From: Candidatus Cloacimonadales bacterium
GTDB lineage: Bacteria; Cloacimonadota; Cloacimonadia; Cloacimonadales; JAIOQZ01
Reading direction: 5' to 3'
Assembly (NCBI GenBank): GCA_963662655.2
Contig: CAXXTU010000002.1
Location: 192,001-256,000 of the forward strand
Length of the DNA: 64,000 nt
In this document: piece after piece, positions 1 through 64,000 of the stretch
How positions within the stretch are numbered: the stretch's first letter is position 1
Layout: each line of letters opens with the position of its first letter
Notes under the pieces: generated by a model
Seen by the model: the letters and a program-made list of their open reading frames with translations, nothing else
Databases searched by the model: none
What the model was told of the DNA's origin: nothing
Made by a program: the position numbers and the translations under genes

Positions 1-1055
1 CGGATGGCTGGGTGAACCTCGACGCCTTCACCGGAGAATCGGATTGGACCCTGAAAGAATACAATCTCACGAACTACGTCGGTAACTCCGACGTAAGCCT
101 GCGGTTTTACCTTATGTCCGACACCTATCTCAACGAAGACGGGTTCTATCTGGACGATTTTAAAATCTACAGCGACTACGCTCTCGAGCTCAACTACGGC
201 GATGTCGACGACAGCGAAACCGTTACGGCTCAGGATGCAAGCTATATCCTGCAATACGCCGCGGGACTGGATCCGCTCGATAGCATCGATCCACGCCCGT
301 GGACCGACACCCGCACGGTTGCTGCCGATGTCGATGGCAACGGTCTCGTAACAGCGTACGATGCGTCCCTCGTTCAGCGGTTCGTCGACGGCGCGATCGA
401 TGGATTCCCGGTTGACGATTCCGATGTCCAGATCGATCCTTGCGAGGTAAGCATCAGGATTGAGAACGGCGCATTCATTTTCTCCACGGAGGATGAACTG
501 TTCGGACTCGATGTAACCTGCTGGGTAACGGACGACGTATCGCCGGGATCGCCCGAGGCGTTAGCTGAGGGCGTGTGGGCCTATGAGTACATCGGAGATG
601 TTGTCATGAAGTATTCGATGATGTCGACGAATGCGCTTGACGGAGATTTCCTGCGGATTCCGTTTGTGCTGCTCCATGAAAATCCGGACGATTTCACCTT
701 CGATTTGAACGTGAACGCGAGCTCCATCGAGTACGTTGTTGATATGGACCCGAGCGCTGTTGTGGAAATTCCGGAGTTTACGGATCAGCTTTTGGGCAAC
801 TTCCCCAATCCGTTCAATCCTACCACAAATATCCGGTTCTCGCTCTCGCAGGAAACACCGGTCGATATCACCATCTACAACATCAGAGGCCAGAAGGTGA
901 AGAAACTCACCTCCGAGCGCTATCCTGCCGGGGTTCATCAGGTGACCTGGTACGGCCAGGACGATTACAACAGGCCGGTGGCCTCCGGTATTTACCTGTA
1001 TCGGTATCAAGCCGGTAAGAATTCCGAAACAAGAAAGGCGTTACTGCTGAAATAA
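1..1055 (+). CDS. 5'-truncated secreted protein with dockerin-like double Ca-binding repeat and C-terminal T9SS-type/FlgD-Ig sorting domain
   Basis: Frame is open to the window edge; repeats GDVDDSETVTAQDASYILQY and ADVDGNGLVTAYDASLVQRF; C-terminus NFPNPFNP...YNIRGQKV...WYGQD...VASGIYLY...KALLLK. Confidence 0.85.
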   Translation, partial: DGWVNLDAFTGESDWTLKEYNLTNYVGNSDVSLRFYLMSDTYLNEDGFYLDDFKIYSDYALELNYGDVDDSETVTAQDASYILQYAAGLDPLDSIDPRPWTDTRTVAADVDGNGLVTAYDASLVQRFVDGAIDGFPVDDSDVQIDPCEVSIRIENGAFIFSTEDELFGLDVTCWVTDDVSPGSPEALAEGVWAYEYIGDVVMKYSMMSTNALDGDFLRIPFVLLHENPDDFTFDLNVNASSIEYVVDMDPSAVVEIPEFTDQLLGNFPNPFNPTTNIRFSLSQETPVDITIYNIRGQKVKKLTSERYPAGVHQVTWYGQDDYNRPVASGIYLYRYQAGKNSETRKALLLK

Positions 1056-1071
1056 TAAGCGTTAAGAAAGC

Positions 1072-1107
1072 AGGGGAGAGCCGGAAACGGTTCTCCCCTT
1101 TCTCTTT
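1072..1107 (+). terminator. Intrinsic terminator
   Basis: aggggagagccg-gaaa-cggttctcccct followed by a T-rich tract, just after the stop codon. Confidence 0.8.
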
Positions 1108-1163
1108 ATATCATAGAAATTGCTCTCTTGCAAACTGAGTGGTTAAGTATCCAATGAAGCGTT

Positions 1164-1256
1164 TCATCCTGATCTTTTTTCTCTGTCGTCCTGAGTTTCC
1201 TTTCTCAATCATCCTGATCTTCCTTTTCTCTGTCATCCTGAGCGGAGTCGAAGGAT
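1164..1256. repeat. Four degenerate tandem units of 22-24 bp (TCRTCCTGA core), ending in a REP-like TGTCATCCTGAGCGGAGTCGAAGGAT
   Basis: Cores start at 1164, 1186, 1209 and 1233; the last unit can pair atcct/aggat. Confidence 0.65.
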
Positions 1257-1386
1257 ACATTCAACCACCAGGTTTGAAAGAGAGTTATAATGGTTCACTC
1301 CCCTGATAAAGGTAGACGGATGATCTCAATGTCATCCGGACGGGTTTTCTCTATGTAGATGTTTCTCGCTCCAGACTGACTCGGGA

Positions 1387-1511
1387 GGCGTGAGTAGATT
1401 CGTTCGATCTCCCTTTTCAACGTGGTCTTCCACATCATTTCATTACGTTCGATAGTCCTGATGATGTGGTCTTTCACGTTGAAAAGGGAGATCGGGCGAA
1501 GATATCACGCC
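1387..1511 (+). repeat. Rod-like palindromic repeat family, copy 1 (125 bp)
   Basis: ggcgtgagtagattcgttcgatctcccttttcaacgtg ... cacgttgaaaagggagatcgggcgaagatatcacgcc; 26-bp stem with two G.T pairs, inner stem ccacatcat/atgatgtgg. Confidence 0.85.
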
Positions 1512-1587
1512 GGTAGATTGGTTCCTGGAACCTGTTCTTACTGGACACTCGGAAGAGCATTCAGAGAAGTTTTCTTCGGATGAGAAG

Positions 1588-1617
1588 AAAAAGAAAACCC
1601 CGCCTGAATGACGGGGT
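1588..1617 (-). terminator. Probable intrinsic terminator of add
   Basis: accccg/cggggt stem with an adjacent A-run on + (U-tract on -). Confidence 0.6.
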
Positions 1618-1648
1618 CCGCATTATCGTAACGAAGAGTTTTCCGTGA

Positions 1649-2716
1649 CTAGATTTTCTCTTCGATGATCACTTTTTCCTTCAATTCGGCTTCTTCCAGT
1701 TGCTCCATTTCGGCAAGTGCCCGGTTCAGGATTTTCACCTTATCTTTATATGGATAGAACGAGCTCTTGAAGCCGTTGATGATCAGATTCTTGATATCCT
1801 GATAATCCAGGCCGAGGATATCGTGAGCGAGCATGTACTCGTCGGTCATTGTCGTATCGGAGATGAGACGGTTATCCGTGTTCATGGTGACGCGAAGTCC
1901 GTAATCGATGTAGAACTTGATGGGATGTTCTGCGATCGACGCGACAGCCTTGGTGTGCATATTGCTCTTGAGGCATATCTCCAGGGGAATGCGGTGGTCG
2001 TTGACGAAATTGAGCAGGTCGCCGTTCTCGATCAAGCGTGTTCCGTGTCCGATGCGGTGCGTTCCACAATAGTGAAGCGCTTGATGAATGCTTTCAGGGC
2101 CATACGCTTCACCGGCGTGAATGGTGATATTCAGGTTGTTGCGTCTTGCAAGGTCGAATGCAGCCTGATGATCTTTCGCCGGGTGATTGTATTCCGAACC
2201 CGCGAGATCGAAGCCGAGAACGCCCTTGTTTTTGTATGCGATAGCAAGTTCAGCCAGCGTCAGCGATGTTGCCGGATCCATGTTGCGTATACCGCAGATG
2301 ATAACCCCCGTATGGATGTCGAATTTTCGTTCCGCTTCATGCAGACCGTCGATTACAGCTTCGGAGATTTGAGTGAGCTTGAGTCCCTGCTGCGTATGAA
2401 GAATGGGCGAGTAGCGCACCTCCATGTAACGAACGTTCTCTTTCGCAGCGTCTTCGGCGAGCTCAAACGCTGCTCTTGCCAGCGCTTCTTCTGTCTGAAG
2501 AACCGAGAGCGTTACGCTGAATCCCCTGAGGTATTCATCCAGACTCTTGCACTGCTCGGTGCAGCAAACGATTTTCTTCATTTCTTCGGGTGTGGATGCC
2601 GGAAGTTTGACCTTCTGCTTCTTTGCCAGGTCAAAGATTGTGCTTACACGCAACGAGCCGTCAAGATGAACGTGCAGATCAGCTTTCGGTAGTTTTTGTA
2701 TAAATTCCTTGTTCAT
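1649..2716 (-). CDS. add: Adenosine deaminase
   Basis: PKADLHVHLDGS, TIHAGE, RIGHG and NTDN metal-binding motifs. Confidence 0.92.
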   Translation of the reverse strand: MNKEFIQKLPKADLHVHLDGSLRVSTIFDLAKKQKVKLPASTPEEMKKIVCCTEQCKSLDEYLRGFSVTLSVLQTEEALARAAFELAEDAAKENVRYMEVRYSPILHTQQGLKLTQISEAVIDGLHEAERKFDIHTGVIICGIRNMDPATSLTLAELAIAYKNKGVLGFDLAGSEYNHPAKDHQAAFDLARRNNLNITIHAGEAYGPESIHQALHYCGTHRIGHGTRLIENGDLLNFVNDHRIPLEICLKSNMHTKAVASIAEHPIKFYIDYGLRVTMNTDNRLISDTTMTDEYMLAHDILGLDYQDIKNLIINGFKSSFYPYKDKVKILNRALAEMEQLEEAELKEKVIIEEKI

Positions 2717-2738
2717 AGTTCCTCCATTTTACAATAAA

Positions 2739-3302
2739 TTACAGCGTCCATCTGTTTCGGCAAACAATCTTCTCCATCGGGTGCCTTTTGTGGCTGCCGG
2801 CGAATTGCTTCACCAGCTTACCATACATCGTTTCCCGATCTTTCGGATATCCGAATGGACTCATTGCCACGACTCGTATTTGCTTCGGAATTTCGAGAAT
2901 CTTTTTTACGGATTCTTCGTTGAACGCCGCCAGCCAGCAACTGCCAATTCCGTGCTCGAGCGCAACAAGCATTATTTGCTGAAAAGCTATGGATGTGTCA
3001 ACAAGATAATAATCCTGATTGTTCAAGCGCACGCTGTGCTTGGGGTCAGCGCACGCTACAATGACCAGCGGAACGTCTTTCAGAAAGAAGTTGATAGTCC
3101 CGATAAATCCGCTCTTGAAGGCGAGTTTATGAATAATCTCCCGATCCTGAACGACGATGAAACGCCAGCACTGCCGGTTTTGCGCAGAGGGCGCAACGCG
3201 TCCGGCTTCGAGCATCTCTAGGATGACTTCTTCCGGTATCGGGTCGGGAGCGAAACTTCGTACACTGTGCCTTGCAAGTATCGTTTCGAGGCAACTTCCC
3301 AT
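2739..3302 (-). CDS. Nitroreductase family protein
   Basis: RHSVRSF, APSAQNRQCWRF and GIGSCW motifs. Confidence 0.9.
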   Translation of the reverse strand: MGSCLETILARHSVRSFAPDPIPEEVILEMLEAGRVAPSAQNRQCWRFIVVQDREIIHKLAFKSGFIGTINFFLKDVPLVIVACADPKHSVRLNNQDYYLVDTSIAFQQIMLVALEHGIGSCWLAAFNEESVKKILEIPKQIRVVAMSPFGYPKDRETMYGKLVKQFAGSHKRHPMEKIVCRNRWTL

Positions 3303-3308
3303 AGATGG

Positions 3309-4436
3309 TCAGAATCTGAAACCGAGTCCAAGCGATGCCGAGAAGGAATCGTACTCAGAGAAGTTGTAGTCGAAACTCACCTGGATCAGGCTCAACTGCG
3401 CTGCGGCCCCGAGAATGAAGCGATACTGGTTCTCGCCGTCGATATCGAAGGAAACCTTCTGCTCGCTGAGCTCGACAGGGGCATCTGAGTCGTCAAGCTG
3501 GTAGGTGTATCCGAACTCTACATTGGATTTTTCGAGAAGAACGCCAGCGTATGGCGTGATACTCAGCGTGGGAAGGCCCAACGTCTTGCTGATGTTCATC
3601 CCGCCTGCGTATGCGGTAGCCTTCATGATGTCGCCTACTTCAAGCTGCTGCATGAAGAAGTTGAACGAGACATCGATCGGAATCACGAAATCGACAAAAT
3701 CGCTCATCCACACAATGGGGTTGTGCTGAAATCCCACGCCCCAGTAGGTCAATTCCCCGATCTCCTCGTTGATGTTTACGTTCGGAAGCCAGCGAACCAC
3801 GAACACGGTTCCCATGATGGTTCCGAGCGTAAGCTGCGGAGCGAAATGAGGGATCATGTTCAGGTTGTCCAGAAGACCGTGAACAGGAAGCTCAACCGAT
3901 TCTTCGTCCACATAGTATTCTTCCTCAAGCTGTGTCGATGGATTGATCACAGTAAGCGTGTCGCCGCCAAAGTGAACTTGAATATTGTCGTCTTCGCTGC
4001 CGATAATTGTCGGTCCCTTGATCCCCACCGTGTATTCGTGCGCCATCACCTCTTCCACAAGCTCGTTGTAAAGAGGATGTGTATCGTCGTAGCCACCGTT
4101 ATTGACGATCGATTCCGCCTGGCTGCGGGTAAATCGGAATTTGCCCGTCGTGTCGAAGCTTTTTTCGCTGTCCTTGAAGTTGGTTCCCATCACCACGATT
4201 TTCATGGAGATGTTGAGTCCGAGGTTCTTCGAGCGCGGCGCCATCTGGAACCAGCCGCTGTTCATGTTTGCCCCGAAGGGTGAGGTGATCGGTGAGACAT
4301 ATTCTTTGGCGGCATCGCCGGTCAGCGCTTCCAATTGAGATTCGAGATCGTTGTCGGGTATGTCGTCGATGATATCCTGAGCGTAAAAAATATTCAATGC
4401 CAAAACAAAAACCAGTAAAATCAATATCTTCTTCAT
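3309..4436 (-). CDS. Secreted, probable outer-membrane protein of unknown function (possibly DUF6588-like)
   Basis: Signal peptide MKKILILL..., GGAGG RBS, amphipathic beta strands, C-terminal ...GLGFRF. Confidence 0.65.
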   Translation of the reverse strand: MKKILILLVFVLALNIFYAQDIIDDIPDNDLESQLEALTGDAAKEYVSPITSPFGANMNSGWFQMAPRSKNLGLNISMKIVVMGTNFKDSEKSFDTTGKFRFTRSQAESIVNNGGYDDTHPLYNELVEEVMAHEYTVGIKGPTIIGSEDDNIQVHFGGDTLTVINPSTQLEEEYYVDEESVELPVHGLLDNLNMIPHFAPQLTLGTIMGTVFVVRWLPNVNINEEIGELTYWGVGFQHNPIVWMSDFVDFVIPIDVSFNFFMQQLEVGDIMKATAYAGGMNISKTLGLPTLSITPYAGVLLEKSNVEFGYTYQLDDSDAPVELSEQKVSFDIDGENQYRFILGAAAQLSLIQVSFDYNFSEYDSFSASLGLGFRF

Positions 4437-4708
4437 TGCTAACTTCCTCCAATGCGTTCTGGTCGTATTCTCTCATGCAGTTCTTCGTTTGAATCACCCA
4501 AAACCTTTTGGCTCTTCAAACGGAATATCCTCTCTGATAAAAACTTCCGCCCCTTCTGATTTTCCCGTCTGTGGTCTGTCAAAGCGGAAATTATATCGTA
4601 TGATAATATGCGGTACTGAATCGAACTCCGTCAATGAAATTTTGTAAAAATCAAATATCAGCGTGCGCTCGGGCTGAATGTGATGGAAGAATTGCGAACT
4701 TGCTTCAG

Positions 4709-4740
4709 AAAAAGAAAAGCCCCGAGAATCCTCGGGGCCT
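4709..4740 (-). terminator. Intrinsic terminator of groES-trxA
   Basis: gccccgag-aatc-ctcggggc hairpin with A-run on +. Confidence 0.75.
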
Positions 4741-4760
4741 TCATTGCGACACTAAAACAA

Positions 4761-5078
4761 TTACACCGAATCGAGTCGCTCGGAAATCTTCGCCTTGTTC
4801 ACGACGCCAACCATCTGGTGTTTGATCGAACCTTCGGAAAACACCAGCAGGGTCGGAATCGACATGATCTGGTACTTCGAGGCAACCTGAGGCGCTTCGT
4901 CAACGTTGACCTTCACGACCTTCACTTTGCCTTCGTATTCTGCGGCGATCTGCTTCACGGTTGGATCCAGCATTTTGCAAGGACCGCACCATGGCGCCCA
5001 GAAATCGACCAGAACCGGAATATCCGATTGAAGAACTTCAGCCTCGAACTCGGCTTGCGTAAGATTTTTTACTTCCAC
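4761..5078 (-). CDS. trxA: Thioredoxin
   Basis: DFWAPWCGPCK active site, 105 aa. Confidence 0.95.
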   Translation of the reverse strand: MEVKNLTQAEFEAEVLQSDIPVLVDFWAPWCGPCKMLDPTVKQIAAEYEGKVKVVKVNVDEAPQVASKYQIMSIPTLLVFSEGSIKHQMVGVVNKAKISERLDSV

Positions 5079-5081
5079 AGC

Positions 5082-5351
5082 TTACTCGACAATCGCGAGG
5101 ACATCGCTGCGTGATACGATCAGATACTTGACAGCGTCGATCTCTACTTCCGTGCCGCCGTACTTCGCGTAGAGAATCTTGTCGCCGATCTTCACGATCT
5201 CTTTGAGTTCTTCGTCGGTTCCCACTGCAATTACTTCACCGATCTGCGGTTTTTCTTTTGCGGTATCGGGGATGATGATCCCACCGACTTTCTTTTCTTT
5301 AATTTCTACGGGCTTAATCACCACTCTGTCATCAAGCGGTCTGATATTCAT
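5082..5351 (-). CDS. groES: Co-chaperonin GroES
   Basis: [50 protein letters not shown]. Confidence 0.95.
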
Positions 5352-5411
5352 ATCATTCCTCCTTCAGGTTTTCTTTTTATTGTACTAATATAGATAATCC
5401 AATGAATCAAA

Positions 5412-5438
5412 TTAGCAAACACTTTTTTAGAGTGCCAG
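5412..5438 (-). promoter_or_regulatory. CIRCE-like (HrcA) operator upstream of groES
   Basis: TTAGCAAAC-N9-GAGTGCCAG versus consensus TTAGCACTC-N9-GAGTGCTAA; TTGACG -35-like box on - at 5446-5451. Confidence 0.75.
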
Positions 5439-5530
5439 TTTTTATCGTCAAGTAATTTCTGTGATTCGACGATGTTCTGCCAGGACGAATCACTTCCGAC
5501 CACACGCACGACCACGGAGAAATATGGGGT

Positions 5531-6940
5531 TTATTTCACCATCACCACTTTTCCGATGGCGATCGCTTTGTTTTGAACGTTCAACCGGCACAAATAGATT
5601 CCTGAGGCTACGGTTTTCCCGTTAAAATCTTTACCATCCCAACAGGCGAGTTGCTCTCCCGCAGGCCTGTAGCCCAACTCAAGGCGGCGTACTTTCTGCC
5701 CTCGACAATTGAAGATATCGATGTTAACCGTACCATCCTCGGGAAACTTGAATTTGAATATCGTACTCTCTCTAAATGGATTCGGATAATTGCCCAGCCT
5801 GGCTTCGATGTTTTGCTCTGGTTCAGGAGGTAATGGATTTTCCACGAAATGCCCGGTTCCATCATTATATGCAATCCCGACATAGGATACACCACTACCA
5901 TGACTCGGGCCAATGATGTCGATCGCGCCGTTGCCATCCATATCTGCGAAATTAAAAGGGCTTCCTTGTAAAAATGTTGTATCAGCTTCAGTGAACTTGA
6001 GATCGCCCAGATTAAACATCATCATGTTGCCGAACAACATGTCGTTGAATCCGTTTCCATCGAAATCCTCAACTCCGATCTGACTGGCAGAATCGTAGTA
6101 CCAGTATGTGAAATCCAGCGAGAATTCTCCATATCCGTCATTGCAATACACTGTAACGTCGATGATATCTGTGAAATACTCCCAGTAGCCTGCGGCGATG
6201 TCCAAGTCACCATCGTTGTCCATATCCCTCAAGCTCGTCATGAACATGGGTATCTGAGGTTCCACGATTCGGGAAGTCCAACTGCCGTCTTCATAATCGA
6301 ATATCGTGAGCCAATCCCCCGCGATCAACACTTCATCCCGTGAGTCTCCGTCGATATCACCGATGGAGATATCCTGAGGTGGAAGTCCCAAGTCGATGTA
6401 TTCCGGTGCGGTGAAGTTTCCGTGATTGTTCATCACGAAACCTGCACAACTTCCGTAGTTTGAACATATAGCGATATCATCTCCAGGGACACCATCGAAG
6501 TTGCCGGTTTTGATGCCAGTCATATATTTATCTTTAGTATATTCGATTGAGTCAATGTGGGAATACCCCTGAATGGCATAATCGTGAATAATTGCGAAAT
6601 AAATGGATTCAAGGTGGTCTTCAGCATCAAAAACGCAAGAGGTGGTAACAATATCAGGGCACTGATTCATGTCCATATCCCCAATTGCCACATAGCCATG
6701 ATTACCAATGATATAGCATGAATCCTGAATTGTAAATTCCCCAAAATGATTGTTTATGAAGACCGAGATACCTCTCCAGCCATCAGAAGGAACAGGTCTC
6801 GATCCCACAACTACGTCAGGGTAGCCGTCCACATTGATATCTGCCACAGCGGTCGTTTGAATATAATACGGTGCACGGAAACGGAGGCCGTAGAGAGCGA
6901 GCGATAGCAAACAAAATGCGAGAATCAACACCCTTTTCAT
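5531..6940 (-). CDS. FG-GAP/VCBS-repeat protein with C-terminal T9SS-type sorting domain
   Basis: Repeated DxNxDG.xD motifs (DINVDGYPD, DIDGDSRDE, DMDNDGDLD, DFDGNGFND, DMDGNGAID); signal peptide from ATG 6940; NYPNPF...VASGIY C-terminus. Confidence 0.85.
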   Translation of the reverse strand: MKRVLILAFCLLSLALYGLRFRAPYYIQTTAVADINVDGYPDVVVGSRPVPSDGWRGISVFINNHFGEFTIQDSCYIIGNHGYVAIGDMDMNQCPDIVTTSCVFDAEDHLESIYFAIIHDYAIQGYSHIDSIEYTKDKYMTGIKTGNFDGVPGDDIAICSNYGSCAGFVMNNHGNFTAPEYIDLGLPPQDISIGDIDGDSRDEVLIAGDWLTIFDYEDGSWTSRIVEPQIPMFMTSLRDMDNDGDLDIAAGYWEYFTDIIDVTVYCNDGYGEFSLDFTYWYYDSASQIGVEDFDGNGFNDMLFGNMMMFNLGDLKFTEADTTFLQGSPFNFADMDGNGAIDIIGPSHGSGVSYVGIAYNDGTGHFVENPLPPEPEQNIEARLGNYPNPFRESTIFKFKFPEDGTVNIDIFNCRGQKVRRLELGYRPAGEQLACWDGKDFNGKTVASGIYLCRLNVQNKAIAIGKVVMVK

Positions 6941-7142
6941 TTTTCTCCCAAAACCAAGTATGATTGTCAATTACACTAATTAGAGTGTGTCTCTAACAAT
7001 TGTCAAGTTTTGTGATATTCGCTGGAGGAAAACTCGAAACGACAATCAGTGAATGTGCGCCACATGATTCCTATCGGATAAATATCCTTGACATGATGAT
7101 TGTGTGATTGCTCAATCGGGAAAACCTTTGGGGAGGAATACT

Positions 7143-7772
7143 ATGAATCGTATTTTATTACTGTGCGTGTTACTTTCAATTTTTACCCTCTTTGCCTGTG
7201 CTCCAAAAGAGGAAGCGCCGGCGCAGGAAGCCAGCCAGCCGGTTGAAGAAAAGCCCGAAATGCTCGTTAAAACCAGCTTCTTCGATTTCCACGATCTGGA
7301 CAAGGATGGCTTTGTCACGGAGGAAGAGCATAAAGCAAATTATCGGAACCTTTTCGCATCGCATGATATTGACGGCGACGGCGTTCACAACGAAGGCGAA
7401 ATCAAAGGCAAGATTCAAAGAATATTCAATCGATGGGATAAAGACGGCGACAATAAGATAACGATTGAAGAAATGAAGGTTTCGACCGTTGGAGAAGGCT
7501 GGGAAGAGATCGACATCACTGGAATCGAATGTGACGACAATCCTGCTTTCTGTTTCTCGAAAATGGATATTGATGGCGATGGGAAGCTCGCCCGAACCGA
7601 GCATCTGGCATTCGTCGAGAAGCGTTTTGTAGCAATGGATGTGAATAGCGACAATATGATCGAAGAAATGGAATTTATGGATTCTTTCATGAAAACGCAT
7701 CAGGCGATGGATGGAGATATCGACCACGCGATCTCTTTAGATGAGCTTGAGCAGTACAACTACGGCGGATAA
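7143..7772 (+). CDS. Lipoprotein with six EF-hand-like motifs
   Basis: GGGAGG RBS before ATG 7143; lipobox LFAC; six DxDxDG-type loops ending in E. Confidence 0.8.
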   Translation: MNRILLLCVLLSIFTLFACAPKEEAPAQEASQPVEEKPEMLVKTSFFDFHDLDKDGFVTEEEHKANYRNLFASHDIDGDGVHNEGEIKGKIQRIFNRWDKDGDNKITIEEMKVSTVGEGWEEIDITGIECDDNPAFCFSKMDIDGDGKLARTEHLAFVEKRFVAMDVNSDNMIEEMEFMDSFMKTHQAMDGDIDHAISLDELEQYNYGG

Positions 7773-7793
7773 AACTTTTTTCCGATAAAAAAT

Positions 7794-7823
7794 AGCGCTT
7801 TCACCCGAAAGCGCTTTTTCTTT
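7794..7823 (+). terminator. Intrinsic terminator
   Basis: agcgctttc-accc-gaaagcgct followed by a T-run. Confidence 0.8.
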
Positions 7824-7920
7824 GCCCAACCGACGGATAATCGATAATCGCAGGTTTACCGTGAATTTCCTTGACGTCAGATTTGAGCGTGCATTCATGA
7901 GATTCAGGAAGTACAAAAAT

Positions 7921-9096
7921 ATGGCACCAAAGAAGAAAAAATCGAACATAAAAAAGAGAAAAAGCGCAAAGAAACGAAGCGGCACATCGCGCGGGTGTCT
8001 GCTGTTTCTTGTTGCGATCGTTATGCTTGCGGGACTGGCCTGGTGGTCTTTTCGCCATTTCAAGGAGCCGGTGGAAGCGCCCAAGCCCAAGAGCACGGTG
8101 ATGGACTCGATCTATTTCGCGATCGACAAGCTCGGTATTCCGCAAAAGCTCATCAAGACCAAGGACATGGGCGACAGCATTCGCGTGGAGATCGGTTTGG
8201 ACCCAGAACGTCACGATCTGCCGTTCGTGAACATGCTCTTCTCTGGAACCCTCGAGCAGGCCGGCGCAACGTTCGTCTCGGGCGTGACAGGTCCCAAGGA
8301 GCGTTTCCATACGCTCAGGTATTTCGACCCGATCGACGAGAAGACCGTCGTTGTCTATCTACATTTCGCTCGAAGGAAGGAATTCCCCGAGGACAAACCG
8401 CTGCTATCGATCATCGTGGACGATTTCGGCAATATACATGGCGAGGATCTCTCGCAGTTTTGCGACTTGATCGATCCCAACGTTACCTTCGCCATCATGC
8501 CCGGAAGGCCGCACGCCAAGGACGCGATGGAGAGGGGCCGGGCAGCCGGGCATGAATTGATCATTCACATGCCGATGGAGCCGATTGCTTATCCCAAGGC
8601 GGATCCGGGAAAGAACGCGATTTTCGTGGATATGAGTCCCAAAGAAATACGCTCGACCGTTCGAGATTATATCAAGGAATTACCGTATTGCGTAGGCGCG
8701 AACAATCACATGGGCAGCCTTGCAACCTCCGATTCCGATGTAATGAACGTGGTGCTCGACGAACTGAAAAAAGCAGGATTGTATTTCATCGACAGTCGGA
8801 CGATCGCCAACTCGGTCGCTTACGACGTTGCTAAAAAACTGGGCATCCGCACCGCGAAGCGGAACCTCTCTTTCCTCGACAAGCCGGATGCTTCCATGGC
8901 GACGATGAGTCAGCGCGCAGCCGAGCTGAAGAAGATGAAAGAGAACGGAGTGAAGCACGTTGTAACGATTTCCCACTGCTACCCGTCGGATCGCCTGAAG
9001 CAGCTTGTGCATTTCATCGATGAAGCGAAGGCGGCCGGATTCGAGCTGGTACCTGTATCGAGACTGCTAGAAGAAGAATACAAAGAGATATTGTAA
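7921..9096 (+). CDS. Divergent polysaccharide deacetylase family protein (YibQ-like), membrane anchored
   Basis: IIVDDFG, IHMPMEP, GANNHMGS, YFIDSRT motifs; basic N-terminus then a TM helix; start codon uncertain. Confidence 0.85.
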   Translation: MAPKKKKSNIKKRKSAKKRSGTSRGCLLFLVAIVMLAGLAWWSFRHFKEPVEAPKPKSTVMDSIYFAIDKLGIPQKLIKTKDMGDSIRVEIGLDPERHDLPFVNMLFSGTLEQAGATFVSGVTGPKERFHTLRYFDPIDEKTVVVYLHFARRKEFPEDKPLLSIIVDDFGNIHGEDLSQFCDLIDPNVTFAIMPGRPHAKDAMERGRAAGHELIIHMPMEPIAYPKADPGKNAIFVDMSPKEIRSTVRDYIKELPYCVGANNHMGSLATSDSDVMNVVLDELKKAGLYFIDSRTIANSVAYDVAKKLGIRTAKRNLSFLDKPDASMATMSQRAAELKKMKENGVKHVVTISHCYPSDRLKQLVHFIDEAKAAGFELVPVSRLLEEEYKEIL

Positions 9097-9109
9097 CAAA
9101 AGGAAATAC

Positions 9110-9913
9110 ATGGAACTGATCAAATCGATTATCCTGGGAATCATCCAGGGCCTCACCGAATTTCTGCCTGTCAGCAGCAGCGGGCACCTGGTTATCGCCG
9201 AGCATTTCATGCGGTTCGATAAACCGGATATGTCCTTCGATGTGCTCCTTCATTTCGGAACGTTGCTGGCGATCCTCATCTACTTTCGCAAAGACATCGT
9301 CAAGCTGCTCGCTTCGTTGAATCCGGCAGCGAGAGATGAAGAAACCAGAGACAATCGCAGGATCCTGCTATATCTTGCTGTCGGTACCGTTCCGATCGGT
9401 CTTGTGGGCGTATTGCTCAAGGACCAGATCGAATGCCTCTTCTCCAATCCGATTATCGCGGCTTCCATGCTCTTTTTGACCGGCGCGGTCGTACTCGTAT
9501 CGGACCTTGTCAGATCGCGGGGTATTCAGATGGGGAAGATGGGGCTCTTGCGTGGAATCCTGATTGGCATCGGCCAGGCGCTGGCGATCGTCCCCGGAAT
9601 ATCACGTTCCGGAATGACCATTTCCAGCGGACTGTTCGCTGGCCTCAAGCGCGATGACGCAGCGCGCTACGCGTTCCTGCTGGCGATTCCCGCCATCCTC
9701 GGCGCAACCGTGCTGGATATCGGCGCACTCTTCGCGATCGAGCCTCATTATGTCATTCGTTACATCGCCGGAACCGTAGCTGCGTTCATTTCGGGCTACA
9801 TGGTAATTTCCTTGCTCCTGACCATGGTGCGCAAGCAGAAGATGAAATACTTCTTCTTCTATTGCTGGGCCGTGGCGATTGTCACCATTATTCTGATCAG
9901 TAAAGGGTTATGA
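9110..9913 (+). CDS. uppP: Undecaprenyl-diphosphate phosphatase
   Basis: QGLTEFLPVSSSGHL and PGISRSG motifs. Confidence 0.95.
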   Translation: MELIKSIILGIIQGLTEFLPVSSSGHLVIAEHFMRFDKPDMSFDVLLHFGTLLAILIYFRKDIVKLLASLNPAARDEETRDNRRILLYLAVGTVPIGLVGVLLKDQIECLFSNPIIAASMLFLTGAVVLVSDLVRSRGIQMGKMGLLRGILIGIGQALAIVPGISRSGMTISSGLFAGLKRDDAARYAFLLAIPAILGATVLDIGALFAIEPHYVIRYIAGTVAAFISGYMVISLLLTMVRKQKMKYFFFYCWAVAIVTIILISKGL

Positions 9914-10935
9914 AAAAGGAAACGATTCAACAGGCACACGAATTCTTCGCGAGACGGGACCGGCTGGCATTCGCGCCGGTGTTCATGGTGTTTGGCAGCG
10001 AGTCGCTTCTGAAAGCGAAGGTCGTGAGCGTCATCCGCAAGAAATTCCTTACGGAAGGCGCGGAGGATTTCGATACCGCTCTCTTCTACGGTGACGAGAC
10101 CAAGGCCGAGAGCGTGTTGGAGCAGCTCGAATCGCTGCCATTTCTTTCGGAGCGGCGCGTGATTGTGCTCAAGGATGCCGACAGCATGCGAAGCGAGGAA
10201 GCAAAAAAACTGGTGCCGTATATCGAATCCCCGTCGAATTCATCGGTTTTCATCGTTGTGGCCGAGAAGCCCGACAAGCGTTTGATGTTCTTCAAGCGCC
10301 TCTCTGAAAGCGCGGTTCAAATCGAGTGCAAGCCTCCGAGAAATCCCGAGGACATCCGGCGCTGGCTCATTACCGAGATGAAGCGTCGCAACCTATACAT
10401 GGATCAGGAAGCGATGGATATCTTCTGCATGAATGTCCCCATGGACTATGCTGGGGCGTTCAACGAGCTGGAGAAGATCATTCTGCTATCCGGTGAAGCG
10501 AAGCAACTTACGAAGCAAACGATCATCGACAGCCTGACGAAGCTCAGCCGTTTCAGCGAGTACGACCTGGTGGATGCCGTCGGAGCGAAAAACAAGCAGG
10601 CCGCCATGACGATCCTCAAGGAGCTCCTGGATAACGACGCCAGCATGATCTATATCGTTTCGCTCCTGAGCAATCTGTTCGTGACGCTCTGGAAGATCAG
10701 GTCGCTGCGGAACAGTGGTATCAGCGAAGTGGAGATATCCAACAAGCACATCCCCGAGGTGTTTTACTGGCTCAGGAAGAACTACATCAAGTTCGCTTCC
10801 AATTATTCCGTGCAGGCTATCCGCGAAATCTTTCATCTGCTGTATCAGTTCGATTGCGACCTGAAGTCGCTGGAGACTGCCCTGGTGCCGGTTTTGGCAT
10901 CGACAACCATTTACAAGATATGTAGTGCAAAATGA
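9910..10935 (+). CDS. holA: DNA polymerase III delta subunit
   Basis: LPFLSERRVIVLK and NELEKI motifs, 341 aa; ATGA-type overlap with era. Confidence 0.85.
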   Translation: MKKETIQQAHEFFARRDRLAFAPVFMVFGSESLLKAKVVSVIRKKFLTEGAEDFDTALFYGDETKAESVLEQLESLPFLSERRVIVLKDADSMRSEEAKKLVPYIESPSNSSVFIVVAEKPDKRLMFFKRLSESAVQIECKPPRNPEDIRRWLITEMKRRNLYMDQEAMDIFCMNVPMDYAGAFNELEKIILLSGEAKQLTKQTIIDSLTKLSRFSEYDLVDAVGAKNKQAAMTILKELLDNDASMIYIVSLLSNLFVTLWKIRSLRNSGISEVEISNKHIPEVFYWLRKNYIKFASNYSVQAIREIFHLLYQFDCDLKSLETALVPVLASTTIYKICSAK

Positions 10936-11834
10936 TAGACCCATTCAATATCCCCCCGGATTTCAAAGCCGGATACGTCTCGATCGTGGGACGCCCCAAC
11001 GTTGGGAAATCAACGTTGATGAACGCGCTGATCGGAGAAAAGCTCTCCGGCGTTACACCCAAGCCACAAACAACCCGTCAGAACATCAAGGGATTCTATA
11101 ACAACGACAAACTGCAGGTGATCTTCCTGGATACTCCCGGCTTCCTGAAGCCGCGATACACGCTGCACGAGAAGATGAGGGAGTACATCGACCTCTCGCT
11201 CTCTGATAGCGACGTGATCCTCTTTGTCACCGACGTTAAAAACTTCCCCACCGACTACGATACGGAATTGTGCCGGAACATCGAGAAAACCAAGACACCG
11301 AGAATCGCCGTGCTGAACAAGATCGATGCCGTGGAGCAGCAGGAGCTCGATGAAGTCAGGACGAAGATTCAAGACTTCGCTTTCGACAAGGTCATCGAGA
11401 TATCCGCGCTGCAGAAGCAAAACCTGGAAGCCCTTATCGAGGCGATCCAGCACTTTCTGCCGCTCTCACCGCCGCTGTACGATCCGGAAGACCTCTCGGA
11501 CCTGCCGCTGAGATTCTTCGTGCAGGAAATCATCCGCGAAAAGATTTTTCTCAACTACGGTGAGGAAATTCCTTATGCCACCGCGGTTGTGGTGGAGTCG
11601 TTCAACGAGACCGAAGACACGGATATCATTCACGCCAACATCTGGATCGAAAGGCAGTCGCAGAAGCCGATCATCATCGGAAAAAACGGAACCGCGATAT
11701 CCAAGCTCAGGCGCGATTCGGAACGGGAAATCCGCAAACTGACCGGTCGCGGCGTTGAATTGAATCTTTGGGTGAAAGTCAAACACAACTGGCGTAAGAA
11801 AACAAACGCGCTCAAAGAATTCGGGTATCGGTAG
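10932..11834 (+). CDS. era: GTPase Era
   Basis: GRPNVGKS, PQTTR, DTPG, NKID, EEIPY, KH domain IIIGKNG. Confidence 0.95.
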   Translation: MIDPFNIPPDFKAGYVSIVGRPNVGKSTLMNALIGEKLSGVTPKPQTTRQNIKGFYNNDKLQVIFLDTPGFLKPRYTLHEKMREYIDLSLSDSDVILFVTDVKNFPTDYDTELCRNIEKTKTPRIAVLNKIDAVEQQELDEVRTKIQDFAFDKVIEISALQKQNLEALIEAIQHFLPLSPPLYDPEDLSDLPLRFFVQEIIREKIFLNYGEEIPYATAVVVESFNETEDTDIIHANIWIERQSQKPIIIGKNGTAISKLRRDSEREIRKLTGRGVELNLWVKVKHNWRKKTNALKEFGYR

Positions 11835-11857
11835 ACTTCTCGAAGCCATTCTCGCAA

Positions 11858-11937
11858 GTCGTCAGCAGATTCGTTCAATCGTACCGCAGACGTGCTATAT
11901 CCACGACGGAGGTGGGATTGGGCGAAGGTGCAACGAC
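11858..11937 (+). repeat. Rod-like palindromic repeat family, copy 2 (minimal 80-bp form)
   Basis: gtcgtcagcagattcgttcaatc...cgtgctatatccacg...gattgggcgaaggtgcaacgac. Confidence 0.8.
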
Positions 11938-12100
11938 GTTAAGGAATTACCGGCATAACCAAACACATAGAGCCATCAACACTCTTGAGTATTTAAATGA
12001 GACTCAATCCCCTGTTAAGGTGTAGGTTTTGTGAAACAACAACCTGGAATCTCAAAAGAGAAGGATGCTCTGGCGAGCATCCAGAGGGATTTTTTCTCTA

Positions 12101-12147
12101 TCCCCATCCTTGTTATCCCGTAAATCTTGTAAATCCTGCTTCTGACA
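12101..12147 (-). repeat. 9-nt-periodic dispersed repeat (TGTCwGAAkCARGATT...), copy A
   Basis: Reverse complement tgtcagaagcaggatttacaagatttacgggataacaaggatgggga matches 54223-54269 at about 35 of 47 positions. Confidence 0.7.
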
Positions 12148-12148
12148 T

Positions 12149-12182
12149 AAAAAAGCTGGAAACGCCAAAGCGCTTCCAGCTT
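12149..12182 (-). terminator. Intrinsic terminator of the C25 gene
   Basis: aagctggaa...ttccagctt stem with A-run on +. Confidence 0.7.
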
Positions 12183-12202
12183 CAATAATACTATTCTCTT
12201 AG

Positions 12203-15200
12203 CTACTTGAGAAGCAGCATTTTCTTTGTGGAGTCGTAACCGTTTGTTTCCAGGCGGTACAGATACAATCCAGACGAGACCGCCTTGTCATTGTTGTCGC
12301 GGCCATGCCAGATGATGCTGTGATTGCCTTCGGCGAGATGGTCGTTCACCATCGTTTTCACTAGCTGTCCCTTGATATTGTATATCTTCAGGCTGGTTTT
12401 TCCTGCTTGCTTGAGGCTGAATTCGATCCGGGTCTCGGGATTGAACGGGTTCGGGAAGTTTCCGCGAAGTTGATTCGCATAGACCGGCGCATCAGGTTGG
12501 TGATCGGACATCGTGCCGTCCCAGTATACGCCGTCTATTTCAACCGGAACACTAGAACCGGCATCGTACACGACCTCGATCAGATAGCGATAGGTTTTCA
12601 GTGAATCGATTTGATCCTGATAGATATTCTCGGTAAGGTTATCCACGATCAGATGAATCGGGCCGGTCTCGCATTGACGGTAGATACGGAAGTTCTGGAA
12701 TTCCTCTCGCGACATTTCCTTGCGGCCCTTTTGATTGCGCACTGCATGGTGAGTCGGAGCTGCGTACTCCCATGACAGATTCACACGGCCATCCACAACC
12801 TCGGAAGCTGGAGTTACTACGGGCTGCAAGTAGGTAAGTACCAGGTTGTTGTTCTCCGATGCTGAACCGAGAACAGCTTCAATTCCCTCGATACGATCGC
12901 TCTCGAAATACTGGAGGCTTCCAAGCATGTCGTAGGTTCCCTCGGACGTGTAAAGGATATAATCGCCATCTTCGTTTGGACGGGTGGAGTAGCTCCCCAC
13001 GGTTACCAGAGCGTCCTCGACATCAGCAGCGTTTTCGCTCAACGTAACGGTACCGGAGACCACAACACCCTTTTCCTGGCTACCGGTGATGCTGACATCA
13101 TCGATCGTCCAGCCGTATGCGATCGTGGAGCCGTCGGAACCGAAGTGCCAGCGCAGCCGGGCGTAATTGCCTGCGTAGGGCATCAGGTTGAATACCGCTT
13201 CTGCCCACTGAGTTTGGTAACCTGTGTAAGCGGGTTCTCCACCGATACCGGTATTACTGAAGGCGATGGCGTCATCGGGATATCCGCCTTCAGGCTCGAT
13301 CACTTCCCACGTGTTTCCGCCATCGATGCTGATCTTCACGTTACCGCCGTCGCTACCGGTTTGAGTAAGGTATTTGTGCCAGAAATGCAGTTCCGTGCTG
13401 GTCCCGATGTAGAACAGCCCGGAATCGAGCTTCCAGTCCGCATTGTTCATGTAGTTTGCATACAGGCGAGTTCCCCAAGCCTTCTCCCCTGAATGCGCGC
13501 CCTGGCTCGGTGTTCCCCATTCCCATAAATCGTTGGATGAGAAGCCCCAGGCGCTTTCTTCGAAATCGGTCTGAGCTCCCCAGATTCCGATGGTCGCCAT
13601 GATATTGAATGTCTGAGGATTCCCTCCGCGCATTTCCACGTTCAAGGCGAATTCGGTGTTTGTCTCGGCGGGTACAGAAGAATCAATGCTGAGTCGATAG
13701 GCCTTCTGCATGTTCATGCCGGGGGTAAGATCGCCGAAACTGAGCTCGGCTTCTTCGATCGTAATCAGTTCATTATCAACCGTGAGTTCACCCATTACGT
13801 CGAAGGCCTTGGAGCTCGACTGGTTTTCGAGGCTGATTGCCAGGTAGGCATCCTCTCCGGGATCGAGAACGCCATCGTTATTGCCATTGATATCGTAAAC
13901 TACCGTCGACGAGAGCGTGACGGATGGCTTGATCACCGTGATGGTGAAGGGATATTCCCAGTAGCCGTCATCGTTGTTCAGTTGCAGCATGAAGTGCGCC
14001 ACGTATTGATTCGGGCACGATTCAAGAACATCGAAGGAAAAGTACGAGAGGTTGTATGCGCCGTAGGTACTTTGAATATCGGCATACTGGGCGTTCGCGT
14101 CAGTGATGTTGATGTATGGAGAATCGGTAACGATCGTACCGGTGTTATTGGTGGCTTCGGATAAGCCAACGTTATCGATGCGGATGCTCAGATCGATCGA
14201 TTCACCCGCATCCACGTATCCACTTCCGTCCGCATCGTGAATGGTGTAGTTGCCGTATACAAGGTAGCTGTCTTGCGAACTCATGGGCAAGCCGGTAAAC
14301 AGAATGGCCGTCTCGTTACCCAATTCCATCGCGCCACTTGGATATTCATCGTTGTAGGTGTACATGAGACCTCTCAACTCGGTGTGGTCTTCGATGCCTA
14401 CCGTGCAGTAGTTGCCCTGAGAACTATAGTTATCGTTGTAGCTGTCCACGTTGTTGAAGGTCTTGTACTGAATTTTGATCATTCCATCATAGGTTGGCGT
14501 CAGATAGGCTTCCGGATTGTACAGGATGATCTGGAAAGTCTCTTCGGCAGAGCTTTGCAAGTTCTGGTTATGGGACCACTCGATGACAAAGTAGCTCTCC
14601 TCTTCGTTGAACCATGTAAAGACGCCGCCCGGAGTGGTTCTCAGTTCATCCCAGAATGCCGCGACCATCGCCCGTGGTCCAAGCGCGCCCGGGATAAACC
14701 AGTTACGGAAGCTGACCTGCTCGCTTTGGGCAAACGTTATCCAGCCGTTGGAGCAGATTCCCACTTCGCTGTACTCTTCGCCGTAGAAATTGAATGTAAA
14801 CGGAAGATCGACATACACCAGGTCGTCACCCTGATCGACGTTGTCGTTGATTCCCGTGTTCGTACCCGTACCGCCATAGCTCGGATCGATCTCGATCCAA
14901 TCGTAAACCGGCGCTTCAAGATAGTCCGTATCACCGCTATCGTAGCAGACGTAGCCATAGGAATCGGGACCGATCGGATCGCCTGCGCCGCGGTTGCCGA
15001 CCTGGAGTGTGATATGTTCGATTTCCTCGTAACCGCTATCGTTGAAAAGGCGTAAGCTCGCCTTGACTTCCATGCCCGGAAGTGCGAGCGAGAGGCCGGT
15101 CACGTTGAACATATTCGATTCGCAGTTCACGACGGATCCCGGAGTGATGGGGCCGAAGTATGCGAGCGAGTCGTCGACGCGCAGGAAGTAGCTATTGGTG

Positions 15201-17683
15201 CTCAGCGCGCCGTACACATCCTGAAGGATGGTTTCGCCGTTGTTCTTGACTGTGATCTTCAGATCGCTCGATTCGCCCGGCTCGATTACGCCGTCGTCGC
15301 CGTCTTCGTACGTATAGCTTTCGATGTCGATGTCATTACCCATGATCTCCATCCAGAAGCTGCTGTCCCAACTGTTGCCGCCTTCTTCGGCGATCTCCAG
15401 ATCGAACCTCGCGTTGTGCATGTTCGGTGCGTCGGCCGCGATTTCGAAAACGTATCCCGATTGGCCTTCAGCGCCGTTCCCGGCAGAAATGCTGCCGAAG
15501 GTGTCCGTGTTCTGGGTAATGGCAATGTATGGATCGTCGGTTGAGATGATCGCGGTTACGTTGGTGGCGGAAGAACCGCTGAAGTTATACAGGTCGATGA
15601 CGAGCTCGATGGTTTCCCCCGAGTTCGGCTCACCATTGCTGTTACCGCTCGATGCGCCAGCATCGTCGTCGTCCACAACCATTTGCGTGAAGGAAACACC
15701 ACCGGTCGAAGCGATGCTGAAATCTTCAAGAAGCGGTATGTAGTCCGGCTTGGTAACGGTCAGATCAACGGAGCCCGTAATGGAGGGATCGAGATTGAGA
15801 GTTATGCGGCCGGCTTCGTCTGTGAGGCCGGTGGAGAAGATGTCTTCGTCCATGCGGGCAGTGACCCACGCTCCTTCGAGCGCTTCGCCGTTCTCTTTGG
15901 TAACGGTGACGTCGATATAACCCTGTCCCATGCCGATGGAGCTGTCGAATTCGGCATGCATCTCCATCGGTTCACCGTGCCAGATGTCCATGGACGGATC
16001 GCCCATCAAGTTACACCATTGGGTAAAACTCTGGGTCGAGGTTGAATTCACGTTGTTGTAGCCGAGATACAGGAAGAGTTTGCCGGCCATGATCGCCTGC
16101 CCCATGTTGTGCATCCCGCTCGAGAACAGACCGTGGAAAATGCCGCCATGAAGAATATTGTTGTACTGCGTGTGGGTGCTGGCCGTCGACATGCCGATCG
16201 CGCATGCTCCGGCTACGGGAGCGGACGGCGTACCGGCGCGGAGAATCGCTTCGGAACGAGCTTCCGAATAATCCGCAAACGATCCTGTGTCGCACGTAAT
16301 GATAACAGCGTTGAATAGATGATTAACATTATCGAGTCCGTACGCGTTGGATGTCTCCCAGTCGCTCATGTGATAATAGCCGCGATAGCTGAAGAAGAGC
16401 GCGCCGGCATTGAGAGCGAGGTCCATCTGCGACGGGCTTGGCTGGGCGGAATACATCTCGGTGAATGTATGTGTCGGATCGTAAGAGAGGATGTCCTCTT
16501 TGACATACTTGCTGGTGATTTCACAGGAGAGGCCGGAAGGGCTCGTATCGCCTACCAATAGCGAGTGATGATACCAGTCCGTATCCCCGGTGTATGGGGT
16601 TCTTTCGTATTTGACGATCTTCGAGAGGATTGTCATCATGTCCGTGGCATCGCCAATGGTCAATCTTCCCACGAAGAGTTCGGGTAGGATGTCGTTGCCG
16701 TCGAGGCAGGCGTAGGGATGGTCGCCTTCTCCATTGCTGGCGCCATAGTAGGTCGCGACGTCGTAGCTTCCACCGACATCACCGATGAGAATGACATACT
16801 CGGGCGGATTTTCCCATGTGTTGTACGCATCCTGGATATAGGCTTTGATACTCGTGTTGCTTGTTCCGATATCGCCCGTACTCACGATGGTCACTTCAAA
16901 CCCTTTGTTGCGTTTCCAGTTTGCAAGCTGCTGCACCTGGTCGTCTATGGCCGTGTTGTTGCACTGAACCATAAGAATGCTTGGATTCTGATATGCAGGT
17001 TCTTCATCCCTGATATCGTCGTAATTCAATAGCACGGAACGATAGAGCGGTTCGAAACTGCGCGATAGCGGACGCTCGTTGTGAATTTCGTTTACAGCTT
17101 GTGAGTTAATCGTGTTAATCGTGAAAGAAATGTCTTCACGAACGATCAACTCGTGGGAGGCAGCGTCGTAGGCGTATGGAAAAATGTTTACCGGAACCAT
17201 ACGGAGGTTACGCATGATAACGGGCTGGCCGACGACGACAGCTTCTTCCGGGTATACGGAATCTCCTTGATAGAAGGCGTCGTTCAGCGTTAGCGCGCTG
17301 GATCTGTTGGATACTTCATTCTGGTAAGGGTAAACTGGAGGAATGGCTGAACGATCCTCAACCATACTGAGCTGTTCGAGCTGAACGGAACCAGTATTGG
17401 GAACTGCTATCATTGTGCTGAAGAAGGGCAGCTCGGGCAATCCCTCTTCTGCGGTGACAAAGGGAATATCTCTTTCAGCGATCTCGATCTTCGAGAAAGC
17501 ACCATTCCCGGATTCGATTGTCTCCTCGGTCCACTCAGGTGTTGTAAAATGCAACTGCAAGGAACCGGATGAGATCGAATCGTGAGAGAAGACGTCTGCG
17601 TTTGTGAGCACTTGATTTTCCATGGAAAATAACAGCGCTGTGGCCATGATCAGGATCATAGATGCGAGGATCTTTTTTTGCAC
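12203..17683 (-). CDS. Large gingipain-like (peptidase C25 family) protein with propeptide, Ig-like domains and C-terminal T9SS-type sorting domain
   Basis: GLPELP propeptide, WKRNKG, YVILIGD, ELFVGRL, NLMGDPSM; C-terminus NFPNPFNP...VSSGLYLY...KKMLLLK; 1826 aa. Confidence 0.9.
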   Translation of the reverse strand: MQKKILASMILIMATALLFSMENQVLTNADVFSHDSISSGSLQLHFTTPEWTEETIESGNGAFSKIEIAERDIPFVTAEEGLPELPFFSTMIAVPNTGSVQLEQLSMVEDRSAIPPVYPYQNEVSNRSSALTLNDAFYQGDSVYPEEAVVVGQPVIMRNLRMVPVNIFPYAYDAASHELIVREDISFTINTINSQAVNEIHNERPLSRSFEPLYRSVLLNYDDIRDEEPAYQNPSILMVQCNNTAIDDQVQQLANWKRNKGFEVTIVSTGDIGTSNTSIKAYIQDAYNTWENPPEYVILIGDVGGSYDVATYYGASNGEGDHPYACLDGNDILPELFVGRLTIGDATDMMTILSKIVKYERTPYTGDTDWYHHSLLVGDTSPSGLSCEITSKYVKEDILSYDPTHTFTEMYSAQPSPSQMDLALNAGALFFSYRGYYHMSDWETSNAYGLDNVNHLFNAVIITCDTGSFADYSEARSEAILRAGTPSAPVAGACAIGMSTASTHTQYNNILHGGIFHGLFSSGMHNMGQAIMAGKLFLYLGYNNVNSTSTQSFTQWCNLMGDPSMDIWHGEPMEMHAEFDSSIGMGQGYIDVTVTKENGEALEGAWVTARMDEDIFSTGLTDEAGRITLNLDPSITGSVDLTVTKPDYIPLLEDFSIASTGGVSFTQMVVDDDDAGASSGNSNGEPNSGETIELVIDLYNFSGSSATNVTAIISTDDPYIAITQNTDTFGSISAGNGAEGQSGYVFEIAADAPNMHNARFDLEIAEEGGNSWDSSFWMEIMGNDIDIESYTYEDGDDGVIEPGESSDLKITVKNNGETILQDVYGALSTNSYFLRVDDSLAYFGPITPGSVVNCESNMFNVTGLSLALPGMEVKASLRLFNDSGYEEIEHITLQVGNRGAGDPIGPDSYGYVCYDSGDTDYLEAPVYDWIEIDPSYGGTGTNTGINDNVDQGDDLVYVDLPFTFNFYGEEYSEVGICSNGWITFAQSEQVSFRNWFIPGALGPRAMVAAFWDELRTTPGGVFTWFNEEESYFVIEWSHNQNLQSSAEETFQIILYNPEAYLTPTYDGMIKIQYKTFNNVDSYNDNYSSQGNYCTVGIEDHTELRGLMYTYNDEYPSGAMELGNETAILFTGLPMSSQDSYLVYGNYTIHDADGSGYVDAGESIDLSIRIDNVGLSEATNNTGTIVTDSPYINITDANAQYADIQSTYGAYNLSYFSFDVLESCPNQYVAHFMLQLNNDDGYWEYPFTITVIKPSVTLSSTVVYDINGNNDGVLDPGEDAYLAISLENQSSSKAFDVMGELTVDNELITIEEAELSFGDLTPGMNMQKAYRLSIDSSVPAETNTEFALNVEMRGGNPQTFNIMATIGIWGAQTDFEESAWGFSSNDLWEWGTPSQGAHSGEKAWGTRLYANYMNNADWKLDSGLFYIGTSTELHFWHKYLTQTGSDGGNVKISIDGGNTWEVIEPEGGYPDDAIAFSNTGIGGEPAYTGYQTQWAEAVFNLMPYAGNYARLRWHFGSDGSTIAYGWTIDDVSITGSQEKGVVVSGTVTLSENAADVEDALVTVGSYSTRPNEDGDYILYTSEGTYDMLGSLQYFESDRIEGIEAVLGSASENNNLVLTYLQPVVTPASEVVDGRVNLSWEYAAPTHHAVRNQKGRKEMSREEFQNFRIYRQCETGPIHLIVDNLTENIYQDQIDSLKTYRYLIEVVYDAGSSVPVEIDGVYWDGTMSDHQPDAPVYANQLRGNFPNPFNPETRIEFSLKQAGKTSLKIYNIKGQLVKTMVNDHLAEGNHSIIWHGRDNNDKAVSSGLYLYRLETNGYDSTKKMLLLK

Positions 17684-17907
17684 AGTTAACTCCTTACTGT
17701 ATTGTATTGCGTAGTATTAATCCCAGATAAGACAATATATAATACAAGATAGATTCCAATTCTGTGATATTCGTGTGAACAAATCGTTTCCCCGTTCTTT
17801 ATTTGTTTGAAAAACACATAATTAGCTCTTTACCGCTTTTTTACTTGACCTGTGGTTATTGCGGATAATTTCTAACATGAATCAAAAAGAAGGACGAGGC
17901 TGGAATT

Positions 17908-20343
17908 GTGACAATGACATTGACTCAAGCTGGAAAATGGTTTATCAAAATGATCGTAGCGGGATTTTTTTTGCTAGCGATCCTCCCCCTGAATGCTCAA
18001 TCAAATCGAACCGGTAACATCGCGGGTCGTATCAAGGATGACGCCACGGAAGCGCCCATTCCGCAGGTCGCGGTGTTTATAGACGACGACGAAGCGTGGG
18101 GATTCTCGAATGAGAATGGCGAATACCTGATCAAGAATATCCCCGCCGGAACCCATCAGATCAGCTACAAGCGCGTGGGTTTCGAGCCTCGAACCAAAAT
18201 CAATGTTCTCATACAGCCCAACGTAACCCAGACGATCAACGTCGAGATGAAAGTCCAGACGCTGAAGATCGAGAAGTACACGGTTACCGGCGAAACGTTC
18301 TTCCGCGAGCCGGAAGACGCGCCAGTCAGCGCAAAAACGCTCGACATCGAAGAAATCCGCACGCAGCCTGCCGGGGCTTACGACATCCAGCGAGCGGTGC
18401 AGGTTACGCCGTCCGTGGTGTCGGGTTCCGACGCGATGAACGAGATCATCATCCGGGGCGCGAACTACGGAGAGAACCTCTTCGTGCTGGACAATATTGA
18501 ATTGCAGAACCCCAATCATTTTGCCTACCCCAATTACGGCGGCGGTCCCGTTTCGCTGATCACGCCGGAGATGGTGAAGGAACTCACGCTGTACAGCGGT
18601 GCGTTCCCCTCTCGCTACGGCAACAAGGCGTCCTCGGTTCTTGATATCCAGACACGCGACGGGAACGAGAAGGAGTATCAGATGATGGTCGATGCGAGCC
18701 TGACGGGCTACGGCGGCCACGTGGAGGGGCCCATCACCGACAAGAGTTCGTTCCTCGCATTCTATCACCACGGCTTCCTCAACCAGATTGCCGATGAGAT
18801 CGGCTTGAACGCAGACCCCGACTATCAGTCTGTATATGCCAAGGAGACCGTGCGGCTCTCTCCAACGAACAAGCTTACCTTCACGCAGCTTTGGGCGGAC
18901 AACTATGTGGAGGTCGCGCATGACGATTCCTCGGGATTCTCTTCGAGCGCAGATGGGGAAGATGTCTATCTGAAATCGGGCCAATATATGTTTGGCGCTA
19001 CATACAAGAAAGTATTCCACGGTCATTACTCGTTATATACGATCTACAACAGCCATCGCTGGTGGGATCTGGAGACCTATCTCGAAGGCGAGAAGGACGA
19101 CGAGCACCTTGCCACCGAATATATCGCGGACGAGAACCGGCTGGGCTTCAAGTACTCGCATTTCCTGCCCGAGACCTGGATCGGCAAGCTCGAACCGGGC
19201 GTTGCCATCGTTTACGACTACATCGATTCGGATCTGTATTTCAGGCCGGATACGACGTTTGTCTATGACTCGGACGGGACTATCGTCGATACGCTCAATG
19301 TGAACGGATTCGGCGAAGGTGCGATTGACTGGAGCAAGAAGGAATTCAACACCATGCGCTACAGCGGGTACCTGCAATGGGACAAAAGTTTTGGCAGGCT
19401 GAATGTGACTGCCGGTGGTCGTGTGAGCTATTTCGATTACACGGACGAGACGACCTTCGCTCCGACATTCGGATTGAAGTACCGCGTTACCGATTTTTCC
19501 AACCTGCGATTCGGATTGGGCAGATATTATCAGACGATCGACAACCTTGCGCTCTCGTACGACGACCGGAACAAGGATCTGCGTTCGAAGCAGGCGGATC
19601 ATCTTGTGCTCGGATGGGACGCTCTCCTTTCGGAGGCGGCATTGCTGCGGATCGAGACCTACTACAAAGAGTACGACAATTGCTTTGTCCGAGAGCATGA
19701 GACGACGGTGGATTCGCTTGACTGGTCGAGTAGAACGCTCAACTCCGGCGATGCATACAGCTATGGTATCGAGACCTTCATACAGAAGAAGTTGCAAGAC
19801 AACTGGTTCGGGTCGATCGCTTATTCATGGTCGAAGGCTTTTATCAAGGATTATCGATATCCAGACAAGGAAGTCCCCTGGGATTTCGATTACCGTAACG
19901 TGCTGTCCGTCGTAATGGGATACCAGTTCGACTTCCTGCAATACGACTGGTATCTGGATAATCGCGACTGGATGTTCTGGCTGGGATTCCTGTCCGTTCT
20001 ACCGGCAGATCAATCCGAGATTTCGCTAAAATTCCGCTATATGGGTGGACGTCCCTATACGGAGATGACGTATTCCGATGCGTCGCGGAAATGGTATTTC
20101 GATGCCGAAACCCAGCAGAACGGCGGGAGATTGCCCGATTACAAGCGCTTGGACTTGCATGTACATCACCACTGGCTGCGCGACAATATAACGATCGAGT
20201 ACTATTTCGAGATCGACAATCTCTTCAATCGCAAGAACGTGTGGAGCTACAATTTCAACGACAATCCCGATGGGACGCATAGTCGCGAAACGGTCTACCA
20301 GTGGGGACGAACGTTCCTGGCTGGTATAAAAATTGGATTTTAA
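17908..20343 (+). CDS. TonB-dependent receptor with N-terminal carboxypeptidase-regulatory-like domain
   Basis: GNIAGRIKD, IIIRG, GAFPSRYGNKASSVLDI plug, NLFNRKN, C-terminal GF; start codon uncertain. Confidence 0.9.
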   Translation: MTMTLTQAGKWFIKMIVAGFFLLAILPLNAQSNRTGNIAGRIKDDATEAPIPQVAVFIDDDEAWGFSNENGEYLIKNIPAGTHQISYKRVGFEPRTKINVLIQPNVTQTINVEMKVQTLKIEKYTVTGETFFREPEDAPVSAKTLDIEEIRTQPAGAYDIQRAVQVTPSVVSGSDAMNEIIIRGANYGENLFVLDNIELQNPNHFAYPNYGGGPVSLITPEMVKELTLYSGAFPSRYGNKASSVLDIQTRDGNEKEYQMMVDASLTGYGGHVEGPITDKSSFLAFYHHGFLNQIADEIGLNADPDYQSVYAKETVRLSPTNKLTFTQLWADNYVEVAHDDSSGFSSSADGEDVYLKSGQYMFGATYKKVFHGHYSLYTIYNSHRWWDLETYLEGEKDDEHLATEYIADENRLGFKYSHFLPETWIGKLEPGVAIVYDYIDSDLYFRPDTTFVYDSDGTIVDTLNVNGFGEGAIDWSKKEFNTMRYSGYLQWDKSFGRLNVTAGGRVSYFDYTDETTFAPTFGLKYRVTDFSNLRFGLGRYYQTIDNLALSYDDRNKDLRSKQADHLVLGWDALLSEAALLRIETYYKEYDNCFVREHETTVDSLDWSSRTLNSGDAYSYGIETFIQKKLQDNWFGSIAYSWSKAFIKDYRYPDKEVPWDFDYRNVLSVVMGYQFDFLQYDWYLDNRDWMFWLGFLSVLPADQSEISLKFRYMGGRPYTEMTYSDASRKWYFDAETQQNGGRLPDYKRLDLHVHHHWLRDNITIEYYFEIDNLFNRKNVWSYNFNDNPDGTHSRETVYQWGRTFLAGIKIGF

Positions 20344-20415
20344 ATCAATTACATCAATTTTTGTTGACAGGATCGTTTTACTATTTCATCGTATCTTCAA
20401 TCGATGGAGGAATAT

Positions 20416-21885
20416 GTGAGAAAGTATGCTTTGATCGGCCTTCTGGCCTTGTTAACGATTCATTTGTTTGCCCAGGGTTACGACCAGTGGAATTATCCGA
20501 GATTCAGCGGAGTGCAGGAAGACGATACGATCATGATTCGTTGTGAAGCGAGCTTGCAGACGATGGTTCTGAATCTTGTCGAGGGTGAAGTGAACGAAAC
20601 GAACATGATTCAGAATGGCCCGGGGATCGAGACCTTTTCCGCCAATGTTCCTGCTCCTGCCGGCGACGACAAGTATTTTGGATTCAGGATCGTTGGTGAG
20701 AACGAGAATTTCGCGTTGCCGGTGTATTATCCATTAGCCGACATGCCTCCGGCATCGAGGATTACCAAGCTTGCGGATGACGATCCCGACGATTCGCTTC
20801 TCGACGACGCGAACATGGAGATCGTAGCGGATTACGCCACGTTCTCGAACAACCATCTGATTGCTTCGATCGAGAATGCAGGTGGGGGCTTCCCTACGTC
20901 TGCCGGCTGGACTTTCTTCACATACTCATTTGGGATACTGAATCCCCTGGATCCGGAGACATTCCCGGTGTTTGCGATGGTTTATACGGTGAATCAGCCG
21001 GGCATCATGCAGCCGGGGCTCTATAAAATGGTTGGCGATAGCGGATTGGACGATATGATCATGATCGGCGATATCGTGACCGAGGTTGATGCTGCGAACA
21101 ATCGCCTTTCGATGTATTGCGACTGGCAGGATCTATTGGATGACGACGATTTCACCAGTTGGTTCGATCTGGAGAATCCACACATCCTTTGCGGTTCCAT
21201 GACTGCGGAGTACTCGATTACACAGGGTATGGTCAACGCCGACAACGGAATAGGCACGCACCTCTATCCGAGGGCGTTCATAATAGAACCATTTACAAAC
21301 ACAATGCCGCAACTTACCGACATTCATCTGATTCAGGAAGGCGAGCAAGCCTATATCGAGCTCAACTACTCGGATGCCGAGAGCAATTTCCCGATTCTGG
21401 CAGAGGTCGAGGCCGAAGGTGTGACTCGAAGCTTCTATCCGATGAGCTACGACTACACAGAAACGGTTGCGTTCCGCTCGGAGAATATTGCCGATCTGAT
21501 CAGCGGAAGTGGCGGATTCAGCGGCGAAATCAACTTCAGCGACGACAACATTCATTTTGCGACGGAGTACCTCATGGATGTCGATGCCGGAGATGTTCAT
21601 GGTTTTACACGCACGGATTTGATGCCCAACATGCCGAATCCATTCAACCCGAACACCGAGATCAACTACAGCCTGGCTCAGGATTCTCATGTTAATCTTT
21701 CCATTTACAACAGTAAGGGGCAGATTGTTCGAGAGCTGGATTCCGGTCACAAGAAGACGGGCATTCACAGTGTGTCCTGGGACGGCCTGGACCGGAAGGG
21801 TCATTCGGTTGCCACGGGTGTGTACTTATACATACTCAAGACGGATTCCGAGAAGATCGTACGCAAGATGCTTCTTCTCAAGTAG
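20416..21885 (+). CDS. Secreted acidic protein of unknown function with C-terminal T9SS-type sorting domain
   Basis: GGAGG RBS before GTG 20416; signal peptide; PNMPNPFNP...VATGVYLY...KMLLLK. Confidence 0.85.
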   Translation: MRKYALIGLLALLTIHLFAQGYDQWNYPRFSGVQEDDTIMIRCEASLQTMVLNLVEGEVNETNMIQNGPGIETFSANVPAPAGDDKYFGFRIVGENENFALPVYYPLADMPPASRITKLADDDPDDSLLDDANMEIVADYATFSNNHLIASIENAGGGFPTSAGWTFFTYSFGILNPLDPETFPVFAMVYTVNQPGIMQPGLYKMVGDSGLDDMIMIGDIVTEVDAANNRLSMYCDWQDLLDDDDFTSWFDLENPHILCGSMTAEYSITQGMVNADNGIGTHLYPRAFIIEPFTNTMPQLTDIHLIQEGEQAYIELNYSDAESNFPILAEVEAEGVTRSFYPMSYDYTETVAFRSENIADLISGSGGFSGEINFSDDNIHFATEYLMDVDAGDVHGFTRTDLMPNMPNPFNPNTEINYSLAQDSHVNLSIYNSKGQIVRELDSGHKKTGIHSVSWDGLDRKGHSVATGVYLYILKTDSEKIVRKMLLLK

Positions 21886-21901
21886 GTTTTTCCAACTCTT
21901 C

Positions 21902-21930
21902 AAGCCCTCTGCGAAATCAGGGGGCTTTTT
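21902..21930 (+). terminator. Intrinsic terminator
   Basis: aagccctctg-cgaaat-cagggggctt followed by Ts. Confidence 0.75.
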
Positions 21931-21948
21931 CATAGTTTATCGTCTATC

Positions 21949-22078
21949 GGCGTGGCATCTTCGCCCGATCCCTCGCTCCATCGTGGATATACCACACCCT
22001 TGCAGGAAAAAGGGGATAAGGTGGCAAGGGTGTGAAACACCACGATTCCGCTGACGATCGAACGAACCTCCTCACACC
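21949..22078 (-). repeat. Rod-like palindromic repeat family, copy 3 (130 bp, inverted)
   Basis: ggcgtggcatcttcgcccgatc...atcgtggatata-c-cacacccttgc...gcaagggtgtg-aaaca-ccacgat...gatcgaacgaacctcctcacacc. Confidence 0.85.
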
Positions 22079-22091
22079 TGTTTGCTGAATG

Positions 22092-22119
22092 AAAAAAGGC
22101 TACCTTATCGGGCAGCCTT
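22092..22119 (-). terminator. Probable terminator of the aminotransferase operon
   Basis: aaggct.cc/gg.agcctt stem with A-run on +. Confidence 0.55.
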
Positions 22120-22140
22120 CAGTACAAAGAGATACTACAA

Positions 22141-23340
22141 TTATCGATTCATGTAAGCTTCGAGGGCTTTCTTGAAGATATTCATCGCCTTTCGGAGGTC
22201 GTTTTCGTTGAGGATGTACGCCAGGCGTACTTCGTCCTTGCCGAGTCCCGGAGTGGCGTAGAAGCCTTGCGCAGGAGCTACCATGACGGTTTCGCCGTCG
22301 ATCTGGAAATCTTTCATCATCCAAATAGTGAAATCTTCCGCGTCTTCGATGGGCAGCTTTGCGATGATGTAAAACGCGCCTGTGGGCTTGCGGCAGATGA
22401 CGTTGTCGATGCTGGTGAGTTCTTCGTAAACGATGTTTCTGCGCTTATCGTATTCCACCAGGATATCCTGGAAATACTGTTCCTCGATATCGATGGCCGC
22501 GTTGGCAGCGAGCTGATCGATGGTGGGAGGGCAGAGCCGTGCTTGCGCGAACTTAAGAACTGCGCTCATGAGTTCCTGATTGCGACTGATAATGCAGCCG
22601 ATGCGAGCGCCGCACGCGCTGTAGCGCTTGGAGATGCTGTCGACCATGATGGCGTGTTTTTCCATTCCCGGAATTTCCATGATACTCGTGTGCTTCAGGC
22701 CGTCGTAAATGAATTCGCGGTAGACTTCGTCCGCGATGATGTAGAGATCGTTCTTCCTGGCGATTTCACAAACGCGTTCGATATCTTCGCGGCTGTATAC
22801 CGCACCGGTTGGATTACCCGGATTGCAGATCATGATTGCGCGGGTTCTGTCGCCAATCTTGCTTACGATCGTCTCGTCGTTCGGGAGTGCGAATCCGTCT
22901 TCAGCGTAGGTGGTAAGCGGGACGATGTTCACTCCGGCTTGCGTGGCAAAACCGTTGTAGTTGGTGTAGAACGGCTCGGGGACGATGATTTCATCGCCTG
23001 GATTGCATGTTACCAGCAGTGCGAAGATGATCGCTTCGGAACCTGCCGTGGTAACGATGATCTCCGTCTTGTCTGTTGTTTCGAGATTGATGTTGTGGCG
23101 TTTATAGTAGCGAACCAGATTCTTGCGGTACTCGAGAAGTCCCTGAGAGGGGCCGTACGCCAGAACCTTGTCCTCGTAGTTAGAATAAACGTCGAGCATC
23201 GCTTTTGGCGTTTCGATATCGGGCTGGCCGATATTCAGATGGTAAACGTGGATGCCGGCATTTTTCGCCTCGGTAGCGTAGGGATAGAGCTTGCGGATGG
23301 GTGATTCCTGCACCTGAAGAGCTCGTTGTGATACTTTCAT
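22141..23340 (-). CDS. PLP-dependent aminotransferase class I/II (aspartate aminotransferase-like)
   Basis: LNIGQPD, NPGNPTG, DEVY, SISKRYSACGARIG. Confidence 0.92.
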   Translation of the reverse strand: MKVSQRALQVQESPIRKLYPYATEAKNAGIHVYHLNIGQPDIETPKAMLDVYSNYEDKVLAYGPSQGLLEYRKNLVRYYKRHNINLETTDKTEIIVTTAGSEAIIFALLVTCNPGDEIIVPEPFYTNYNGFATQAGVNIVPLTTYAEDGFALPNDETIVSKIGDRTRAIMICNPGNPTGAVYSREDIERVCEIARKNDLYIIADEVYREFIYDGLKHTSIMEIPGMEKHAIMVDSISKRYSACGARIGCIISRNQELMSAVLKFAQARLCPPTIDQLAANAAIDIEEQYFQDILVEYDKRRNIVYEELTSIDNVICRKPTGAFYIIAKLPIEDAEDFTIWMMKDFQIDGETVMVAPAQGFYATPGLGKDEVRLAYILNENDLRKAMNIFKKALEAYMNR

Positions 23341-23355
23341 AACGTACCTCGCAGT

Positions 23356-24051
23356 TCAAATTTTATTTTCATCTGGCAGGTTTTTCAAGCGGTTGATTCT
23401 TGTCAACTCTGTCATGGCATTTTGTACGAGATTATATTTCCCAGTGATGTCTTCTTTGTTTTCGATGTAGATCGGATCCCCGTAACGGATACGGATACGG
23501 GCAAATAGCTTCGGGAACCGGAAGCGATCCCAGGAACTGAATTCGTAGACCCGATCGACGTCCATCACAATGGGAACAAGGGGCAGCTTTGTGTAATACG
23601 CGAGGAAGAGCGCGCCCTCTTTCACGACATGCGCGGGGCCTTTCGGTCCGTCGGTAACGATGAGCACGGAGCGTTCCTTCGCAACGCGGATGATCTCCTT
23701 GGCTGCCTTCATGCCGCCGCGCGCCGCCGAGCCGCGAATCGCCTTGAATCCGAACATCTCGGATGGCGCGGTTATGTAATCGCCGTCCTTGGAGTGAGAG
23801 ACCAGAAACGCTATTCCTTCGAACATCCTCGAATACATTGCAAGAATATTCTGGTGCCAGAGAAGGAAGAGCGCGTGCTGGCTCTTGTCTTCATTGACGC
23901 GCTCGATTTTCCAGGTCAGCCCGTACAGATAGATAAAAGCCGTTCCAAGGTAGCGTAGCAAGAACACGATGAATTGGTGAAATGCGTTACTGCGGGTTAT
24001 GCGTCGGAGAAGACCTTTCTTCTTTTTCCTCTTGGATCCTTCAGACATCAA
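23356..24051 (-). CDS. DUF374 / lysophospholipid acyltransferase family protein
   Basis: WH, SHSKDGD, IRGS, DGPKGP motifs; adjacent to lpxB. Confidence 0.85.
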   Translation of the reverse strand: MMSEGSKRKKKKGLLRRITRSNAFHQFIVFLLRYLGTAFIYLYGLTWKIERVNEDKSQHALFLLWHQNILAMYSRMFEGIAFLVSHSKDGDYITAPSEMFGFKAIRGSAARGGMKAAKEIIRVAKERSVLIVTDGPKGPAHVVKEGALFLAYYTKLPLVPIVMDVDRVYEFSSWDRFRFPKLFARIRIRYGDPIYIENKEDITGKYNLVQNAMTELTRINRLKNLPDENKI

Positions 24052-25207
24052 TCCAGCTCGAATCTTTGAGGAGTTTCAGCGCGATCTGCGCCGTTTCTTT
24101 TGATGCTTCTTTCTCACCGAGAATGTTATGGATGTCTCTCAGGCGGCTTTTCATTTCGTTGTAGAGGTCGCTGTCGTCCAGAAATTCCATGATTTTCTGG
24201 TGAATCGTCTTGCCGTTAACCTGATCCTGAATCAATTCGGGGATCACGTCGTCGTCGAGGATGATGTTGGGCAATCCGATGCGTTTGATCTTGATCAGCC
24301 GTTTGCCGAGTTCATAGGAAAGCCGGCTTGTTTTGTACACGATGATGAACGGCGTACCGATGAACGCGGTTTCGATGGTCGCGGTTCCGGATGTGACCAC
24401 CAGGAAATCGCAGTGCTGCATCATGGAGTAATTGCCCTTCTCGACGAGTTTGAATTTCCGTAGTTTCTCCTGCTTCAGCATGAGCATGTAGGTTTCCGTT
24501 GAAATATTGCTGGTGGTGGAGATGAGAAACTCGTACTCCTCTGGATCGAACCGTTTGATCGCCTGCAAGAAAGGCGGTAGCATCTTGGTTACTTCGATCT
24601 CACGACTCCCCGGAAAAAATCCCAGCCATTTCTTGTTCATGTCTAGATTGTGGGACCTGGCGAACTGCTCCTTCGTGTTATCCACGGAGATTTCTTCCGC
24701 GATGGGATGCCCCACGTAGGTGCAATTCACGCGGTGAATATCGAGGAGCTCTTTCTCGAAGGGAAGGATCACCGCTACGTGACGGGTGTAGTCCTTGAGT
24801 TGGTGCACCCGTTTGTGCTTCCACGCCCAGAACTGTGGGCTGATGTAGTAGAGGACGGGGATCCCCAGGTTGTCCGCCATTCTGGCGATACGCATGTTGA
24901 AGCCCGGGTAATCGACGAGAACGACGAGGTCCGGCGGGCTTTTGGTGAATTCCTTTCTGATCCTGTTTTCGACCTTCATGAAGAAGCCGATATGTTTGAT
25001 AACCTCCACGAATCCCATCACCGCAAAACGATTGAAGGGGTAAAGCGGCTGGAGCCCCTGCTTCTGCATGAGCGGACCGCCGATGCCCAAATGGTAATAT
25101 TTATACAGCGAGCCATTCAATGCCTTGAGGACATTGGCTGCGTGGAGATCGCCCGAGCGTTCGCCGGCAATCCAGAAAATCTTCTTGGTTTCGAGATCGA
25201 CTGACAT
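24041..25207 (-). CDS. lpxB: Lipid-A-disaccharide synthase
   Basis: AGERSGD, VDYPGFN, SPQFWAW, ILPFE, YVGHP, PGSR, SGTAT. Confidence 0.95.
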   Translation of the reverse strand: MSVDLETKKIFWIAGERSGDLHAANVLKALNGSLYKYYHLGIGGPLMQKQGLQPLYPFNRFAVMGFVEVIKHIGFFMKVENRIRKEFTKSPPDLVVLVDYPGFNMRIARMADNLGIPVLYYISPQFWAWKHKRVHQLKDYTRHVAVILPFEKELLDIHRVNCTYVGHPIAEEISVDNTKEQFARSHNLDMNKKWLGFFPGSREIEVTKMLPPFLQAIKRFDPEEYEFLISTTSNISTETYMLMLKQEKLRKFKLVEKGNYSMMQHCDFLVVTSGTATIETAFIGTPFIIVYKTSRLSYELGKRLIKIKRIGLPNIILDDDVIPELIQDQVNGKTIHQKIMEFLDDSDLYNEMKSRLRDIHNILGEKEASKETAQIALKLLKDSSWIDV

Positions 25208-25357
25208 GGTGTGAACATGAAAACCTCATGATAAATTGTCCAGAAAAATCACGAGCCTCTCCTTTTGTCCGGCTGCAAAGAATTATCGAAAAAATGCTGG
25301 ACATACTTGGGAAACTCGTTTCTGCTTTATACATGTAGAAAAAAAAGGAGGAACAAG

Positions 25358-25561
25358 ATGAAATCTGTAATGGAACTGAATGAAGAGCAACAGGGGTCTG
25401 CGGTTATCGTGATACCCAAGATCCGCGAGATATTCAAGAGCTTGGGCAATGTCGTACTGGTATTCGATAATGGTGATCGACGGACGATCGATACAAACGA
25501 CGCGAACGCCTTGATACAAGACATGATGAGGAAAATCGAGCTTTATTATACAACGACGTAA
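25358..25561 (+). CDS. Small hypothetical protein (67 aa)
   Basis: AGGAGG RBS before ATG 25358; co-oriented with the DUF362 gene. Confidence 0.65.
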   Translation: MKSVMELNEEQQGSAVIVIPKIREIFKSLGNVVLVFDNGDRRTIDTNDANALIQDMMRKIELYYTTT

Positions 25562-25622
25562 ACCTTTTCCCGAACAAAGTAACTCGGGAAATCATCAACT
25601 TTTCACAAGAGGAGTATGAGAA

Positions 25623-26630
25623 ATGGGGGAGAGCAGCGTATTTTTTACGAAGGATATCACCGCAGACGGCGTGATGAGACTGGTCGAAAAACTCGAGGAT
25701 AAAATTACCGGCAAGGTGGGGGTCAAGGTACACTTCGGGGCGGCCGGGAATCAGTATTACCTGAAGCCGGAACTTTCGCGGAAATTGATCGAAGCTTTCG
25801 ACGCGACCTACGTGGAGACGAATGCGCTTTACGTTGGGGAGCGTCGCTATACGGATAGCCATCTCGAGGTTGCCCGGGAGCACGGCTTCGACTTCGCGCC
25901 GATCGATATTCTTGATGTGGACGGCTATATCGAGATCCCCGTTAACCTGAAGCACTACAAATCCGTACGGGCTGCATCGCGGATCGACAACTACGACACG
26001 TTCATCGTGTTCAGTCATTTCAAGGGGCACACGATGGCAGGATTTGGCGGGGCGTTCAAGAATGTCTCCATGGGCATGGCAGCGATCGCCGGGAAAATGG
26101 CGATGCATGCTTCGAGCATTCCGATATACCAGCCGGAGAAATGCGTCTTGTGCGGCGCTTGCGTCAGCAACTGCCCGGGAGACGCGATTACCATTGATCC
26201 GCTGAAGATCGATCCTGCGAAGTGTATCGGCTGCGGCGCGTGTATCGGGATTTGCCCCGTACACGCTTTCTCCATTCCGTGGGGATCGACGGCCAATGAG
26301 CCGTTCATGGAGCGCCTGGTGGAATACACCTACGGCATCGCGAAAGGCCGCAACATGATCTACCTGAACGTTCTCAAGGATATCTCGCCCGATTGCGACT
26401 GCATGCCGAATGCGAGAAAGCCGTTTGTCCACGACATCGGCATCGTTGCCTCGACGGACATTGTCGCGGTCGAGCAAGCGAGCCTCGATCTGGTGAGCAA
26501 GCATTTCTCCGACGGAAAGCACGATGCGTTCGAGAAGCATGTCGGGCACAGCGGTTTACGGCAGATCGAGTATGCAGAGGAACTGAACATGGGGAGCAGC
26601 GCGTATCGGTTGATCGAGATCGATTCGTAG
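25623..26630 (+). CDS. DUF362 family Fe-S protein with 2x[4Fe-4S] ferredoxin domain
   Basis: KVHFG, SHFKGH, GFGGAFKN, CVLCGACVSNCP, CIGCGACIGICP, CDC, D.VAVEQAS. Confidence 0.9.
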   Translation: MGESSVFFTKDITADGVMRLVEKLEDKITGKVGVKVHFGAAGNQYYLKPELSRKLIEAFDATYVETNALYVGERRYTDSHLEVAREHGFDFAPIDILDVDGYIEIPVNLKHYKSVRAASRIDNYDTFIVFSHFKGHTMAGFGGAFKNVSMGMAAIAGKMAMHASSIPIYQPEKCVLCGACVSNCPGDAITIDPLKIDPAKCIGCGACIGICPVHAFSIPWGSTANEPFMERLVEYTYGIAKGRNMIYLNVLKDISPDCDCMPNARKPFVHDIGIVASTDIVAVEQASLDLVSKHFSDGKHDAFEKHVGHSGLRQIEYAEELNMGSSAYRLIEIDS

Positions 26631-26690
26631 ATTGCTTTGCGAAATGGATTGCTTTTCACGCCCTGAAGTTTCGGGGCGTTTTTTACAGGA

Positions 26691-27788
26691 TCAAACCTCC
26701 GCTTTTACAACGAAGAACATTCCCACGATTGCAAAAACGATATTGGGCATCCAGGCTGAGAACGCGGGAGACAGGACGCCGTTGTACCCCAGACTCTGGC
26801 TAACCCGCTGCGCCGAGAGGTACATGAAGCATATAACCAGCCCGAGCAGGAAGATAAGACCGCGTCCCTTGCTACGGGTGGATGTGGATGCCAGCGGTAC
26901 GCAGAAAAGCAATATGATCAGGTTGGCGAAAGGAAACGATACCTTGTAATGGAGGTCCACAAGCTCCTTGCGGTAGCTTTCTCCAACCTTTTTCAGTCGA
27001 TTGATGTAGTCTCTGAGCTCGAAAAAATTCATCGACATGGGTTCCTTCGCGCTCTTGATGAAATCGAGAGGCGTGGCGTCGAGTTCTTCGACGATTGTGG
27101 ATGGGAAGTACTCCGTAAGCGCTCCAATCTCCTTACCTTCGTGATCGAACCGGCGAATGTAGCACTCTTCGAGCACCCATTCCTTGCCGTCCCAGCTTGC
27201 TCTGGCTGCTGTGATCTTCCGGCTTATCGTCCCCGATTGATGATCGAAGGTCGTGATATCAATGGTCTTGAGATTGTTGCGGTAACCATCGAAGTAACCG
27301 ATGTAGTAGAGGTTGTTCTCCGTCCCGCGGTAGTAGATATTGCTGCGCATCTTGATGTCTTCAATCTTGCGATGCTTGATTTTTTCGGTATAAACGTACT
27401 GCCGGATGGCCTCGGTTCTCGGCAGGACAAACTCGCCGAAGACCATGACGAACAGGCTGAAGAAGAGTCCGAACCACAGGATGGGGGACACCATGCGCAA
27501 GATGCTGAGTCCCGCTGCGCGGATGGCGATGGACTCGTTGTATTTGGAGAGCGAATTCATCAGAAAGAGGCCGCTGAGAAGCACTGCGACCGGCGATGTC
27601 AGCACGAAAAGGTAGGGGATGCGCGACGCGAAGTAGATGATGGTGTCGCGAATCTCCGCATTATAGCGCAAGAGGCGCGGAAGTCTGTCGAAGATGTCCA
27701 CGACGATAAATATCACCGAAAAGGAGGCGGTGATCACCAAAAGCGTTATCAGGTATTCCCGCAGGATGTATCGATCTAATATTCTCAT
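26691..27788 (-). CDS. lptG: LPS export ABC permease (LptF/LptG family)
   Basis: ILDRYI, NESIAIRAAGLS, 3+3 TM helix layout, AWMPN. Confidence 0.8.
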   Translation of the reverse strand: MRILDRYILREYLITLLVITASFSVIFIVVDIFDRLPRLLRYNAEIRDTIIYFASRIPYLFVLTSPVAVLLSGLFLMNSLSKYNESIAIRAAGLSILRMVSPILWFGLFFSLFVMVFGEFVLPRTEAIRQYVYTEKIKHRKIEDIKMRSNIYYRGTENNLYYIGYFDGYRNNLKTIDITTFDHQSGTISRKITAARASWDGKEWVLEECYIRRFDHEGKEIGALTEYFPSTIVEELDATPLDFIKSAKEPMSMNFFELRDYINRLKKVGESYRKELVDLHYKVSFPFANLIILLFCVPLASTSTRSKGRGLIFLLGLVICFMYLSAQRVSQSLGYNGVLSPAFSAWMPNIVFAIVGMFFVVKAEV

Positions 27789-27812
27789 GAGCCGCTTTAT
27801 ATTTGCAGGCGA

Positions 27813-28919
27813 CTAATCCTGCAAGATTTTTCTGTAAATTTGGAGAAACTGTTTTCGGATCGTGTTTCGCTCGAAATTCTCGTGGACGTATTCGTAGCCT
27901 TGCTCCCCGAGTTTATCGCGATTGATGACGCTCATTTCGAGGATGCCGTCCGCAAGCGCCTGGGCATCGTTATGCTGAACCAGGATTCCACGGTCGGGGA
28001 TCAGATCGGGAAGGATACCGACATTTGTGGAGACCACCGGCTTTTTCATCGCCATGTATTCCAGCGCGATGCGGCTGTTTGCTTCCGAGCCGATGGAGGA
28101 TATCACGCCGATATCCGCGGCGGCGATCAACTCGGCAACATCCTCGACCCAGCCGAGTAAGCGGATGTTGTTCCTGATGAACGGCTTGATCTCCCTGAAG
28201 TGCGGATACTTCGTGTTACCGGCGAGAAGCAGGGTGAATCTAAGGCCATGATCGTTCAGGATTTCCGCCGCCTTTATGAGCCATTTGTGTCCCTTGATCG
28301 GTTCGAATCTTCCGATGTGTACCAGGCAGAGCTCGTCCTTGATGCCAAACTTTCTCCTGCACTCGGCGGGGTAGTACCTGGACGGATTGTAGTGCTCCAC
28401 ATCCAGCGGGAAATGGACGGTCTCCACCTTTGTCTCCGGCAATCCGAAGTCAATAAGCTGCTGGCGCTCTCTCTCCGAAGGAACAATCGTGAGCAGCGTA
28501 TTCCTGTTGTACAGTATCCGGTTGCCGAGATTCGGGCGGATGGGTGTCGCTGTCCCACGGGTTCTAACGATTTTCATGTCGATGCGGGAGAGACGTTTGG
28601 CGAGTATTCCCATCGAATGCATGCCGGAGCGGTAGTAGATGTGCAAGACGTCCGGCTTTTCGCGGCGCAACAGCCGAACGAGCTTGAACAAGCCGACGAT
28701 ATAACGGGCGGGATTCTTGCGGTAACGTAGCTGAGTAATTGTGCAGGTTCGATACCCCGCCGCTTCAGATTGTTGCATCACTCTCGAATCGGGGCCGATC
28801 ACAAATGGAATGAAGCCGCCATCGCGTACAAACTGGATGTTCTCCCAAAGGTTCTGCGCCTCGGCGTTGAAGCCCTCGTAATTGAAGAGGAATGCAACGA
28901 CTTTTTTACTGCGTGCCAT
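27813..28919 (-). CDS. Glycosyltransferase family 4
   Basis: IGRFEPIKGH; EANSRIALEYMAMKKPVVSTNVG (EX7E-type motif). Confidence 0.9.
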   Translation of the reverse strand: MARSKKVVAFLFNYEGFNAEAQNLWENIQFVRDGGFIPFVIGPDSRVMQQSEAAGYRTCTITQLRYRKNPARYIVGLFKLVRLLRREKPDVLHIYYRSGMHSMGILAKRLSRIDMKIVRTRGTATPIRPNLGNRILYNRNTLLTIVPSERERQQLIDFGLPETKVETVHFPLDVEHYNPSRYYPAECRRKFGIKDELCLVHIGRFEPIKGHKWLIKAAEILNDHGLRFTLLLAGNTKYPHFREIKPFIRNNIRLLGWVEDVAELIAAADIGVISSIGSEANSRIALEYMAMKKPVVSTNVGILPDLIPDRGILVQHNDAQALADGILEMSVINRDKLGEQGYEYVHENFERNTIRKQFLQIYRKILQD

Positions 28920-29946
28920 AATGCTCCATGATATACGGAAAAACCGTTTCAGGCTCGATTTCTCTCATGCATTTATGATGGCCCAACGGGCAGCTTTTTC
29001 CACCGTGCTTCCCGCAGGGACGGCAGTCCAGATCAATCTCAAAAATCTTGTCGTTCTTGCCGTAGGGCGTATAGCCAAGACTGGCGACGGTTGGGCCGAA
29101 GAACGTCACGACGGGAGTTCCCATCGCGTTGGCCACGTGCATCAGGCCGCTATCGTTGCACACGAGCAGATCGCAAACGGAAATCACGGAGGCAGCCCTC
29201 AGAATGGATGTATTTCCCGCCAAATTGATCGCCTCGATACCGGCTTCTTCGATGATCTCCTCGCAGTCTTCACGCTCCGATTTAGATCCCAGGAAGATCA
29301 GCTTGAATCCGGAATCTCCCAGTCTCTTCGCGAGGTTGGAATAATAATCCGTCGGCCAGCGTTTGGTGAAGGACATCGATCCCGGCGCAAGCGCGATGAA
29401 TCGTTGCTGGTTGTTCTCCTCCACCAGGTTGATCGCAAACCGGGTGTCTTCCGATGACGGATAAAGCTTTGCCTGAATGGGGAATTTCCTGTCTGTTAGG
29501 GGATGCAGCAGCGACAAATTTTTATCGACACGCCTCATTCCTTTTTGCCAGGGCACACGGATGTTGTAGAATCTGCCCGAAAGTCCCGCGCCGAATCCGA
29601 TTCGGTACCTGATTTCTGCCAGGAGCAGCATGTGTGCCGTTGTGAACGAGCGATGCGCGGAGATGGCGAGACCGTACTTTCTCGCTCGAATCTGTGAGAA
29701 AACCGACGCCAGAGACGCCAGCTTTTCGGGCTTTTTCTTGGAGATCGTCAGGATCGAGTGGATGGAAGGGTTGTTATGCAGAACCGAAGCGTAGTTCCGG
29801 TTGACCAGCACGTCGATTTCAGCCTCGGGATAGAGTTTCTTCAATGCGTCGATCAGCGGCGTTAAGAGGATTACGTCCCCGATAAGCGCGGTTTGAACAA
29901 CGAGTATCTTCCCGGGTTGGAATGTGTTGGGTATGGATAACGGCAT
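28906..29946 (-). CDS. Glycosyltransferase family 9 (LPS heptosyltransferase, WaaF-like)
   Basis: IGDVIL, APGS..KRWP, NDSGLMHVA, FGPT. Confidence 0.9.
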   Translation of the reverse strand: MPLSIPNTFQPGKILVVQTALIGDVILLTPLIDALKKLYPEAEIDVLVNRNYASVLHNNPSIHSILTISKKKPEKLASLASVFSQIRARKYGLAISAHRSFTTAHMLLLAEIRYRIGFGAGLSGRFYNIRVPWQKGMRRVDKNLSLLHPLTDRKFPIQAKLYPSSEDTRFAINLVEENNQQRFIALAPGSMSFTKRWPTDYYSNLAKRLGDSGFKLIFLGSKSEREDCEEIIEEAGIEAINLAGNTSILRAASVISVCDLLVCNDSGLMHVANAMGTPVVTFFGPTVASLGYTPYGKNDKIFEIDLDCRPCGKHGGKSCPLGHHKCMREIEPETVFPYIMEHYGTQ

Positions 29947-29990
29947 CTGGTATTATCTCGCAAGTATTGGGATCATGCACTGAATAGAGA

Positions 29991-30014
29991 ATCAGCCCGG
30001 TTTCCCGGGCTGAT
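29991..30014 (-). terminator. Hairpin downstream of serC (possible terminator or attenuator)
   Basis: atcagcccgg-tttc-ccgggctgat perfect 10-bp stem. Confidence 0.6.
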
Positions 30015-30021
30015 CGAAATC

Positions 30022-31104
30022 TTATTTATTATTTTTCTCAAATTCAACCATGAACTCAGCCAGTTGCTGACAGGCTGTCATTGGAAGCGCGTTGTAAGTG
30101 GACGCTCTGCAACCGCCTACGCTGCGATGTCCCTTGAGGTTCGACATCCCATTTTCGGCTGCTTCCGCAACGAACTTCTTCTCGAGGTCTTCCGATGGAA
30201 GACGGAACACGATGTTCATGAGAGAACGGTCTTCCGTGTTCACCGGTGAGCGATAGAATTCCGAGTTGTCGATTACGTTGTAGATGAGCCCGGCTTTCTC
30301 TATGTTGTGTTTCTCAACGGCTGCAAGTCCGCCCATGTCTTCGATCCACTTGAGGACGAGTCCCACCATGTAAATCGGGAAGCAAGGAGGCGTGTTGAAC
30401 ATAGAACCCTTATCGATGTGGGTTTTATAGGAAAGCATGGTTGGAAGCCCGGTGTTGAACTTCTCTTGCATGTCTTTTCGGATAACCACCATAGTAACGC
30501 CGGCAGGACCGATGTTCTTCTGCGCGCCTGCATAGATCAGCGCGTGCTTGGCGTAGTCCATCGGCTTGCTGAGGAAGTTGGAGGACATGTCCGCGATAAG
30601 CGGAAGATCGCCCACCTCAGGGATGTACTTGAACTCGGTACCGCTGATGGTGTTGTTGGTGGTGTAGTGAAGGTATGCAGGATTCTCGGAGAGCTTGAAT
30701 TCCTTGGGGATGAAAGAGAAATTCGTATCTTCGGATGTTGCCGCAACATGACATTGCTTGCCGATCTTCTTGATTTCTTTAATCGCTGTGTTCGACCATG
30801 TACCGGTGTTGATGTAGTTACCGACCTTGCCTTCCGGGCAGAGGTTCATCGGGACCATGAGGAATTGTAAGCTTGCTCCGCCACCGAGGAAAAGGACGTC
30901 GTAGTTGTCGCCGAGGTTCATGATGCGCTTTGCGCGATTCATGGCGTCGTCGATGATTTCCTGGTAGGCTTTGCTGCGGTGGCTCATCTCCATGACGGAG
31001 AGTCCCAAACCCTTGTAGTTGAACAACTCTTTCTGTGCTTCACGAAGCACTTCTTCCGGCAGTACTGCTGGGCCTGCGCTAAAGTTCGCGATTCTGTCTT
31101 TCAT
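30022..31104 (-). CDS. serC: Phosphoserine aminotransferase
   Basis: NFSAGPA, MSHRS, DMSS, AGAQKNIGPAG, GHRSVGG; AGGAGG RBS before ATG 31104. Confidence 0.95.
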   Translation of the reverse strand: MKDRIANFSAGPAVLPEEVLREAQKELFNYKGLGLSVMEMSHRSKAYQEIIDDAMNRAKRIMNLGDNYDVLFLGGGASLQFLMVPMNLCPEGKVGNYINTGTWSNTAIKEIKKIGKQCHVAATSEDTNFSFIPKEFKLSENPAYLHYTTNNTISGTEFKYIPEVGDLPLIADMSSNFLSKPMDYAKHALIYAGAQKNIGPAGVTMVVIRKDMQEKFNTGLPTMLSYKTHIDKGSMFNTPPCFPIYMVGLVLKWIEDMGGLAAVEKHNIEKAGLIYNVIDNSEFYRSPVNTEDRSLMNIVFRLPSEDLEKKFVAEAAENGMSNLKGHRSVGGCRASTYNALPMTACQQLAEFMVEFEKNNK

Positions 31105-31248
31105 TAATCCTCCTGAAATCGGTTTATTGAATATCAATTTTCATGCACGTTAAAGTCAAAGACCACAATACTTGAGATAAGTTTTATCGCGGCCCTTTCC
31201 GTGCAAGTTTTTTTTAGCTATTCACCCCGAATTTACAGAAATACTTTC

Positions 31249-31752
31249 TTACTCCTTGTCTCGCAAAGAAGTACCTTGCATAAATCTATGGTCGCTCCGA
31301 TGCTTGCGTGCATCGATTGCTTTCTTATCCAGCCAGCCTGTACGCACTTCTTCCGGCGATTCGAACCCCGGTACGTAGGGCTTGATGTCAAGTAGCGGCG
31401 TTCCGTCGAGCGCGTCAATGTTTTCGATGAGAAGATGATTGCCTTCGACCGAAATCAGCCTGACAAGCGAAAGGCCGATCGGATTGGGGCGGCAAGGGGC
31501 GCGTGTGGCGAACAGACCCCGCTCATTGTTGTCGAGGAAAGGTTTGACCGTCAATCTGGCAACTTTGTTTTGGTGGAAATGGTACATGATGTAGATGTGA
31601 GAAAATCCTTCCAGATCTTTCAGCCCTTCGGCGAATTCCGGAAAGATTTCGATCTCGCCTTTCACTTCGGACGCGCCTACCGGTTGGATCGGCATGTCGG
31701 TCAACGCTTTGAAAGGCGAATGGATGATTCCGATTGGCTTATAGAATATCAC
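31249..31752 (-). CDS. tsaA: tRNA (N6-threonylcarbamoyladenosine-37)-methyltransferase TrmO/TsaA
   Basis: PIGIIHSPF, GLFATRAPCRPNPIGLS, DGTPLLDIKPY. Confidence 0.92.
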   Translation of the reverse strand: MIFYKPIGIIHSPFKALTDMPIQPVGASEVKGEIEIFPEFAEGLKDLEGFSHIYIMYHFHQNKVARLTVKPFLDNNERGLFATRAPCRPNPIGLSLVRLISVEGNHLLIENIDALDGTPLLDIKPYVPGFESPEEVRTGWLDKKAIDARKHRSDHRFMQGTSLRDKE

Positions 31753-32936
31753 TTCCCGGGATATTTCCTTACTTTCAAGAACGTGATGTCGTCAGGGACA
31801 TGTTCGCTGGTAAAGTCGAACTTCTTCACCAGTTCGTCCAGCGTCAGGTCGAGGCTGTTCATCTGGGCGAGGAGATAGTTGTTCTTCTCGTGAGGCGTCG
31901 GGTAGTCCAGGAGGTCTAGAATACCGTCCGAGACCAGATACAGGGCGAATTCATCCGAGAGCGGTATCTCGATTTCCTCGTATTGCGTGAAATCGAATAC
32001 GCCGATGGGGAAGCTCTTTTGAGGGATGAACTTCGATTTGCCGTTGTAGATGATCGGGAACGGGTACTGACCGCCGTTGGCGCACAGCATGGTGTGCTGC
32101 TCGGTGTCGATCACGCCGAAGAAGATGGTGAGGAATTTATCGATGTTCTGATATAAAATTTCCGCGTTGAGTTCCTGAAGGATCTTCGACGGACTGAAGA
32201 TTGTCCGGTCTCCTTCATCGAAATACTCCCGCAACTGGCGTGACATAAAGCTCTTGAGAAGAACCGTCACGAAAGCGGAGGATACGCCGTGGCCGGACAC
32301 ATCGGCGATGTAGAATCCGATGTGGGTGTCGTCGATGGCGAAGTAGTCGAGGAAATCGCCGCTCAGAAACGTGGAAGGGATCAGATGCCGGCTGAATTCG
32401 TAGTTTCCGAACATCTGAATTTCGAGCGGGAGAAGCTGGAATTGAATCCTTCTACCGGATTTCTCGTCTTCCTCCAGCTTGGTGATGACGTCGCTCAGCT
32501 CTTGATTCACCTTCATCAGGTGCTCGCGCTGAAGGCGATTGTCTCGTAAGAGTTGCGCTCGCTCGAAGGAACGTTCCAGAGAATGCTGGAAGATGTCGAG
32601 CTTTGAAACCGGCTTGAGGATGTAGTCCCAAGCGCCTTGGCGAATGGCTTTGACAACCTCCTGCACGTCGTTGAGCCCCGAAACCGCGATGATCGGGATC
32701 TCGGGATAGGTCTTGCTGACGTGCGAGATAACCTGGAATCCGTCGATTTCCGGCATCATCAAGTCCACCAGAATCATATCGACTTTTTCGTTCTTGAGAG
32801 TTTCAAGCGCGACCCCGCCGTGCGAGGCTTCCAGGGTTTCATAGCCTAATCGGTTCAATATTGTACATAACGTGTAACGTACAATTTCTTCATCCTCGGT
32901 AACGAGAATTCTCTTTTTGAGCTCTTGGTCAGCCAT
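31749..32936 (-). CDS. Response regulator with SpoIIE/PP2C phosphatase output domain
   Basis: REC domain (EDE, DLMMP, KP) plus SGDFLDY, ADVSGHG, SDG, DDIT. Confidence 0.9.
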   Translation of the reverse strand: MADQELKKRILVTEDEEIVRYTLCTILNRLGYETLEASHGGVALETLKNEKVDMILVDLMMPEIDGFQVISHVSKTYPEIPIIAVSGLNDVQEVVKAIRQGAWDYILKPVSKLDIFQHSLERSFERAQLLRDNRLQREHLMKVNQELSDVITKLEEDEKSGRRIQFQLLPLEIQMFGNYEFSRHLIPSTFLSGDFLDYFAIDDTHIGFYIADVSGHGVSSAFVTVLLKSFMSRQLREYFDEGDRTIFSPSKILQELNAEILYQNIDKFLTIFFGVIDTEQHTMLCANGGQYPFPIIYNGKSKFIPQKSFPIGVFDFTQYEEIEIPLSDEFALYLVSDGILDLLDYPTPHEKNNYLLAQMNSLDLTLDELVKKFDFTSEHVPDDITFLKVRKYPGK

Positions 32937-33040
32937 TTTGTTCCTACGTCCTGAGTATTATTTTTGATCTTACATCAAATCAAGAATCGATTCACTTATC
33001 TGTCAACAATTTCATGTTCATCGCATGAAATTCTTAATAA

Positions 33041-36000
33041 TCACGGGCGAACGATAACGCGTTTCAGCACTGCTCCGATCTCCTCAATCTTGTATGGTTT
33101 TGGGATTACGTCGAGGAATCCGTACTCCCTGAAATTCTCGATCGTCAGGTTGCTGCTGTATCCGCTGGAGGCTATTGCCCTGATATCCGGGTCCATTTCC
33201 ATCAGGTGCTTGATGCATTCCTTGCCGCCCATCGCACCCGGAACGGTCAGGTCAAGGATAACCGCTGCGTACGGTTTGTTGCTCTCCAGAGCTTCACGAT
33301 ATTTATCGATCGCTTCTTCTCCATGATCGGCAAAATCCACTCTGTACTGAAGAAATTCGAGGAAGTTACCGATCGAATCCTTCACAATCTGGTCATCGTC
33401 CATCACAAGGATAGACTGGTGCTGCCCTTGAATATCCTGCACCTTTGCTTTGCCGGTCTCGATGGATTCCGTTGTGGATGGGAGGAAGATATCGAACCTT
33501 GCGCCTTCTCCCGGGCGTGACTCGACCTGTATGTGGCCTTTGTGATTCTTGATGATGGAATAGGTCATCGAAAGGCCCAGTCCATTGCCCTCTTCCTTCG
33601 TCGTGAAATAGGGATCGAAGATTTTGTCCAGAAACTCCTGCGGTATCCCCGGCCCATTGTCTACGATGGTCAACTTCACGTAGAGCCCGGGCTTGAGCGA
33701 TACGATCTGCTCCGGTTTCACGGCAACATTGCATGCGGATATTTTTAAAATTCCGCCCTCTTTCATGGCCTGAAGGGCATTTAAAACAAGATTGTTCACC
33801 ACCTGGCTGATCTGGCCGGGATCGACGTTTACCTGATCCAGGTTATCGGCGAAATCGAGATCGCTCTTCACGTTCGATCCGCTCATGACGAACGACACGG
33901 TTTCCTTGACAATCTCGATCAGGTTCGTTGTCTGCTTGATGGGATCACCCCCTTTGGAAAATGTAAGAAGCTGGTGCGTGAGGTCCCTTGCCTGGAGAGC
34001 GGCTTTTTCGGCGTTGGTGATCTTTTCTGTTATTTTCGGGTGCTCGGTCGCGAATATCTTTGCGATCGAGATATTTCCGATGATTGCAGTGAGGATATTG
34101 TTGAAGTCGTGTGCGATGCCTCCCGCGAGCAGGGAAAGGGTTTCCATCTTCTGGATTTTCATGATTTCCCGCTCCAGCGCATGTTTCTCGGTGATATCCC
34201 TGAAAACGAGCACCAGTCCCACGGCATTGCCTGAGTGATCGTGGATGGGGGCGGCGCTGTAGATAATCAAGTGTTCGCTTCCATCGGTGGAAACCAGCAT
34301 GGACTGTTCTTCCAGTTCGATGGAATTGCCCGACTGGAGTAGGTTTGTGACCGGATTGTTGATCGGCGAACGGGTCGATTCGTCCACGAGGTTGAACACT
34401 TCCGAGATGGGCTTGTTCATCGCGTTCGCCACCGTCCATCCGGTGAGTTCGGAGGCAACCTGGTTGAGGAGCGTCACGCGTCCTTCGATATCCGTGGCAA
34501 TAACGGCATCGACGATGCTCGCAAGGATGACGGAAAGATGCTCCTTCTCGGCAGCCAAGGCCTTATCCGCCATTTTTTGACGGGTGATATCCTGAATTGC
34601 AATAATGACATGATCTTCGTTGTTGACCTTCATCATGCTTCCTGACATGATGACGGGAAATTCGTCTCCGTTTTTACGCGCATTGACAAACTCGGTTGCA
34701 AACCAACCCAATGCCTTGGCATCGCGCGCAACCTTCATGATATCATCCACTCTTGATTTAGGCACAAGGTCGACAACGCTCATTCCGAGCAGTTCGTCGC
34801 GAGTGTAACCGGTCATTGTCTGCGCTGCCTCGTTGCAATCGATGATTTTATCGGCGAATCGCTCCAGATACAACGCAACGGGTGTCGAGTTGAATATCAT
34901 CTTGAAGCGGTCCTGCGCAGTCTGAAGGTCTTTTACAGCAGTGTTGTGATCGGTGATGTCCCTGTATATTGCAAAAACTCCGATCTGCTCTTCGCTCATG
35001 AAAATGGGGTATCCCATTATGGCGACGTCTATCGAAGCGCCGTCCTTTCTCATTCGTTTCGATTCATGGATAATGGTCTGCTTGTTCAAGACCATGTTCG
35101 AATACCCGGAGGCTTCGTCGTACAGTTCCATTGGCACGATGAGGCTATTGATGGTTTTTCCGATGCATTCCTCCGGTTGATACTGGAACATCCTGGAAAA
35201 GCTCGTGTTGATCATCATCACTTCGTCGCGGTTGTTCACCAGTGCGATCGCCGTGGGAGAATTCTCGAAAAGCTGCTCGAAATACGCCTTCTGAACCTCG
35301 AGCTCCTCAAGCCTGGCGCTCACCTCGGAAATGTTCGTGACAATCACGAAACTCCCCAAATCGTCCGGGGAAATCCCGTATACCTGATTGATCGAGATGA
35401 TCACCGGAATGGGGGCCCCCTCAAGGGGTTTGATTTTCACTTCCAGGCTTACCGACCGAGGCGCGTTTTCCCGTGCCGCAAAACCCGATGCGATATCCCG
35501 CTCGCTCAATTCATGGATGAAATCGGCGAGCTTGTATCGATGAATGTCCTTGCGGTCCGCTCCGACAAGACGACAGAACGGTTCGTTGGCATATTTGATT
35601 TGTCCGTTGACCGTGATCCGCGCGAATCCCTCGTTCATCGCCTCGATGATCTGCGAATAGCGCATCTGATTCCTGTATGTCTCCTGCTCCGCTTTTCTTC
35701 TGAAGCTGATCTCCGATTCGAGCTCTTTGTCCCGCTCGAAAAGCGTCATCATCTTTGCGCGGATTTTTCGGCGCGAAGACAATATAATGATCAACGCGAC
35801 CAGGCAGAGTAGGGCGAATGAGAAGAGTGCCGTCTGGAAAATTTTGCTCTGGTTTTCCTTGCCCTGGTCAATGATGTTGGGTGTTATGTTCAGCCAGCGA
35901 TTGATCGCCTTGTAATAGGCCGATTGCGGGTCGGATTTCATCTGCTCGAGGTGCCTGTCGATCATCTTGAGCAGCGTGGCATTGCTTTCCTTCCTCGATG

Positions 36001-36622
36001 CGAAGCGCAACTCGATCGGCTTGAAGATGATCCCGCTTGGCACCAGATCGAAGCGGCTTTCGTGGATTCTGCCGTAAAACCGGGCAACGATTCCGGCATC
36101 GACTTCGCCGCTGTCAATCAACCGAAACACTCCGTCATAGTCATCGACGACGACAAAATCCGTCGGGATGTCGAATTTCGCCAGCTTGTCCCTGAGGTCT
36201 TCATAATAGATGTCTTTTTCAACATAAGCGATTTTTTTGTCTTTAAGGTCCAGAATGGTCGTAATGGGGGACTTCTCCCGGATATAGATTCTCCCCCAAT
36301 TTGTCAGCACTGCCTGCTGGTTGTAGTTAAAGCGCTCGGCCCTTTCATCGGTGTATGCGATTGCCACCATCAGTTCGACCCACCCCTGCGCAAGGAGATC
36401 GAGGCATTCCGTGAATGTTCCGCCGACGTAAATCAGCGTCCATCCTTCTTTCTGGGCAATCTCATTGAGGATGTCGATGTAGAGCCCTTCAATCTGGCCG
36501 TCCTCGCTGGTGAACACCAACGGGTGGTTTTCGTACACCGCAACGCGAATAACGGTTTCGGCGCATAGGATAGAGAAAAAAAGCATCAGGAATACGAATC
36601 CGGGAAGTATAAATCTTTTCAT
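33041..36622 (-). CDS. Hybrid sensor histidine kinase (periplasmic solute-binding domain, multiple PAS domains, HisKA, HATPase, REC)
   Basis: AGGIAHDFNN, NLVLNA, DNGPGI, FDPYFTTK, GLGL, C-terminal DDD...DLTVPG...KPY. Confidence 0.92.
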   Translation of the reverse strand: MKRFILPGFVFLMLFFSILCAETVIRVAVYENHPLVFTSEDGQIEGLYIDILNEIAQKEGWTLIYVGGTFTECLDLLAQGWVELMVAIAYTDERAERFNYNQQAVLTNWGRIYIREKSPITTILDLKDKKIAYVEKDIYYEDLRDKLAKFDIPTDFVVVDDYDGVFRLIDSGEVDAGIVARFYGRIHESRFDLVPSGIIFKPIELRFASRKESNATLLKMIDRHLEQMKSDPQSAYYKAINRWLNITPNIIDQGKENQSKIFQTALFSFALLCLVALIIILSSRRKIRAKMMTLFERDKELESEISFRRKAEQETYRNQMRYSQIIEAMNEGFARITVNGQIKYANEPFCRLVGADRKDIHRYKLADFIHELSERDIASGFAARENAPRSVSLEVKIKPLEGAPIPVIISINQVYGISPDDLGSFVIVTNISEVSARLEELEVQKAYFEQLFENSPTAIALVNNRDEVMMINTSFSRMFQYQPEECIGKTINSLIVPMELYDEASGYSNMVLNKQTIIHESKRMRKDGASIDVAIMGYPIFMSEEQIGVFAIYRDITDHNTAVKDLQTAQDRFKMIFNSTPVALYLERFADKIIDCNEAAQTMTGYTRDELLGMSVVDLVPKSRVDDIMKVARDAKALGWFATEFVNARKNGDEFPVIMSGSMMKVNNEDHVIIAIQDITRQKMADKALAAEKEHLSVILASIVDAVIATDIEGRVTLLNQVASELTGWTVANAMNKPISEVFNLVDESTRSPINNPVTNLLQSGNSIELEEQSMLVSTDGSEHLIIYSAAPIHDHSGNAVGLVLVFRDITEKHALEREIMKIQKMETLSLLAGGIAHDFNNILTAIIGNISIAKIFATEHPKITEKITNAEKAALQARDLTHQLLTFSKGGDPIKQTTNLIEIVKETVSFVMSGSNVKSDLDFADNLDQVNVDPGQISQVVNNLVLNALQAMKEGGILKISACNVAVKPEQIVSLKPGLYVKLTIVDNGPGIPQEFLDKIFDPYFTTKEEGNGLGLSMTYSIIKNHKGHIQVESRPGEGARFDIFLPSTTESIETGKAKVQDIQGQHQSILVMDDDQIVKDSIGNFLEFLQYRVDFADHGEEAIDKYREALESNKPYAAVILDLTVPGAMGGKECIKHLMEMDPDIRAIASSGYSSNLTIENFREYGFLDVIPKPYKIEEIGAVLKRVIVRP

Positions 36623-36725
36623 AGGCGCTTCGCTTACGTTCGGTCAATCAGTTACGTTAAGTAAAAACCAGGCGGGACGCTTCTCTCAAGCATTCCGCGT
36701 TTTATATCGTAGAAGGCTATCGGCT

Positions 36726-37667
36726 CTAAGAGCCTGAGATTTTGTAGAATGTTCCGCGTTCGAGAACTTCCGATTCGATCTCGCTATTTTGAATCAGCTT
36801 CTTCAGTTCCGGAAGCAGGTATTTCTCGGCAACTTGCAGGGAAGCGGAGAGATCGGCCGAGGTGCAGGGCCTTCTCCGGATCAGGTTGATAATCCGGTCT
36901 CGAAGATCGACGGAGGCATCCTTCTGCTCGATGAACAGAGAGAATCGGGCGATGATTTCCACCGGCAAGTCGCTCCATGAATCCGCAATGGCTCGCATTT
37001 CGTTTTCCGACATGGGCCTGACCCAGTCTTCCGTTCCCGGGCGGTCCAGCGTGTTGAGCTGAACGCGGTCGGGTTGGATGTCTGCGATTACTTCGTGGAG
37101 CCGGGTGAGTTCGTCCTGCGTGTCGTTGATTCCTTTAACGAGAAACACTTCCAGCCACATTTCGCCGGAGAAATCTTTCTGGAAAATCTTCAGGCCCTCG
37201 ATGATATCACGGATATCGATGCCGGGGGCGGGGCGGTTCACTTTGCGGAAGACCTTTTGTGTCGCCGCGTCTAGGGACGGCAGTAAAATGTTGCAGGCTA
37301 AAAGGCTCTCTCTTACCTCTGCGATTGCCATCGTGGTTGCGTTTGTAATGACAGCGAGAGGATATTCGGGATATTTCCGTTTGATGTGCCGCGCGATTTC
37401 GCCCAAGCCGGAGTGGAGGGTTGGTTCCCCTGCGCCGGAAAAGGTGATGATGTCCAGTGTGGGTTTCTGCGAGAGGTAGTGATCGATTTCAGCAATGATT
37501 TCCTGCGTGGGATACCAGGCTTCCAGGTTTGTCGTCAGGTGGGTTGTTGCGCCCGATTCGCAATAAACGCAATTCAGGCTGCATGTTTTGTAGGGAATCA
37601 GGTCGACTCCGAGCGACATGCCGAGCCTTCTGGACGGAACGGGACCAAATAAATACCGGTACTGCAT
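36726..37667 (-). CDS. Radical SAM protein
   Basis: FGPVPSRRLG, CSLNCVYC, GAGEPTL. Confidence 0.9.
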   Translation of the reverse strand: MQYRYLFGPVPSRRLGMSLGVDLIPYKTCSLNCVYCESGATTHLTTNLEAWYPTQEIIAEIDHYLSQKPTLDIITFSGAGEPTLHSGLGEIARHIKRKYPEYPLAVITNATTMAIAEVRESLLACNILLPSLDAATQKVFRKVNRPAPGIDIRDIIEGLKIFQKDFSGEMWLEVFLVKGINDTQDELTRLHEVIADIQPDRVQLNTLDRPGTEDWVRPMSENEMRAIADSWSDLPVEIIARFSLFIEQKDASVDLRDRIINLIRRRPCTSADLSASLQVAEKYLLPELKKLIQNSEIESEVLERGTFYKISGS

Positions 37668-37685
37668 TTTGACTGCTCTCGTAAT

Positions 37686-37706
37686 AGGGGGAGACGCGCT
37701 CCCCCT
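37686..37706 (-). terminator. Intercistronic hairpin between the phosphomannomutase and radical SAM genes
   Basis: agggggag-acgcg-ctccccct. Confidence 0.5.
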
Positions 37707-37723
37707 TCAATGTAGTGTTTCGA

Positions 37724-39076
37724 TTAACTGAATTTCGCGATTCTTTCTTCGACGATTTTGCGGATTTCTTCCAGTCTTTCCTGTGTTTCCGCTTCGAAAC
37801 GGAGTACCAGGACGGGTTGTGTGTTCGATGCGCGAACGAGTCCCCAGCCGTCGGCGTAGGTTACGCGCATACCGTCGATGCCATTGACATCCGCGCCTTC
37901 CTCGATGAAGGAATCGCGCACCTTGTCCACGATGTCGAACTTGGTTTCGTCGGGGCAATCGACGCGAATCTCGGGGGTGTTGTACATCTTGGGCTGATCG
38001 GCGAGGAACTGGCTGACGGGCTTGTCCGTTTTGGCCATGATCTCAACGAAACGGCAGCACGCGTAGATGGCGTCGTCAAACCCGAAGTAGCGATCCGCGA
38101 AGAAGATATGGCCGCTCATCTCCCCACCCATGCGGACGTTGTCTTCCTTCATTTTCTTCTTGATCATGGAGTGGCCGGTTTTGTACATGATCGGCTGGCC
38201 GCCATGTTTCGCGATGTCGTCGTAAAAATTCTTGGAGCACTTGACGTCTCCCACGACCTTCTCACCCGGGAAGTCCTTGAGGAAATCGCGAGCGAAGATG
38301 TTGAGAATCTGATCGCCGAAAACGGGGTTGCCGTTCTCGTCGACCACGCCGATGCGGTCCGCGTCGCCGTCGAGCCCGAGTCCGACCTCGGCGTCGGTGG
38401 TTTTAACTTCCTTGATCAGGTCCTGAATGTACTCGATAACGGTAGGATCCGGGTGATGGTTCGGGAAGGTTCCGTCCATCTCGCAATAGAGTTCCTTCAC
38501 TTCACAGCCGAGCCTGCGCAGGACATCCGGCAGGATTGGTCCGCCGGCGCCGTTTCCGGCATCGACGATCACTTTGACCTTGCGTTCGATGTTCAGGTGT
38601 TCCACGAGGTAATCCTGATAGATGGGGATGAGGCCTTCGAAAACCTTCTTCACGCCTTTGCCTTCGGTGTATTCTTCGCCCTGGATGATTCTGAGTATCT
38701 TCTGAATCTCTTCGCCGTAAATGCTCATGAGCCCGATATTGAGCTTGAAGCCGTTGTACTCCGGTGGGTTGTGGCTGCCGGTGATCATCACGCCGGCATC
38801 GGTTCCCAGATACTGGATGGCGTAGTAGAGAACGGGTGTTGCCAGAATGCCCACATCCGTAACTTCGCAGCCGCACTGAAGAAGTCCTTCCGTGAAGCGT
38901 TCCTTGAAGCGTGGGGAGCTCAAACGAGCGTCACCGCCGATAACGACCGATTTGAGATCGTGGTGGCGAAGATACGTTCCGAATCCGCGACCGAGCATGG
39001 TTACGGTTTCGTCCGTAAGATCCTTGTCGACGATTCCGCGGACGTCGTATTGCCTGAATATTTGTGGATTAATCAT
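37724..39076 (-). CDS. Phosphomannomutase/phosphoglucomutase (AlgC-like)
   Basis: FRQYDVRG, TGSHNP, DGDADR, GEMSGH, RASNTQP. Confidence 0.93.
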   Translation of the reverse strand: MINPQIFRQYDVRGIVDKDLTDETVTMLGRGFGTYLRHHDLKSVVIGGDARLSSPRFKERFTEGLLQCGCEVTDVGILATPVLYYAIQYLGTDAGVMITGSHNPPEYNGFKLNIGLMSIYGEEIQKILRIIQGEEYTEGKGVKKVFEGLIPIYQDYLVEHLNIERKVKVIVDAGNGAGGPILPDVLRRLGCEVKELYCEMDGTFPNHHPDPTVIEYIQDLIKEVKTTDAEVGLGLDGDADRIGVVDENGNPVFGDQILNIFARDFLKDFPGEKVVGDVKCSKNFYDDIAKHGGQPIMYKTGHSMIKKKMKEDNVRMGGEMSGHIFFADRYFGFDDAIYACCRFVEIMAKTDKPVSQFLADQPKMYNTPEIRVDCPDETKFDIVDKVRDSFIEEGADVNGIDGMRVTYADGWGLVRASNTQPVLVLRFEAETQERLEEIRKIVEERIAKFS

Positions 39077-39089
39077 AAGACCTCCATGG

Positions 39090-39689
39090 TTATTTATCTT
39101 GTTGAATCAATTTTATTATTGCCGGTAAGATATTCCTGAAAGCCCGGCCTCTGTGGCTGATCACGTGCTTGGCCGATTCTCCCATTTCACCGAACGTCAT
39201 TCCGGTTTCGATCGCTTCGAACACGGCGTCGTATCCGAAACCGTTCTCACCGCGTTCTTCGCTTGTAATTACACCCTCGACCGCGCCCGGGGCGGTGTCG
39301 ATCAATCCTTTGGGGCTCGCGAGCGCAACGACCGTGCGGAACCTTGCGCTGCGGTTCCGTTTGTTCTGCATCTCCGCGAGCATTTTCAGGCGGTTGTCAC
39401 GATAGGTGCATCCTTCACCCGCGAAGCGAGCCGCCATTACGCCAGGCGCGCCGTCCAGCGCATCGACGAAAAGGCCGGTATCGTCCGAGAGGGTAAGGTA
39501 GCCGGTTGCTTTGGCGATCTCGGTTGCTTTCTTGATTGCGTTGGCTTCGATCGTGTCGCCGTCTTCAATCACATCGGGCACGTTCAGGACGTCGTCCGCA
39601 CTAAGAATGCGAACGCCCTCTATTTGCGACATGATTTCACGAATCTCCCGTACCTTGTCCTTGTTGTGGGTACCAAGAAGTATATCCAT
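39090..39689 (-). CDS. rdgB: Non-canonical purine NTP pyrophosphatase (RdgB/HAM1)
   Basis: THNKDK, DDTGL, PGVMAARF, GFGYD, SHRGRA. Confidence 0.93.
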   Translation of the reverse strand: MDILLGTHNKDKVREIREIMSQIEGVRILSADDVLNVPDVIEDGDTIEANAIKKATEIAKATGYLTLSDDTGLFVDALDGAPGVMAARFAGEGCTYRDNRLKMLAEMQNKRNRSARFRTVVALASPKGLIDTAPGAVEGVITSEERGENGFGYDAVFEAIETGMTFGEMGESAKHVISHRGRAFRNILPAIIKLIQQDK

Positions 39690-39691
39690 TA

Positions 39692-40204
39692 CTATTCTCC
39701 TGAACGAGTGTGTTGATGAATCCATTTGCGAATTTTGTCCAGATTCTTTTTCCCGACGAAGCGATAAGCTTGTTCAGTGATCTCTTTAATCGTGTGCAGG
39801 AGACTGCGATCGCCGCTCCAGTGGTACTCGAGAATCTCGGGATCAACATCATTCATGATGGTGTTCAGACCGAAGATCACGATTAAAAGGTCGTCTACGT
39901 AGCCGATGAACGGAATGAAATCGGGAATGATGTCGATGGGGAGGATGAGGTAGCCGACGATGGACCCGATGAATATCCTGAAACGGATCGGGATGCGCTT
40001 CTCGGATAGCAGGCGGATGATCAGGATGACGAGGTCCGGCAGCAGGAACAGGTATTCCATAAAGGGGTGTTTGGATTCTCCGTACGATGCCAAACGGTTT
40101 CGCAGTTTTTCATAGAACCGGAAGAGCTTCCTGCCTCCACCCGGCACAACCTCATCGAGGAGCCGATGATCGATTTTTTCATTGTTGAATTCACTCTGAG
40201 TCAT
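39692..40204 (-). CDS. YkvA/DUF1232 family membrane protein
   Basis: YLILPIDIIPDFIPFIGYVDD motif. Confidence 0.9.
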   Translation of the reverse strand: MTQSEFNNEKIDHRLLDEVVPGGGRKLFRFYEKLRNRLASYGESKHPFMEYLFLLPDLVILIIRLLSEKRIPIRFRIFIGSIVGYLILPIDIIPDFIPFIGYVDDLLIVIFGLNTIMNDVDPEILEYHWSGDRSLLHTIKEITEQAYRFVGKKNLDKIRKWIHQHTRSGE

Positions 40205-40216
40205 TTTCTCCTCCTG

Positions 40217-41059
40217 TTACATTGTTTCGCTGACGAGCTTGCGGATGTTCAGCTCATGCATGACGGGCACCCAGAAATCTTCCGACACTGTTCCCGGCAC
40301 GCATGATTCCTGAGGGATCGCACGGATTATCTTCTGCGATAGCTCGTCGGGGTCAACGTTTATTGGTTTTTCATTTGCGATGTATTCCTTGAACTGCTTC
40401 TTCAAGCTTCTCAGATACGATGTATGATTTTGGACATAGCTTGCTTCAACGGCTTCTCCATGCCCCGGAACGATGGTGTCGATATCGAGCCAGCCGAGTT
40501 TTTCAAGTGAAAGTTGGTAGATATCGCTGTCGCCCCAGTAGAAATAGGGGACAGCTACTTTGTCGCCGGGGCCGGTGAGGATGGTATCTCCGGCGATAAG
40601 GATTTTTCCTTCCGGCAGGTAGACGACGGAACTGTCCATCGTGTGCCCTGGCGTGTGGAGGATGCTGATTGAGATGGGACGCTCGATTTGTATGGATGCG
40701 AAGTAGCAAATATCCGGGAATACGAGATTCTTACGGTCGAGAATGGACCTTGCGTTTGGAGCGATGACGTTGCGTTCGCTGGTTATGGTTTCCATATAGT
40801 CGCCATGAGCGATAATCGTTGTCGTTTCGTCCCTGAGAAACCGGTTGCCGTAACAGTGGTCGCTGTGCCAGTGTGTGTTGATGAGATATCGGACGGGTTT
40901 TCCACCGAGCTTCTCTTTCAGCTCACGGGAATCTTCCGGCAGGTGCAGTGTGTCGACAACGACGACCGAATCACCGCAATCGATCACGGTTGCGTTGAGC
41001 ATCGCGCGTTTCGCTTGATAGACGGTTACAATATCATTTATGCGGATTTCCCTCAGCAT
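40217..41059 (-). CDS. MBL-fold metallo-hydrolase
   Basis: NTHWHSDH, TPGHT, AGD, VPGHG. Confidence 0.9.
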   Translation of the reverse strand: MLREIRINDIVTVYQAKRAMLNATVIDCGDSVVVVDTLHLPEDSRELKEKLGGKPVRYLINTHWHSDHCYGNRFLRDETTTIIAHGDYMETITSERNVIAPNARSILDRKNLVFPDICYFASIQIERPISISILHTPGHTMDSSVVYLPEGKILIAGDTILTGPGDKVAVPYFYWGDSDIYQLSLEKLGWLDIDTIVPGHGEAVEASYVQNHTSYLRSLKKQFKEYIANEKPINVDPDELSQKIIRAIPQESCVPGTVSEDFWVPVMHELNIRKLVSETM

Positions 41060-41247
41060 ACATACTCCTTCATTAAAAGCAAAAAACAGTTGCCGATCAT
41101 GTCAATGAAAATCGTTATTGATGCGACAATATTCATATTACCGATAAAGGAAACAACAAAGATTTCCATGATGAATGAATAATGAAAAAGCTTGACGAGA
41201 AATTTTTCAGTTAGCATGACTCGGTTCTCAATTTTCAAGGAGTTATT

Positions 41248-42903
41248 ATGTCATACCGATCTCAAATGATGTCTTATAGTATTAAAGACTCGAATATGAG
41301 AGCTCTATCTCGGGTCAATAATATCAATTCGAGCGAACTCAGCAATCAAATGAAGCAGAACACCGCAGCAATAGCGGGTGGGATGCGTGACATTGCGAAT
41401 TACAATCAGGCTCTGGTTGAAAGTATGGACCAGCAATCCAGGAATATGGGAATGCAGCTGGACGGAATCAACGCAACTCTCATGGATATGCGAGACGTTC
41501 TCGATAAAATCCTCGAGGCAACCTACACAGCGGACAAGGTGAAAGCTGCCAAATTCTCGCTATCACAAGGAGTGAAATTCTTCAACGGTGGTCACTATGA
41601 TGAAGCGATGGCGGAGTTCGATGAAGTGCTGAGGGTATTTCGGGATAATTTCATGGCATATTCCATGAAGGGGCAGATACTTGCCAGCAGGGATGATTAC
41701 GACGCAGCCTTGTTCAACTTCCAAAAAGCGCTAACGTTTGGGTACTCGTATATTTCTGATGAATCGGTGGATCAGGAGAAGTTGGTCAGCTTTTTATTCA
41801 CGCTGAGCTTAAAAACCATCGATACCGCATTCAATGTGGGGAAGCTCGAAGTTGTGAAAGATGTTCTTCAGTCTCTTTCGTCCAATTTCGAGACAGGCAA
41901 TAACGATGAGGTCTCGATTCATATCGGCTACTTGAAGAGCAGATATTATGCAGCCGGGGGCAATGCCGGAGCAAGTATGCGGGAGTTGAGGGTTGTCGTT
42001 GAAAATAACCCATTCTACTTACTGCAGGCTGCGACAGACAATGAATTCGAGAATGTACGTTCATCCATTGCGGATTTGACCGAGGATTTGAGCAAGGAGC
42101 AAAGAGAGATACTTGATAGGTACAAGCAAAAAACCAAGAAATTCCTTCGGAAGCTTTCTGTGCTAAACAAAATGCTGGCGCTATCTTGCTTCGACTACCT
42201 CAATGAATCCCAAAGAAAGAACATTTATCTACGGGCGACAACACAAAATACGAATTGGTCGGCGATTGTTTCAATTGCCGATATTAAAGACTATTTAAAC
42301 CAGATTGAGAAGACTTCGGTGAGATCATGGAGCTATCTGATGCTTCGGGAGATCAATCTCGTCTTTCAAGCGCTGGAAATGAGATTAACAGCAGAACTTG
42401 AACATCTTAAAACGGAAAAAGAAGCCAAGATTAAATATGAAGAAGAAGAACTCATGTTTAATGAGTGTGGCGTAGAAGCAAAACGGAAAAACATTGATAC
42501 GATCAGGAAGAAAGAGAAAGGAAAGAATATAGCAACTCTCTTCTCGGTTATCTTCATTAGTTTGACGATATTCAGTGTGATTTCATTCTTCGTGCTATGG
42601 GGCCAACTGATTCACACCATTTTCGGTGGGTACAATAACTACTTGCATTTTCTGGAGAGGACGTGGCATTTCCCGCATTGGACAATTATTGTGTTTCTCT
42701 ATATCCCTGTGGGGTTTGTTATCTCGATATTTCTTTCTATTACATTTCTTGAGGCCCGAGAAGACAGCTCTTCGGCATTTGAGGAAGCAAAAAGAGATAA
42801 AGAAACATTGACGAAAGCTGAGAATGATATTACTGAACAAAAGGTAAAGCTTGAAGAGCTTCGCAAGGATTACGATGCTTTCCTTGAGGTGGCCCAGGAA
42901 TAG
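41248..42903 (+). CDS. Hypothetical protein with TPR-like repeats, coiled coils and two C-terminal TM helices
   Basis: 551-aa ORF, AAGGAG RBS; TPR-like G...F..G.YDEA...F and AY..KG...A....Y.AA...F..AL; two hydrophobic segments. Confidence 0.75.
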   Translation: MSYRSQMMSYSIKDSNMRALSRVNNINSSELSNQMKQNTAAIAGGMRDIANYNQALVESMDQQSRNMGMQLDGINATLMDMRDVLDKILEATYTADKVKAAKFSLSQGVKFFNGGHYDEAMAEFDEVLRVFRDNFMAYSMKGQILASRDDYDAALFNFQKALTFGYSYISDESVDQEKLVSFLFTLSLKTIDTAFNVGKLEVVKDVLQSLSSNFETGNNDEVSIHIGYLKSRYYAAGGNAGASMRELRVVVENNPFYLLQAATDNEFENVRSSIADLTEDLSKEQREILDRYKQKTKKFLRKLSVLNKMLALSCFDYLNESQRKNIYLRATTQNTNWSAIVSIADIKDYLNQIEKTSVRSWSYLMLREINLVFQALEMRLTAELEHLKTEKEAKIKYEEEELMFNECGVEAKRKNIDTIRKKEKGKNIATLFSVIFISLTIFSVISFFVLWGQLIHTIFGGYNNYLHFLERTWHFPHWTIIVFLYIPVGFVISIFLSITFLEAREDSSSAFEEAKRDKETLTKAENDITEQKVKLEELRKDYDAFLEVAQE

Positions 42904-42925
42904 GCGGTATCGGCCATTCCTTACC

Positions 42926-43107
42926 GGCGTGGCATCTTCGCCCGATCGTGCCGCTCCAACGTGGATATAGCACGTCCGATTATCCACTAACATGATTTCG
43001 AGGAACGAAATCACAACGTTCATGTTTTCGTTTTGACTTTGTCAAAGCCGAAAATCAGATGTGCAACACCACGTCTCCGCGGCAGATCGAACGAATCTGC
43101 TCACGCC
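42926..43107 (-). repeat. Rod-like palindromic repeat family, copy 4 (182 bp, inverted, branched tip)
   Basis: ggcgtggcatcttcgcccgatcgtgccgc...gcggcagatcgaacgaatctgctcacgcc; inner hairpins tgatttcg/cgaaatca and tttgac/gtcaaa. Confidence 0.88.
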
Positions 43108-43135
43108 TTGAAGTATAATGAACAATGGAGGAATT

Positions 43136-43672
43136 ATGAATATTCTCGCCCTTGTCGGAAGTCCGCGCAAGAACGGTAACTCGGCGGTTCTTGTTAAAGA
43201 GATGCTAAAGGATTTCGACCAGGCCCAGGTTAGCACCATTCAATTGAACGACATGAACATACGCGGGTGCCAGGCGTGCATGTACTGCCGGACGCATCCG
43301 GGCTGCATGCAGCAGGACGACATGCAACGGGTCTATCCGGAGATAGAGAAAGCCGATCTGGTCATCTTCGCATTTCCTGTCTACATGTGGCAGATGACTG
43401 CGCAGATGAAGCTCTGTGTCGACCGTATGTTCGCGTATTACAAGGAGGCTTTCAATTCGCCGTTCTACAAGGGGAAGAAGGCCATTATGGCTGTCTGCTG
43501 CGGGGCGGAAGAGGAGGCCTTTGCTCCGTATATAGAGCAGACTCGCAAGATGATCGAATTTATTGGCTTCGAGTCGTGCCAAAGCATCGTATTTGGCGAG
43601 GCCGGCGCGCCGGGGGATGTCGCCAACCAGAAGGACAAGCTGGAAGAAGCGCGGAAGATGGTAGAATCGTAA
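43136..43672 (+). CDS. Flavodoxin family / iron-sulfur flavoprotein (NADPH-dependent FMN reductase fold)
   Basis: GSPRKNGNS, CQACMYC...C, DDM, PVY, DR; GGAGG RBS before ATG 43136. Confidence 0.88.
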   Translation: MNILALVGSPRKNGNSAVLVKEMLKDFDQAQVSTIQLNDMNIRGCQACMYCRTHPGCMQQDDMQRVYPEIEKADLVIFAFPVYMWQMTAQMKLCVDRMFAYYKEAFNSPFYKGKKAIMAVCCGAEEEAFAPYIEQTRKMIEFIGFESCQSIVFGEAGAPGDVANQKDKLEEARKMVES

Positions 43673-43731
43673 TGCCACTTTTGGGCTAAGCAGCAATCAT
43701 TGCTTGATTCAGCCTTGGAAAGGAGGGTGAT

Positions 43732-44496
43732 TTGCCTACTGAAGCAAATAAGAAGCAAAGTCATATAATAACCATAATCGTATCAATTACAGCTGTGATT
43801 GTATCGGTTGCGCAGCTTGTTATCATGCATTCTGAAATCAAGCTTAACGAGACAATCCATACTCAAGAAATGAGATTTCATGCTGAACAGAATAGGCGAC
43901 AATGGATGTTGGATGCTACAAAATTCGTTCTCGAAAATCGTAATTCATTGTTTGAGTGTGAAGATGAGGAATCAAAACAAGTTGTTCAATTAATGAACGG
44001 TATGTTTCCTGACGAGGTATTCTCGAGAGTGTCTGTTATTATGGAGTCCACTTCCAGAAAAGCGGGTGTCCAGAACGAGTGGAGAAGGCTTCGACGAGCT
44101 AAATATAGCATCCAGTATTTTATAAAAAAGAAGGATGAAATTAATTGGAAAGGAGCCTCTCAGCTATTGCGGAAAGAAGGGTTTCATGTTCTTGAGCCTC
44201 AGGAAACGGGGTTAACCGATATTGTTTTCGGAAACAATTCAATTGTATATGGCGAAGGTGTCAATATAGAAGATGTTAAAGAGATTGCACATGTTATACT
44301 TGCTGCTGGTATGGAACTGAAAAGCATAAGTCCATTCAGGGATCGGAGTGAGCAGAACTTGAGCGAGATTCAGATATTGTACATGAGAACTTCCCATAAT
44401 ATGCCAATATGCTCTCATGATGATATTGATGAGAGAATCAACAGTTTGATCGATTCTGATTATCTGTCGCGGGATGGGCGGCGCAGAAGTTGGTGA
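43732..44496 (+). CDS. Hypothetical membrane-anchored protein
   Basis: 254-aa ORF, GGAGGG RBS before TTG, N-terminal TM helix, AT-rich. Confidence 0.6.
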
Positions 44497-44638
44497 TATG
44501 AAATTGAATGTTTGCAGGCACCCCAATTCCCCTCTTGGCATCTCTCTGGCGGAGCTTATTTTGCAATGCGGCTTGAAAAACCTTTACAAGATGACAGGGG
44601 ATAATTTTCTTGCACTGACAAAAAATAAAGGAGGTGTT

Positions 44639-44908
44639 ATGGCACTGAGCAACGAGGCCAAACAGGCGATTATGGTAGAGTTCAAACTCCATGATTCCGA
44701 TACCGGCTCACCAGAAGTGCAAGTCGCGCTTCTCTCGCATCGTATCAAAGATATCACGGAACATTTGAAAGTACACAAGAAGGACTTTCACACCCGCAGG
44801 GGATTACTTCAGCTTATCGGTAAAAGACGACGTCTGCTGAACTACCTGCAGAAGAAAGACATTGAACGATACCGACAAGTGATTAAAGCTCTCGGTTTGA
44901 GAAAGTAA
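44639..44908 (+). CDS. rpsO: 30S ribosomal protein S15
   Basis: [39 protein letters not shown]; 89 aa. Confidence 0.97.
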
Positions 44909-44923
44909 GTAATCATGATTTGC

Positions 44924-44968
44924 GGGAGGGAAATTCTTGCATGTTCCATGCAGAGTCCCTCCTTTTTT
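44924..44968 (+). terminator. Intrinsic terminator after rpsO
   Basis: ggaggga...tgcatg/catgca...tccctcc followed by T6. Confidence 0.8.
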
Positions 44969-44998
44969 CTTGTTTAAAGAAAAGCTGACAAATAACCC

Positions 44999-45065
44999 GT
45001 GGAGAGCCTCGAGCAATACGCTGAAGTCGATAATGCGGCTTGAGCCTATTGCTTCAGACCTCCAC
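44999..45065 (+). promoter_or_regulatory. Long irregular stem in the pnp leader (possible RNase III site)
   Basis: Nested pairing gtggag/ctccac, agcaata/tattgct, aagtcg/cggctt. Confidence 0.55.
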
Positions 45066-45093
45066 TTACAAACCTAACAAAAGGAACACAACG

Positions 45094-47385
45094 ATGTTTA
45101 ATATCGTACGTAAATCAATGGAAATAGGCGGCAGAACCCTCACGCTTGAAACGGGCAGAATGGCGAAACAAGCGAACGGCTCCGTGCTGGTTACCTATGG
45201 CGAAACAGCCATGCTCGTAACCGCAACCGCATCGAAAGGACCTCGCGAGGGAACGGATTTCTTCCCTCTCATCGTAGATTTCAATGAAAAAATGTATGCC
45301 TCCGGCAAAATACCCGGCGGATTTATAAAACGCGAAGCGAAACCATCGACCGTCGCGACCCTCTGGGCACGCCTGATCGACCGCTCGATCCGTCCTCTTT
45401 TCCCGGACGGATTCCGCAACGAAGTTCAGGTCGTGGTGACGACACTCTCCTACGACGAATCATGCGATCTGGGCGCACTGGGTATCTTGGGTGCCTCAAC
45501 AGCGCTTTCGATCTCCGACATCCCGTTCCACGGCCCGATCGCCGGTGCGGCTGTCGGTGAGATCGACGGAGAGTTCAAGCTCTATCCGACCGACGAAGAA
45601 ATTCAGCGCGCAACCATCGACCTTTCGGTTGCCGGTTCCGATACCTCGATCGTCATGATCGAGTCCGGCGCGACCGAAGCGCAGGAAGATCGCATGGTCG
45701 AAGCCGTTTACTTCGGTCACGAGAACATCAAGAAGATGATCGAGCTCCAGAAGGAACTGGTCGCAGAATGCGGCAAGGAGAAGATGGAATTCGTAGCCGA
45801 CCTGGTACCGGAAGAGCTGATGGCGAAACTCGACAACATTTACGGCGAGCGCGTCAAGGAAGCTTCCCATATCTTCGGTAAGCTCGAAAGACAGGACGCG
45901 TTCGACGCACTTCAAAACGAGATGCTCGAGAAATTCAAGGAAGAGATGGAAGACGAAGAGTACGAGGGAAGCGTCCGCTACCTCAAGAACGGCTTCCACG
46001 ATCTCATCAAGAAATACGTTCGCTCGGCGATTCTCAAGGACCACCACCGCGCAGACGGCCGCGGCCTCGACGACATTCGCGAGATCACTTGCGAAGTCGA
46101 CATCATCCCGCGCGTTCATGGTTCTGCGCTGTTCACCCGTGGTGAGACACAAGCGCTTGGCGCGTTGACACTCGGCTCGGTCGGCGACGAAAAAGTCATC
46201 GACGGCCTGAGCGAAGAGTATCGCAAGCACTTCTACCTTCATTATAACTTTCCGCCCTTCAGCGTTGGCGAAGTCGGATTCATGAGAGGTCCGGGACGTC
46301 GTGAACTGGGTCACGGAATGCTGGCGGAACGCGGCCTCCAGCCGATGGTTCCCCCGAAAGAAGAGTTCCCCTACACCCTCCGCCTTGTCTCCGAGATTCT
46401 CGAATCGAACGGATCGTCCTCCATGGCAACCGTTTGCGCGGGAACCCTCGCGATGATGGCTGCCGGCGTCCCGATGAAGAAACCAGTCGCAGGTATCGCG
46501 AACGGCCTCATCATGGACGACGGCGAGTACGTGGTTCTCACCGACATCATGGGTCTGGAAGACCACCTTGGCGACATGGACTTCAAGGTCACCGGTACCC
46601 GCGACGGGATCACGGCCATGCAGATGGATATCAAGATCGAAGGGATCACCAAAGACATCATGAACATCGCATTGACCAAGGCGAAAGCGGCCCGTCTGTT
46701 CATCCTGGACAAGATCGAAGCCGTTATCCCCGCGCCTCGCGCCGACCTTTCCAAATACGCGCCAAGAATTGAATCGTTCCAGATCGATACCGCCAAGATC
46801 GGCGAAGTGATTGGGCCATCCGGTAAGATGATCAAATCCATCATCGAAAAGACAGGCGTTGAAATCAACATAGAAGACGACGGTACCGTTTCGATTATGT
46901 CGCAAGACGGCGACAGCATGGCTGAAGCCAGAAGAATCATCGAGAATATCGTTTTCGGTCCTCAATACGACACGATTTACGAAGGTGAGGTAACTCGCAT
47001 CGAAGGTTATGGCGTATTCGTGAAGATCATGGACGGACTGAAGGAAGGAATGGTTCATATCTCCAACATGGACACCTGCCGCATCAACGAACCGACCGAC
47101 CTCGTCAAGATGGGCGATATCGTGAAGACGAAGCTCATCGGCATCGAAAAAGGCAAGGTCGCGCTCTCGATGAAGGGCATCGCAGGAAATCCTTCCAAGG
47201 CGAACGATCCCGATTACAAGGTCGAACGCAGCCAGGGTGGCGGCGGTGGTGGCGGAAGACGCGACGACCGCAGAGACGATCGTCGTGGCGGTGGACGCCG
47301 GGACGACCGTCGTGACGACAGACGCGGAGGACGTGACGACCACCGTGGAGATAGCCGGGACAGAGGTCGCAGACGTTACGAATAA
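45094..47385 (+). CDS. pnp: Polyribonucleotide nucleotidyltransferase (PNPase)
   Basis: ETGRMAKQA, DFFPL, RRELGHG, ESNGSSSMA, GDMDFKV, KH and S1 domains. Confidence 0.97.
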   Translation: MFNIVRKSMEIGGRTLTLETGRMAKQANGSVLVTYGETAMLVTATASKGPREGTDFFPLIVDFNEKMYASGKIPGGFIKREAKPSTVATLWARLIDRSIRPLFPDGFRNEVQVVVTTLSYDESCDLGALGILGASTALSISDIPFHGPIAGAAVGEIDGEFKLYPTDEEIQRATIDLSVAGSDTSIVMIESGATEAQEDRMVEAVYFGHENIKKMIELQKELVAECGKEKMEFVADLVPEELMAKLDNIYGERVKEASHIFGKLERQDAFDALQNEMLEKFKEEMEDEEYEGSVRYLKNGFHDLIKKYVRSAILKDHHRADGRGLDDIREITCEVDIIPRVHGSALFTRGETQALGALTLGSVGDEKVIDGLSEEYRKHFYLHYNFPPFSVGEVGFMRGPGRRELGHGMLAERGLQPMVPPKEEFPYTLRLVSEILESNGSSSMATVCAGTLAMMAAGVPMKKPVAGIANGLIMDDGEYVVLTDIMGLEDHLGDMDFKVTGTRDGITAMQMDIKIEGITKDIMNIALTKAKAARLFILDKIEAVIPAPRADLSKYAPRIESFQIDTAKIGEVIGPSGKMIKSIIEKTGVEINIEDDGTVSIMSQDGDSMAEARRIIENIVFGPQYDTIYEGEVTRIEGYGVFVKIMDGLKEGMVHISNMDTCRINEPTDLVKMGDIVKTKLIGIEKGKVALSMKGIAGNPSKANDPDYKVERSQGGGGGGGRRDDRRDDRRGGGRRDDRRDDRRGGRDDHRGDSRDRGRRRYE

Positions 47386-47400
47386 AAAAAGGATTGCACT

Positions 47401-48804
47401 ATGGATTACAAAGTAGCCGATATGAAACTTGCCGCGTTCGGCAGAAAGGAAATCGAGCTTGCTGAGGTGGAGATGCCGGGATTGATGGCGCTCCGCGAGA
47501 AATATCAGGATTCAAAACCATTGCAGGGTGCCCGGATAACGGGCAGCCTGCACATGACCATACAAACGGCCGTTCTCATCCAGACTCTCACCGCGCTTGG
47601 CGCGGATGTCCGGTGGGCGAGCTGTAACATTTTCTCGACGCAGGATCACGCCGCGGCCGCGATCGCGGAAGCCGGCGTTCCGGTATTCGCGTGGAAGGGT
47701 GAAACCCTGGAAGAATACTGGTGGTGCACGAAGCAGGCCCTTCTCTTCGGAGAAGAGGGCCCGCATCAGATCGTTGACGACGGGGGAGACGCGACGCTGT
47801 TCATTCAGGAAGGCTGCCGTCTGGAAGAGCTTTTTGAAGAGACTGGCAAGCTCCCCGATCCAGTGAAAAACAATCGCGAGTTCTCCATTCTTCAGAAGAT
47901 GATTCTTGAAGACCTTGAGAAGTATCCGAATCGCTGGCGCACCATCGCGGAAAACCTTCGCGGTGTCAGCGAAGAAACAACGACGGGCGTTCACCGTTTA
48001 TACCAGTATATGGAAAAAGGTGAGCTTCGTTTCCCGGCGTTCAACGTGAACGACTCGGTGACCAAGAGCAAATTCGACAACCTCTACGGCTGCCGCGAAT
48101 CGCTCGCGGACGGCATCAAGCGCGGAACCGACGTGATGGTTGCGGGTAAGGTGGTTGTCGTATGCGGTTACGGCGATGTCGGCAAGGGCTGTGCACAGTC
48201 CATGCGCGGTTTCGGCGCGCGCGTCATCATCAACGAGATCGATCCCATCTGCGCGCTTCAGGCCGCGATGGAAGGTTACGAAGTCAAGCCGCTCGAAGAA
48301 GCGCTCGAAGAAGCGGATATCATCGTTACCGCGACCGGGAACCGCGATGTTGTGACCGTCGAGCACATGATGAGAATGAAAGACAAAGCGATCGTCTGCA
48401 ACATCGGCCATTTTGACAACGAGATTCAGGTCGAGAAGATGTATGAGACCGAGGGCGTTGAGAAGATCAACATCAAGCCGCAGGTCGATGAAATCCGCAA
48501 GCCGGATGGAACATGCATCATTCTGCTTTCCGAGGGACGTCTGGTCAACCTCGGTAACGCGACGGGGCATCCTTCGTTCGTGATGAGTAATTCATTCACC
48601 AATCAGACGCTCGCTCAGCTCGAGCTCTGGCAGAAGGATTACGCGAACGAGGTCTACCGCCTTCCGAAGCATCTGGACGAAGAGGTTGCACGTCTTCATC
48701 TGGAAAAGCTGGGCGTTAAACTTACGCAGCTTACTCCCGAGCAGGCCGAGTATATCGGCGTGAAGGTCGATGGGCCTTACAAACCGGAACACTATCGCTA
48801 CTGA
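47401..48804 (+). CDS. ahcY: Adenosylhomocysteinase
   Basis: [48 protein letters not shown]. Confidence 0.97.
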
Positions 48805-48859
48805 TATAGCGATGCGTAAAAAACTACTACTATCCAATTAAATGAGGTGAGGAGTCAGA

Positions 48860-50158
48860 ATGGAACTTCTGAGTAAAATCGAGAAGAAAACCGCTGTTGT
48901 AACAGTTGTGGGATTGGGCTATGTCGGTCTTCCCATGGCAGTAACCGTTGCCCGTAAGGGATTCAAAGTACTTGGCGTCGATGTTAACGATTTTGCCGTA
49001 ACAAGTGTAAACGCCGGCAAGAATTACATTGGCGATGTGGATGATGCAGAACTTAAAGCACTTGTTGAGAAGGGTATGCTTCGGGCTACGAAAGATTATC
49101 GCGAAGTTGCCGAAACAGACGTGATCATGATCGCGGTTCCAACCCCACTCGATAAGTATCAGCAACCGGATTCTACCTATGTGAAGGCATCGACTAATTC
49201 ATTGGTTGATAATGTACGCCCAGGTTCATTGGTCATTCTCGAGAGCACAACCTATCCGGGAACCACGGAAGAGATCATCGCGCCGGCATTCGAATCGAAA
49301 GGTTACGAGATCGGTAAGGACATCTTCATCGCGTTCTCACCCGAACGTGTAGACCCGGGCAATGTGCAGTACAAAACCAACAACACGCCAAAGGTTGTCG
49401 GCGGTATGACCGATAACTGCAACCGTGTATCCAAGGTATTTTACAACGCGATTCTCGACGCGGAAGTATTTCCGGTGTCTTCTCCTCGCGTCGCCGAGAT
49501 GGAAAAAATCTATGAGAACACCTTCCGTAACATCAATATCGCGCTTGCCAACGAGATGACGATCCTATGCGATCGCATGGGCATCGATATCTGGGAAGTG
49601 ATCGAAGCGGCCAAGACCAAGCCTTACGGCTTCATGGCGTTCTACCCAGGCCCCGGCGTGGGTGGGCACTGTATCCCGATCGATCCTTTCTACCTCACAT
49701 GGAAGGCTCGCGAATACAATTACCACACGCGTCTCATCGAGCTGGCCGGCGAGATCAATGTTGCAATGCCTACGTTTGTTATCAACAAGGCGCAGCGTAT
49801 TCTCAACGATCAGGGAATTGCGATATCCAGAGCGAGAATCCTGCTTCTGGGCGCCGCCTACAAGAAGGATATCGAGGACATGCGCGAATCGCCGGTCATG
49901 GAAGTGATCCACGAGCTGGAAACGCTCAACGCGAATTTCGATTACAACGATCCGCACGTCCCGACGTTCCACAACGAACTCACCGGAAAGGATTATCATT
50001 CGACCGGTATCGACAAGATTGAAGAGTACGATCTGGTTATCGTGATAACGGATCATACAGCATACAACATGCAGGATATCGTGAAACGTTCCCGCCTGGT
50101 GCTGGATACGAGATACGCTACCCGAGGAATCGATTCCGAGAACATCGTAAAACTGTAG
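48860..50158 (+). CDS. UDP-N-acetyl-hexosamine 6-dehydrogenase (WbpA/WecC-like)
   Basis: GLGYVGLP, ESTTYPGTT, SPERVDPG, ENTFRNINIALANE, GGHCIPIDP. Confidence 0.9.
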   Translation: MELLSKIEKKTAVVTVVGLGYVGLPMAVTVARKGFKVLGVDVNDFAVTSVNAGKNYIGDVDDAELKALVEKGMLRATKDYREVAETDVIMIAVPTPLDKYQQPDSTYVKASTNSLVDNVRPGSLVILESTTYPGTTEEIIAPAFESKGYEIGKDIFIAFSPERVDPGNVQYKTNNTPKVVGGMTDNCNRVSKVFYNAILDAEVFPVSSPRVAEMEKIYENTFRNINIALANEMTILCDRMGIDIWEVIEAAKTKPYGFMAFYPGPGVGGHCIPIDPFYLTWKAREYNYHTRLIELAGEINVAMPTFVINKAQRILNDQGIAISRARILLLGAAYKKDIEDMRESPVMEVIHELETLNANFDYNDPHVPTFHNELTGKDYHSTGIDKIEEYDLVIVITDHTAYNMQDIVKRSRLVLDTRYATRGIDSENIVKL

Positions 50159-50207
50159 CGGAAAGTACGTGGTTTCTTGAAAACTCCCTTCAAAACCAAC
50201 CAAGGAG

Positions 50208-51182
50208 ATGAGGATGGAAGAAGGCGATGTTGTAAAAAAGAAGAGTATTAGCCTGAAGGACAAACGGACGCAGGTTATCATTCTGATCATTGTTATCGCA
50301 GTGCTTTTGCTTACCGGGTTCTACATTGTGAATCCGGGCGAGGAAGCCGTGGTGCAACGTTTCGGGGCGTACAACAGGACAACCCGTTCCGGCCTGCATT
50401 TCAAGCTGCCTTTCGGCATCGAGCATAAAACGATCGTCAAGGTGAAGGAAATCCGCAAGGAAGAATTCGGTTTCCGCACGGTGGAAGCCGGGATCAAGAC
50501 GCAGTACTCCCGAGGCGATTACTCGCATGAATCTCTCATGCTCACCGGCGATCTGAACATCGTTGATGTGCAGTGGATCGTTCAGTACCGCGTGAAGGAT
50601 TCCAAGGACTATCTCTTCAATATCCGTAACAACCGCGAGACGCTCCGGATTCTTTCGGAATCGGCGACGCGCCAGGTTGTGGGTGACCGTAGCGCTGACG
50701 AGGTGATCACGCTGAGCCGTCAGGAGATCGCTCAATTGGTACTCGAAGCGCTTCAGGAAGCGCTGGACAACTACAGCGCCGGTATTGAGATCGTAACGGT
50801 CGTGATGCAGAACGTGAACCCTCCGAAGCCTGTCCAGCCGGCGTTCAACGAAGTGAACTCCGCGCGTCAGGAGCAGGATCGCATCATCAACGAAGCACAG
50901 TCTCAATACAATAAAATCATTCCCGAAGCCAAGGGCCGGGCGCAGCGCATGATCCAGGAAGCCGAGGGTTATGCGATAAACCGCGTGAACCGCGCGCAGG
51001 GTGACGCAAAGCGTTTCACCGATATTCTGAAAGAATACCGGAAAGCGCCGAACGTGACAAAGAAGAGGATGTACCTCGAGACCATGCAGGATATTCTCCC
51101 CGAGCTGGAGCACGTGTACATGATCGACGACAAGCTGAAAAGCTTCTTGCCTCTATTGAACATGCAAAAGGGAGGTGAGTGA
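50208..51182 (+). CDS. hflK: FtsH protease modulator HflK
   Basis: TM helix plus SPFH domain, MLTGDLNIVDV, AFNEV, RMYLETM. Confidence 0.92.
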   Translation: MRMEEGDVVKKKSISLKDKRTQVIILIIVIAVLLLTGFYIVNPGEEAVVQRFGAYNRTTRSGLHFKLPFGIEHKTIVKVKEIRKEEFGFRTVEAGIKTQYSRGDYSHESLMLTGDLNIVDVQWIVQYRVKDSKDYLFNIRNNRETLRILSESATRQVVGDRSADEVITLSRQEIAQLVLEALQEALDNYSAGIEIVTVVMQNVNPPKPVQPAFNEVNSARQEQDRIINEAQSQYNKIIPEAKGRAQRMIQEAEGYAINRVNRAQGDAKRFTDILKEYRKAPNVTKKRMYLETMQDILPELEHVYMIDDKLKSFLPLLNMQKGGE

Positions 51183-52165
51183 TGAACAAGCACGTTATAC
51201 AGATCATCCTGCTGGTCATCGCGATATTCGTCGTTGCCGACGCCTTCTTCACGCTCGATGAGAGGCAGCAGGCGATTATAACGCAGTTCGGTCATCCGAT
51301 CGGCGGCGCGATCGAAGACGCGGGTTTGCACGTGAAGATACCGTTTATCCAGAAGGTGCATTACTTCGAGAAAAGGATTCTGGAGTGGGACGGCGATCCG
51401 AATCGCGTGCCCACCGCCGATAAAAAATACATCTGGATCGACATCTTCGCCCGTTGGCGGATATCCGATCCGCTGACGTTCTTCCAGTCGGTGAATACCG
51501 AAAACACGGCGCACAGTCGCCTTGACGGTATCATCGATGGTAAGACGCGCGACATTATCGCGCAGAATACACTGATCGAAATCGTTCGTAACTCGGATCG
51601 CAAGATGGAGTTTGCCGTGGACGATGTTCCTACATTCGAAGAGATGATGAAGGAGCAGGATATTCGCGACGGTAAGCAGGAGGGCGACGACGACCAGAGC
51701 TTCAACGCTACCGAAGGAAAGCGGCACGAGATCGCCAGACAGATTCTCGAAAAAGCGCTGAAGGACGCCGAACTCCTCGGTATCGAGCTGGTCGATGTTC
51801 GCATCAAGCGCGTGAATTACGAGGAGCAGGTTCGCCAAAAAGTTTACGATCGTATGATTTCAGAGAGGCAGAAAATCTCTGCCTGGTATCGATCCACCGG
51901 TGAAGGCGAGAAAGCTCGTATCCTGGGCGAGATGAAGAAAGAGCTTGACCGTATCGAATCGGAAGCGTACCGAACCGCTCAGGAGATTCAGGGGCGCGCA
52001 GATGCCGAAGCGACAAAGCTATACGCAGAGGCGTACGGACAGAGTCCGGAGTTCTTCGAGTTCATCAAGACGCTGGAGTCTTACAAGAAGACCATGAACA
52101 AAAAAGGAACGCTGATACTATCAACGGACAGCGACTATCTGGAAGAGTTAAAAGAAGGTAAATAG
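51182..52165 (+). CDS. hflC: FtsH protease modulator HflC
   Basis: TQFG, KIPFIQ, DVRIKR, VYDRMISER, A.KLYA.AY; start at 51179 (GTG) or 51182 (ATG). Confidence 0.92.
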   Translation: MNKHVIQIILLVIAIFVVADAFFTLDERQQAIITQFGHPIGGAIEDAGLHVKIPFIQKVHYFEKRILEWDGDPNRVPTADKKYIWIDIFARWRISDPLTFFQSVNTENTAHSRLDGIIDGKTRDIIAQNTLIEIVRNSDRKMEFAVDDVPTFEEMMKEQDIRDGKQEGDDDQSFNATEGKRHEIARQILEKALKDAELLGIELVDVRIKRVNYEEQVRQKVYDRMISERQKISAWYRSTGEGEKARILGEMKKELDRIESEAYRTAQEIQGRADAEATKLYAEAYGQSPEFFEFIKTLESYKKTMNKKGTLILSTDSDYLEELKEGK

Positions 52166-52184
52166 ATATTTGGAGGCTTAATTC

Positions 52185-53510
52185 ATGAAGATCGCAATAA
52201 TTGGGACAGGCTACGTAGGCCTGGTTACTGGAACCTGCTTTGCGGACGTCGGTAATAACGTTATTTGTGTGGATAATGACGTATCCAAAGTCAATCGTTT
52301 GAACAACGGGGAGATACCTATTTATGAACCCGGGCTCGATCGCCTGGTTAAACGGAATTTCAATGAAGGCCGTCTTACGTTTACGACCGATATCAAGAAG
52401 GCTGTGGAAGAATCTCTGATATGCTTCATCGCGGTGGGAACACCTCCAGATGAGGACGGCTCAGCGGATCTGAGTTACGTGCTGTCGGTTGCAAATGACA
52501 TCGCGACGTATATGAACGATTACAAGATCGTTGTTGATAAATCCACGGTTCCGGTGGGAACCGGCGACAAGGTTCAAGCGCTAATCGAGAAAGTTCTCAA
52601 AGAGCGCAAGGCAACGTACGAATTCGACGTTGTTTCCAATCCGGAATTCCTGAAAGAAGGGGCTGCGATTGACGATTTCATGAAACCCGATCGCATTATC
52701 ATCGGTAGCGACAACGTGCGAGTGCGCGAGATCATGAGAGTTCTCTATTCACCGTTCGCACGGGCGCATGAAAAGGTTATCTTCATGTCGTTACGTTCCG
52801 CCGAGATGACCAAGTATGCTGCCAACTCGATGCTGGCGACCAAGATATCCTTTATGAACGAGATTGCCATGCTTTGCGAAGAGCTCGGCGCGGATGTCGG
52901 AGAGGTACGTCACGGAATCGGTTCCGATACGCGTATCGGTTACAAATTCATCTACCCGGGTGTTGGCTATGGCGGAAGCTGCTTCCCCAAGGATGTGAAA
53001 GCGCTCATCCACATGGCGAACAAAAGCAATATCAATCCGCAGCTCATGCAGGCCGTGGAAGATGTGAACGCACGCCAGAAGGAACTTCTCGCGAAGAAGG
53101 TTCTCAAGCATTTCAACGGCGATATTAAAGGCAAGAAGCTGGCTCTCTGGGGTCTTTCGTTCAAGCCTGAAACGGACGACATGCGTGAAGCTCCGGCAAT
53201 CGTGATCATCGAGATGTTGCTGGCGGAAGGCGCGGAAGTCGTCGCGTACGATCCGGTGGCGATGGAAGAATCCAAACGCCGTTTTGGAGATCGTAAGGGT
53301 CTCACGTACGCCGAGAACAGCTATGCGGCCCTCCAGGACGCAGAAGCGCTTCTTCTGGTAACCGAGTGGCACCAGTTCCGTTATCCCGATTTCGACAAGA
53401 TCAAGGCCAACCTGAAGAATCCTGTGATTTTCGACGGACGAAACCAGTACAGCCTGGGCGAGATGAAGCAGATGGGATTCACCTATTACGGAATAGGACG
53501 AGGTGAGTAA
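52185..53510 (+). CDS. ugd: UDP-glucose 6-dehydrogenase
   Basis: [48 protein letters not shown]. Confidence 0.93.
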
Positions 53511-53533
53511 AGAGTTTTCCGGACGATTACTGG

Positions 53534-53962
53534 ATGGGTTTTGCGCTTGAAGAAGCACGCAAGGCCGCCACGTTGAATGAGGTGCCGATCGGCGCTGTAA
53601 TCGTAAAAGATGATCGAATCGTAGCGACGGGTCATAACAGTATGCGCTCGCAAAATAATCAGTTAGCGCATGCCGAGAAAATCGCGATCGAGAAAGTTAT
53701 CGATTCGGGTGAAAAATTCCTTTACGATTATACGCTGTTTGTGACGATTGAACCCTGCCTCATGTGTGCGGGGGCGATTATCTGGAGTCGTGTGGGACGC
53801 GTTGTTTTTGGCGCGTTCGATGAGAAGGCCGGAGCTGTTGGCTCGGTCTATAACGCGCTCCGTGAAAAATGCATGAATCATCGGCCGGAGGTTGTTTCCG
53901 GCGTGAGGGAAGAGGAATGTTCCCGGATGATTCAGGAGTTCTTCAAGAAGAAGAGATTTTAA
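53534..53962 (+). CDS. tadA: tRNA-specific adenosine deaminase
   Basis: EVPIGAV, HAE, EPCLMC, KAGAVGS, FFKKKR; adjacent to tRNA-Ser; start ambiguous (see findings). Confidence 0.88.
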   Translation: MGFALEEARKAATLNEVPIGAVIVKDDRIVATGHNSMRSQNNQLAHAEKIAIEKVIDSGEKFLYDYTLFVTIEPCLMCAGAIIWSRVGRVVFGAFDEKAGAVGSVYNALREKCMNHRPEVVSGVREEECSRMIQEFFKKKRF

Positions 53963-53972
53963 CGATATACGC

Positions 53973-54062
53973 GGAGAGGTGCCGGAGCGGTTGAACGGGG
54001 CGGTCTCGAAAACCGTTGAATGCTTACGCATTCCCAGGGTTCGAATCCCTGCCTCTCCGCCA
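53973..54062 (+). tRNA. tRNA-Ser (anticodon CGA)
   Basis: Acceptor stem GGAGAGG/CCTCTCC plus GCCA; anticodon arm gcggt-ctCGAaa-accgt; long variable arm; T-loop GGTTCGAATCC. Confidence 0.97.
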
Positions 54063-54108
54063 TTTTTGTGCCCGGATTTTTTGAATGCCCCTCTGCTTGA
54101 ATCCATTT

Positions 54109-54152
54109 TGTCTGAATCAGGACTTGCGGGATTAGCAAGATTTTCAGGAAGG
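54109..54152 (+). repeat. 9-nt-periodic dispersed repeat, copy B
   Basis: tgtctgaatcaggacttgcgggattagcaagattttcaggaagg. Confidence 0.65.
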
Positions 54153-54222
54153 AGAGCGACGGCATCTTTTGTTCTATCTTCCGCATTCTTCATTCAGTGT
54201 ATCATGCCTTTCGCGAAGGGCT

Positions 54223-54269
54223 TGTCTGAATCAAGATTAACTGGATTAACGGGATTTACATGATGGGGA
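54223..54269 (+). repeat. 9-nt-periodic dispersed repeat, copy C
   Basis: tgtctgaatcaagattaactggattaacgggatttacatgatgggga. Confidence 0.7.
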
Positions 54270-54304
54270 GAGGAGAGACTGAGAGAAATTTTCTCCTCGA
54301 TCAC

Positions 54305-54483
54305 GCACCTTCGCCCGATCCTTCGCTCCATCGTGGATATAACACGGCTCAAAACGCTCTTGTAATCATTCGATATCAGTTTATCAAGCCTGAAAATGTT
54401 CTATTGTTCCCGGCGTGGGATAAGCATCCGCGCGTTTATCACCGTGTAACACCACGATTCCGCTTGCGATCGAACGAATCTGC
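54305..54483 (-). repeat. Rod-like palindromic repeat family, copy 5 (~179 bp, inverted)
   Basis: gcaccttcgcccgatccttcgctccatcgtggatataacacgg...ccgtgtaacaccacgattccgcttgcgatcgaacgaatctgc. Confidence 0.85.
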
Positions 54484-54549
54484 TCTGGATGGATGTATGA
54501 AAGAAAGGACGAGATTGCGCTCGTCCTGGAAGATTTTAGAGATGAAAGA

Positions 54550-55116
54550 TTAGAACAGCCAGTTGATGATCCTGCTGATGATCCCGACCTTGGCGGTTTC
54601 GTTGATCGCGCCCTTGCCGTCGTACTTGATCTTGGCGTCCGCGATGCTGTAGGAATAGACGGAGTTGTCGGACATCACATCCTCGGGGCGGATGACGCCT
54701 TCGAGCTCGGTGATTTCTTTCTCGCCGTTGATCTCGACGGTGCGGCTTCCCTTGATGACAAGGTTCCCCATATCGTCGATGGCGATGATCTTCGCGGTCA
54801 TTTTGCTCTCGATCTTTCCCGATCGGGTTGTTTTACCGTCTCCTCCGTTGGTCGCGCCGACCGATCCTCCGTAGCCTCCGGCCTTCATCATGTCGAGAAT
54901 GCCGGTTCCTCCCGTGGAGAAATCCACGCCGACGCTCACGTCGGTGTCGGTACCGGCAGCGGCTTCGGCCGAAGTGCTCTCCGAAATGAGGATGGTTATG
55001 ACATCGCCAACGTTGAAGCTCTTGTGATCCGAGTAGAGGGATGTTACCTGTCGCGCTTGCAGTATCGCGATGATGATGAGGATTCCGATGATCGCAAAAA
55101 ATCTTTTCATGGTCAT
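54550..55116 (-). CDS. flgH: Flagellar basal body L-ring protein
   Basis: SLYSD...VGDVITILISE, GNLVIKG, GVIRPED, V.S.SIADA.I.Y.G.G; operon context. Confidence 0.9.
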   Translation of the reverse strand: MTMKRFFAIIGILIIIAILQARQVTSLYSDHKSFNVGDVITILISESTSAEAAAGTDTDVSVGVDFSTGGTGILDMMKAGGYGGSVGATNGGDGKTTRSGKIESKMTAKIIAIDDMGNLVIKGSRTVEINGEKEITELEGVIRPEDVMSDNSVYSYSIADAKIKYDGKGAINETAKVGIISRIINWLF

Positions 55117-56054
55117 TCTCCGAGGTTGATCATTGCCTGTCGTTTACCGGTTGCGAGCGCTTGATAGCGTCTTCCGGTAGCTGGATCTTCGCATGTTATC
55201 GATTCGCCCATGTAACCGGTGTTTTTCGCGATTGCGACGGTCTCGAGCTGGATGCTTCCGCTGTTGACCACGATGCTGACTCTGTCCCCGCGATTGATAT
55301 CCGGGATGAGCCTGGTGTTTCGCGAAGTGAGGACGGTGCCCCTGGGCAGGTATCGAGAGGCGATGCGAGATTGCAGCGAGAGGCTGTCGGTGATTGCCGA
55401 AGCCTCCTCCGCGCAATTCAGGGTAATTCTAACCGTATCCCCCAGCCTGAAGCCCTCTCCGCGTCTCTTGGTTTTCGTAAGCTGATACGCCTTGCGAAAC
55501 ACGCCTATGTACGTGGTGAACGAGAAGCGGCCCTGCGGCTGATTTCGATATAGAATCGTGCCGATCATGCGTACGTTGCCCATTTTAGGAACGCCATCCG
55601 GGAATTCGACTTGAATCGAGTAATCCTGTGACGGCGTGTCCAGCTCGGGCAATTCGCCAATCTCCAGATAGATGCTGTCCGCGTCCGGATAGCTCTTGGA
55701 GATGTATTCACGAGCGGCTTTATATACCTGGTTCTGATCGATGGATTGTTTTGCCCACCGCACCACGCAGAACGCGCCTTCGATTTTCACGCGCTTCCGC
55801 AGGTCGGACGGGACGAGTTTTATGATATCCGCGTGGTAGAGATTGCGGAACCTCTCTCTGTAGGGAAGGTTGCATATCTCGATATCGCTGATTTGACGAT
55901 AGAGTGAATCCGGGCCCTGAAAGGAATCGGTGATGTCCTCGACGGTAACGACGGGGTCGTTGATCCAGACACGGTCCTTGATTTCAATAGAAAGCACAGT
56001 GCCCCATACGATACAAGGCAAAATCAAGATGAGCATCAGGATTCCGGATTTCAT
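55113..56054 (-). CDS. flgA: Flagellar P-ring assembly protein FlgA (long form)
   Basis: Signal peptide, C-terminal SAF-like region INRGDRVSI...A...G..GE.I; position between flgG and flgH. Confidence 0.8.
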   Translation of the reverse strand: MKSGILMLILILPCIVWGTVLSIEIKDRVWINDPVVTVEDITDSFQGPDSLYRQISDIEICNLPYRERFRNLYHADIIKLVPSDLRKRVKIEGAFCVVRWAKQSIDQNQVYKAAREYISKSYPDADSIYLEIGELPELDTPSQDYSIQVEFPDGVPKMGNVRMIGTILYRNQPQGRFSFTTYIGVFRKAYQLTKTKRRGEGFRLGDTVRITLNCAEEASAITDSLSLQSRIASRYLPRGTVLTSRNTRLIPDINRGDRVSIVVNSGSIQLETVAIAKNTGYMGESITCEDPATGRRYQALATGKRQAMINLGE

Positions 56055-56057
56055 GGA

Positions 56058-56846
56058 TTACCTCTTGAGATTGTTGGCCGTTTCCAGCATGGTGTCGGAA
56101 GTTCGTACCGCTTTCGAGTTCAGGTCGAAGGCCCTCTGCGCGACGATCATGGCGACCATCTCTTCGACGATCACCACGTTGCTGGCTTCCACATAGCCCT
56201 GCTCCAGCGAACCGATGTTCTCGGAGCTCGGAGCGCCGACGATCGGATCGCCCGATGCCTCGGTGGCCGTGTAGAAATTGCCGCCGTGACTCTTCAATCC
56301 GGCCGGGTTAACAAACCGCGCCAGCTCGATCTGCCCGATCTCTTCCATTTCGGTCTGACCGTAGATTTGAGCGTAAACGTAGCCGTCGCCAGTGATGCTG
56401 ATGGACTCGGTGTCTGCCGGAATGGTGATCCCGGGCTCCAGCTTGAAGCCTTGCGCGTTCACCACCTGGCCGTCTCCGTCCAGCTTGAAGCTGCCGTCAC
56501 GTGTGTAGACCACATTGCCGTCGCCATTGACGAGTTGGAAGAATCCCTCGCCCACGATAGCCATGTCGAGCGCGTTGCCAGTTTGCGTGGGCGTTCCCTG
56601 AAGATGCTCCTTCTGGGTTGCCACCGGCTTCACACCGACACCCACGGACAGCTCGGTCGGGCGCTGCGTGCTTTCGGACGTAGGCGCGCCTGCTTCCTTG
56701 AGCGTCTGATAGATCAGATCCTGAAACTGGATGCGGGTCTTCTTGTAGCCGGTCGTGTTCACGTTCGCCATGTTGTTCGCGATGGTATCGATGTTCATCT
56801 GTTGAGCCAGCATACCGCTTGCGCCGCTGTAGAGTGAACGTATCAT
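56058..56846 (-). CDS. flgG: Flagellar distal rod protein FlgG
   Basis: IANNMANVNTTGYKK, YTRDGSF, FVNPAGL, E.SNV..VEEMV.MI.AQRA. Confidence 0.95.
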   Translation of the reverse strand: MIRSLYSGASGMLAQQMNIDTIANNMANVNTTGYKKTRIQFQDLIYQTLKEAGAPTSESTQRPTELSVGVGVKPVATQKEHLQGTPTQTGNALDMAIVGEGFFQLVNGDGNVVYTRDGSFKLDGDGQVVNAQGFKLEPGITIPADTESISITGDGYVYAQIYGQTEMEEIGQIELARFVNPAGLKSHGGNFYTATEASGDPIVGAPSSENIGSLEQGYVEASNVVIVEEMVAMIVAQRAFDLNSKAVRTSDTMLETANNLKR

Positions 56847-56861
56847 ACAAAGCTCCTTTTA

Positions 56862-57650
56862 TTATTTTCCAATATCGTTTGCCGTTTTCTGCAGGGTTGA
56901 ATCCGTGGCGGAGATAACCTTCTGGTTGGCCTGGAAATGACGTTGCACCGCGATCATTTCGACCATCTCCTTAACCACGACCACGTTCGAATCCTCCAGA
57001 TGTCCCTGGAGCACCCTCACATCCGTTTCGCTGGCGGAAACATTTTCCCCCTGGGGAAACATGACGCCGCCGCGGATGTGCATCAGCGTGTCTTCCGGGA
57101 AATCGCGGATCATGAGCTTGTTCACGACCACTCCGTCCTGCCCGAACTCGCCTTCTTCATTGATAAATACACTTCCGCCAGTGATTTGGATAGGCCCCGA
57201 TTCGCCCTGGACCATGTAGCCTTCGGATGTCACCAGATTTCCGTCCTGATCGATCTTGAACTGCCCGTCGCGGGTATAGCCAATACCGTCGGGCGTCTGC
57301 ACGGCGAAGAATCCCTTACCCGATATCGCGACATCGAGGGGATTGCCTGTCTGTTCGATTGGCCCCTCCGAGTAGTCTGTGTAGGTCGAGATATCGCCTT
57401 GCAGCTTGCGCAGTTGGCCGCGTTTGGTGCAGCAATCGCTGTTCTGCCACGTGAACGGGTGGTTGCGAATCTGCTTGAGCGTCATCTGGTTACGTTCGAG
57501 CGCTTGCTCCGCGCCAATAAGCTGCCGGAAGAAAACCCCCTGGCGCTTGTAGCCGTTCGTGTTGGCGTTGGCCATGTTGTTGGCCGTCACGTCCATGCGG
57601 TCGATGAGCAACTGCATCGAAGCCGAGTTCTGGTATAATCCTCTGACCAT
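56862..57650 (-). CDS. flgF: Flagellar rod protein FlgF
   Basis: ANNMANANTNGYKR, TGNPLDVAI, YTRDG, LEDSNV; ATG 57650 with GAGG RBS. Confidence 0.88.
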   Translation of the reverse strand: MVRGLYQNSASMQLLIDRMDVTANNMANANTNGYKRQGVFFRQLIGAEQALERNQMTLKQIRNHPFTWQNSDCCTKRGQLRKLQGDISTYTDYSEGPIEQTGNPLDVAISGKGFFAVQTPDGIGYTRDGQFKIDQDGNLVTSEGYMVQGESGPIQITGGSVFINEEGEFGQDGVVVNKLMIRDFPEDTLMHIRGGVMFPQGENVSASETDVRVLQGHLEDSNVVVVKEMVEMIAVQRHFQANQKVISATDSTLQKTANDIGK

Positions 57651-57675
57651 TTTGTTTACCTCTGTGCATCTATTT

Positions 57676-57692
57676 TGCATGAGCGGTGCCAA
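57676..57692 (-). promoter_or_regulatory. Sigma54 (-24/-12) promoter of the flg operon
   Basis: TTGGCAC-CGCTC-ATGCA on the - strand; GG and GC are 10 nt apart; ends 25 nt upstream of the ATG. Confidence 0.75.
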
Positions 57693-57980
57693 ATAAGTTT
57701 GCGCGATCGTAACATATTGTTATCATGTAGAATAAAAGATGTGCATGGAGAATCGTATCATGAGGGGGAGGAAAAAAATTCCGGCGGCTACAATCTTCAA
57801 CACCGGGGTGAATCCCCAGGCACAGCATTGCTATATTGCAGCGAGTTGTGAGGTTTGTAACATCTACTTATATTGAGAGATGTGTGGCATTAACAAAGAA
57901 AAAACGAAAAAGAAGTTGACCCCTTTGCTGCCGTGGAAAACCTGCCATCTCGATGATAAATTATCGATAGAATAACGGAG

Positions 57981-58928
57981 GTGAAGGTGATAAAACATCG
58001 TATCTTTCGCAGTATCATACAGTATGCTGGAATCATTTGCGGAAGTATCCTTTTTGCAATGGGATACTCCTGGTTTCTGGTGCCATATAAGCTTGTCCCC
58101 GGCGGCGTAGGCGGTATCGGGCAGATTTTCTACCACTTGCTGGGAATCCCGATGGGTATCAGCATGATCGCCATCAATATCCCGCTGTTCATCATAAGCG
58201 TGATCATGCTCGGAAAGCACTTCGGGATCCGCTCTTTCTACGGCATGATGGTATCATCCGCGCTGACAGACCTTCTTGCGCTCAACAACCTTTACAAGTT
58301 CGGCATTGTCAAGGACCTCGCCCAGTACACTTTCAACATCGACGGTGAGATGATCTACGCAATGCTCGGCCCGGAAGATGTCTATCTCTCCGCGATTGCC
58401 GGCTCGGTTCTACTCGGCGTCGGCTTGGGCGTAATCTTCCGCTTCCGCGGTTCGACAGGCGGTACGGATATTCCCGTCGCGATCATCAAGCAGAAGACGG
58501 GGCTTTCGATCGGTACAGGTTACTGGCTGGTCGAGACGCTCATCATCCTGACGGTTGGACTCGTGTTCCACGATCTCAAGCTGATCATCTGGGGCTACGT
58601 GAACCTGTTCATCTCCACAAAGATCACCGATCTCGCGAGTGAAGGTCTTCCGTACGTGAAGGGCGTCTATGTAATCTCCGACTACGAGAACGAGATCAAG
58701 GACGCGATTTACGAGCGGTTAAATCGCGGCGTAACCATGATCCGGGCCCGGGGCGGATACACCAACAAGGAAAAAGACATCCTCTTCTGCTGCATGAACC
58801 GCCGGCAGGTACCCATGATTCGCGACATCGTGCAGGACATCGACCCAAAGGCTTTCATGATCGTTACCGACGTTCACGACGTGATGGGGTACGGATTCAA
58901 GACCAGGAATCTGGACTTGCAGCAATAA
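57981..58928 (+). CDS. YitT family membrane protein
   Basis: PGGVGG, NIPLF, GSTGGTD, RGVT, GGYT, DPKAF motifs. Confidence 0.92.
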   Translation: MKVIKHRIFRSIIQYAGIICGSILFAMGYSWFLVPYKLVPGGVGGIGQIFYHLLGIPMGISMIAINIPLFIISVIMLGKHFGIRSFYGMMVSSALTDLLALNNLYKFGIVKDLAQYTFNIDGEMIYAMLGPEDVYLSAIAGSVLLGVGLGVIFRFRGSTGGTDIPVAIIKQKTGLSIGTGYWLVETLIILTVGLVFHDLKLIIWGYVNLFISTKITDLASEGLPYVKGVYVISDYENEIKDAIYERLNRGVTMIRARGGYTNKEKDILFCCMNRRQVPMIRDIVQDIDPKAFMIVTDVHDVMGYGFKTRNLDLQQ

Positions 58929-58945
58929 AGTTTGTACATATCCAC

Positions 58946-58987
58946 AAAAAAAGCGATCCCCTTTTCCTTATGGAGAAGGGGATCGCT
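58946..58987. terminator. Terminator between convergent genes (strong U-tract for the - strand)
   Basis: aaaaaa-agcgatccccttttcc-ttat-ggagaaggggatcgct. Confidence 0.8.
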
Positions 58988-59007
58988 ATATATGCTCATA
59001 AAGTCAA

Positions 59008-59263
59008 TTACTTAATCAACACCACCTTCTTTACCACCGTGCCGGCTTCTGTGACGATGCGCGCGAAATAGACTCCGGATCCCACCGGGCGGTTGTTGTC
59101 GTCGCGGCCGTGCCAGGTTACGCGGTGGATGCCCGATTCCATGCGCTCGTCGGTGAGTGTGCGAACGCGCTGGCCGCGGATGTTGTAGATATCCAGCGAT
59201 ACGCGCGAAGGCTTCTCCAGCGCGAAGGCGAAGGTCGTCTCGGGATTGAACGGGTTGGGGTAG
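59008..59263. repeat. 256-bp direct repeat, copy 1 (sorting-domain coding DNA)
   Basis: 11 mismatches and no gaps versus 61784-62039 by manual alignment. Confidence 0.95.
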
Positions 59264-61215
59264 ACGGAGAGGGAGCAACTGCAAACGGGCGCGATATCTG
59301 CATCATCGTTATCAACATGGCTATACTCGATGTACTCCGCGCCCACTCGGTTAACACAGACCATTCTGCTGTCGCCCAAAGGGAAGAGGCCGGTAATTGA
59401 ATCAGAGCAGTAGAAGCTTGTAACGAATTCCGGTTCGTTGCCACTTTCTATGAGCGGGGCGAGATTGTAGACATTGCATTCGTCATATCCGACGAATAGC
59501 AATTGATTCTCCTCATCGACACCCATGGGGCCGACGGGATCGAGCCCATACAGGCAGGAAGGATTCACGGGATCTGAGATATCGTAGATTGAGGTTTGCT
59601 CGCCGCGGAAGATGCCGCCGACGATCATGAAGCGGTCGATGAACTCGAAGCGCGGAAGCTCCACGTGAGCTATGTCGAAGGTGTTTACAAGCTCCATTGT
59701 CCCTTCTTGCGGGGCGTAAACGACAAAGATTTGGTCGTCGTTCGAGATGTACAGGTAATCGCCGTAGTTGTCGACAGAATAGATAAACGACTCGGGCAGT
59801 GGGATTTCGTCACGCAATTCGACGCCGTCATCCGATATGGTATAGCGATACAAGCGCCCTAACTCGCCAAGAATGAGTTCGTCGTCACTGCGTAAATGCG
59901 GCAGGCTGTTTTGTTGCACATCGAAGTAGGCGATTTCGCTCAATTCTCCATCCGCCGCCTCACGGTAGAGCTTGGTGGCCAGATGGCCGGAATTGCCTTC
60001 ATGCACGTAATATTGGTAGGCGAGTGTGTTTTCCGTGCAGGAACTCCACGCGCCGGAATAGCCGTCCGGTTCCGGCATGAGTCGCCTGAAGGGAACAGGC
60101 GGAGCGGGATTGCGAATATCGACTTGCACGAGGGATTGGTAGTAGGTTCCGAGATACAGGAAATCGCTATTGCAGGAATTATAGTCGAGGTAGCCATCGA
60201 GTGGAGCCTGAGCGATATCCAGCAGGTTCTCTCCGTTCCACTCGTGCACGGTGAGAAATCTGCCGGCAGTGATGATATTGCCTTCAGAACACTCGATGTC
60301 CCAAACTCTATCCAAATCAGTCTGATATCTTAATTGTGGCTGTGCTGGAGCACTTACGTCGAGCCCGAGCATCTCAAGTTCGCACAAAATGTGTGCCACA
60401 TTGCCGTTGTCAATTACGAAACTCAATAAGTCTCCATCATAACGCCAGATTTCTACGGGTGCGTCATGATCGGTTATGTTATAAAGGCTGATGAACTCCT
60501 GGTACGCAGAGAAGAGCAGATACTCACTACGGTTGTCACTAAGGAAGTTGTATTCGCAGCCAGCGTAGTAGCTGCCAATAGGAAGCGCAAATGATTCATG
60601 GATGTTCGTTGGGTCTGAAATATCGAAGACATGGGTTGTACATTCTGCACCATCGATAGTTTGTATAACACATTTACCATCCTCCGCATAAACCAGACTG
60701 CTGAATTGGTAAGGGATCGTGTAGCATGCGATCTCATCACTGAAATCGAGGGGATTAACGACATGACAGCGAAGATGAGATTCATGCATAAGTACTTCAT
60801 GTGAGAAAAGGAATCCATTGTCGAAAAAGCAAATGTCGCATCTCCACCACGAGATGGAATCTTCCAGAACAGGATATCCTGGATTGGTCAGATCGTATCT
60901 GGATAATCGTGTGTCAGATTGAATTAAAGGCACCAGCGAAATGAACAGTTTGCCATTCTCAATAAACACGGTACTTGCTGAAGGAATTTCGTTTGATATC
61001 GTATGCACCAGAGAGATACTATCATTTTGTAAACGGTATATCCCCACACCACCAAATCCACCAATGTAAATGAAATCCTGGTATCTGGCAATACTGTCGT
61101 GCTCTCCTTGCATGATCTGCTTCGAATAATACAGGTCGGTGGAAAATTCGATGCTGAAAGCGAAAACGTGTGTGGTGATGTAAACAAGAATGCCGATAAT
61201 GAATGTAATGCGCAT
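59008..61215 (-). CDS. Secreted beta-propeller-like (LVIVD-type repeat) protein with C-terminal T9SS-type sorting domain
   Basis: Repeats YDLTNP, FDISDP, LDVSAP, VDIRNP, YDISDP; signal peptide; YPNPFNP...VGSGVYF...KKVVLIK. Confidence 0.85.
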   Translation of the reverse strand: MRITFIIGILVYITTHVFAFSIEFSTDLYYSKQIMQGEHDSIARYQDFIYIGGFGGVGIYRLQNDSISLVHTISNEIPSASTVFIENGKLFISLVPLIQSDTRLSRYDLTNPGYPVLEDSISWWRCDICFFDNGFLFSHEVLMHESHLRCHVVNPLDFSDEIACYTIPYQFSSLVYAEDGKCVIQTIDGAECTTHVFDISDPTNIHESFALPIGSYYAGCEYNFLSDNRSEYLLFSAYQEFISLYNITDHDAPVEIWRYDGDLLSFVIDNGNVAHILCELEMLGLDVSAPAQPQLRYQTDLDRVWDIECSEGNIITAGRFLTVHEWNGENLLDIAQAPLDGYLDYNSCNSDFLYLGTYYQSLVQVDIRNPAPPVPFRRLMPEPDGYSGAWSSCTENTLAYQYYVHEGNSGHLATKLYREAADGELSEIAYFDVQQNSLPHLRSDDELILGELGRLYRYTISDDGVELRDEIPLPESFIYSVDNYGDYLYISNDDQIFVVYAPQEGTMELVNTFDIAHVELPRFEFIDRFMIVGGIFRGEQTSIYDISDPVNPSCLYGLDPVGPMGVDEENQLLFVGYDECNVYNLAPLIESGNEPEFVTSFYCSDSITGLFPLGDSRMVCVNRVGAEYIEYSHVDNDDADIAPVCSCSLSVYPNPFNPETTFAFALEKPSRVSLDIYNIRGQRVRTLTDERMESGIHRVTWHGRDDNNRPVGSGVYFARIVTEAGTVVKKVVLIK

Positions 61216-61239
61216 TGTAATCTCCGTGAACGTATTATT

Positions 61240-61265
61240 GGGAAGGAAACCGAAGTTTCCTTCCC
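61240..61265 (-). other. Intercistronic cUUCGg hairpin
   Basis: On the - strand gggaaggaaac-ttcg-gtttccttccc, not followed by a U-tract. Confidence 0.65.
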
Positions 61266-61280
61266 GCTATCTTGTACCTG

Positions 61281-61658
61281 TTAGGGTGTTTCAGGCTCGT
61301 CTCCCGTATCGGGAAGTTGTGGCCAGGTGCAGTAAATGTGAAGATATGTAGGTGATTCATTTGTGTATGGAGTTGACGAACTCCATGTATAATTTCCTAC
61401 AGTCACTGAGCCATAGACCATTGGATTGTCTCCGTAGTTGTGGAGTGTTGAACATGAAAGGGATTGGTGGGGTCCGTTCACAAAAGGATCGTTTCGGGTT
61501 TCTTGTGCATTGTTCGTAATTCTAGCTTTTACGGTGCAGTTGTTTGGGCCAATGCCAAGCGAGTAATGTACGACTATGCATACATCATGGTAAGCCAGTA
61601 ACGGCGTCAAGCCGATAACGAAAACTGCGAGTAACAAGATCGTTTTTGTGCGATTCAT
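61281..61658 (-). CDS. Small secreted Cys-containing protein (125 aa)
   Basis: AAGGAGG RBS, signal peptide ...PLLA|YH, four Cys, Pro/acidic tail. Confidence 0.8.
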   Translation of the reverse strand: MNRTKTILLLAVFVIGLTPLLAYHDVCIVVHYSLGIGPNNCTVKARITNNAQETRNDPFVNGPHQSLSCSTLHNYGDNPMVYGSVTVGNYTWSSSTPYTNESPTYLHIYCTWPQLPDTGDEPETP

Positions 61659-61686
61659 GAGAGCCTCCTTTTATTAAGATGGCTCA

Positions 61687-61717
61687 ATAATAATGCCCCC
61701 CCCCGAAATATTGTCAA
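61687..61717 (-). promoter_or_regulatory. Sigma70-type promoter with a G9 tract in the spacer
   Basis: TTGACA-atatttc-G9-cat-TATTAT on the - strand. Confidence 0.6.
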
Positions 61718-61783
61718 TAAATTTATTAATTAGTATGACAATTGTCTTTCAATCCACTATGTAATGCTTTTGCTTTTGCTGCT

Positions 61784-62039
61784 TTACTTAATCAACACCA
61801 TCTTTTTTACTACCGCGCCGGCTTCTGTGACGATGCGCGCGAAATAGACTCCGGATCCCACTGAGCGGTTGTTGTCGTCGCGGCCGTGCCAGGTTACGCG
61901 GTGTATGCCCGATTCCATGCGTTCGTCGGTGAGTGTGCGAACGCGCTGGCCGCGGATGTTGTAGATATCCAGCGATACGCGCGAAGGATTCTCCAGCGCG
62001 AAGGCGAAGGTTGTCTCGGGATTGAACGGATTGGGGTAG
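61784..62039. repeat. 256-bp direct repeat, copy 2 (sorting-domain coding DNA)
   Basis: ~96% identical to 59008-59263. Confidence 0.95.
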
Positions 62040-64000
62040 TTGGTTAGACCCAGCGAGACGAGCCAGGCAACCTCTTCGGGATCGGTCGAGCTCGGCGATT
62101 CATGGGGCGGGAAGTGGATCAGATCGACCCAGGCGCAGTCCTCGCCGTCAACAGCGCCGCCATCCTTCGTGTAGAGCCATGTGAAGGTATGATCGCCGGC
62201 CATCACCGGGCAAACCTTCTGACGCCAGTCGATGTCCCCACTCCACATGCCCATCTGGGTATCGTCGATGAAGAATCGAAGCTTATCGCAATCCGCTTCG
62301 GAGGAAACCTTGAAGTAAAACGATATCAGCCCTTCGTGGAGGTCTTGCATCGCGATGGTCAGACCGCTGCTGTCGTTGTTGCCGATCTCGCCGGAACGAG
62401 CGCAGGTTTCACCGGCATAACCGCCATCAGAAATCTGCCATTCCGCGTCGCCGGTAAATGCCCACGGCAACAGCGAGAAGTCTTCGAAACACTCATACAA
62501 TTCTCCGACGGGGATGTCGAGAATATACTCGAAGCTGTAGTCTCCCGAGTCCACCTCCATTCGGAACGATGCGATCGATCCCGGATCCATCTCCATGCTC
62601 GGCGTGATGATGAAGTACGCCGTGTCGAATTCACCGCTCCCGATCGAGTCGATTTCCGTTTCCTGCTCCTCGATCGTTGCTTGTCCGCTGAGCAGCGTCA
62701 GGCTCACCGTTGTCTCCGGCGATGTCGCGTGCCCTCTATTGGCGATGGTGACATTGAAGTATCCCGTTTCACCCGGGAATAAAATACCGTATCCATCTCT
62801 AGTCAGGTAAATGATTTCCCAGTAGTCGACCGTTAACTGCGGCGCTGCGAAGGTAAGAGTGAACGGGGAAGTCCACGCCTCGTGCTCCTCGAACACGATG
62901 TCGATCAACGCCGAATGTTGATCGGGAACGCCATTCATCGATCGGATGGTGAAGGCGTTCTCCACGATTGTGCTGTCACCTGGGTTCAGAGCCGGGAACA
63001 CTGCGCTCGATTGGGAAAGGTCGACGTACGCATCTTCGGTGGCGAGGGAAGCCGAGAGGATTCCACTTGCCGATTGCCCGATGTTCTTGATGCTGACATC
63101 GAGCGAGACTGCTTCCTGATAATCGATTGCATCATTGCCGGTCTCGTGCGGCGTTACCGCTTGAACGACGATCCACGATCCCATTACCTGCTCCACGCTC
63201 AATTGCTCCGATTGCGTGAGGATGTCGTTGCCCGAGATATAGAGGAAAAGGTCGTCCGTCTGCACGATGCTGCTATCGAAAAGGATGGCCGCGCTGCCGC
63301 CGGCGTTGGTGGTGGCGGTTCCCAGCAAGACTCCGTCCTGAACCACCGAACAGACAACGCCTACTACGTTTCCGTCATCCGCGGATATGCTGACCTGCAT
63401 CGAGGTTGCGCCGATCGGGAGCGGTTCATCGTATGTGGCGGTTATCGCTCGGGGAGCATCGCACCAGATGCTCATCGCGGGATCGCCCAGCACGGTGCAA
63501 TCGTAGAAGCACCAGCGCAGAGCTCCCTGTTCGTGCTGGCCCGGGGCGTTTACGAAGGGCGCGCTCATGATGCGCGATTCCATGTGAGCACGACCAATTT
63601 CGCGGATGCCGCCGTGGTAGAGGGCATCGACATACTCGCGGTGTAGATGCTGCGAGGGGCCTTCGAGCTGACCCTCGTTGAACCAGCCGAAGCGGGTGTT
63701 TCCCACGTAGGATGCCGCGAGATTGTCGATCAGCACCATCCGCTCGCCGATGCAGTCTTCTTCGTCGAAGGCGGCGGATATGCAGCCGTGCGAGTAGATG
63801 TTCGTGTAATTATGGTCGGTGCCGTTGACGTTGCTGAAGTTGTTGTTGGTGATCTGGAGAGTCGTCAGCCGCATGTTGTAATTGTAGTTTGAGTGCCCGG
63901 CGTGATGGATGTAGGGATGCCCATCGTTGATTTCGTTGATCAACCGGGAACTGCTCCACTGCCCCTGGTCGCGGTCGTATAGCGTTTCGTAAGGACTGTC
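61784..64000 (-). CDS. 5'-truncated gingipain-like C25 family peptidase with Ig-like domains and C-terminal sorting domain
   Basis: HHAGHSN (His), YSHGCIS (Cys), GNTRFGW, VLGDPAM; frame appears to continue past the window edge. Confidence 0.88.
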   Translation of the reverse strand, partial: DSPYETLYDRDQGQWSSSRLINEINDGHPYIHHAGHSNYNYNMRLTTLQITNNNFSNVNGTDHNYTNIYSHGCISAAFDEEDCIGERMVLIDNLAASYVGNTRFGWFNEGQLEGPSQHLHREYVDALYHGGIREIGRAHMESRIMSAPFVNAPGQHEQGALRWCFYDCTVLGDPAMSIWCDAPRAITATYDEPLPIGATSMQVSISADDGNVVGVVCSVVQDGVLLGTATTNAGGSAAILFDSSIVQTDDLFLYISGNDILTQSEQLSVEQVMGSWIVVQAVTPHETGNDAIDYQEAVSLDVSIKNIGQSASGILSASLATEDAYVDLSQSSAVFPALNPGDSTIVENAFTIRSMNGVPDQHSALIDIVFEEHEAWTSPFTLTFAAPQLTVDYWEIIYLTRDGYGILFPGETGYFNVTIANRGHATSPETTVSLTLLSGQATIEEQETEIDSIGSGEFDTAYFIITPSMEMDPGSIASFRMEVDSGDYSFEYILDIPVGELYECFEDFSLLPWAFTGDAEWQISDGGYAGETCARSGEIGNNDSSGLTIAMQDLHEGLISFYFKVSSEADCDKLRFFIDDTQMGMWSGDIDWRQKVCPVMAGDHTFTWLYTKDGGAVDGEDCAWVDLIHFPPHESPSSTDPEEVAWLVSLGLTNYPNPFNPETTFAFALENPSRVSLDIYNIRGQRVRTLTDERMESGIHRVTWHGRDDNNRSVGSGVYFARIVTEAGAVVKKMVLIK

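Follow-up and report, generated by a model that had tools for sequence, protein, structure and literature searches.

The window, which is the entire 64-kb stretch of DNA analyzed here, contains five copies of an apparently undescribed, genus-restricted family of intergenic hairpin repeats of about 130 bases, hereafter called rods, the orientation of which follows the replication fork rather than the transcript. This fork polarity is a new result that goes beyond the original prediction. Covariance-model and profile searches detected about 138 intergenic copies in the host genome (G000), which occupied 131 of its 1325 intergenic regions and were found along the length of both replichores, as well as at least 33, 33, and 59 unique copies in the congeners G001, G002, and G003, respectively (150 candidates scored per genome). 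The expectation of many more copies genome-wide was thus correct, and copy number varies fourfold among the four genomes of the genus. At E <= 1, profiles of the two arms gave 147 and 144 matches in the host genome, whereas its reversed version yielded 1 and 0, which places rods far above chance. Rods were not found in 148 other genomes of the phylum Cloacimonadota, including sister genera, and had no match in phage, plasmid, viral-contig, and JGI metagenome collections; this confinement to one poorly known genus limits the reach of the finding. The suggested comparison with Rfam assigned rods to no family: only tRNA scored above the gathering score in the window, and the best rod-overlapping match at eleven rod loci (E 0.13) was far under the cut-off. 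No description of the element was found in a literature search, the scope of which did not include ISfinder, subscription papers, and supplements.

Rods have two conserved boxes that keep a bulged A, a purine tandem, TT/GG, and a T-rich inner loop, and these boxes are separated by a freely covarying stem of about 11 bp, with a spacing of 10-12 bp in most copies. A single rod comprises about 55 bp and is followed, 3' of the hairpin foot, by a weakly conserved tail of ~10 nt that is found family-wide. The foot itself has a weak NC(G/A)A in the host genome and a different C-rich stretch in the congeners. The outer stem with the termini is the most variable paired part, and the tips are also variable, apart from a loop motif resembling the GTTCGATAG of window copy 1 in 44 of 130 copies. 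TT/GG was retained in 109 of 130 copies and the purine tandem in 121 of 130, with a correction to Watson-Crick pairing in a single copy. As these G.T, G.A, and T-rich mismatches persist, one strand can be designated the folding strand. Double compensatory changes occurred 69 times versus about 9 expected (48 of the 69 isolated; 31 disjoint close pairs), which, together with the kept mismatches, bears out the earlier view that structure is maintained on one strand. The fold energies of the two strands were -77 versus -63 kcal/mol as RNA and -40 versus -36 kcal/mol as DNA; the folding data fit DNA and RNA alike, and the two cannot be told apart by them. The 30 fully paired mid-stems contained the ancestral right arm in 18 cases, the left arm in 1, and neither in 11, and arm similarity correlated within one module (0.71 and 0.48) and hardly between modules (0.06-0.20). 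Some of the rod covariation may stem from mechanical correction of the palindrome and not from selection, and such a directional correction, as a partly mechanical source of covariation in dispersed hairpins, would be relevant to RNA-motif discovery.

In the window, the proposed covariance-model scan recovered all five predicted copies at their positions and strands and no sixth, with model bounds of 1384-1514 (+), 11855-11940 (+), 21946-22081 (-), 42923-43110 (-), and 54297-54493 (-). Copy 1 (1387..1511, +) is full-length and lies between the convergent genes of a FlgD/T9SS-CTD protein and adenosine deaminase; it has a symmetrised inner loop (TCTT/TCTTT), a tip with the GTTCGATAG loop motif, and a replaced yet fully paired mid-stem, as had been claimed. 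Its orientation is that of the minority, with leading-strand sequence on the folding strand, and its 3' tail (1512..1524, +) is a near-repeat of 1394-1405. Copy 2 (11858..11937, +), located between era and the convergent gene of an 1826-aa CTD protein and likewise in minority orientation, is a shortened derivative that has lost the left inner box and the tip; the two compensatory changes described for it are both present. Copy 3 (21949..22078, -) is full-length, with a purine mid-loop and a pyrimidine-rich tip, and is found in majority orientation (lagging-strand sequence) between the genes of a PLP aminotransferase and a convergent CTD protein. Copy 4 (42926..43107, -) is a long form in majority orientation between co-directional plus-strand genes for TPR and flavodoxin-like proteins, to both of which its folding strand is antisense, and copy 5 (54297..54493, -), with a long branched tip and a degenerate outer stem, is in majority orientation between flgH and a convergent tRNA-Ser gene. 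Folding z-scores of the called strand were -11.4, -4.5, and -4.6 as DNA for copies 1-3, and -9.0 and -3.5 as RNA for copies 4 and 5.

The shared basal stem, the TT/GG and TGTT/TATAT features, and the internal purine mid-loop (GGA/GGA) were present as described, and the tandem was indeed GA/GA in copies 1 and 4, but GG/GA in copy 3 and GA/GG in copies 2 and 5. The tip had been described as ranging from a 7-nt loop to ~100 nt of unrelated sequence. It is variable, but the loop of copy 2 was left behind when the left inner box and the tip were lost, and the long tip of copy 4, rather than being unrelated, consists of a second dispersed repeat. This independent two-hairpin repeat, which we termed repeat B (42976..43055, -), is dispersed in the same genus, also occurs solitary and in tandem arrays, and had no match in viral contigs. 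It serves as a built-in non-polar control for rod polarity.

The folding strand was the lagging-strand sequence, that is, the leading-strand template, in 98 of 133 copies of the host genome (p 4e-8), in 32 of 33 copies of G001, and in 49-53 of 59 copies of G003, and polarity was near-complete in G001 although this genome is heavily rearranged. The same bias was seen at convergent-only (43/60) and divergent-only sites (10/10). Co-resident control repeats with orientation counts of 27:25 and 23:12, as well as repeat B (7:4), were not clearly polar. About a quarter of the host rods are oriented contrary to the majority; among these copies, arms are weaker (p 0.008) and shortened forms more frequent (5 of 34 versus 2 of 96, p 0.013). 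Local inversion was rejected as the source of the minority orientation, as it accounts for only 11 of 36 such copies in the host genome. At thi4 and tRNA-Ser, the rod orientation relative to the same neighbor flips between species and is constant relative to the fork.

The neighbors of the dispersed rods are ordinary genes of normal G+C. Convergent sites hold 60 of 138 rods versus 180 of the 1325 intergenic regions, and the median distance is about 38 nt to gene 3' ends and 124-171 nt to starts. Between co-directional genes, the folding strand is antisense in 46 and sense in 22 cases, and in 56 of 138 copies it has no upstream sense gene. This mostly antisense placement speaks against a 3'-UTR RNA and weakens that option of the original prediction.

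Several observations point to mobility, namely orthologous sites without a rod, local hopping, doublets in tail-to-tail arrangement, and nested modules that have been swapped. Empty orthologous junctions, which had been proposed as a check, were seen for four host copies and two congener copies, and on this basis the behavior of a non-autonomous mobile hairpin, as originally suggested, is supported. One insertion interrupts the final codons of a sprT-like gene, of which all three congeners have an intact version. Divergence at the empty sites prevents the rod ends from being fixed; in addition to the rod, the inserted segments contain about 1-40 bases 5' of it and about 23-25 bases 3' of it. 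The nearest paralogue was less than 10 kb away for 7 of 125 copies versus 0.7 expected; seven doublets (14 of 138 copies) were all arranged tail-to-tail, and one AT-rich orphan gene of G001 lies between two direct copies that are nearly identical. The other proposed check, for target duplications, gave no excess of 4-9-bp direct repeats over the shuffled level in 130 copies, with duplications of 2-3 bp still possible. As no identical dispersed copies were found in the host genome (best alignment score 0.95), current activity should not be claimed. Contigs over four rods revealed no excision of whole elements, and their joints were all explained by paralogues; as these contigs probably come from the source sample, they carry no weight here. 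Some rods are shared between species, in keeping with sites that are old and static and possibly kept by the host. Of 45 congener rods, about 13 adjoin a gene whose host orthologue has a rod within 600 bp; vertical conservation deduced from such common neighbors was rejected, as this number is near chance given the occupancy of 131 of 1325 regions and the favored convergent sites.

An enzyme encoded elsewhere had been postulated, but none could be tied to rods in the four genomes when 12 enzyme families were searched and the fetched flanks were scanned for rods. The host genome, the assembly of which lacks at least 38 kb, contained no Y1 gene or remnant; rods were found at none of 15 fetched Y1 loci among 19 listed matches, and the other 4 were more than 50 kb from, or not near, listed rods by coordinates. 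RAYTs of the congeners carried other repeats instead of flanking rods. Only two Xer-type tyrosine recombinases are common to all four genomes, and none of five genomes had an integron integrase above the TIGR02249 cut-off. A reverse transcriptase (RT) was absent from G001 and interrupted by an internal stop in the host genome, and no RT locus had a rod within 1.5 kb. Searches for GIY-YIG, DUF559, four-helix bundle, and HNH proteins gave no rod-linked gene; IS110 occurred only in G002 and had no rod link, GxxExxY and TnpB genes were not found, and IS630-type genes were absent from the host genome and G001, none with matching ends being seen. The Y2 search gave no rod-linked gene but also failed to detect its positive control and is thus uninformative. 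Among the enzyme genes retrieved, rods adjoin only one Xer-type gene and one MrfA-type helicase gene, both in the host genome, the orthologues of which have no directly adjoining rod, and clustering of 260 flanking proteins revealed no enriched nuclease family. The resident ISL3-like element, 3 of 10 copies of which neighbor rods, has ends that are unrelated to rods. The dif-like site of the genome had no likeness to rods on comparison, and a likeness to DnaA boxes, to loop B of the hairpin ribozyme, to the tRNA T-loop, or to domains V/VI of group II introns was rejected by eye only.

We see about an even chance that rods are non-autonomous single-stranded-DNA hairpin elements that spread at forks, with a mover that was not found here or has been lost. 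An enzyme with its gene elsewhere, perhaps an HUH-type or other single-strand transferase, would bind the folded single strand and copy it. New copies would enter at forks such that the folding strand becomes part of the nascent lagging strand (leading-strand template), and/or erosion and loss would affect copies that expose the folding strand on the lagging template. Exchange at the two boxes between copies could reshuffle outer stem, mid-stem, and tip, and fold-back template switching could use the 3' arm to rewrite the 5' arm. A bolder and doubtful version is that rods form a new class of fork-polarised hairpin parasites without a dedicated transposase of a known family, the folded strand of which would be joined, in the manner of a foreign Okazaki fragment, to the nascent lagging strand via host or unrecognised proteins, with copies trading nested modules at the two boxes and transporting cargo, such as other repeats or genes, inside rods or between them. 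IS200/IS605-type HUH enzymes are described as acting on the lagging-strand template (PMC3333891, PMC6006769). This template preference is the opposite of the placement of the rod folding strand, unless activity resides in the weaker strand.

Rods contain G.U pairs and tandem G.A pairs, both of which are typical of RNA; the energy gap between the strands is also larger as RNA than as DNA. Rods could accordingly be retro-mobile RNA hairpins: folding-strand RNA would insert into the leading-strand template, and the nascent leading strand would serve for its reverse transcription. Such a route would predict the polarity seen here as well as the rewriting of arms from right to left, and En-minus (endonuclease-deficient) group II introns are described as inserting into the leading template (PMC6698660). 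However, no RT is common to the genomes or has a rod within 1.5 kb, an upstream promoter signal is not clear (5 versus 7 of 130 for -35/-10, 22 versus 12 for -10-like words), and neither a ribozyme family match nor a target duplication was found, so that we consider a retro-mobile RNA unlikely. RNA would also be the active form if rods were host-kept 3'-end elements, such as an RNase III site, an exonuclease block, or a Rho-linked terminator, in analogy to the REPs of E. coli, for which transcript-end roles are described (bioRxiv 10.64898/2026.03.23.713779). The enrichment between convergent genes (60/138) and the nearness to gene 3' ends agree with this, but the enrichment also fits insertion tolerance, and the antisense placement at 46 of 68 co-directional sites, the 56 of 138 copies without an upstream sense gene, and an orientation that tracks the fork and flips relative to the same gene at thi4 and tRNA-Ser make such a role quite unlikely. 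Moreover, a U-tract followed the stem in 2 of 130 copies on the folding strand and in 12 of 130 on the other strand, and rods thus lack this mark of intrinsic terminators.

At the DNA level, rods could be polar chromosome-maintenance sites, with a host fork, repair, or segregation protein reading the folded strand and gene conversion seeding and homogenising the copies. The near-complete polarity in the rearranged G001, the copies along both replichores, the fixed box spacing of 10-12 bp in most copies, and the failure to find a mobile-element enzyme are in line with such a function, which we nevertheless regard as improbable, as rods were not found in sister genera, vary fourfold in copy number, are reversed in about a quarter of the host copies, truncate a gene in one case, and do not resemble the dif-like site. 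Recombination at attC-like sites, with a tyrosine recombinase that captures or shuffles DNA between folded copies, would account for an anatomy and strand placement that are the same as in sedentary integrons, for the direct copies flanking the orphan gene in G001, and for the nested module swaps, which fit box exchange. We judge it very unlikely, since there is no integron integrase above the cut-off, no RYYYAAC/GTTRRRY core in the consensus, and no array, the neighbors are ordinary genes of normal G+C, and the only recombinases common to the four genomes are two of the Xer type. The fork-spread single-stranded-DNA element thus remains our preferred reading.

Fork-coupled, orientation-biased mobility of single strands likens rods to IS200/IS605 and IS91 elements, and IS91 mobility is described as biased against fork direction (PMC3971601). 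However, the lagging-strand template is the substrate of IS200/IS605 elements, rods were linked to no TnpA, TnpB, or Y2 gene (the Y2 search having missed its positive control), and a fixed target tetranucleotide was not seen. Among classical palindromic repeats, ERIC duplicates a TA target. ERIC/RU and other prokaryotic MITEs are described as intergenic imperfect palindromes of ~100-170 bp with short and long forms (PMC2759123, PMC2229807). In contrast to MITEs, rods have variable termini rather than conserved inverted repeats, no detected target duplication, no IS630-type gene in the host genome or G001, and no terminal repeats matching a resident IS, a comparison that covered ISL3-like ends and did not include IS3-like and Mu ends base by base.

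According to published accounts, attC sites have two boxes, extrahelical bases, a variable tip, and a G.T-rich stable strand (PMC5371416, PMC5027507), with a core of RYYYAAC...GTTRRRY at the stem base (PMC5027507). Rods share the extrahelical bases, the variable tip, and the placement of the more stable strand on the leading template, but they lie singly beside housekeeping genes, without arrays, IntI, or the AAC/GTT core, the full RYYYAAC/GTTRRRY form of which is absent from either strand of the rod consensus. REPs and REPINs are described as lineage-specific hairpins that lie outside genes in hundreds of copies, require mismatches in the stem, and form inverted doublets, with an asymmetric, tailed unit and no target duplication (PMC3116915, PMC3333891). 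Rods resemble them as imperfect extragenic palindromes with a conserved stem mismatch, high copy number, a tail, and doublets. However, a rod is a single two-box unit of ~55 bp rather than a pair of 20-40-nt REPs, lacks GTAG/GTGG or a CnGA tetranucleotide at its foot, flanks no RAYT, and is strongly fork-polar, and the doublet is not its main unit (14 of 138 rods). A single rod could be read as a fused doublet, yet its arms are not separate hairpins.

The spread of short palindromes in bacteria is understood only where a RAYT, an integrase, or a DDE transposase is at hand. Rods combine strong structural constraint and up to 97% polarity with no recognisable mover and are thus a clean case for distinguishing strand bias by insertion from strand bias by purging, as well as a route to a new enzyme that acts on single-stranded DNA. 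The attC/REPIN-like architecture suggested in the original prediction does not amount to membership in either group; in the preferred reading, rods would work like a REPIN or an attC site while belonging to neither.

All five copies of the rod, an intergenic hairpin repeat of about 130 bases, lie in the window where the original prediction had placed them, and on the called folding strand, whose mismatches suit pairing, copies 1–5 fold far better than shuffled sequences. The expectation of many more copies genome-wide was also borne out. A search with arm profiles built from the rods of this Candidatus Cloacimonadales genome (G000; 3.81 Mb in 2 contigs, completeness rating 98.95%) gave 139 rods after pairing of the hits and 138 after one redundant row was dropped, compared to five in the window, which spans G000:C2:192001-256000. 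The two profiles additionally found 8 and 6 solo arms, and the reversed genome, used as a control, yielded 1 and 0 matches at E ≤ 1. The 138 rods overlap called genes by at most 30 bp. As genes were called with a hexamer caller, the contexts are approximate: 60 rods lie between convergent and 10 between divergent genes, and of those between co-directional genes, 46 are antisense and 22 sense.

The anatomy was counted in 130 rods, excluding eight unparsable ones. The base starts with an outer stem of 6 bp, followed by a bulged A (111/130), 3 bp, and a purine–purine tandem (121/130) that is corrected to Watson–Crick pairing in one copy. Two neighboring T.G pairs of the 11-bp core are both retained in 109/130 rods. 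The mid-stem, 10–12 bp in most, contains a purine loop or is fully paired, and beyond the inner box with TGTT/TATAT (97 of 114 parsed) follow the upper stem and the tip. A weakly conserved tail of about 10 nt adjoins the foot on the 3' side, and the 5' side is little conserved. Mid-stem mismatches are strongly asymmetric (purine–purine 119 versus pyrimidine–pyrimidine 13; G.T 31 versus A.C 11), those of the outer stem less so (G.T 24 versus A.C 20), and folding favors the called strand in 129/130 rods as RNA and 123/130 as DNA. In about 14 G000 rods (such as C2:832802, 2349467, and 3037428), the right arm carries the GTGG-TGTT half of a flipped inner loop module, which suggests a candidate pseudo-symmetric binding box.

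The predicted covariation was found in a 38-copy alignment from four species, in which 33 of 44 pairs had changed on both sides (16–23 in slid controls). Likewise, 31 disjoint pairs of close paralogues contained 69 compensatory changes, 48 of them isolated, where about 9 were expected, together with 79 single-sided breaks. Part of this covariation need not be due to selection, as 30 fully paired mid-stems, several from one subfamily and about 10 independent, had kept the ancestral right arm in 18 cases, the left in 1, and neither in 11; such a bias is described in the available text of PMC7202029 as a signature of fold-back template switching. Arm correction almost never erased the basal mismatches, which argues that these are required.

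A covariance model (R1) scan extended the family to relatives, with 126, 37, 44, and 67 matches in G000 and its congeners G001–G003 and none in the 4 other genomes of the taxonomic family. With opposite-strand duplicates removed, G001, G002, and G003 contain at least 33, 33, and 59 unique rods, 2 of the 33 in G002 being on a contig probably from the G000 species. Under strict filters, no rod was present among the best 22 candidates from each of 148 other genomes of the phylum, and a pattern search in 57 other genomes of the order gave one weak match. Rfam returned no rod match, in agreement with the view that this is not a described Rfam family, nor did viral, metagenome, phage, and plasmid collections. 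Searches of the open literature yielded no description, and closed papers, ISfinder, or supplements could contain one; the rods are a real, apparently undescribed repeat family. The G002 contig in question (C10; 37.8 kb; L279, L280) carries a second fliP, a gene absent from G000, both its rods are of the G000 type, and its tetranucleotides are nearest those of G000; mis-binning of a piece of the G000 species is the probable explanation.

Among selected congener loci, the empty orthologous junctions envisaged for a mobile element were found for 4 G000 rods in at least one congener and for 2 congener rods in G000; two species share at least one filled site. One insertion has cost an sprT-like gene its final codons, whereas the three congeners have this gene intact. 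At about 75% identity, rod ends could not be mapped from empty sites, and target duplications, for which the original prediction had proposed a check, were not found at rods. In G000, nearest paralogues cluster locally, and all 7 doublets are tail-to-tail, one of them copied as a unit. Outer stem, mid-stem, and tip combine almost independently of one another, and different self-complementary outer stems occur on near-identical interiors. This mosaicism fits an exchange, through gene conversion or folded-strand recombination, at the two conserved boxes. Near-exact tandem duplications of a rod with neighboring repeats occur in G003 (L236:11680-12118 and L239:6205-6770; periods 307 and 432 bp). 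In G001 (L173:8741-10219), two near-identical direct rods with the same 30-bp leader surround an AT-rich gene for a 313-aa orphan without Pfam match, an arrangement that appears cassette-like; the shared neighbor gene has a single rod in G000 and G002.

Copy 4 owes its long tip to a second dispersed repeat, repeat B (window 42976-43055, minus strand; also L113–L132 in G000–G003), with 22 BLAST matches inside and 17 outside rods in G000. This two-hairpin unit starts with TCGGCTTT, often directly at the stop codon of FlgD/T9SS-CTD genes, lies in the tip of about 25/130 G000 rods, forms tandem arrays with 44–92-bp periods, and has no fork polarity. Its exact pattern matched 35, 36, 18, and 38 times in G000–G003 and once among 77 other genomes. 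Small repeats also lie beside copies 1 and 5 (window 1164-1258 and 54108-54270): a CTGAGCGGAGTCGA-type repeat, presumably linked to GIY-YIG genes, adjoins a window rod and has about 26 loci in G000, and the second type in the copy 1/5 region is a 49-nt direct repeat.

With the G000 origin placed at dnaA (C2:2.766 Mb), which agrees with the skew minimum, the folding strand has lagging-strand sequence in 98 of the 133 C2 rods, with 43/60 at convergent and 10/10 at divergent sites. Where flanking genes are lagging-oriented, only 14/25 rods have this polarity, so transcription or later inversions also contribute to orientation. The polarity holds for 32/33 rods in the single-contig G001 and for 50/59 in G003 with the switch point taken from the rods themselves, or 49–53 of 59 by measured 20-kb skews. 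Comparison repeats gave 27:25, 23:12, and, for repeat B, 7:4. At thi4 and tRNA-Ser, the orientation of the rod relative to the gene differs between two species, but its orientation relative to the fork is the same in both. Rods of the minority orientation have weaker arms and more often shortened forms; their profile scores did not differ from the majority (p 0.65). A dif-like site of G000 lies at C2:796582, near the skew terminus.

An enzyme gene flanked by copies, as had been suggested, did not emerge: a genus-wide search for 12 known families, covering these families rather than whole proteomes and a G000 assembly lacking at least 38 kb, gave none both shared and rod-flanked. RAYTs of the congeners are flanked by repeats of their own; several RAYT-like and IS200-like Y1 genes (L055, L056, L061, L062, L067, L068) each have their own flanking repeat family, and in two species, one Y1 gene has an Xer-type gene on one side and dinB on the other. 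A DEAD helicase of the MrfA/Hrq1 type that contains an HNH match (E 2e-9; L296:2406-4922; also L297–L299) is encoded in all four genomes, where its neighbors are a phosphodiesterase and an sprT-like gene; rods flank the helicase–sprT pair on either side in G000, not in G001–G003. G000 contigs C2 and C1 also carry 3–4 copies of a Mu-like transposable prophage and about 12 ISL3-like and 8 IS3-like copies, families assigned by reading of the sequences, and G000 has a GIY-YIG gene and an RT gene that are both interrupted by an internal stop.

The rods, with their observed fold, kept mismatches, polarity, polymorphic sites, and mosaicism, have in our estimate an even chance of being a non-autonomous, fork-coupled single-stranded-DNA hairpin element, whose mover was not found in the 12 families. 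New rods may enter within the nascent lagging strand, rods on the lagging template may be purged, or both may occur. Their polarity is the opposite of peel-and-paste in its simple IS608-type form, which acts on the lagging template according to the available text of PMC3333891 and PMC6006769. As it matches both attC placement in sedentary integrons and leading-primed retrohoming, as far as the available text of PMC5371416 and PMC6698660 goes, attC-like recombination sites and spread by such retrohoming remain rivals. A host RNA role, along the lines of the available part of a REP preprint (bioRxiv 10.64898/2026.03.23.713779), and a polar site of the host remain rivals as well.

The fork polarity and the missing mover make this family notable. 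Measured against the available text of PMC3116915 and PMC5027507, the rods fail defining tests of REP/REPIN and attC, and they also fail such tests of MITEs; we therefore do not file them under any of the three, including the first two, which the original prediction had offered as models. Like REPIN and attC, the rod acts as a strand-specific imperfect hairpin that would be read by structure.
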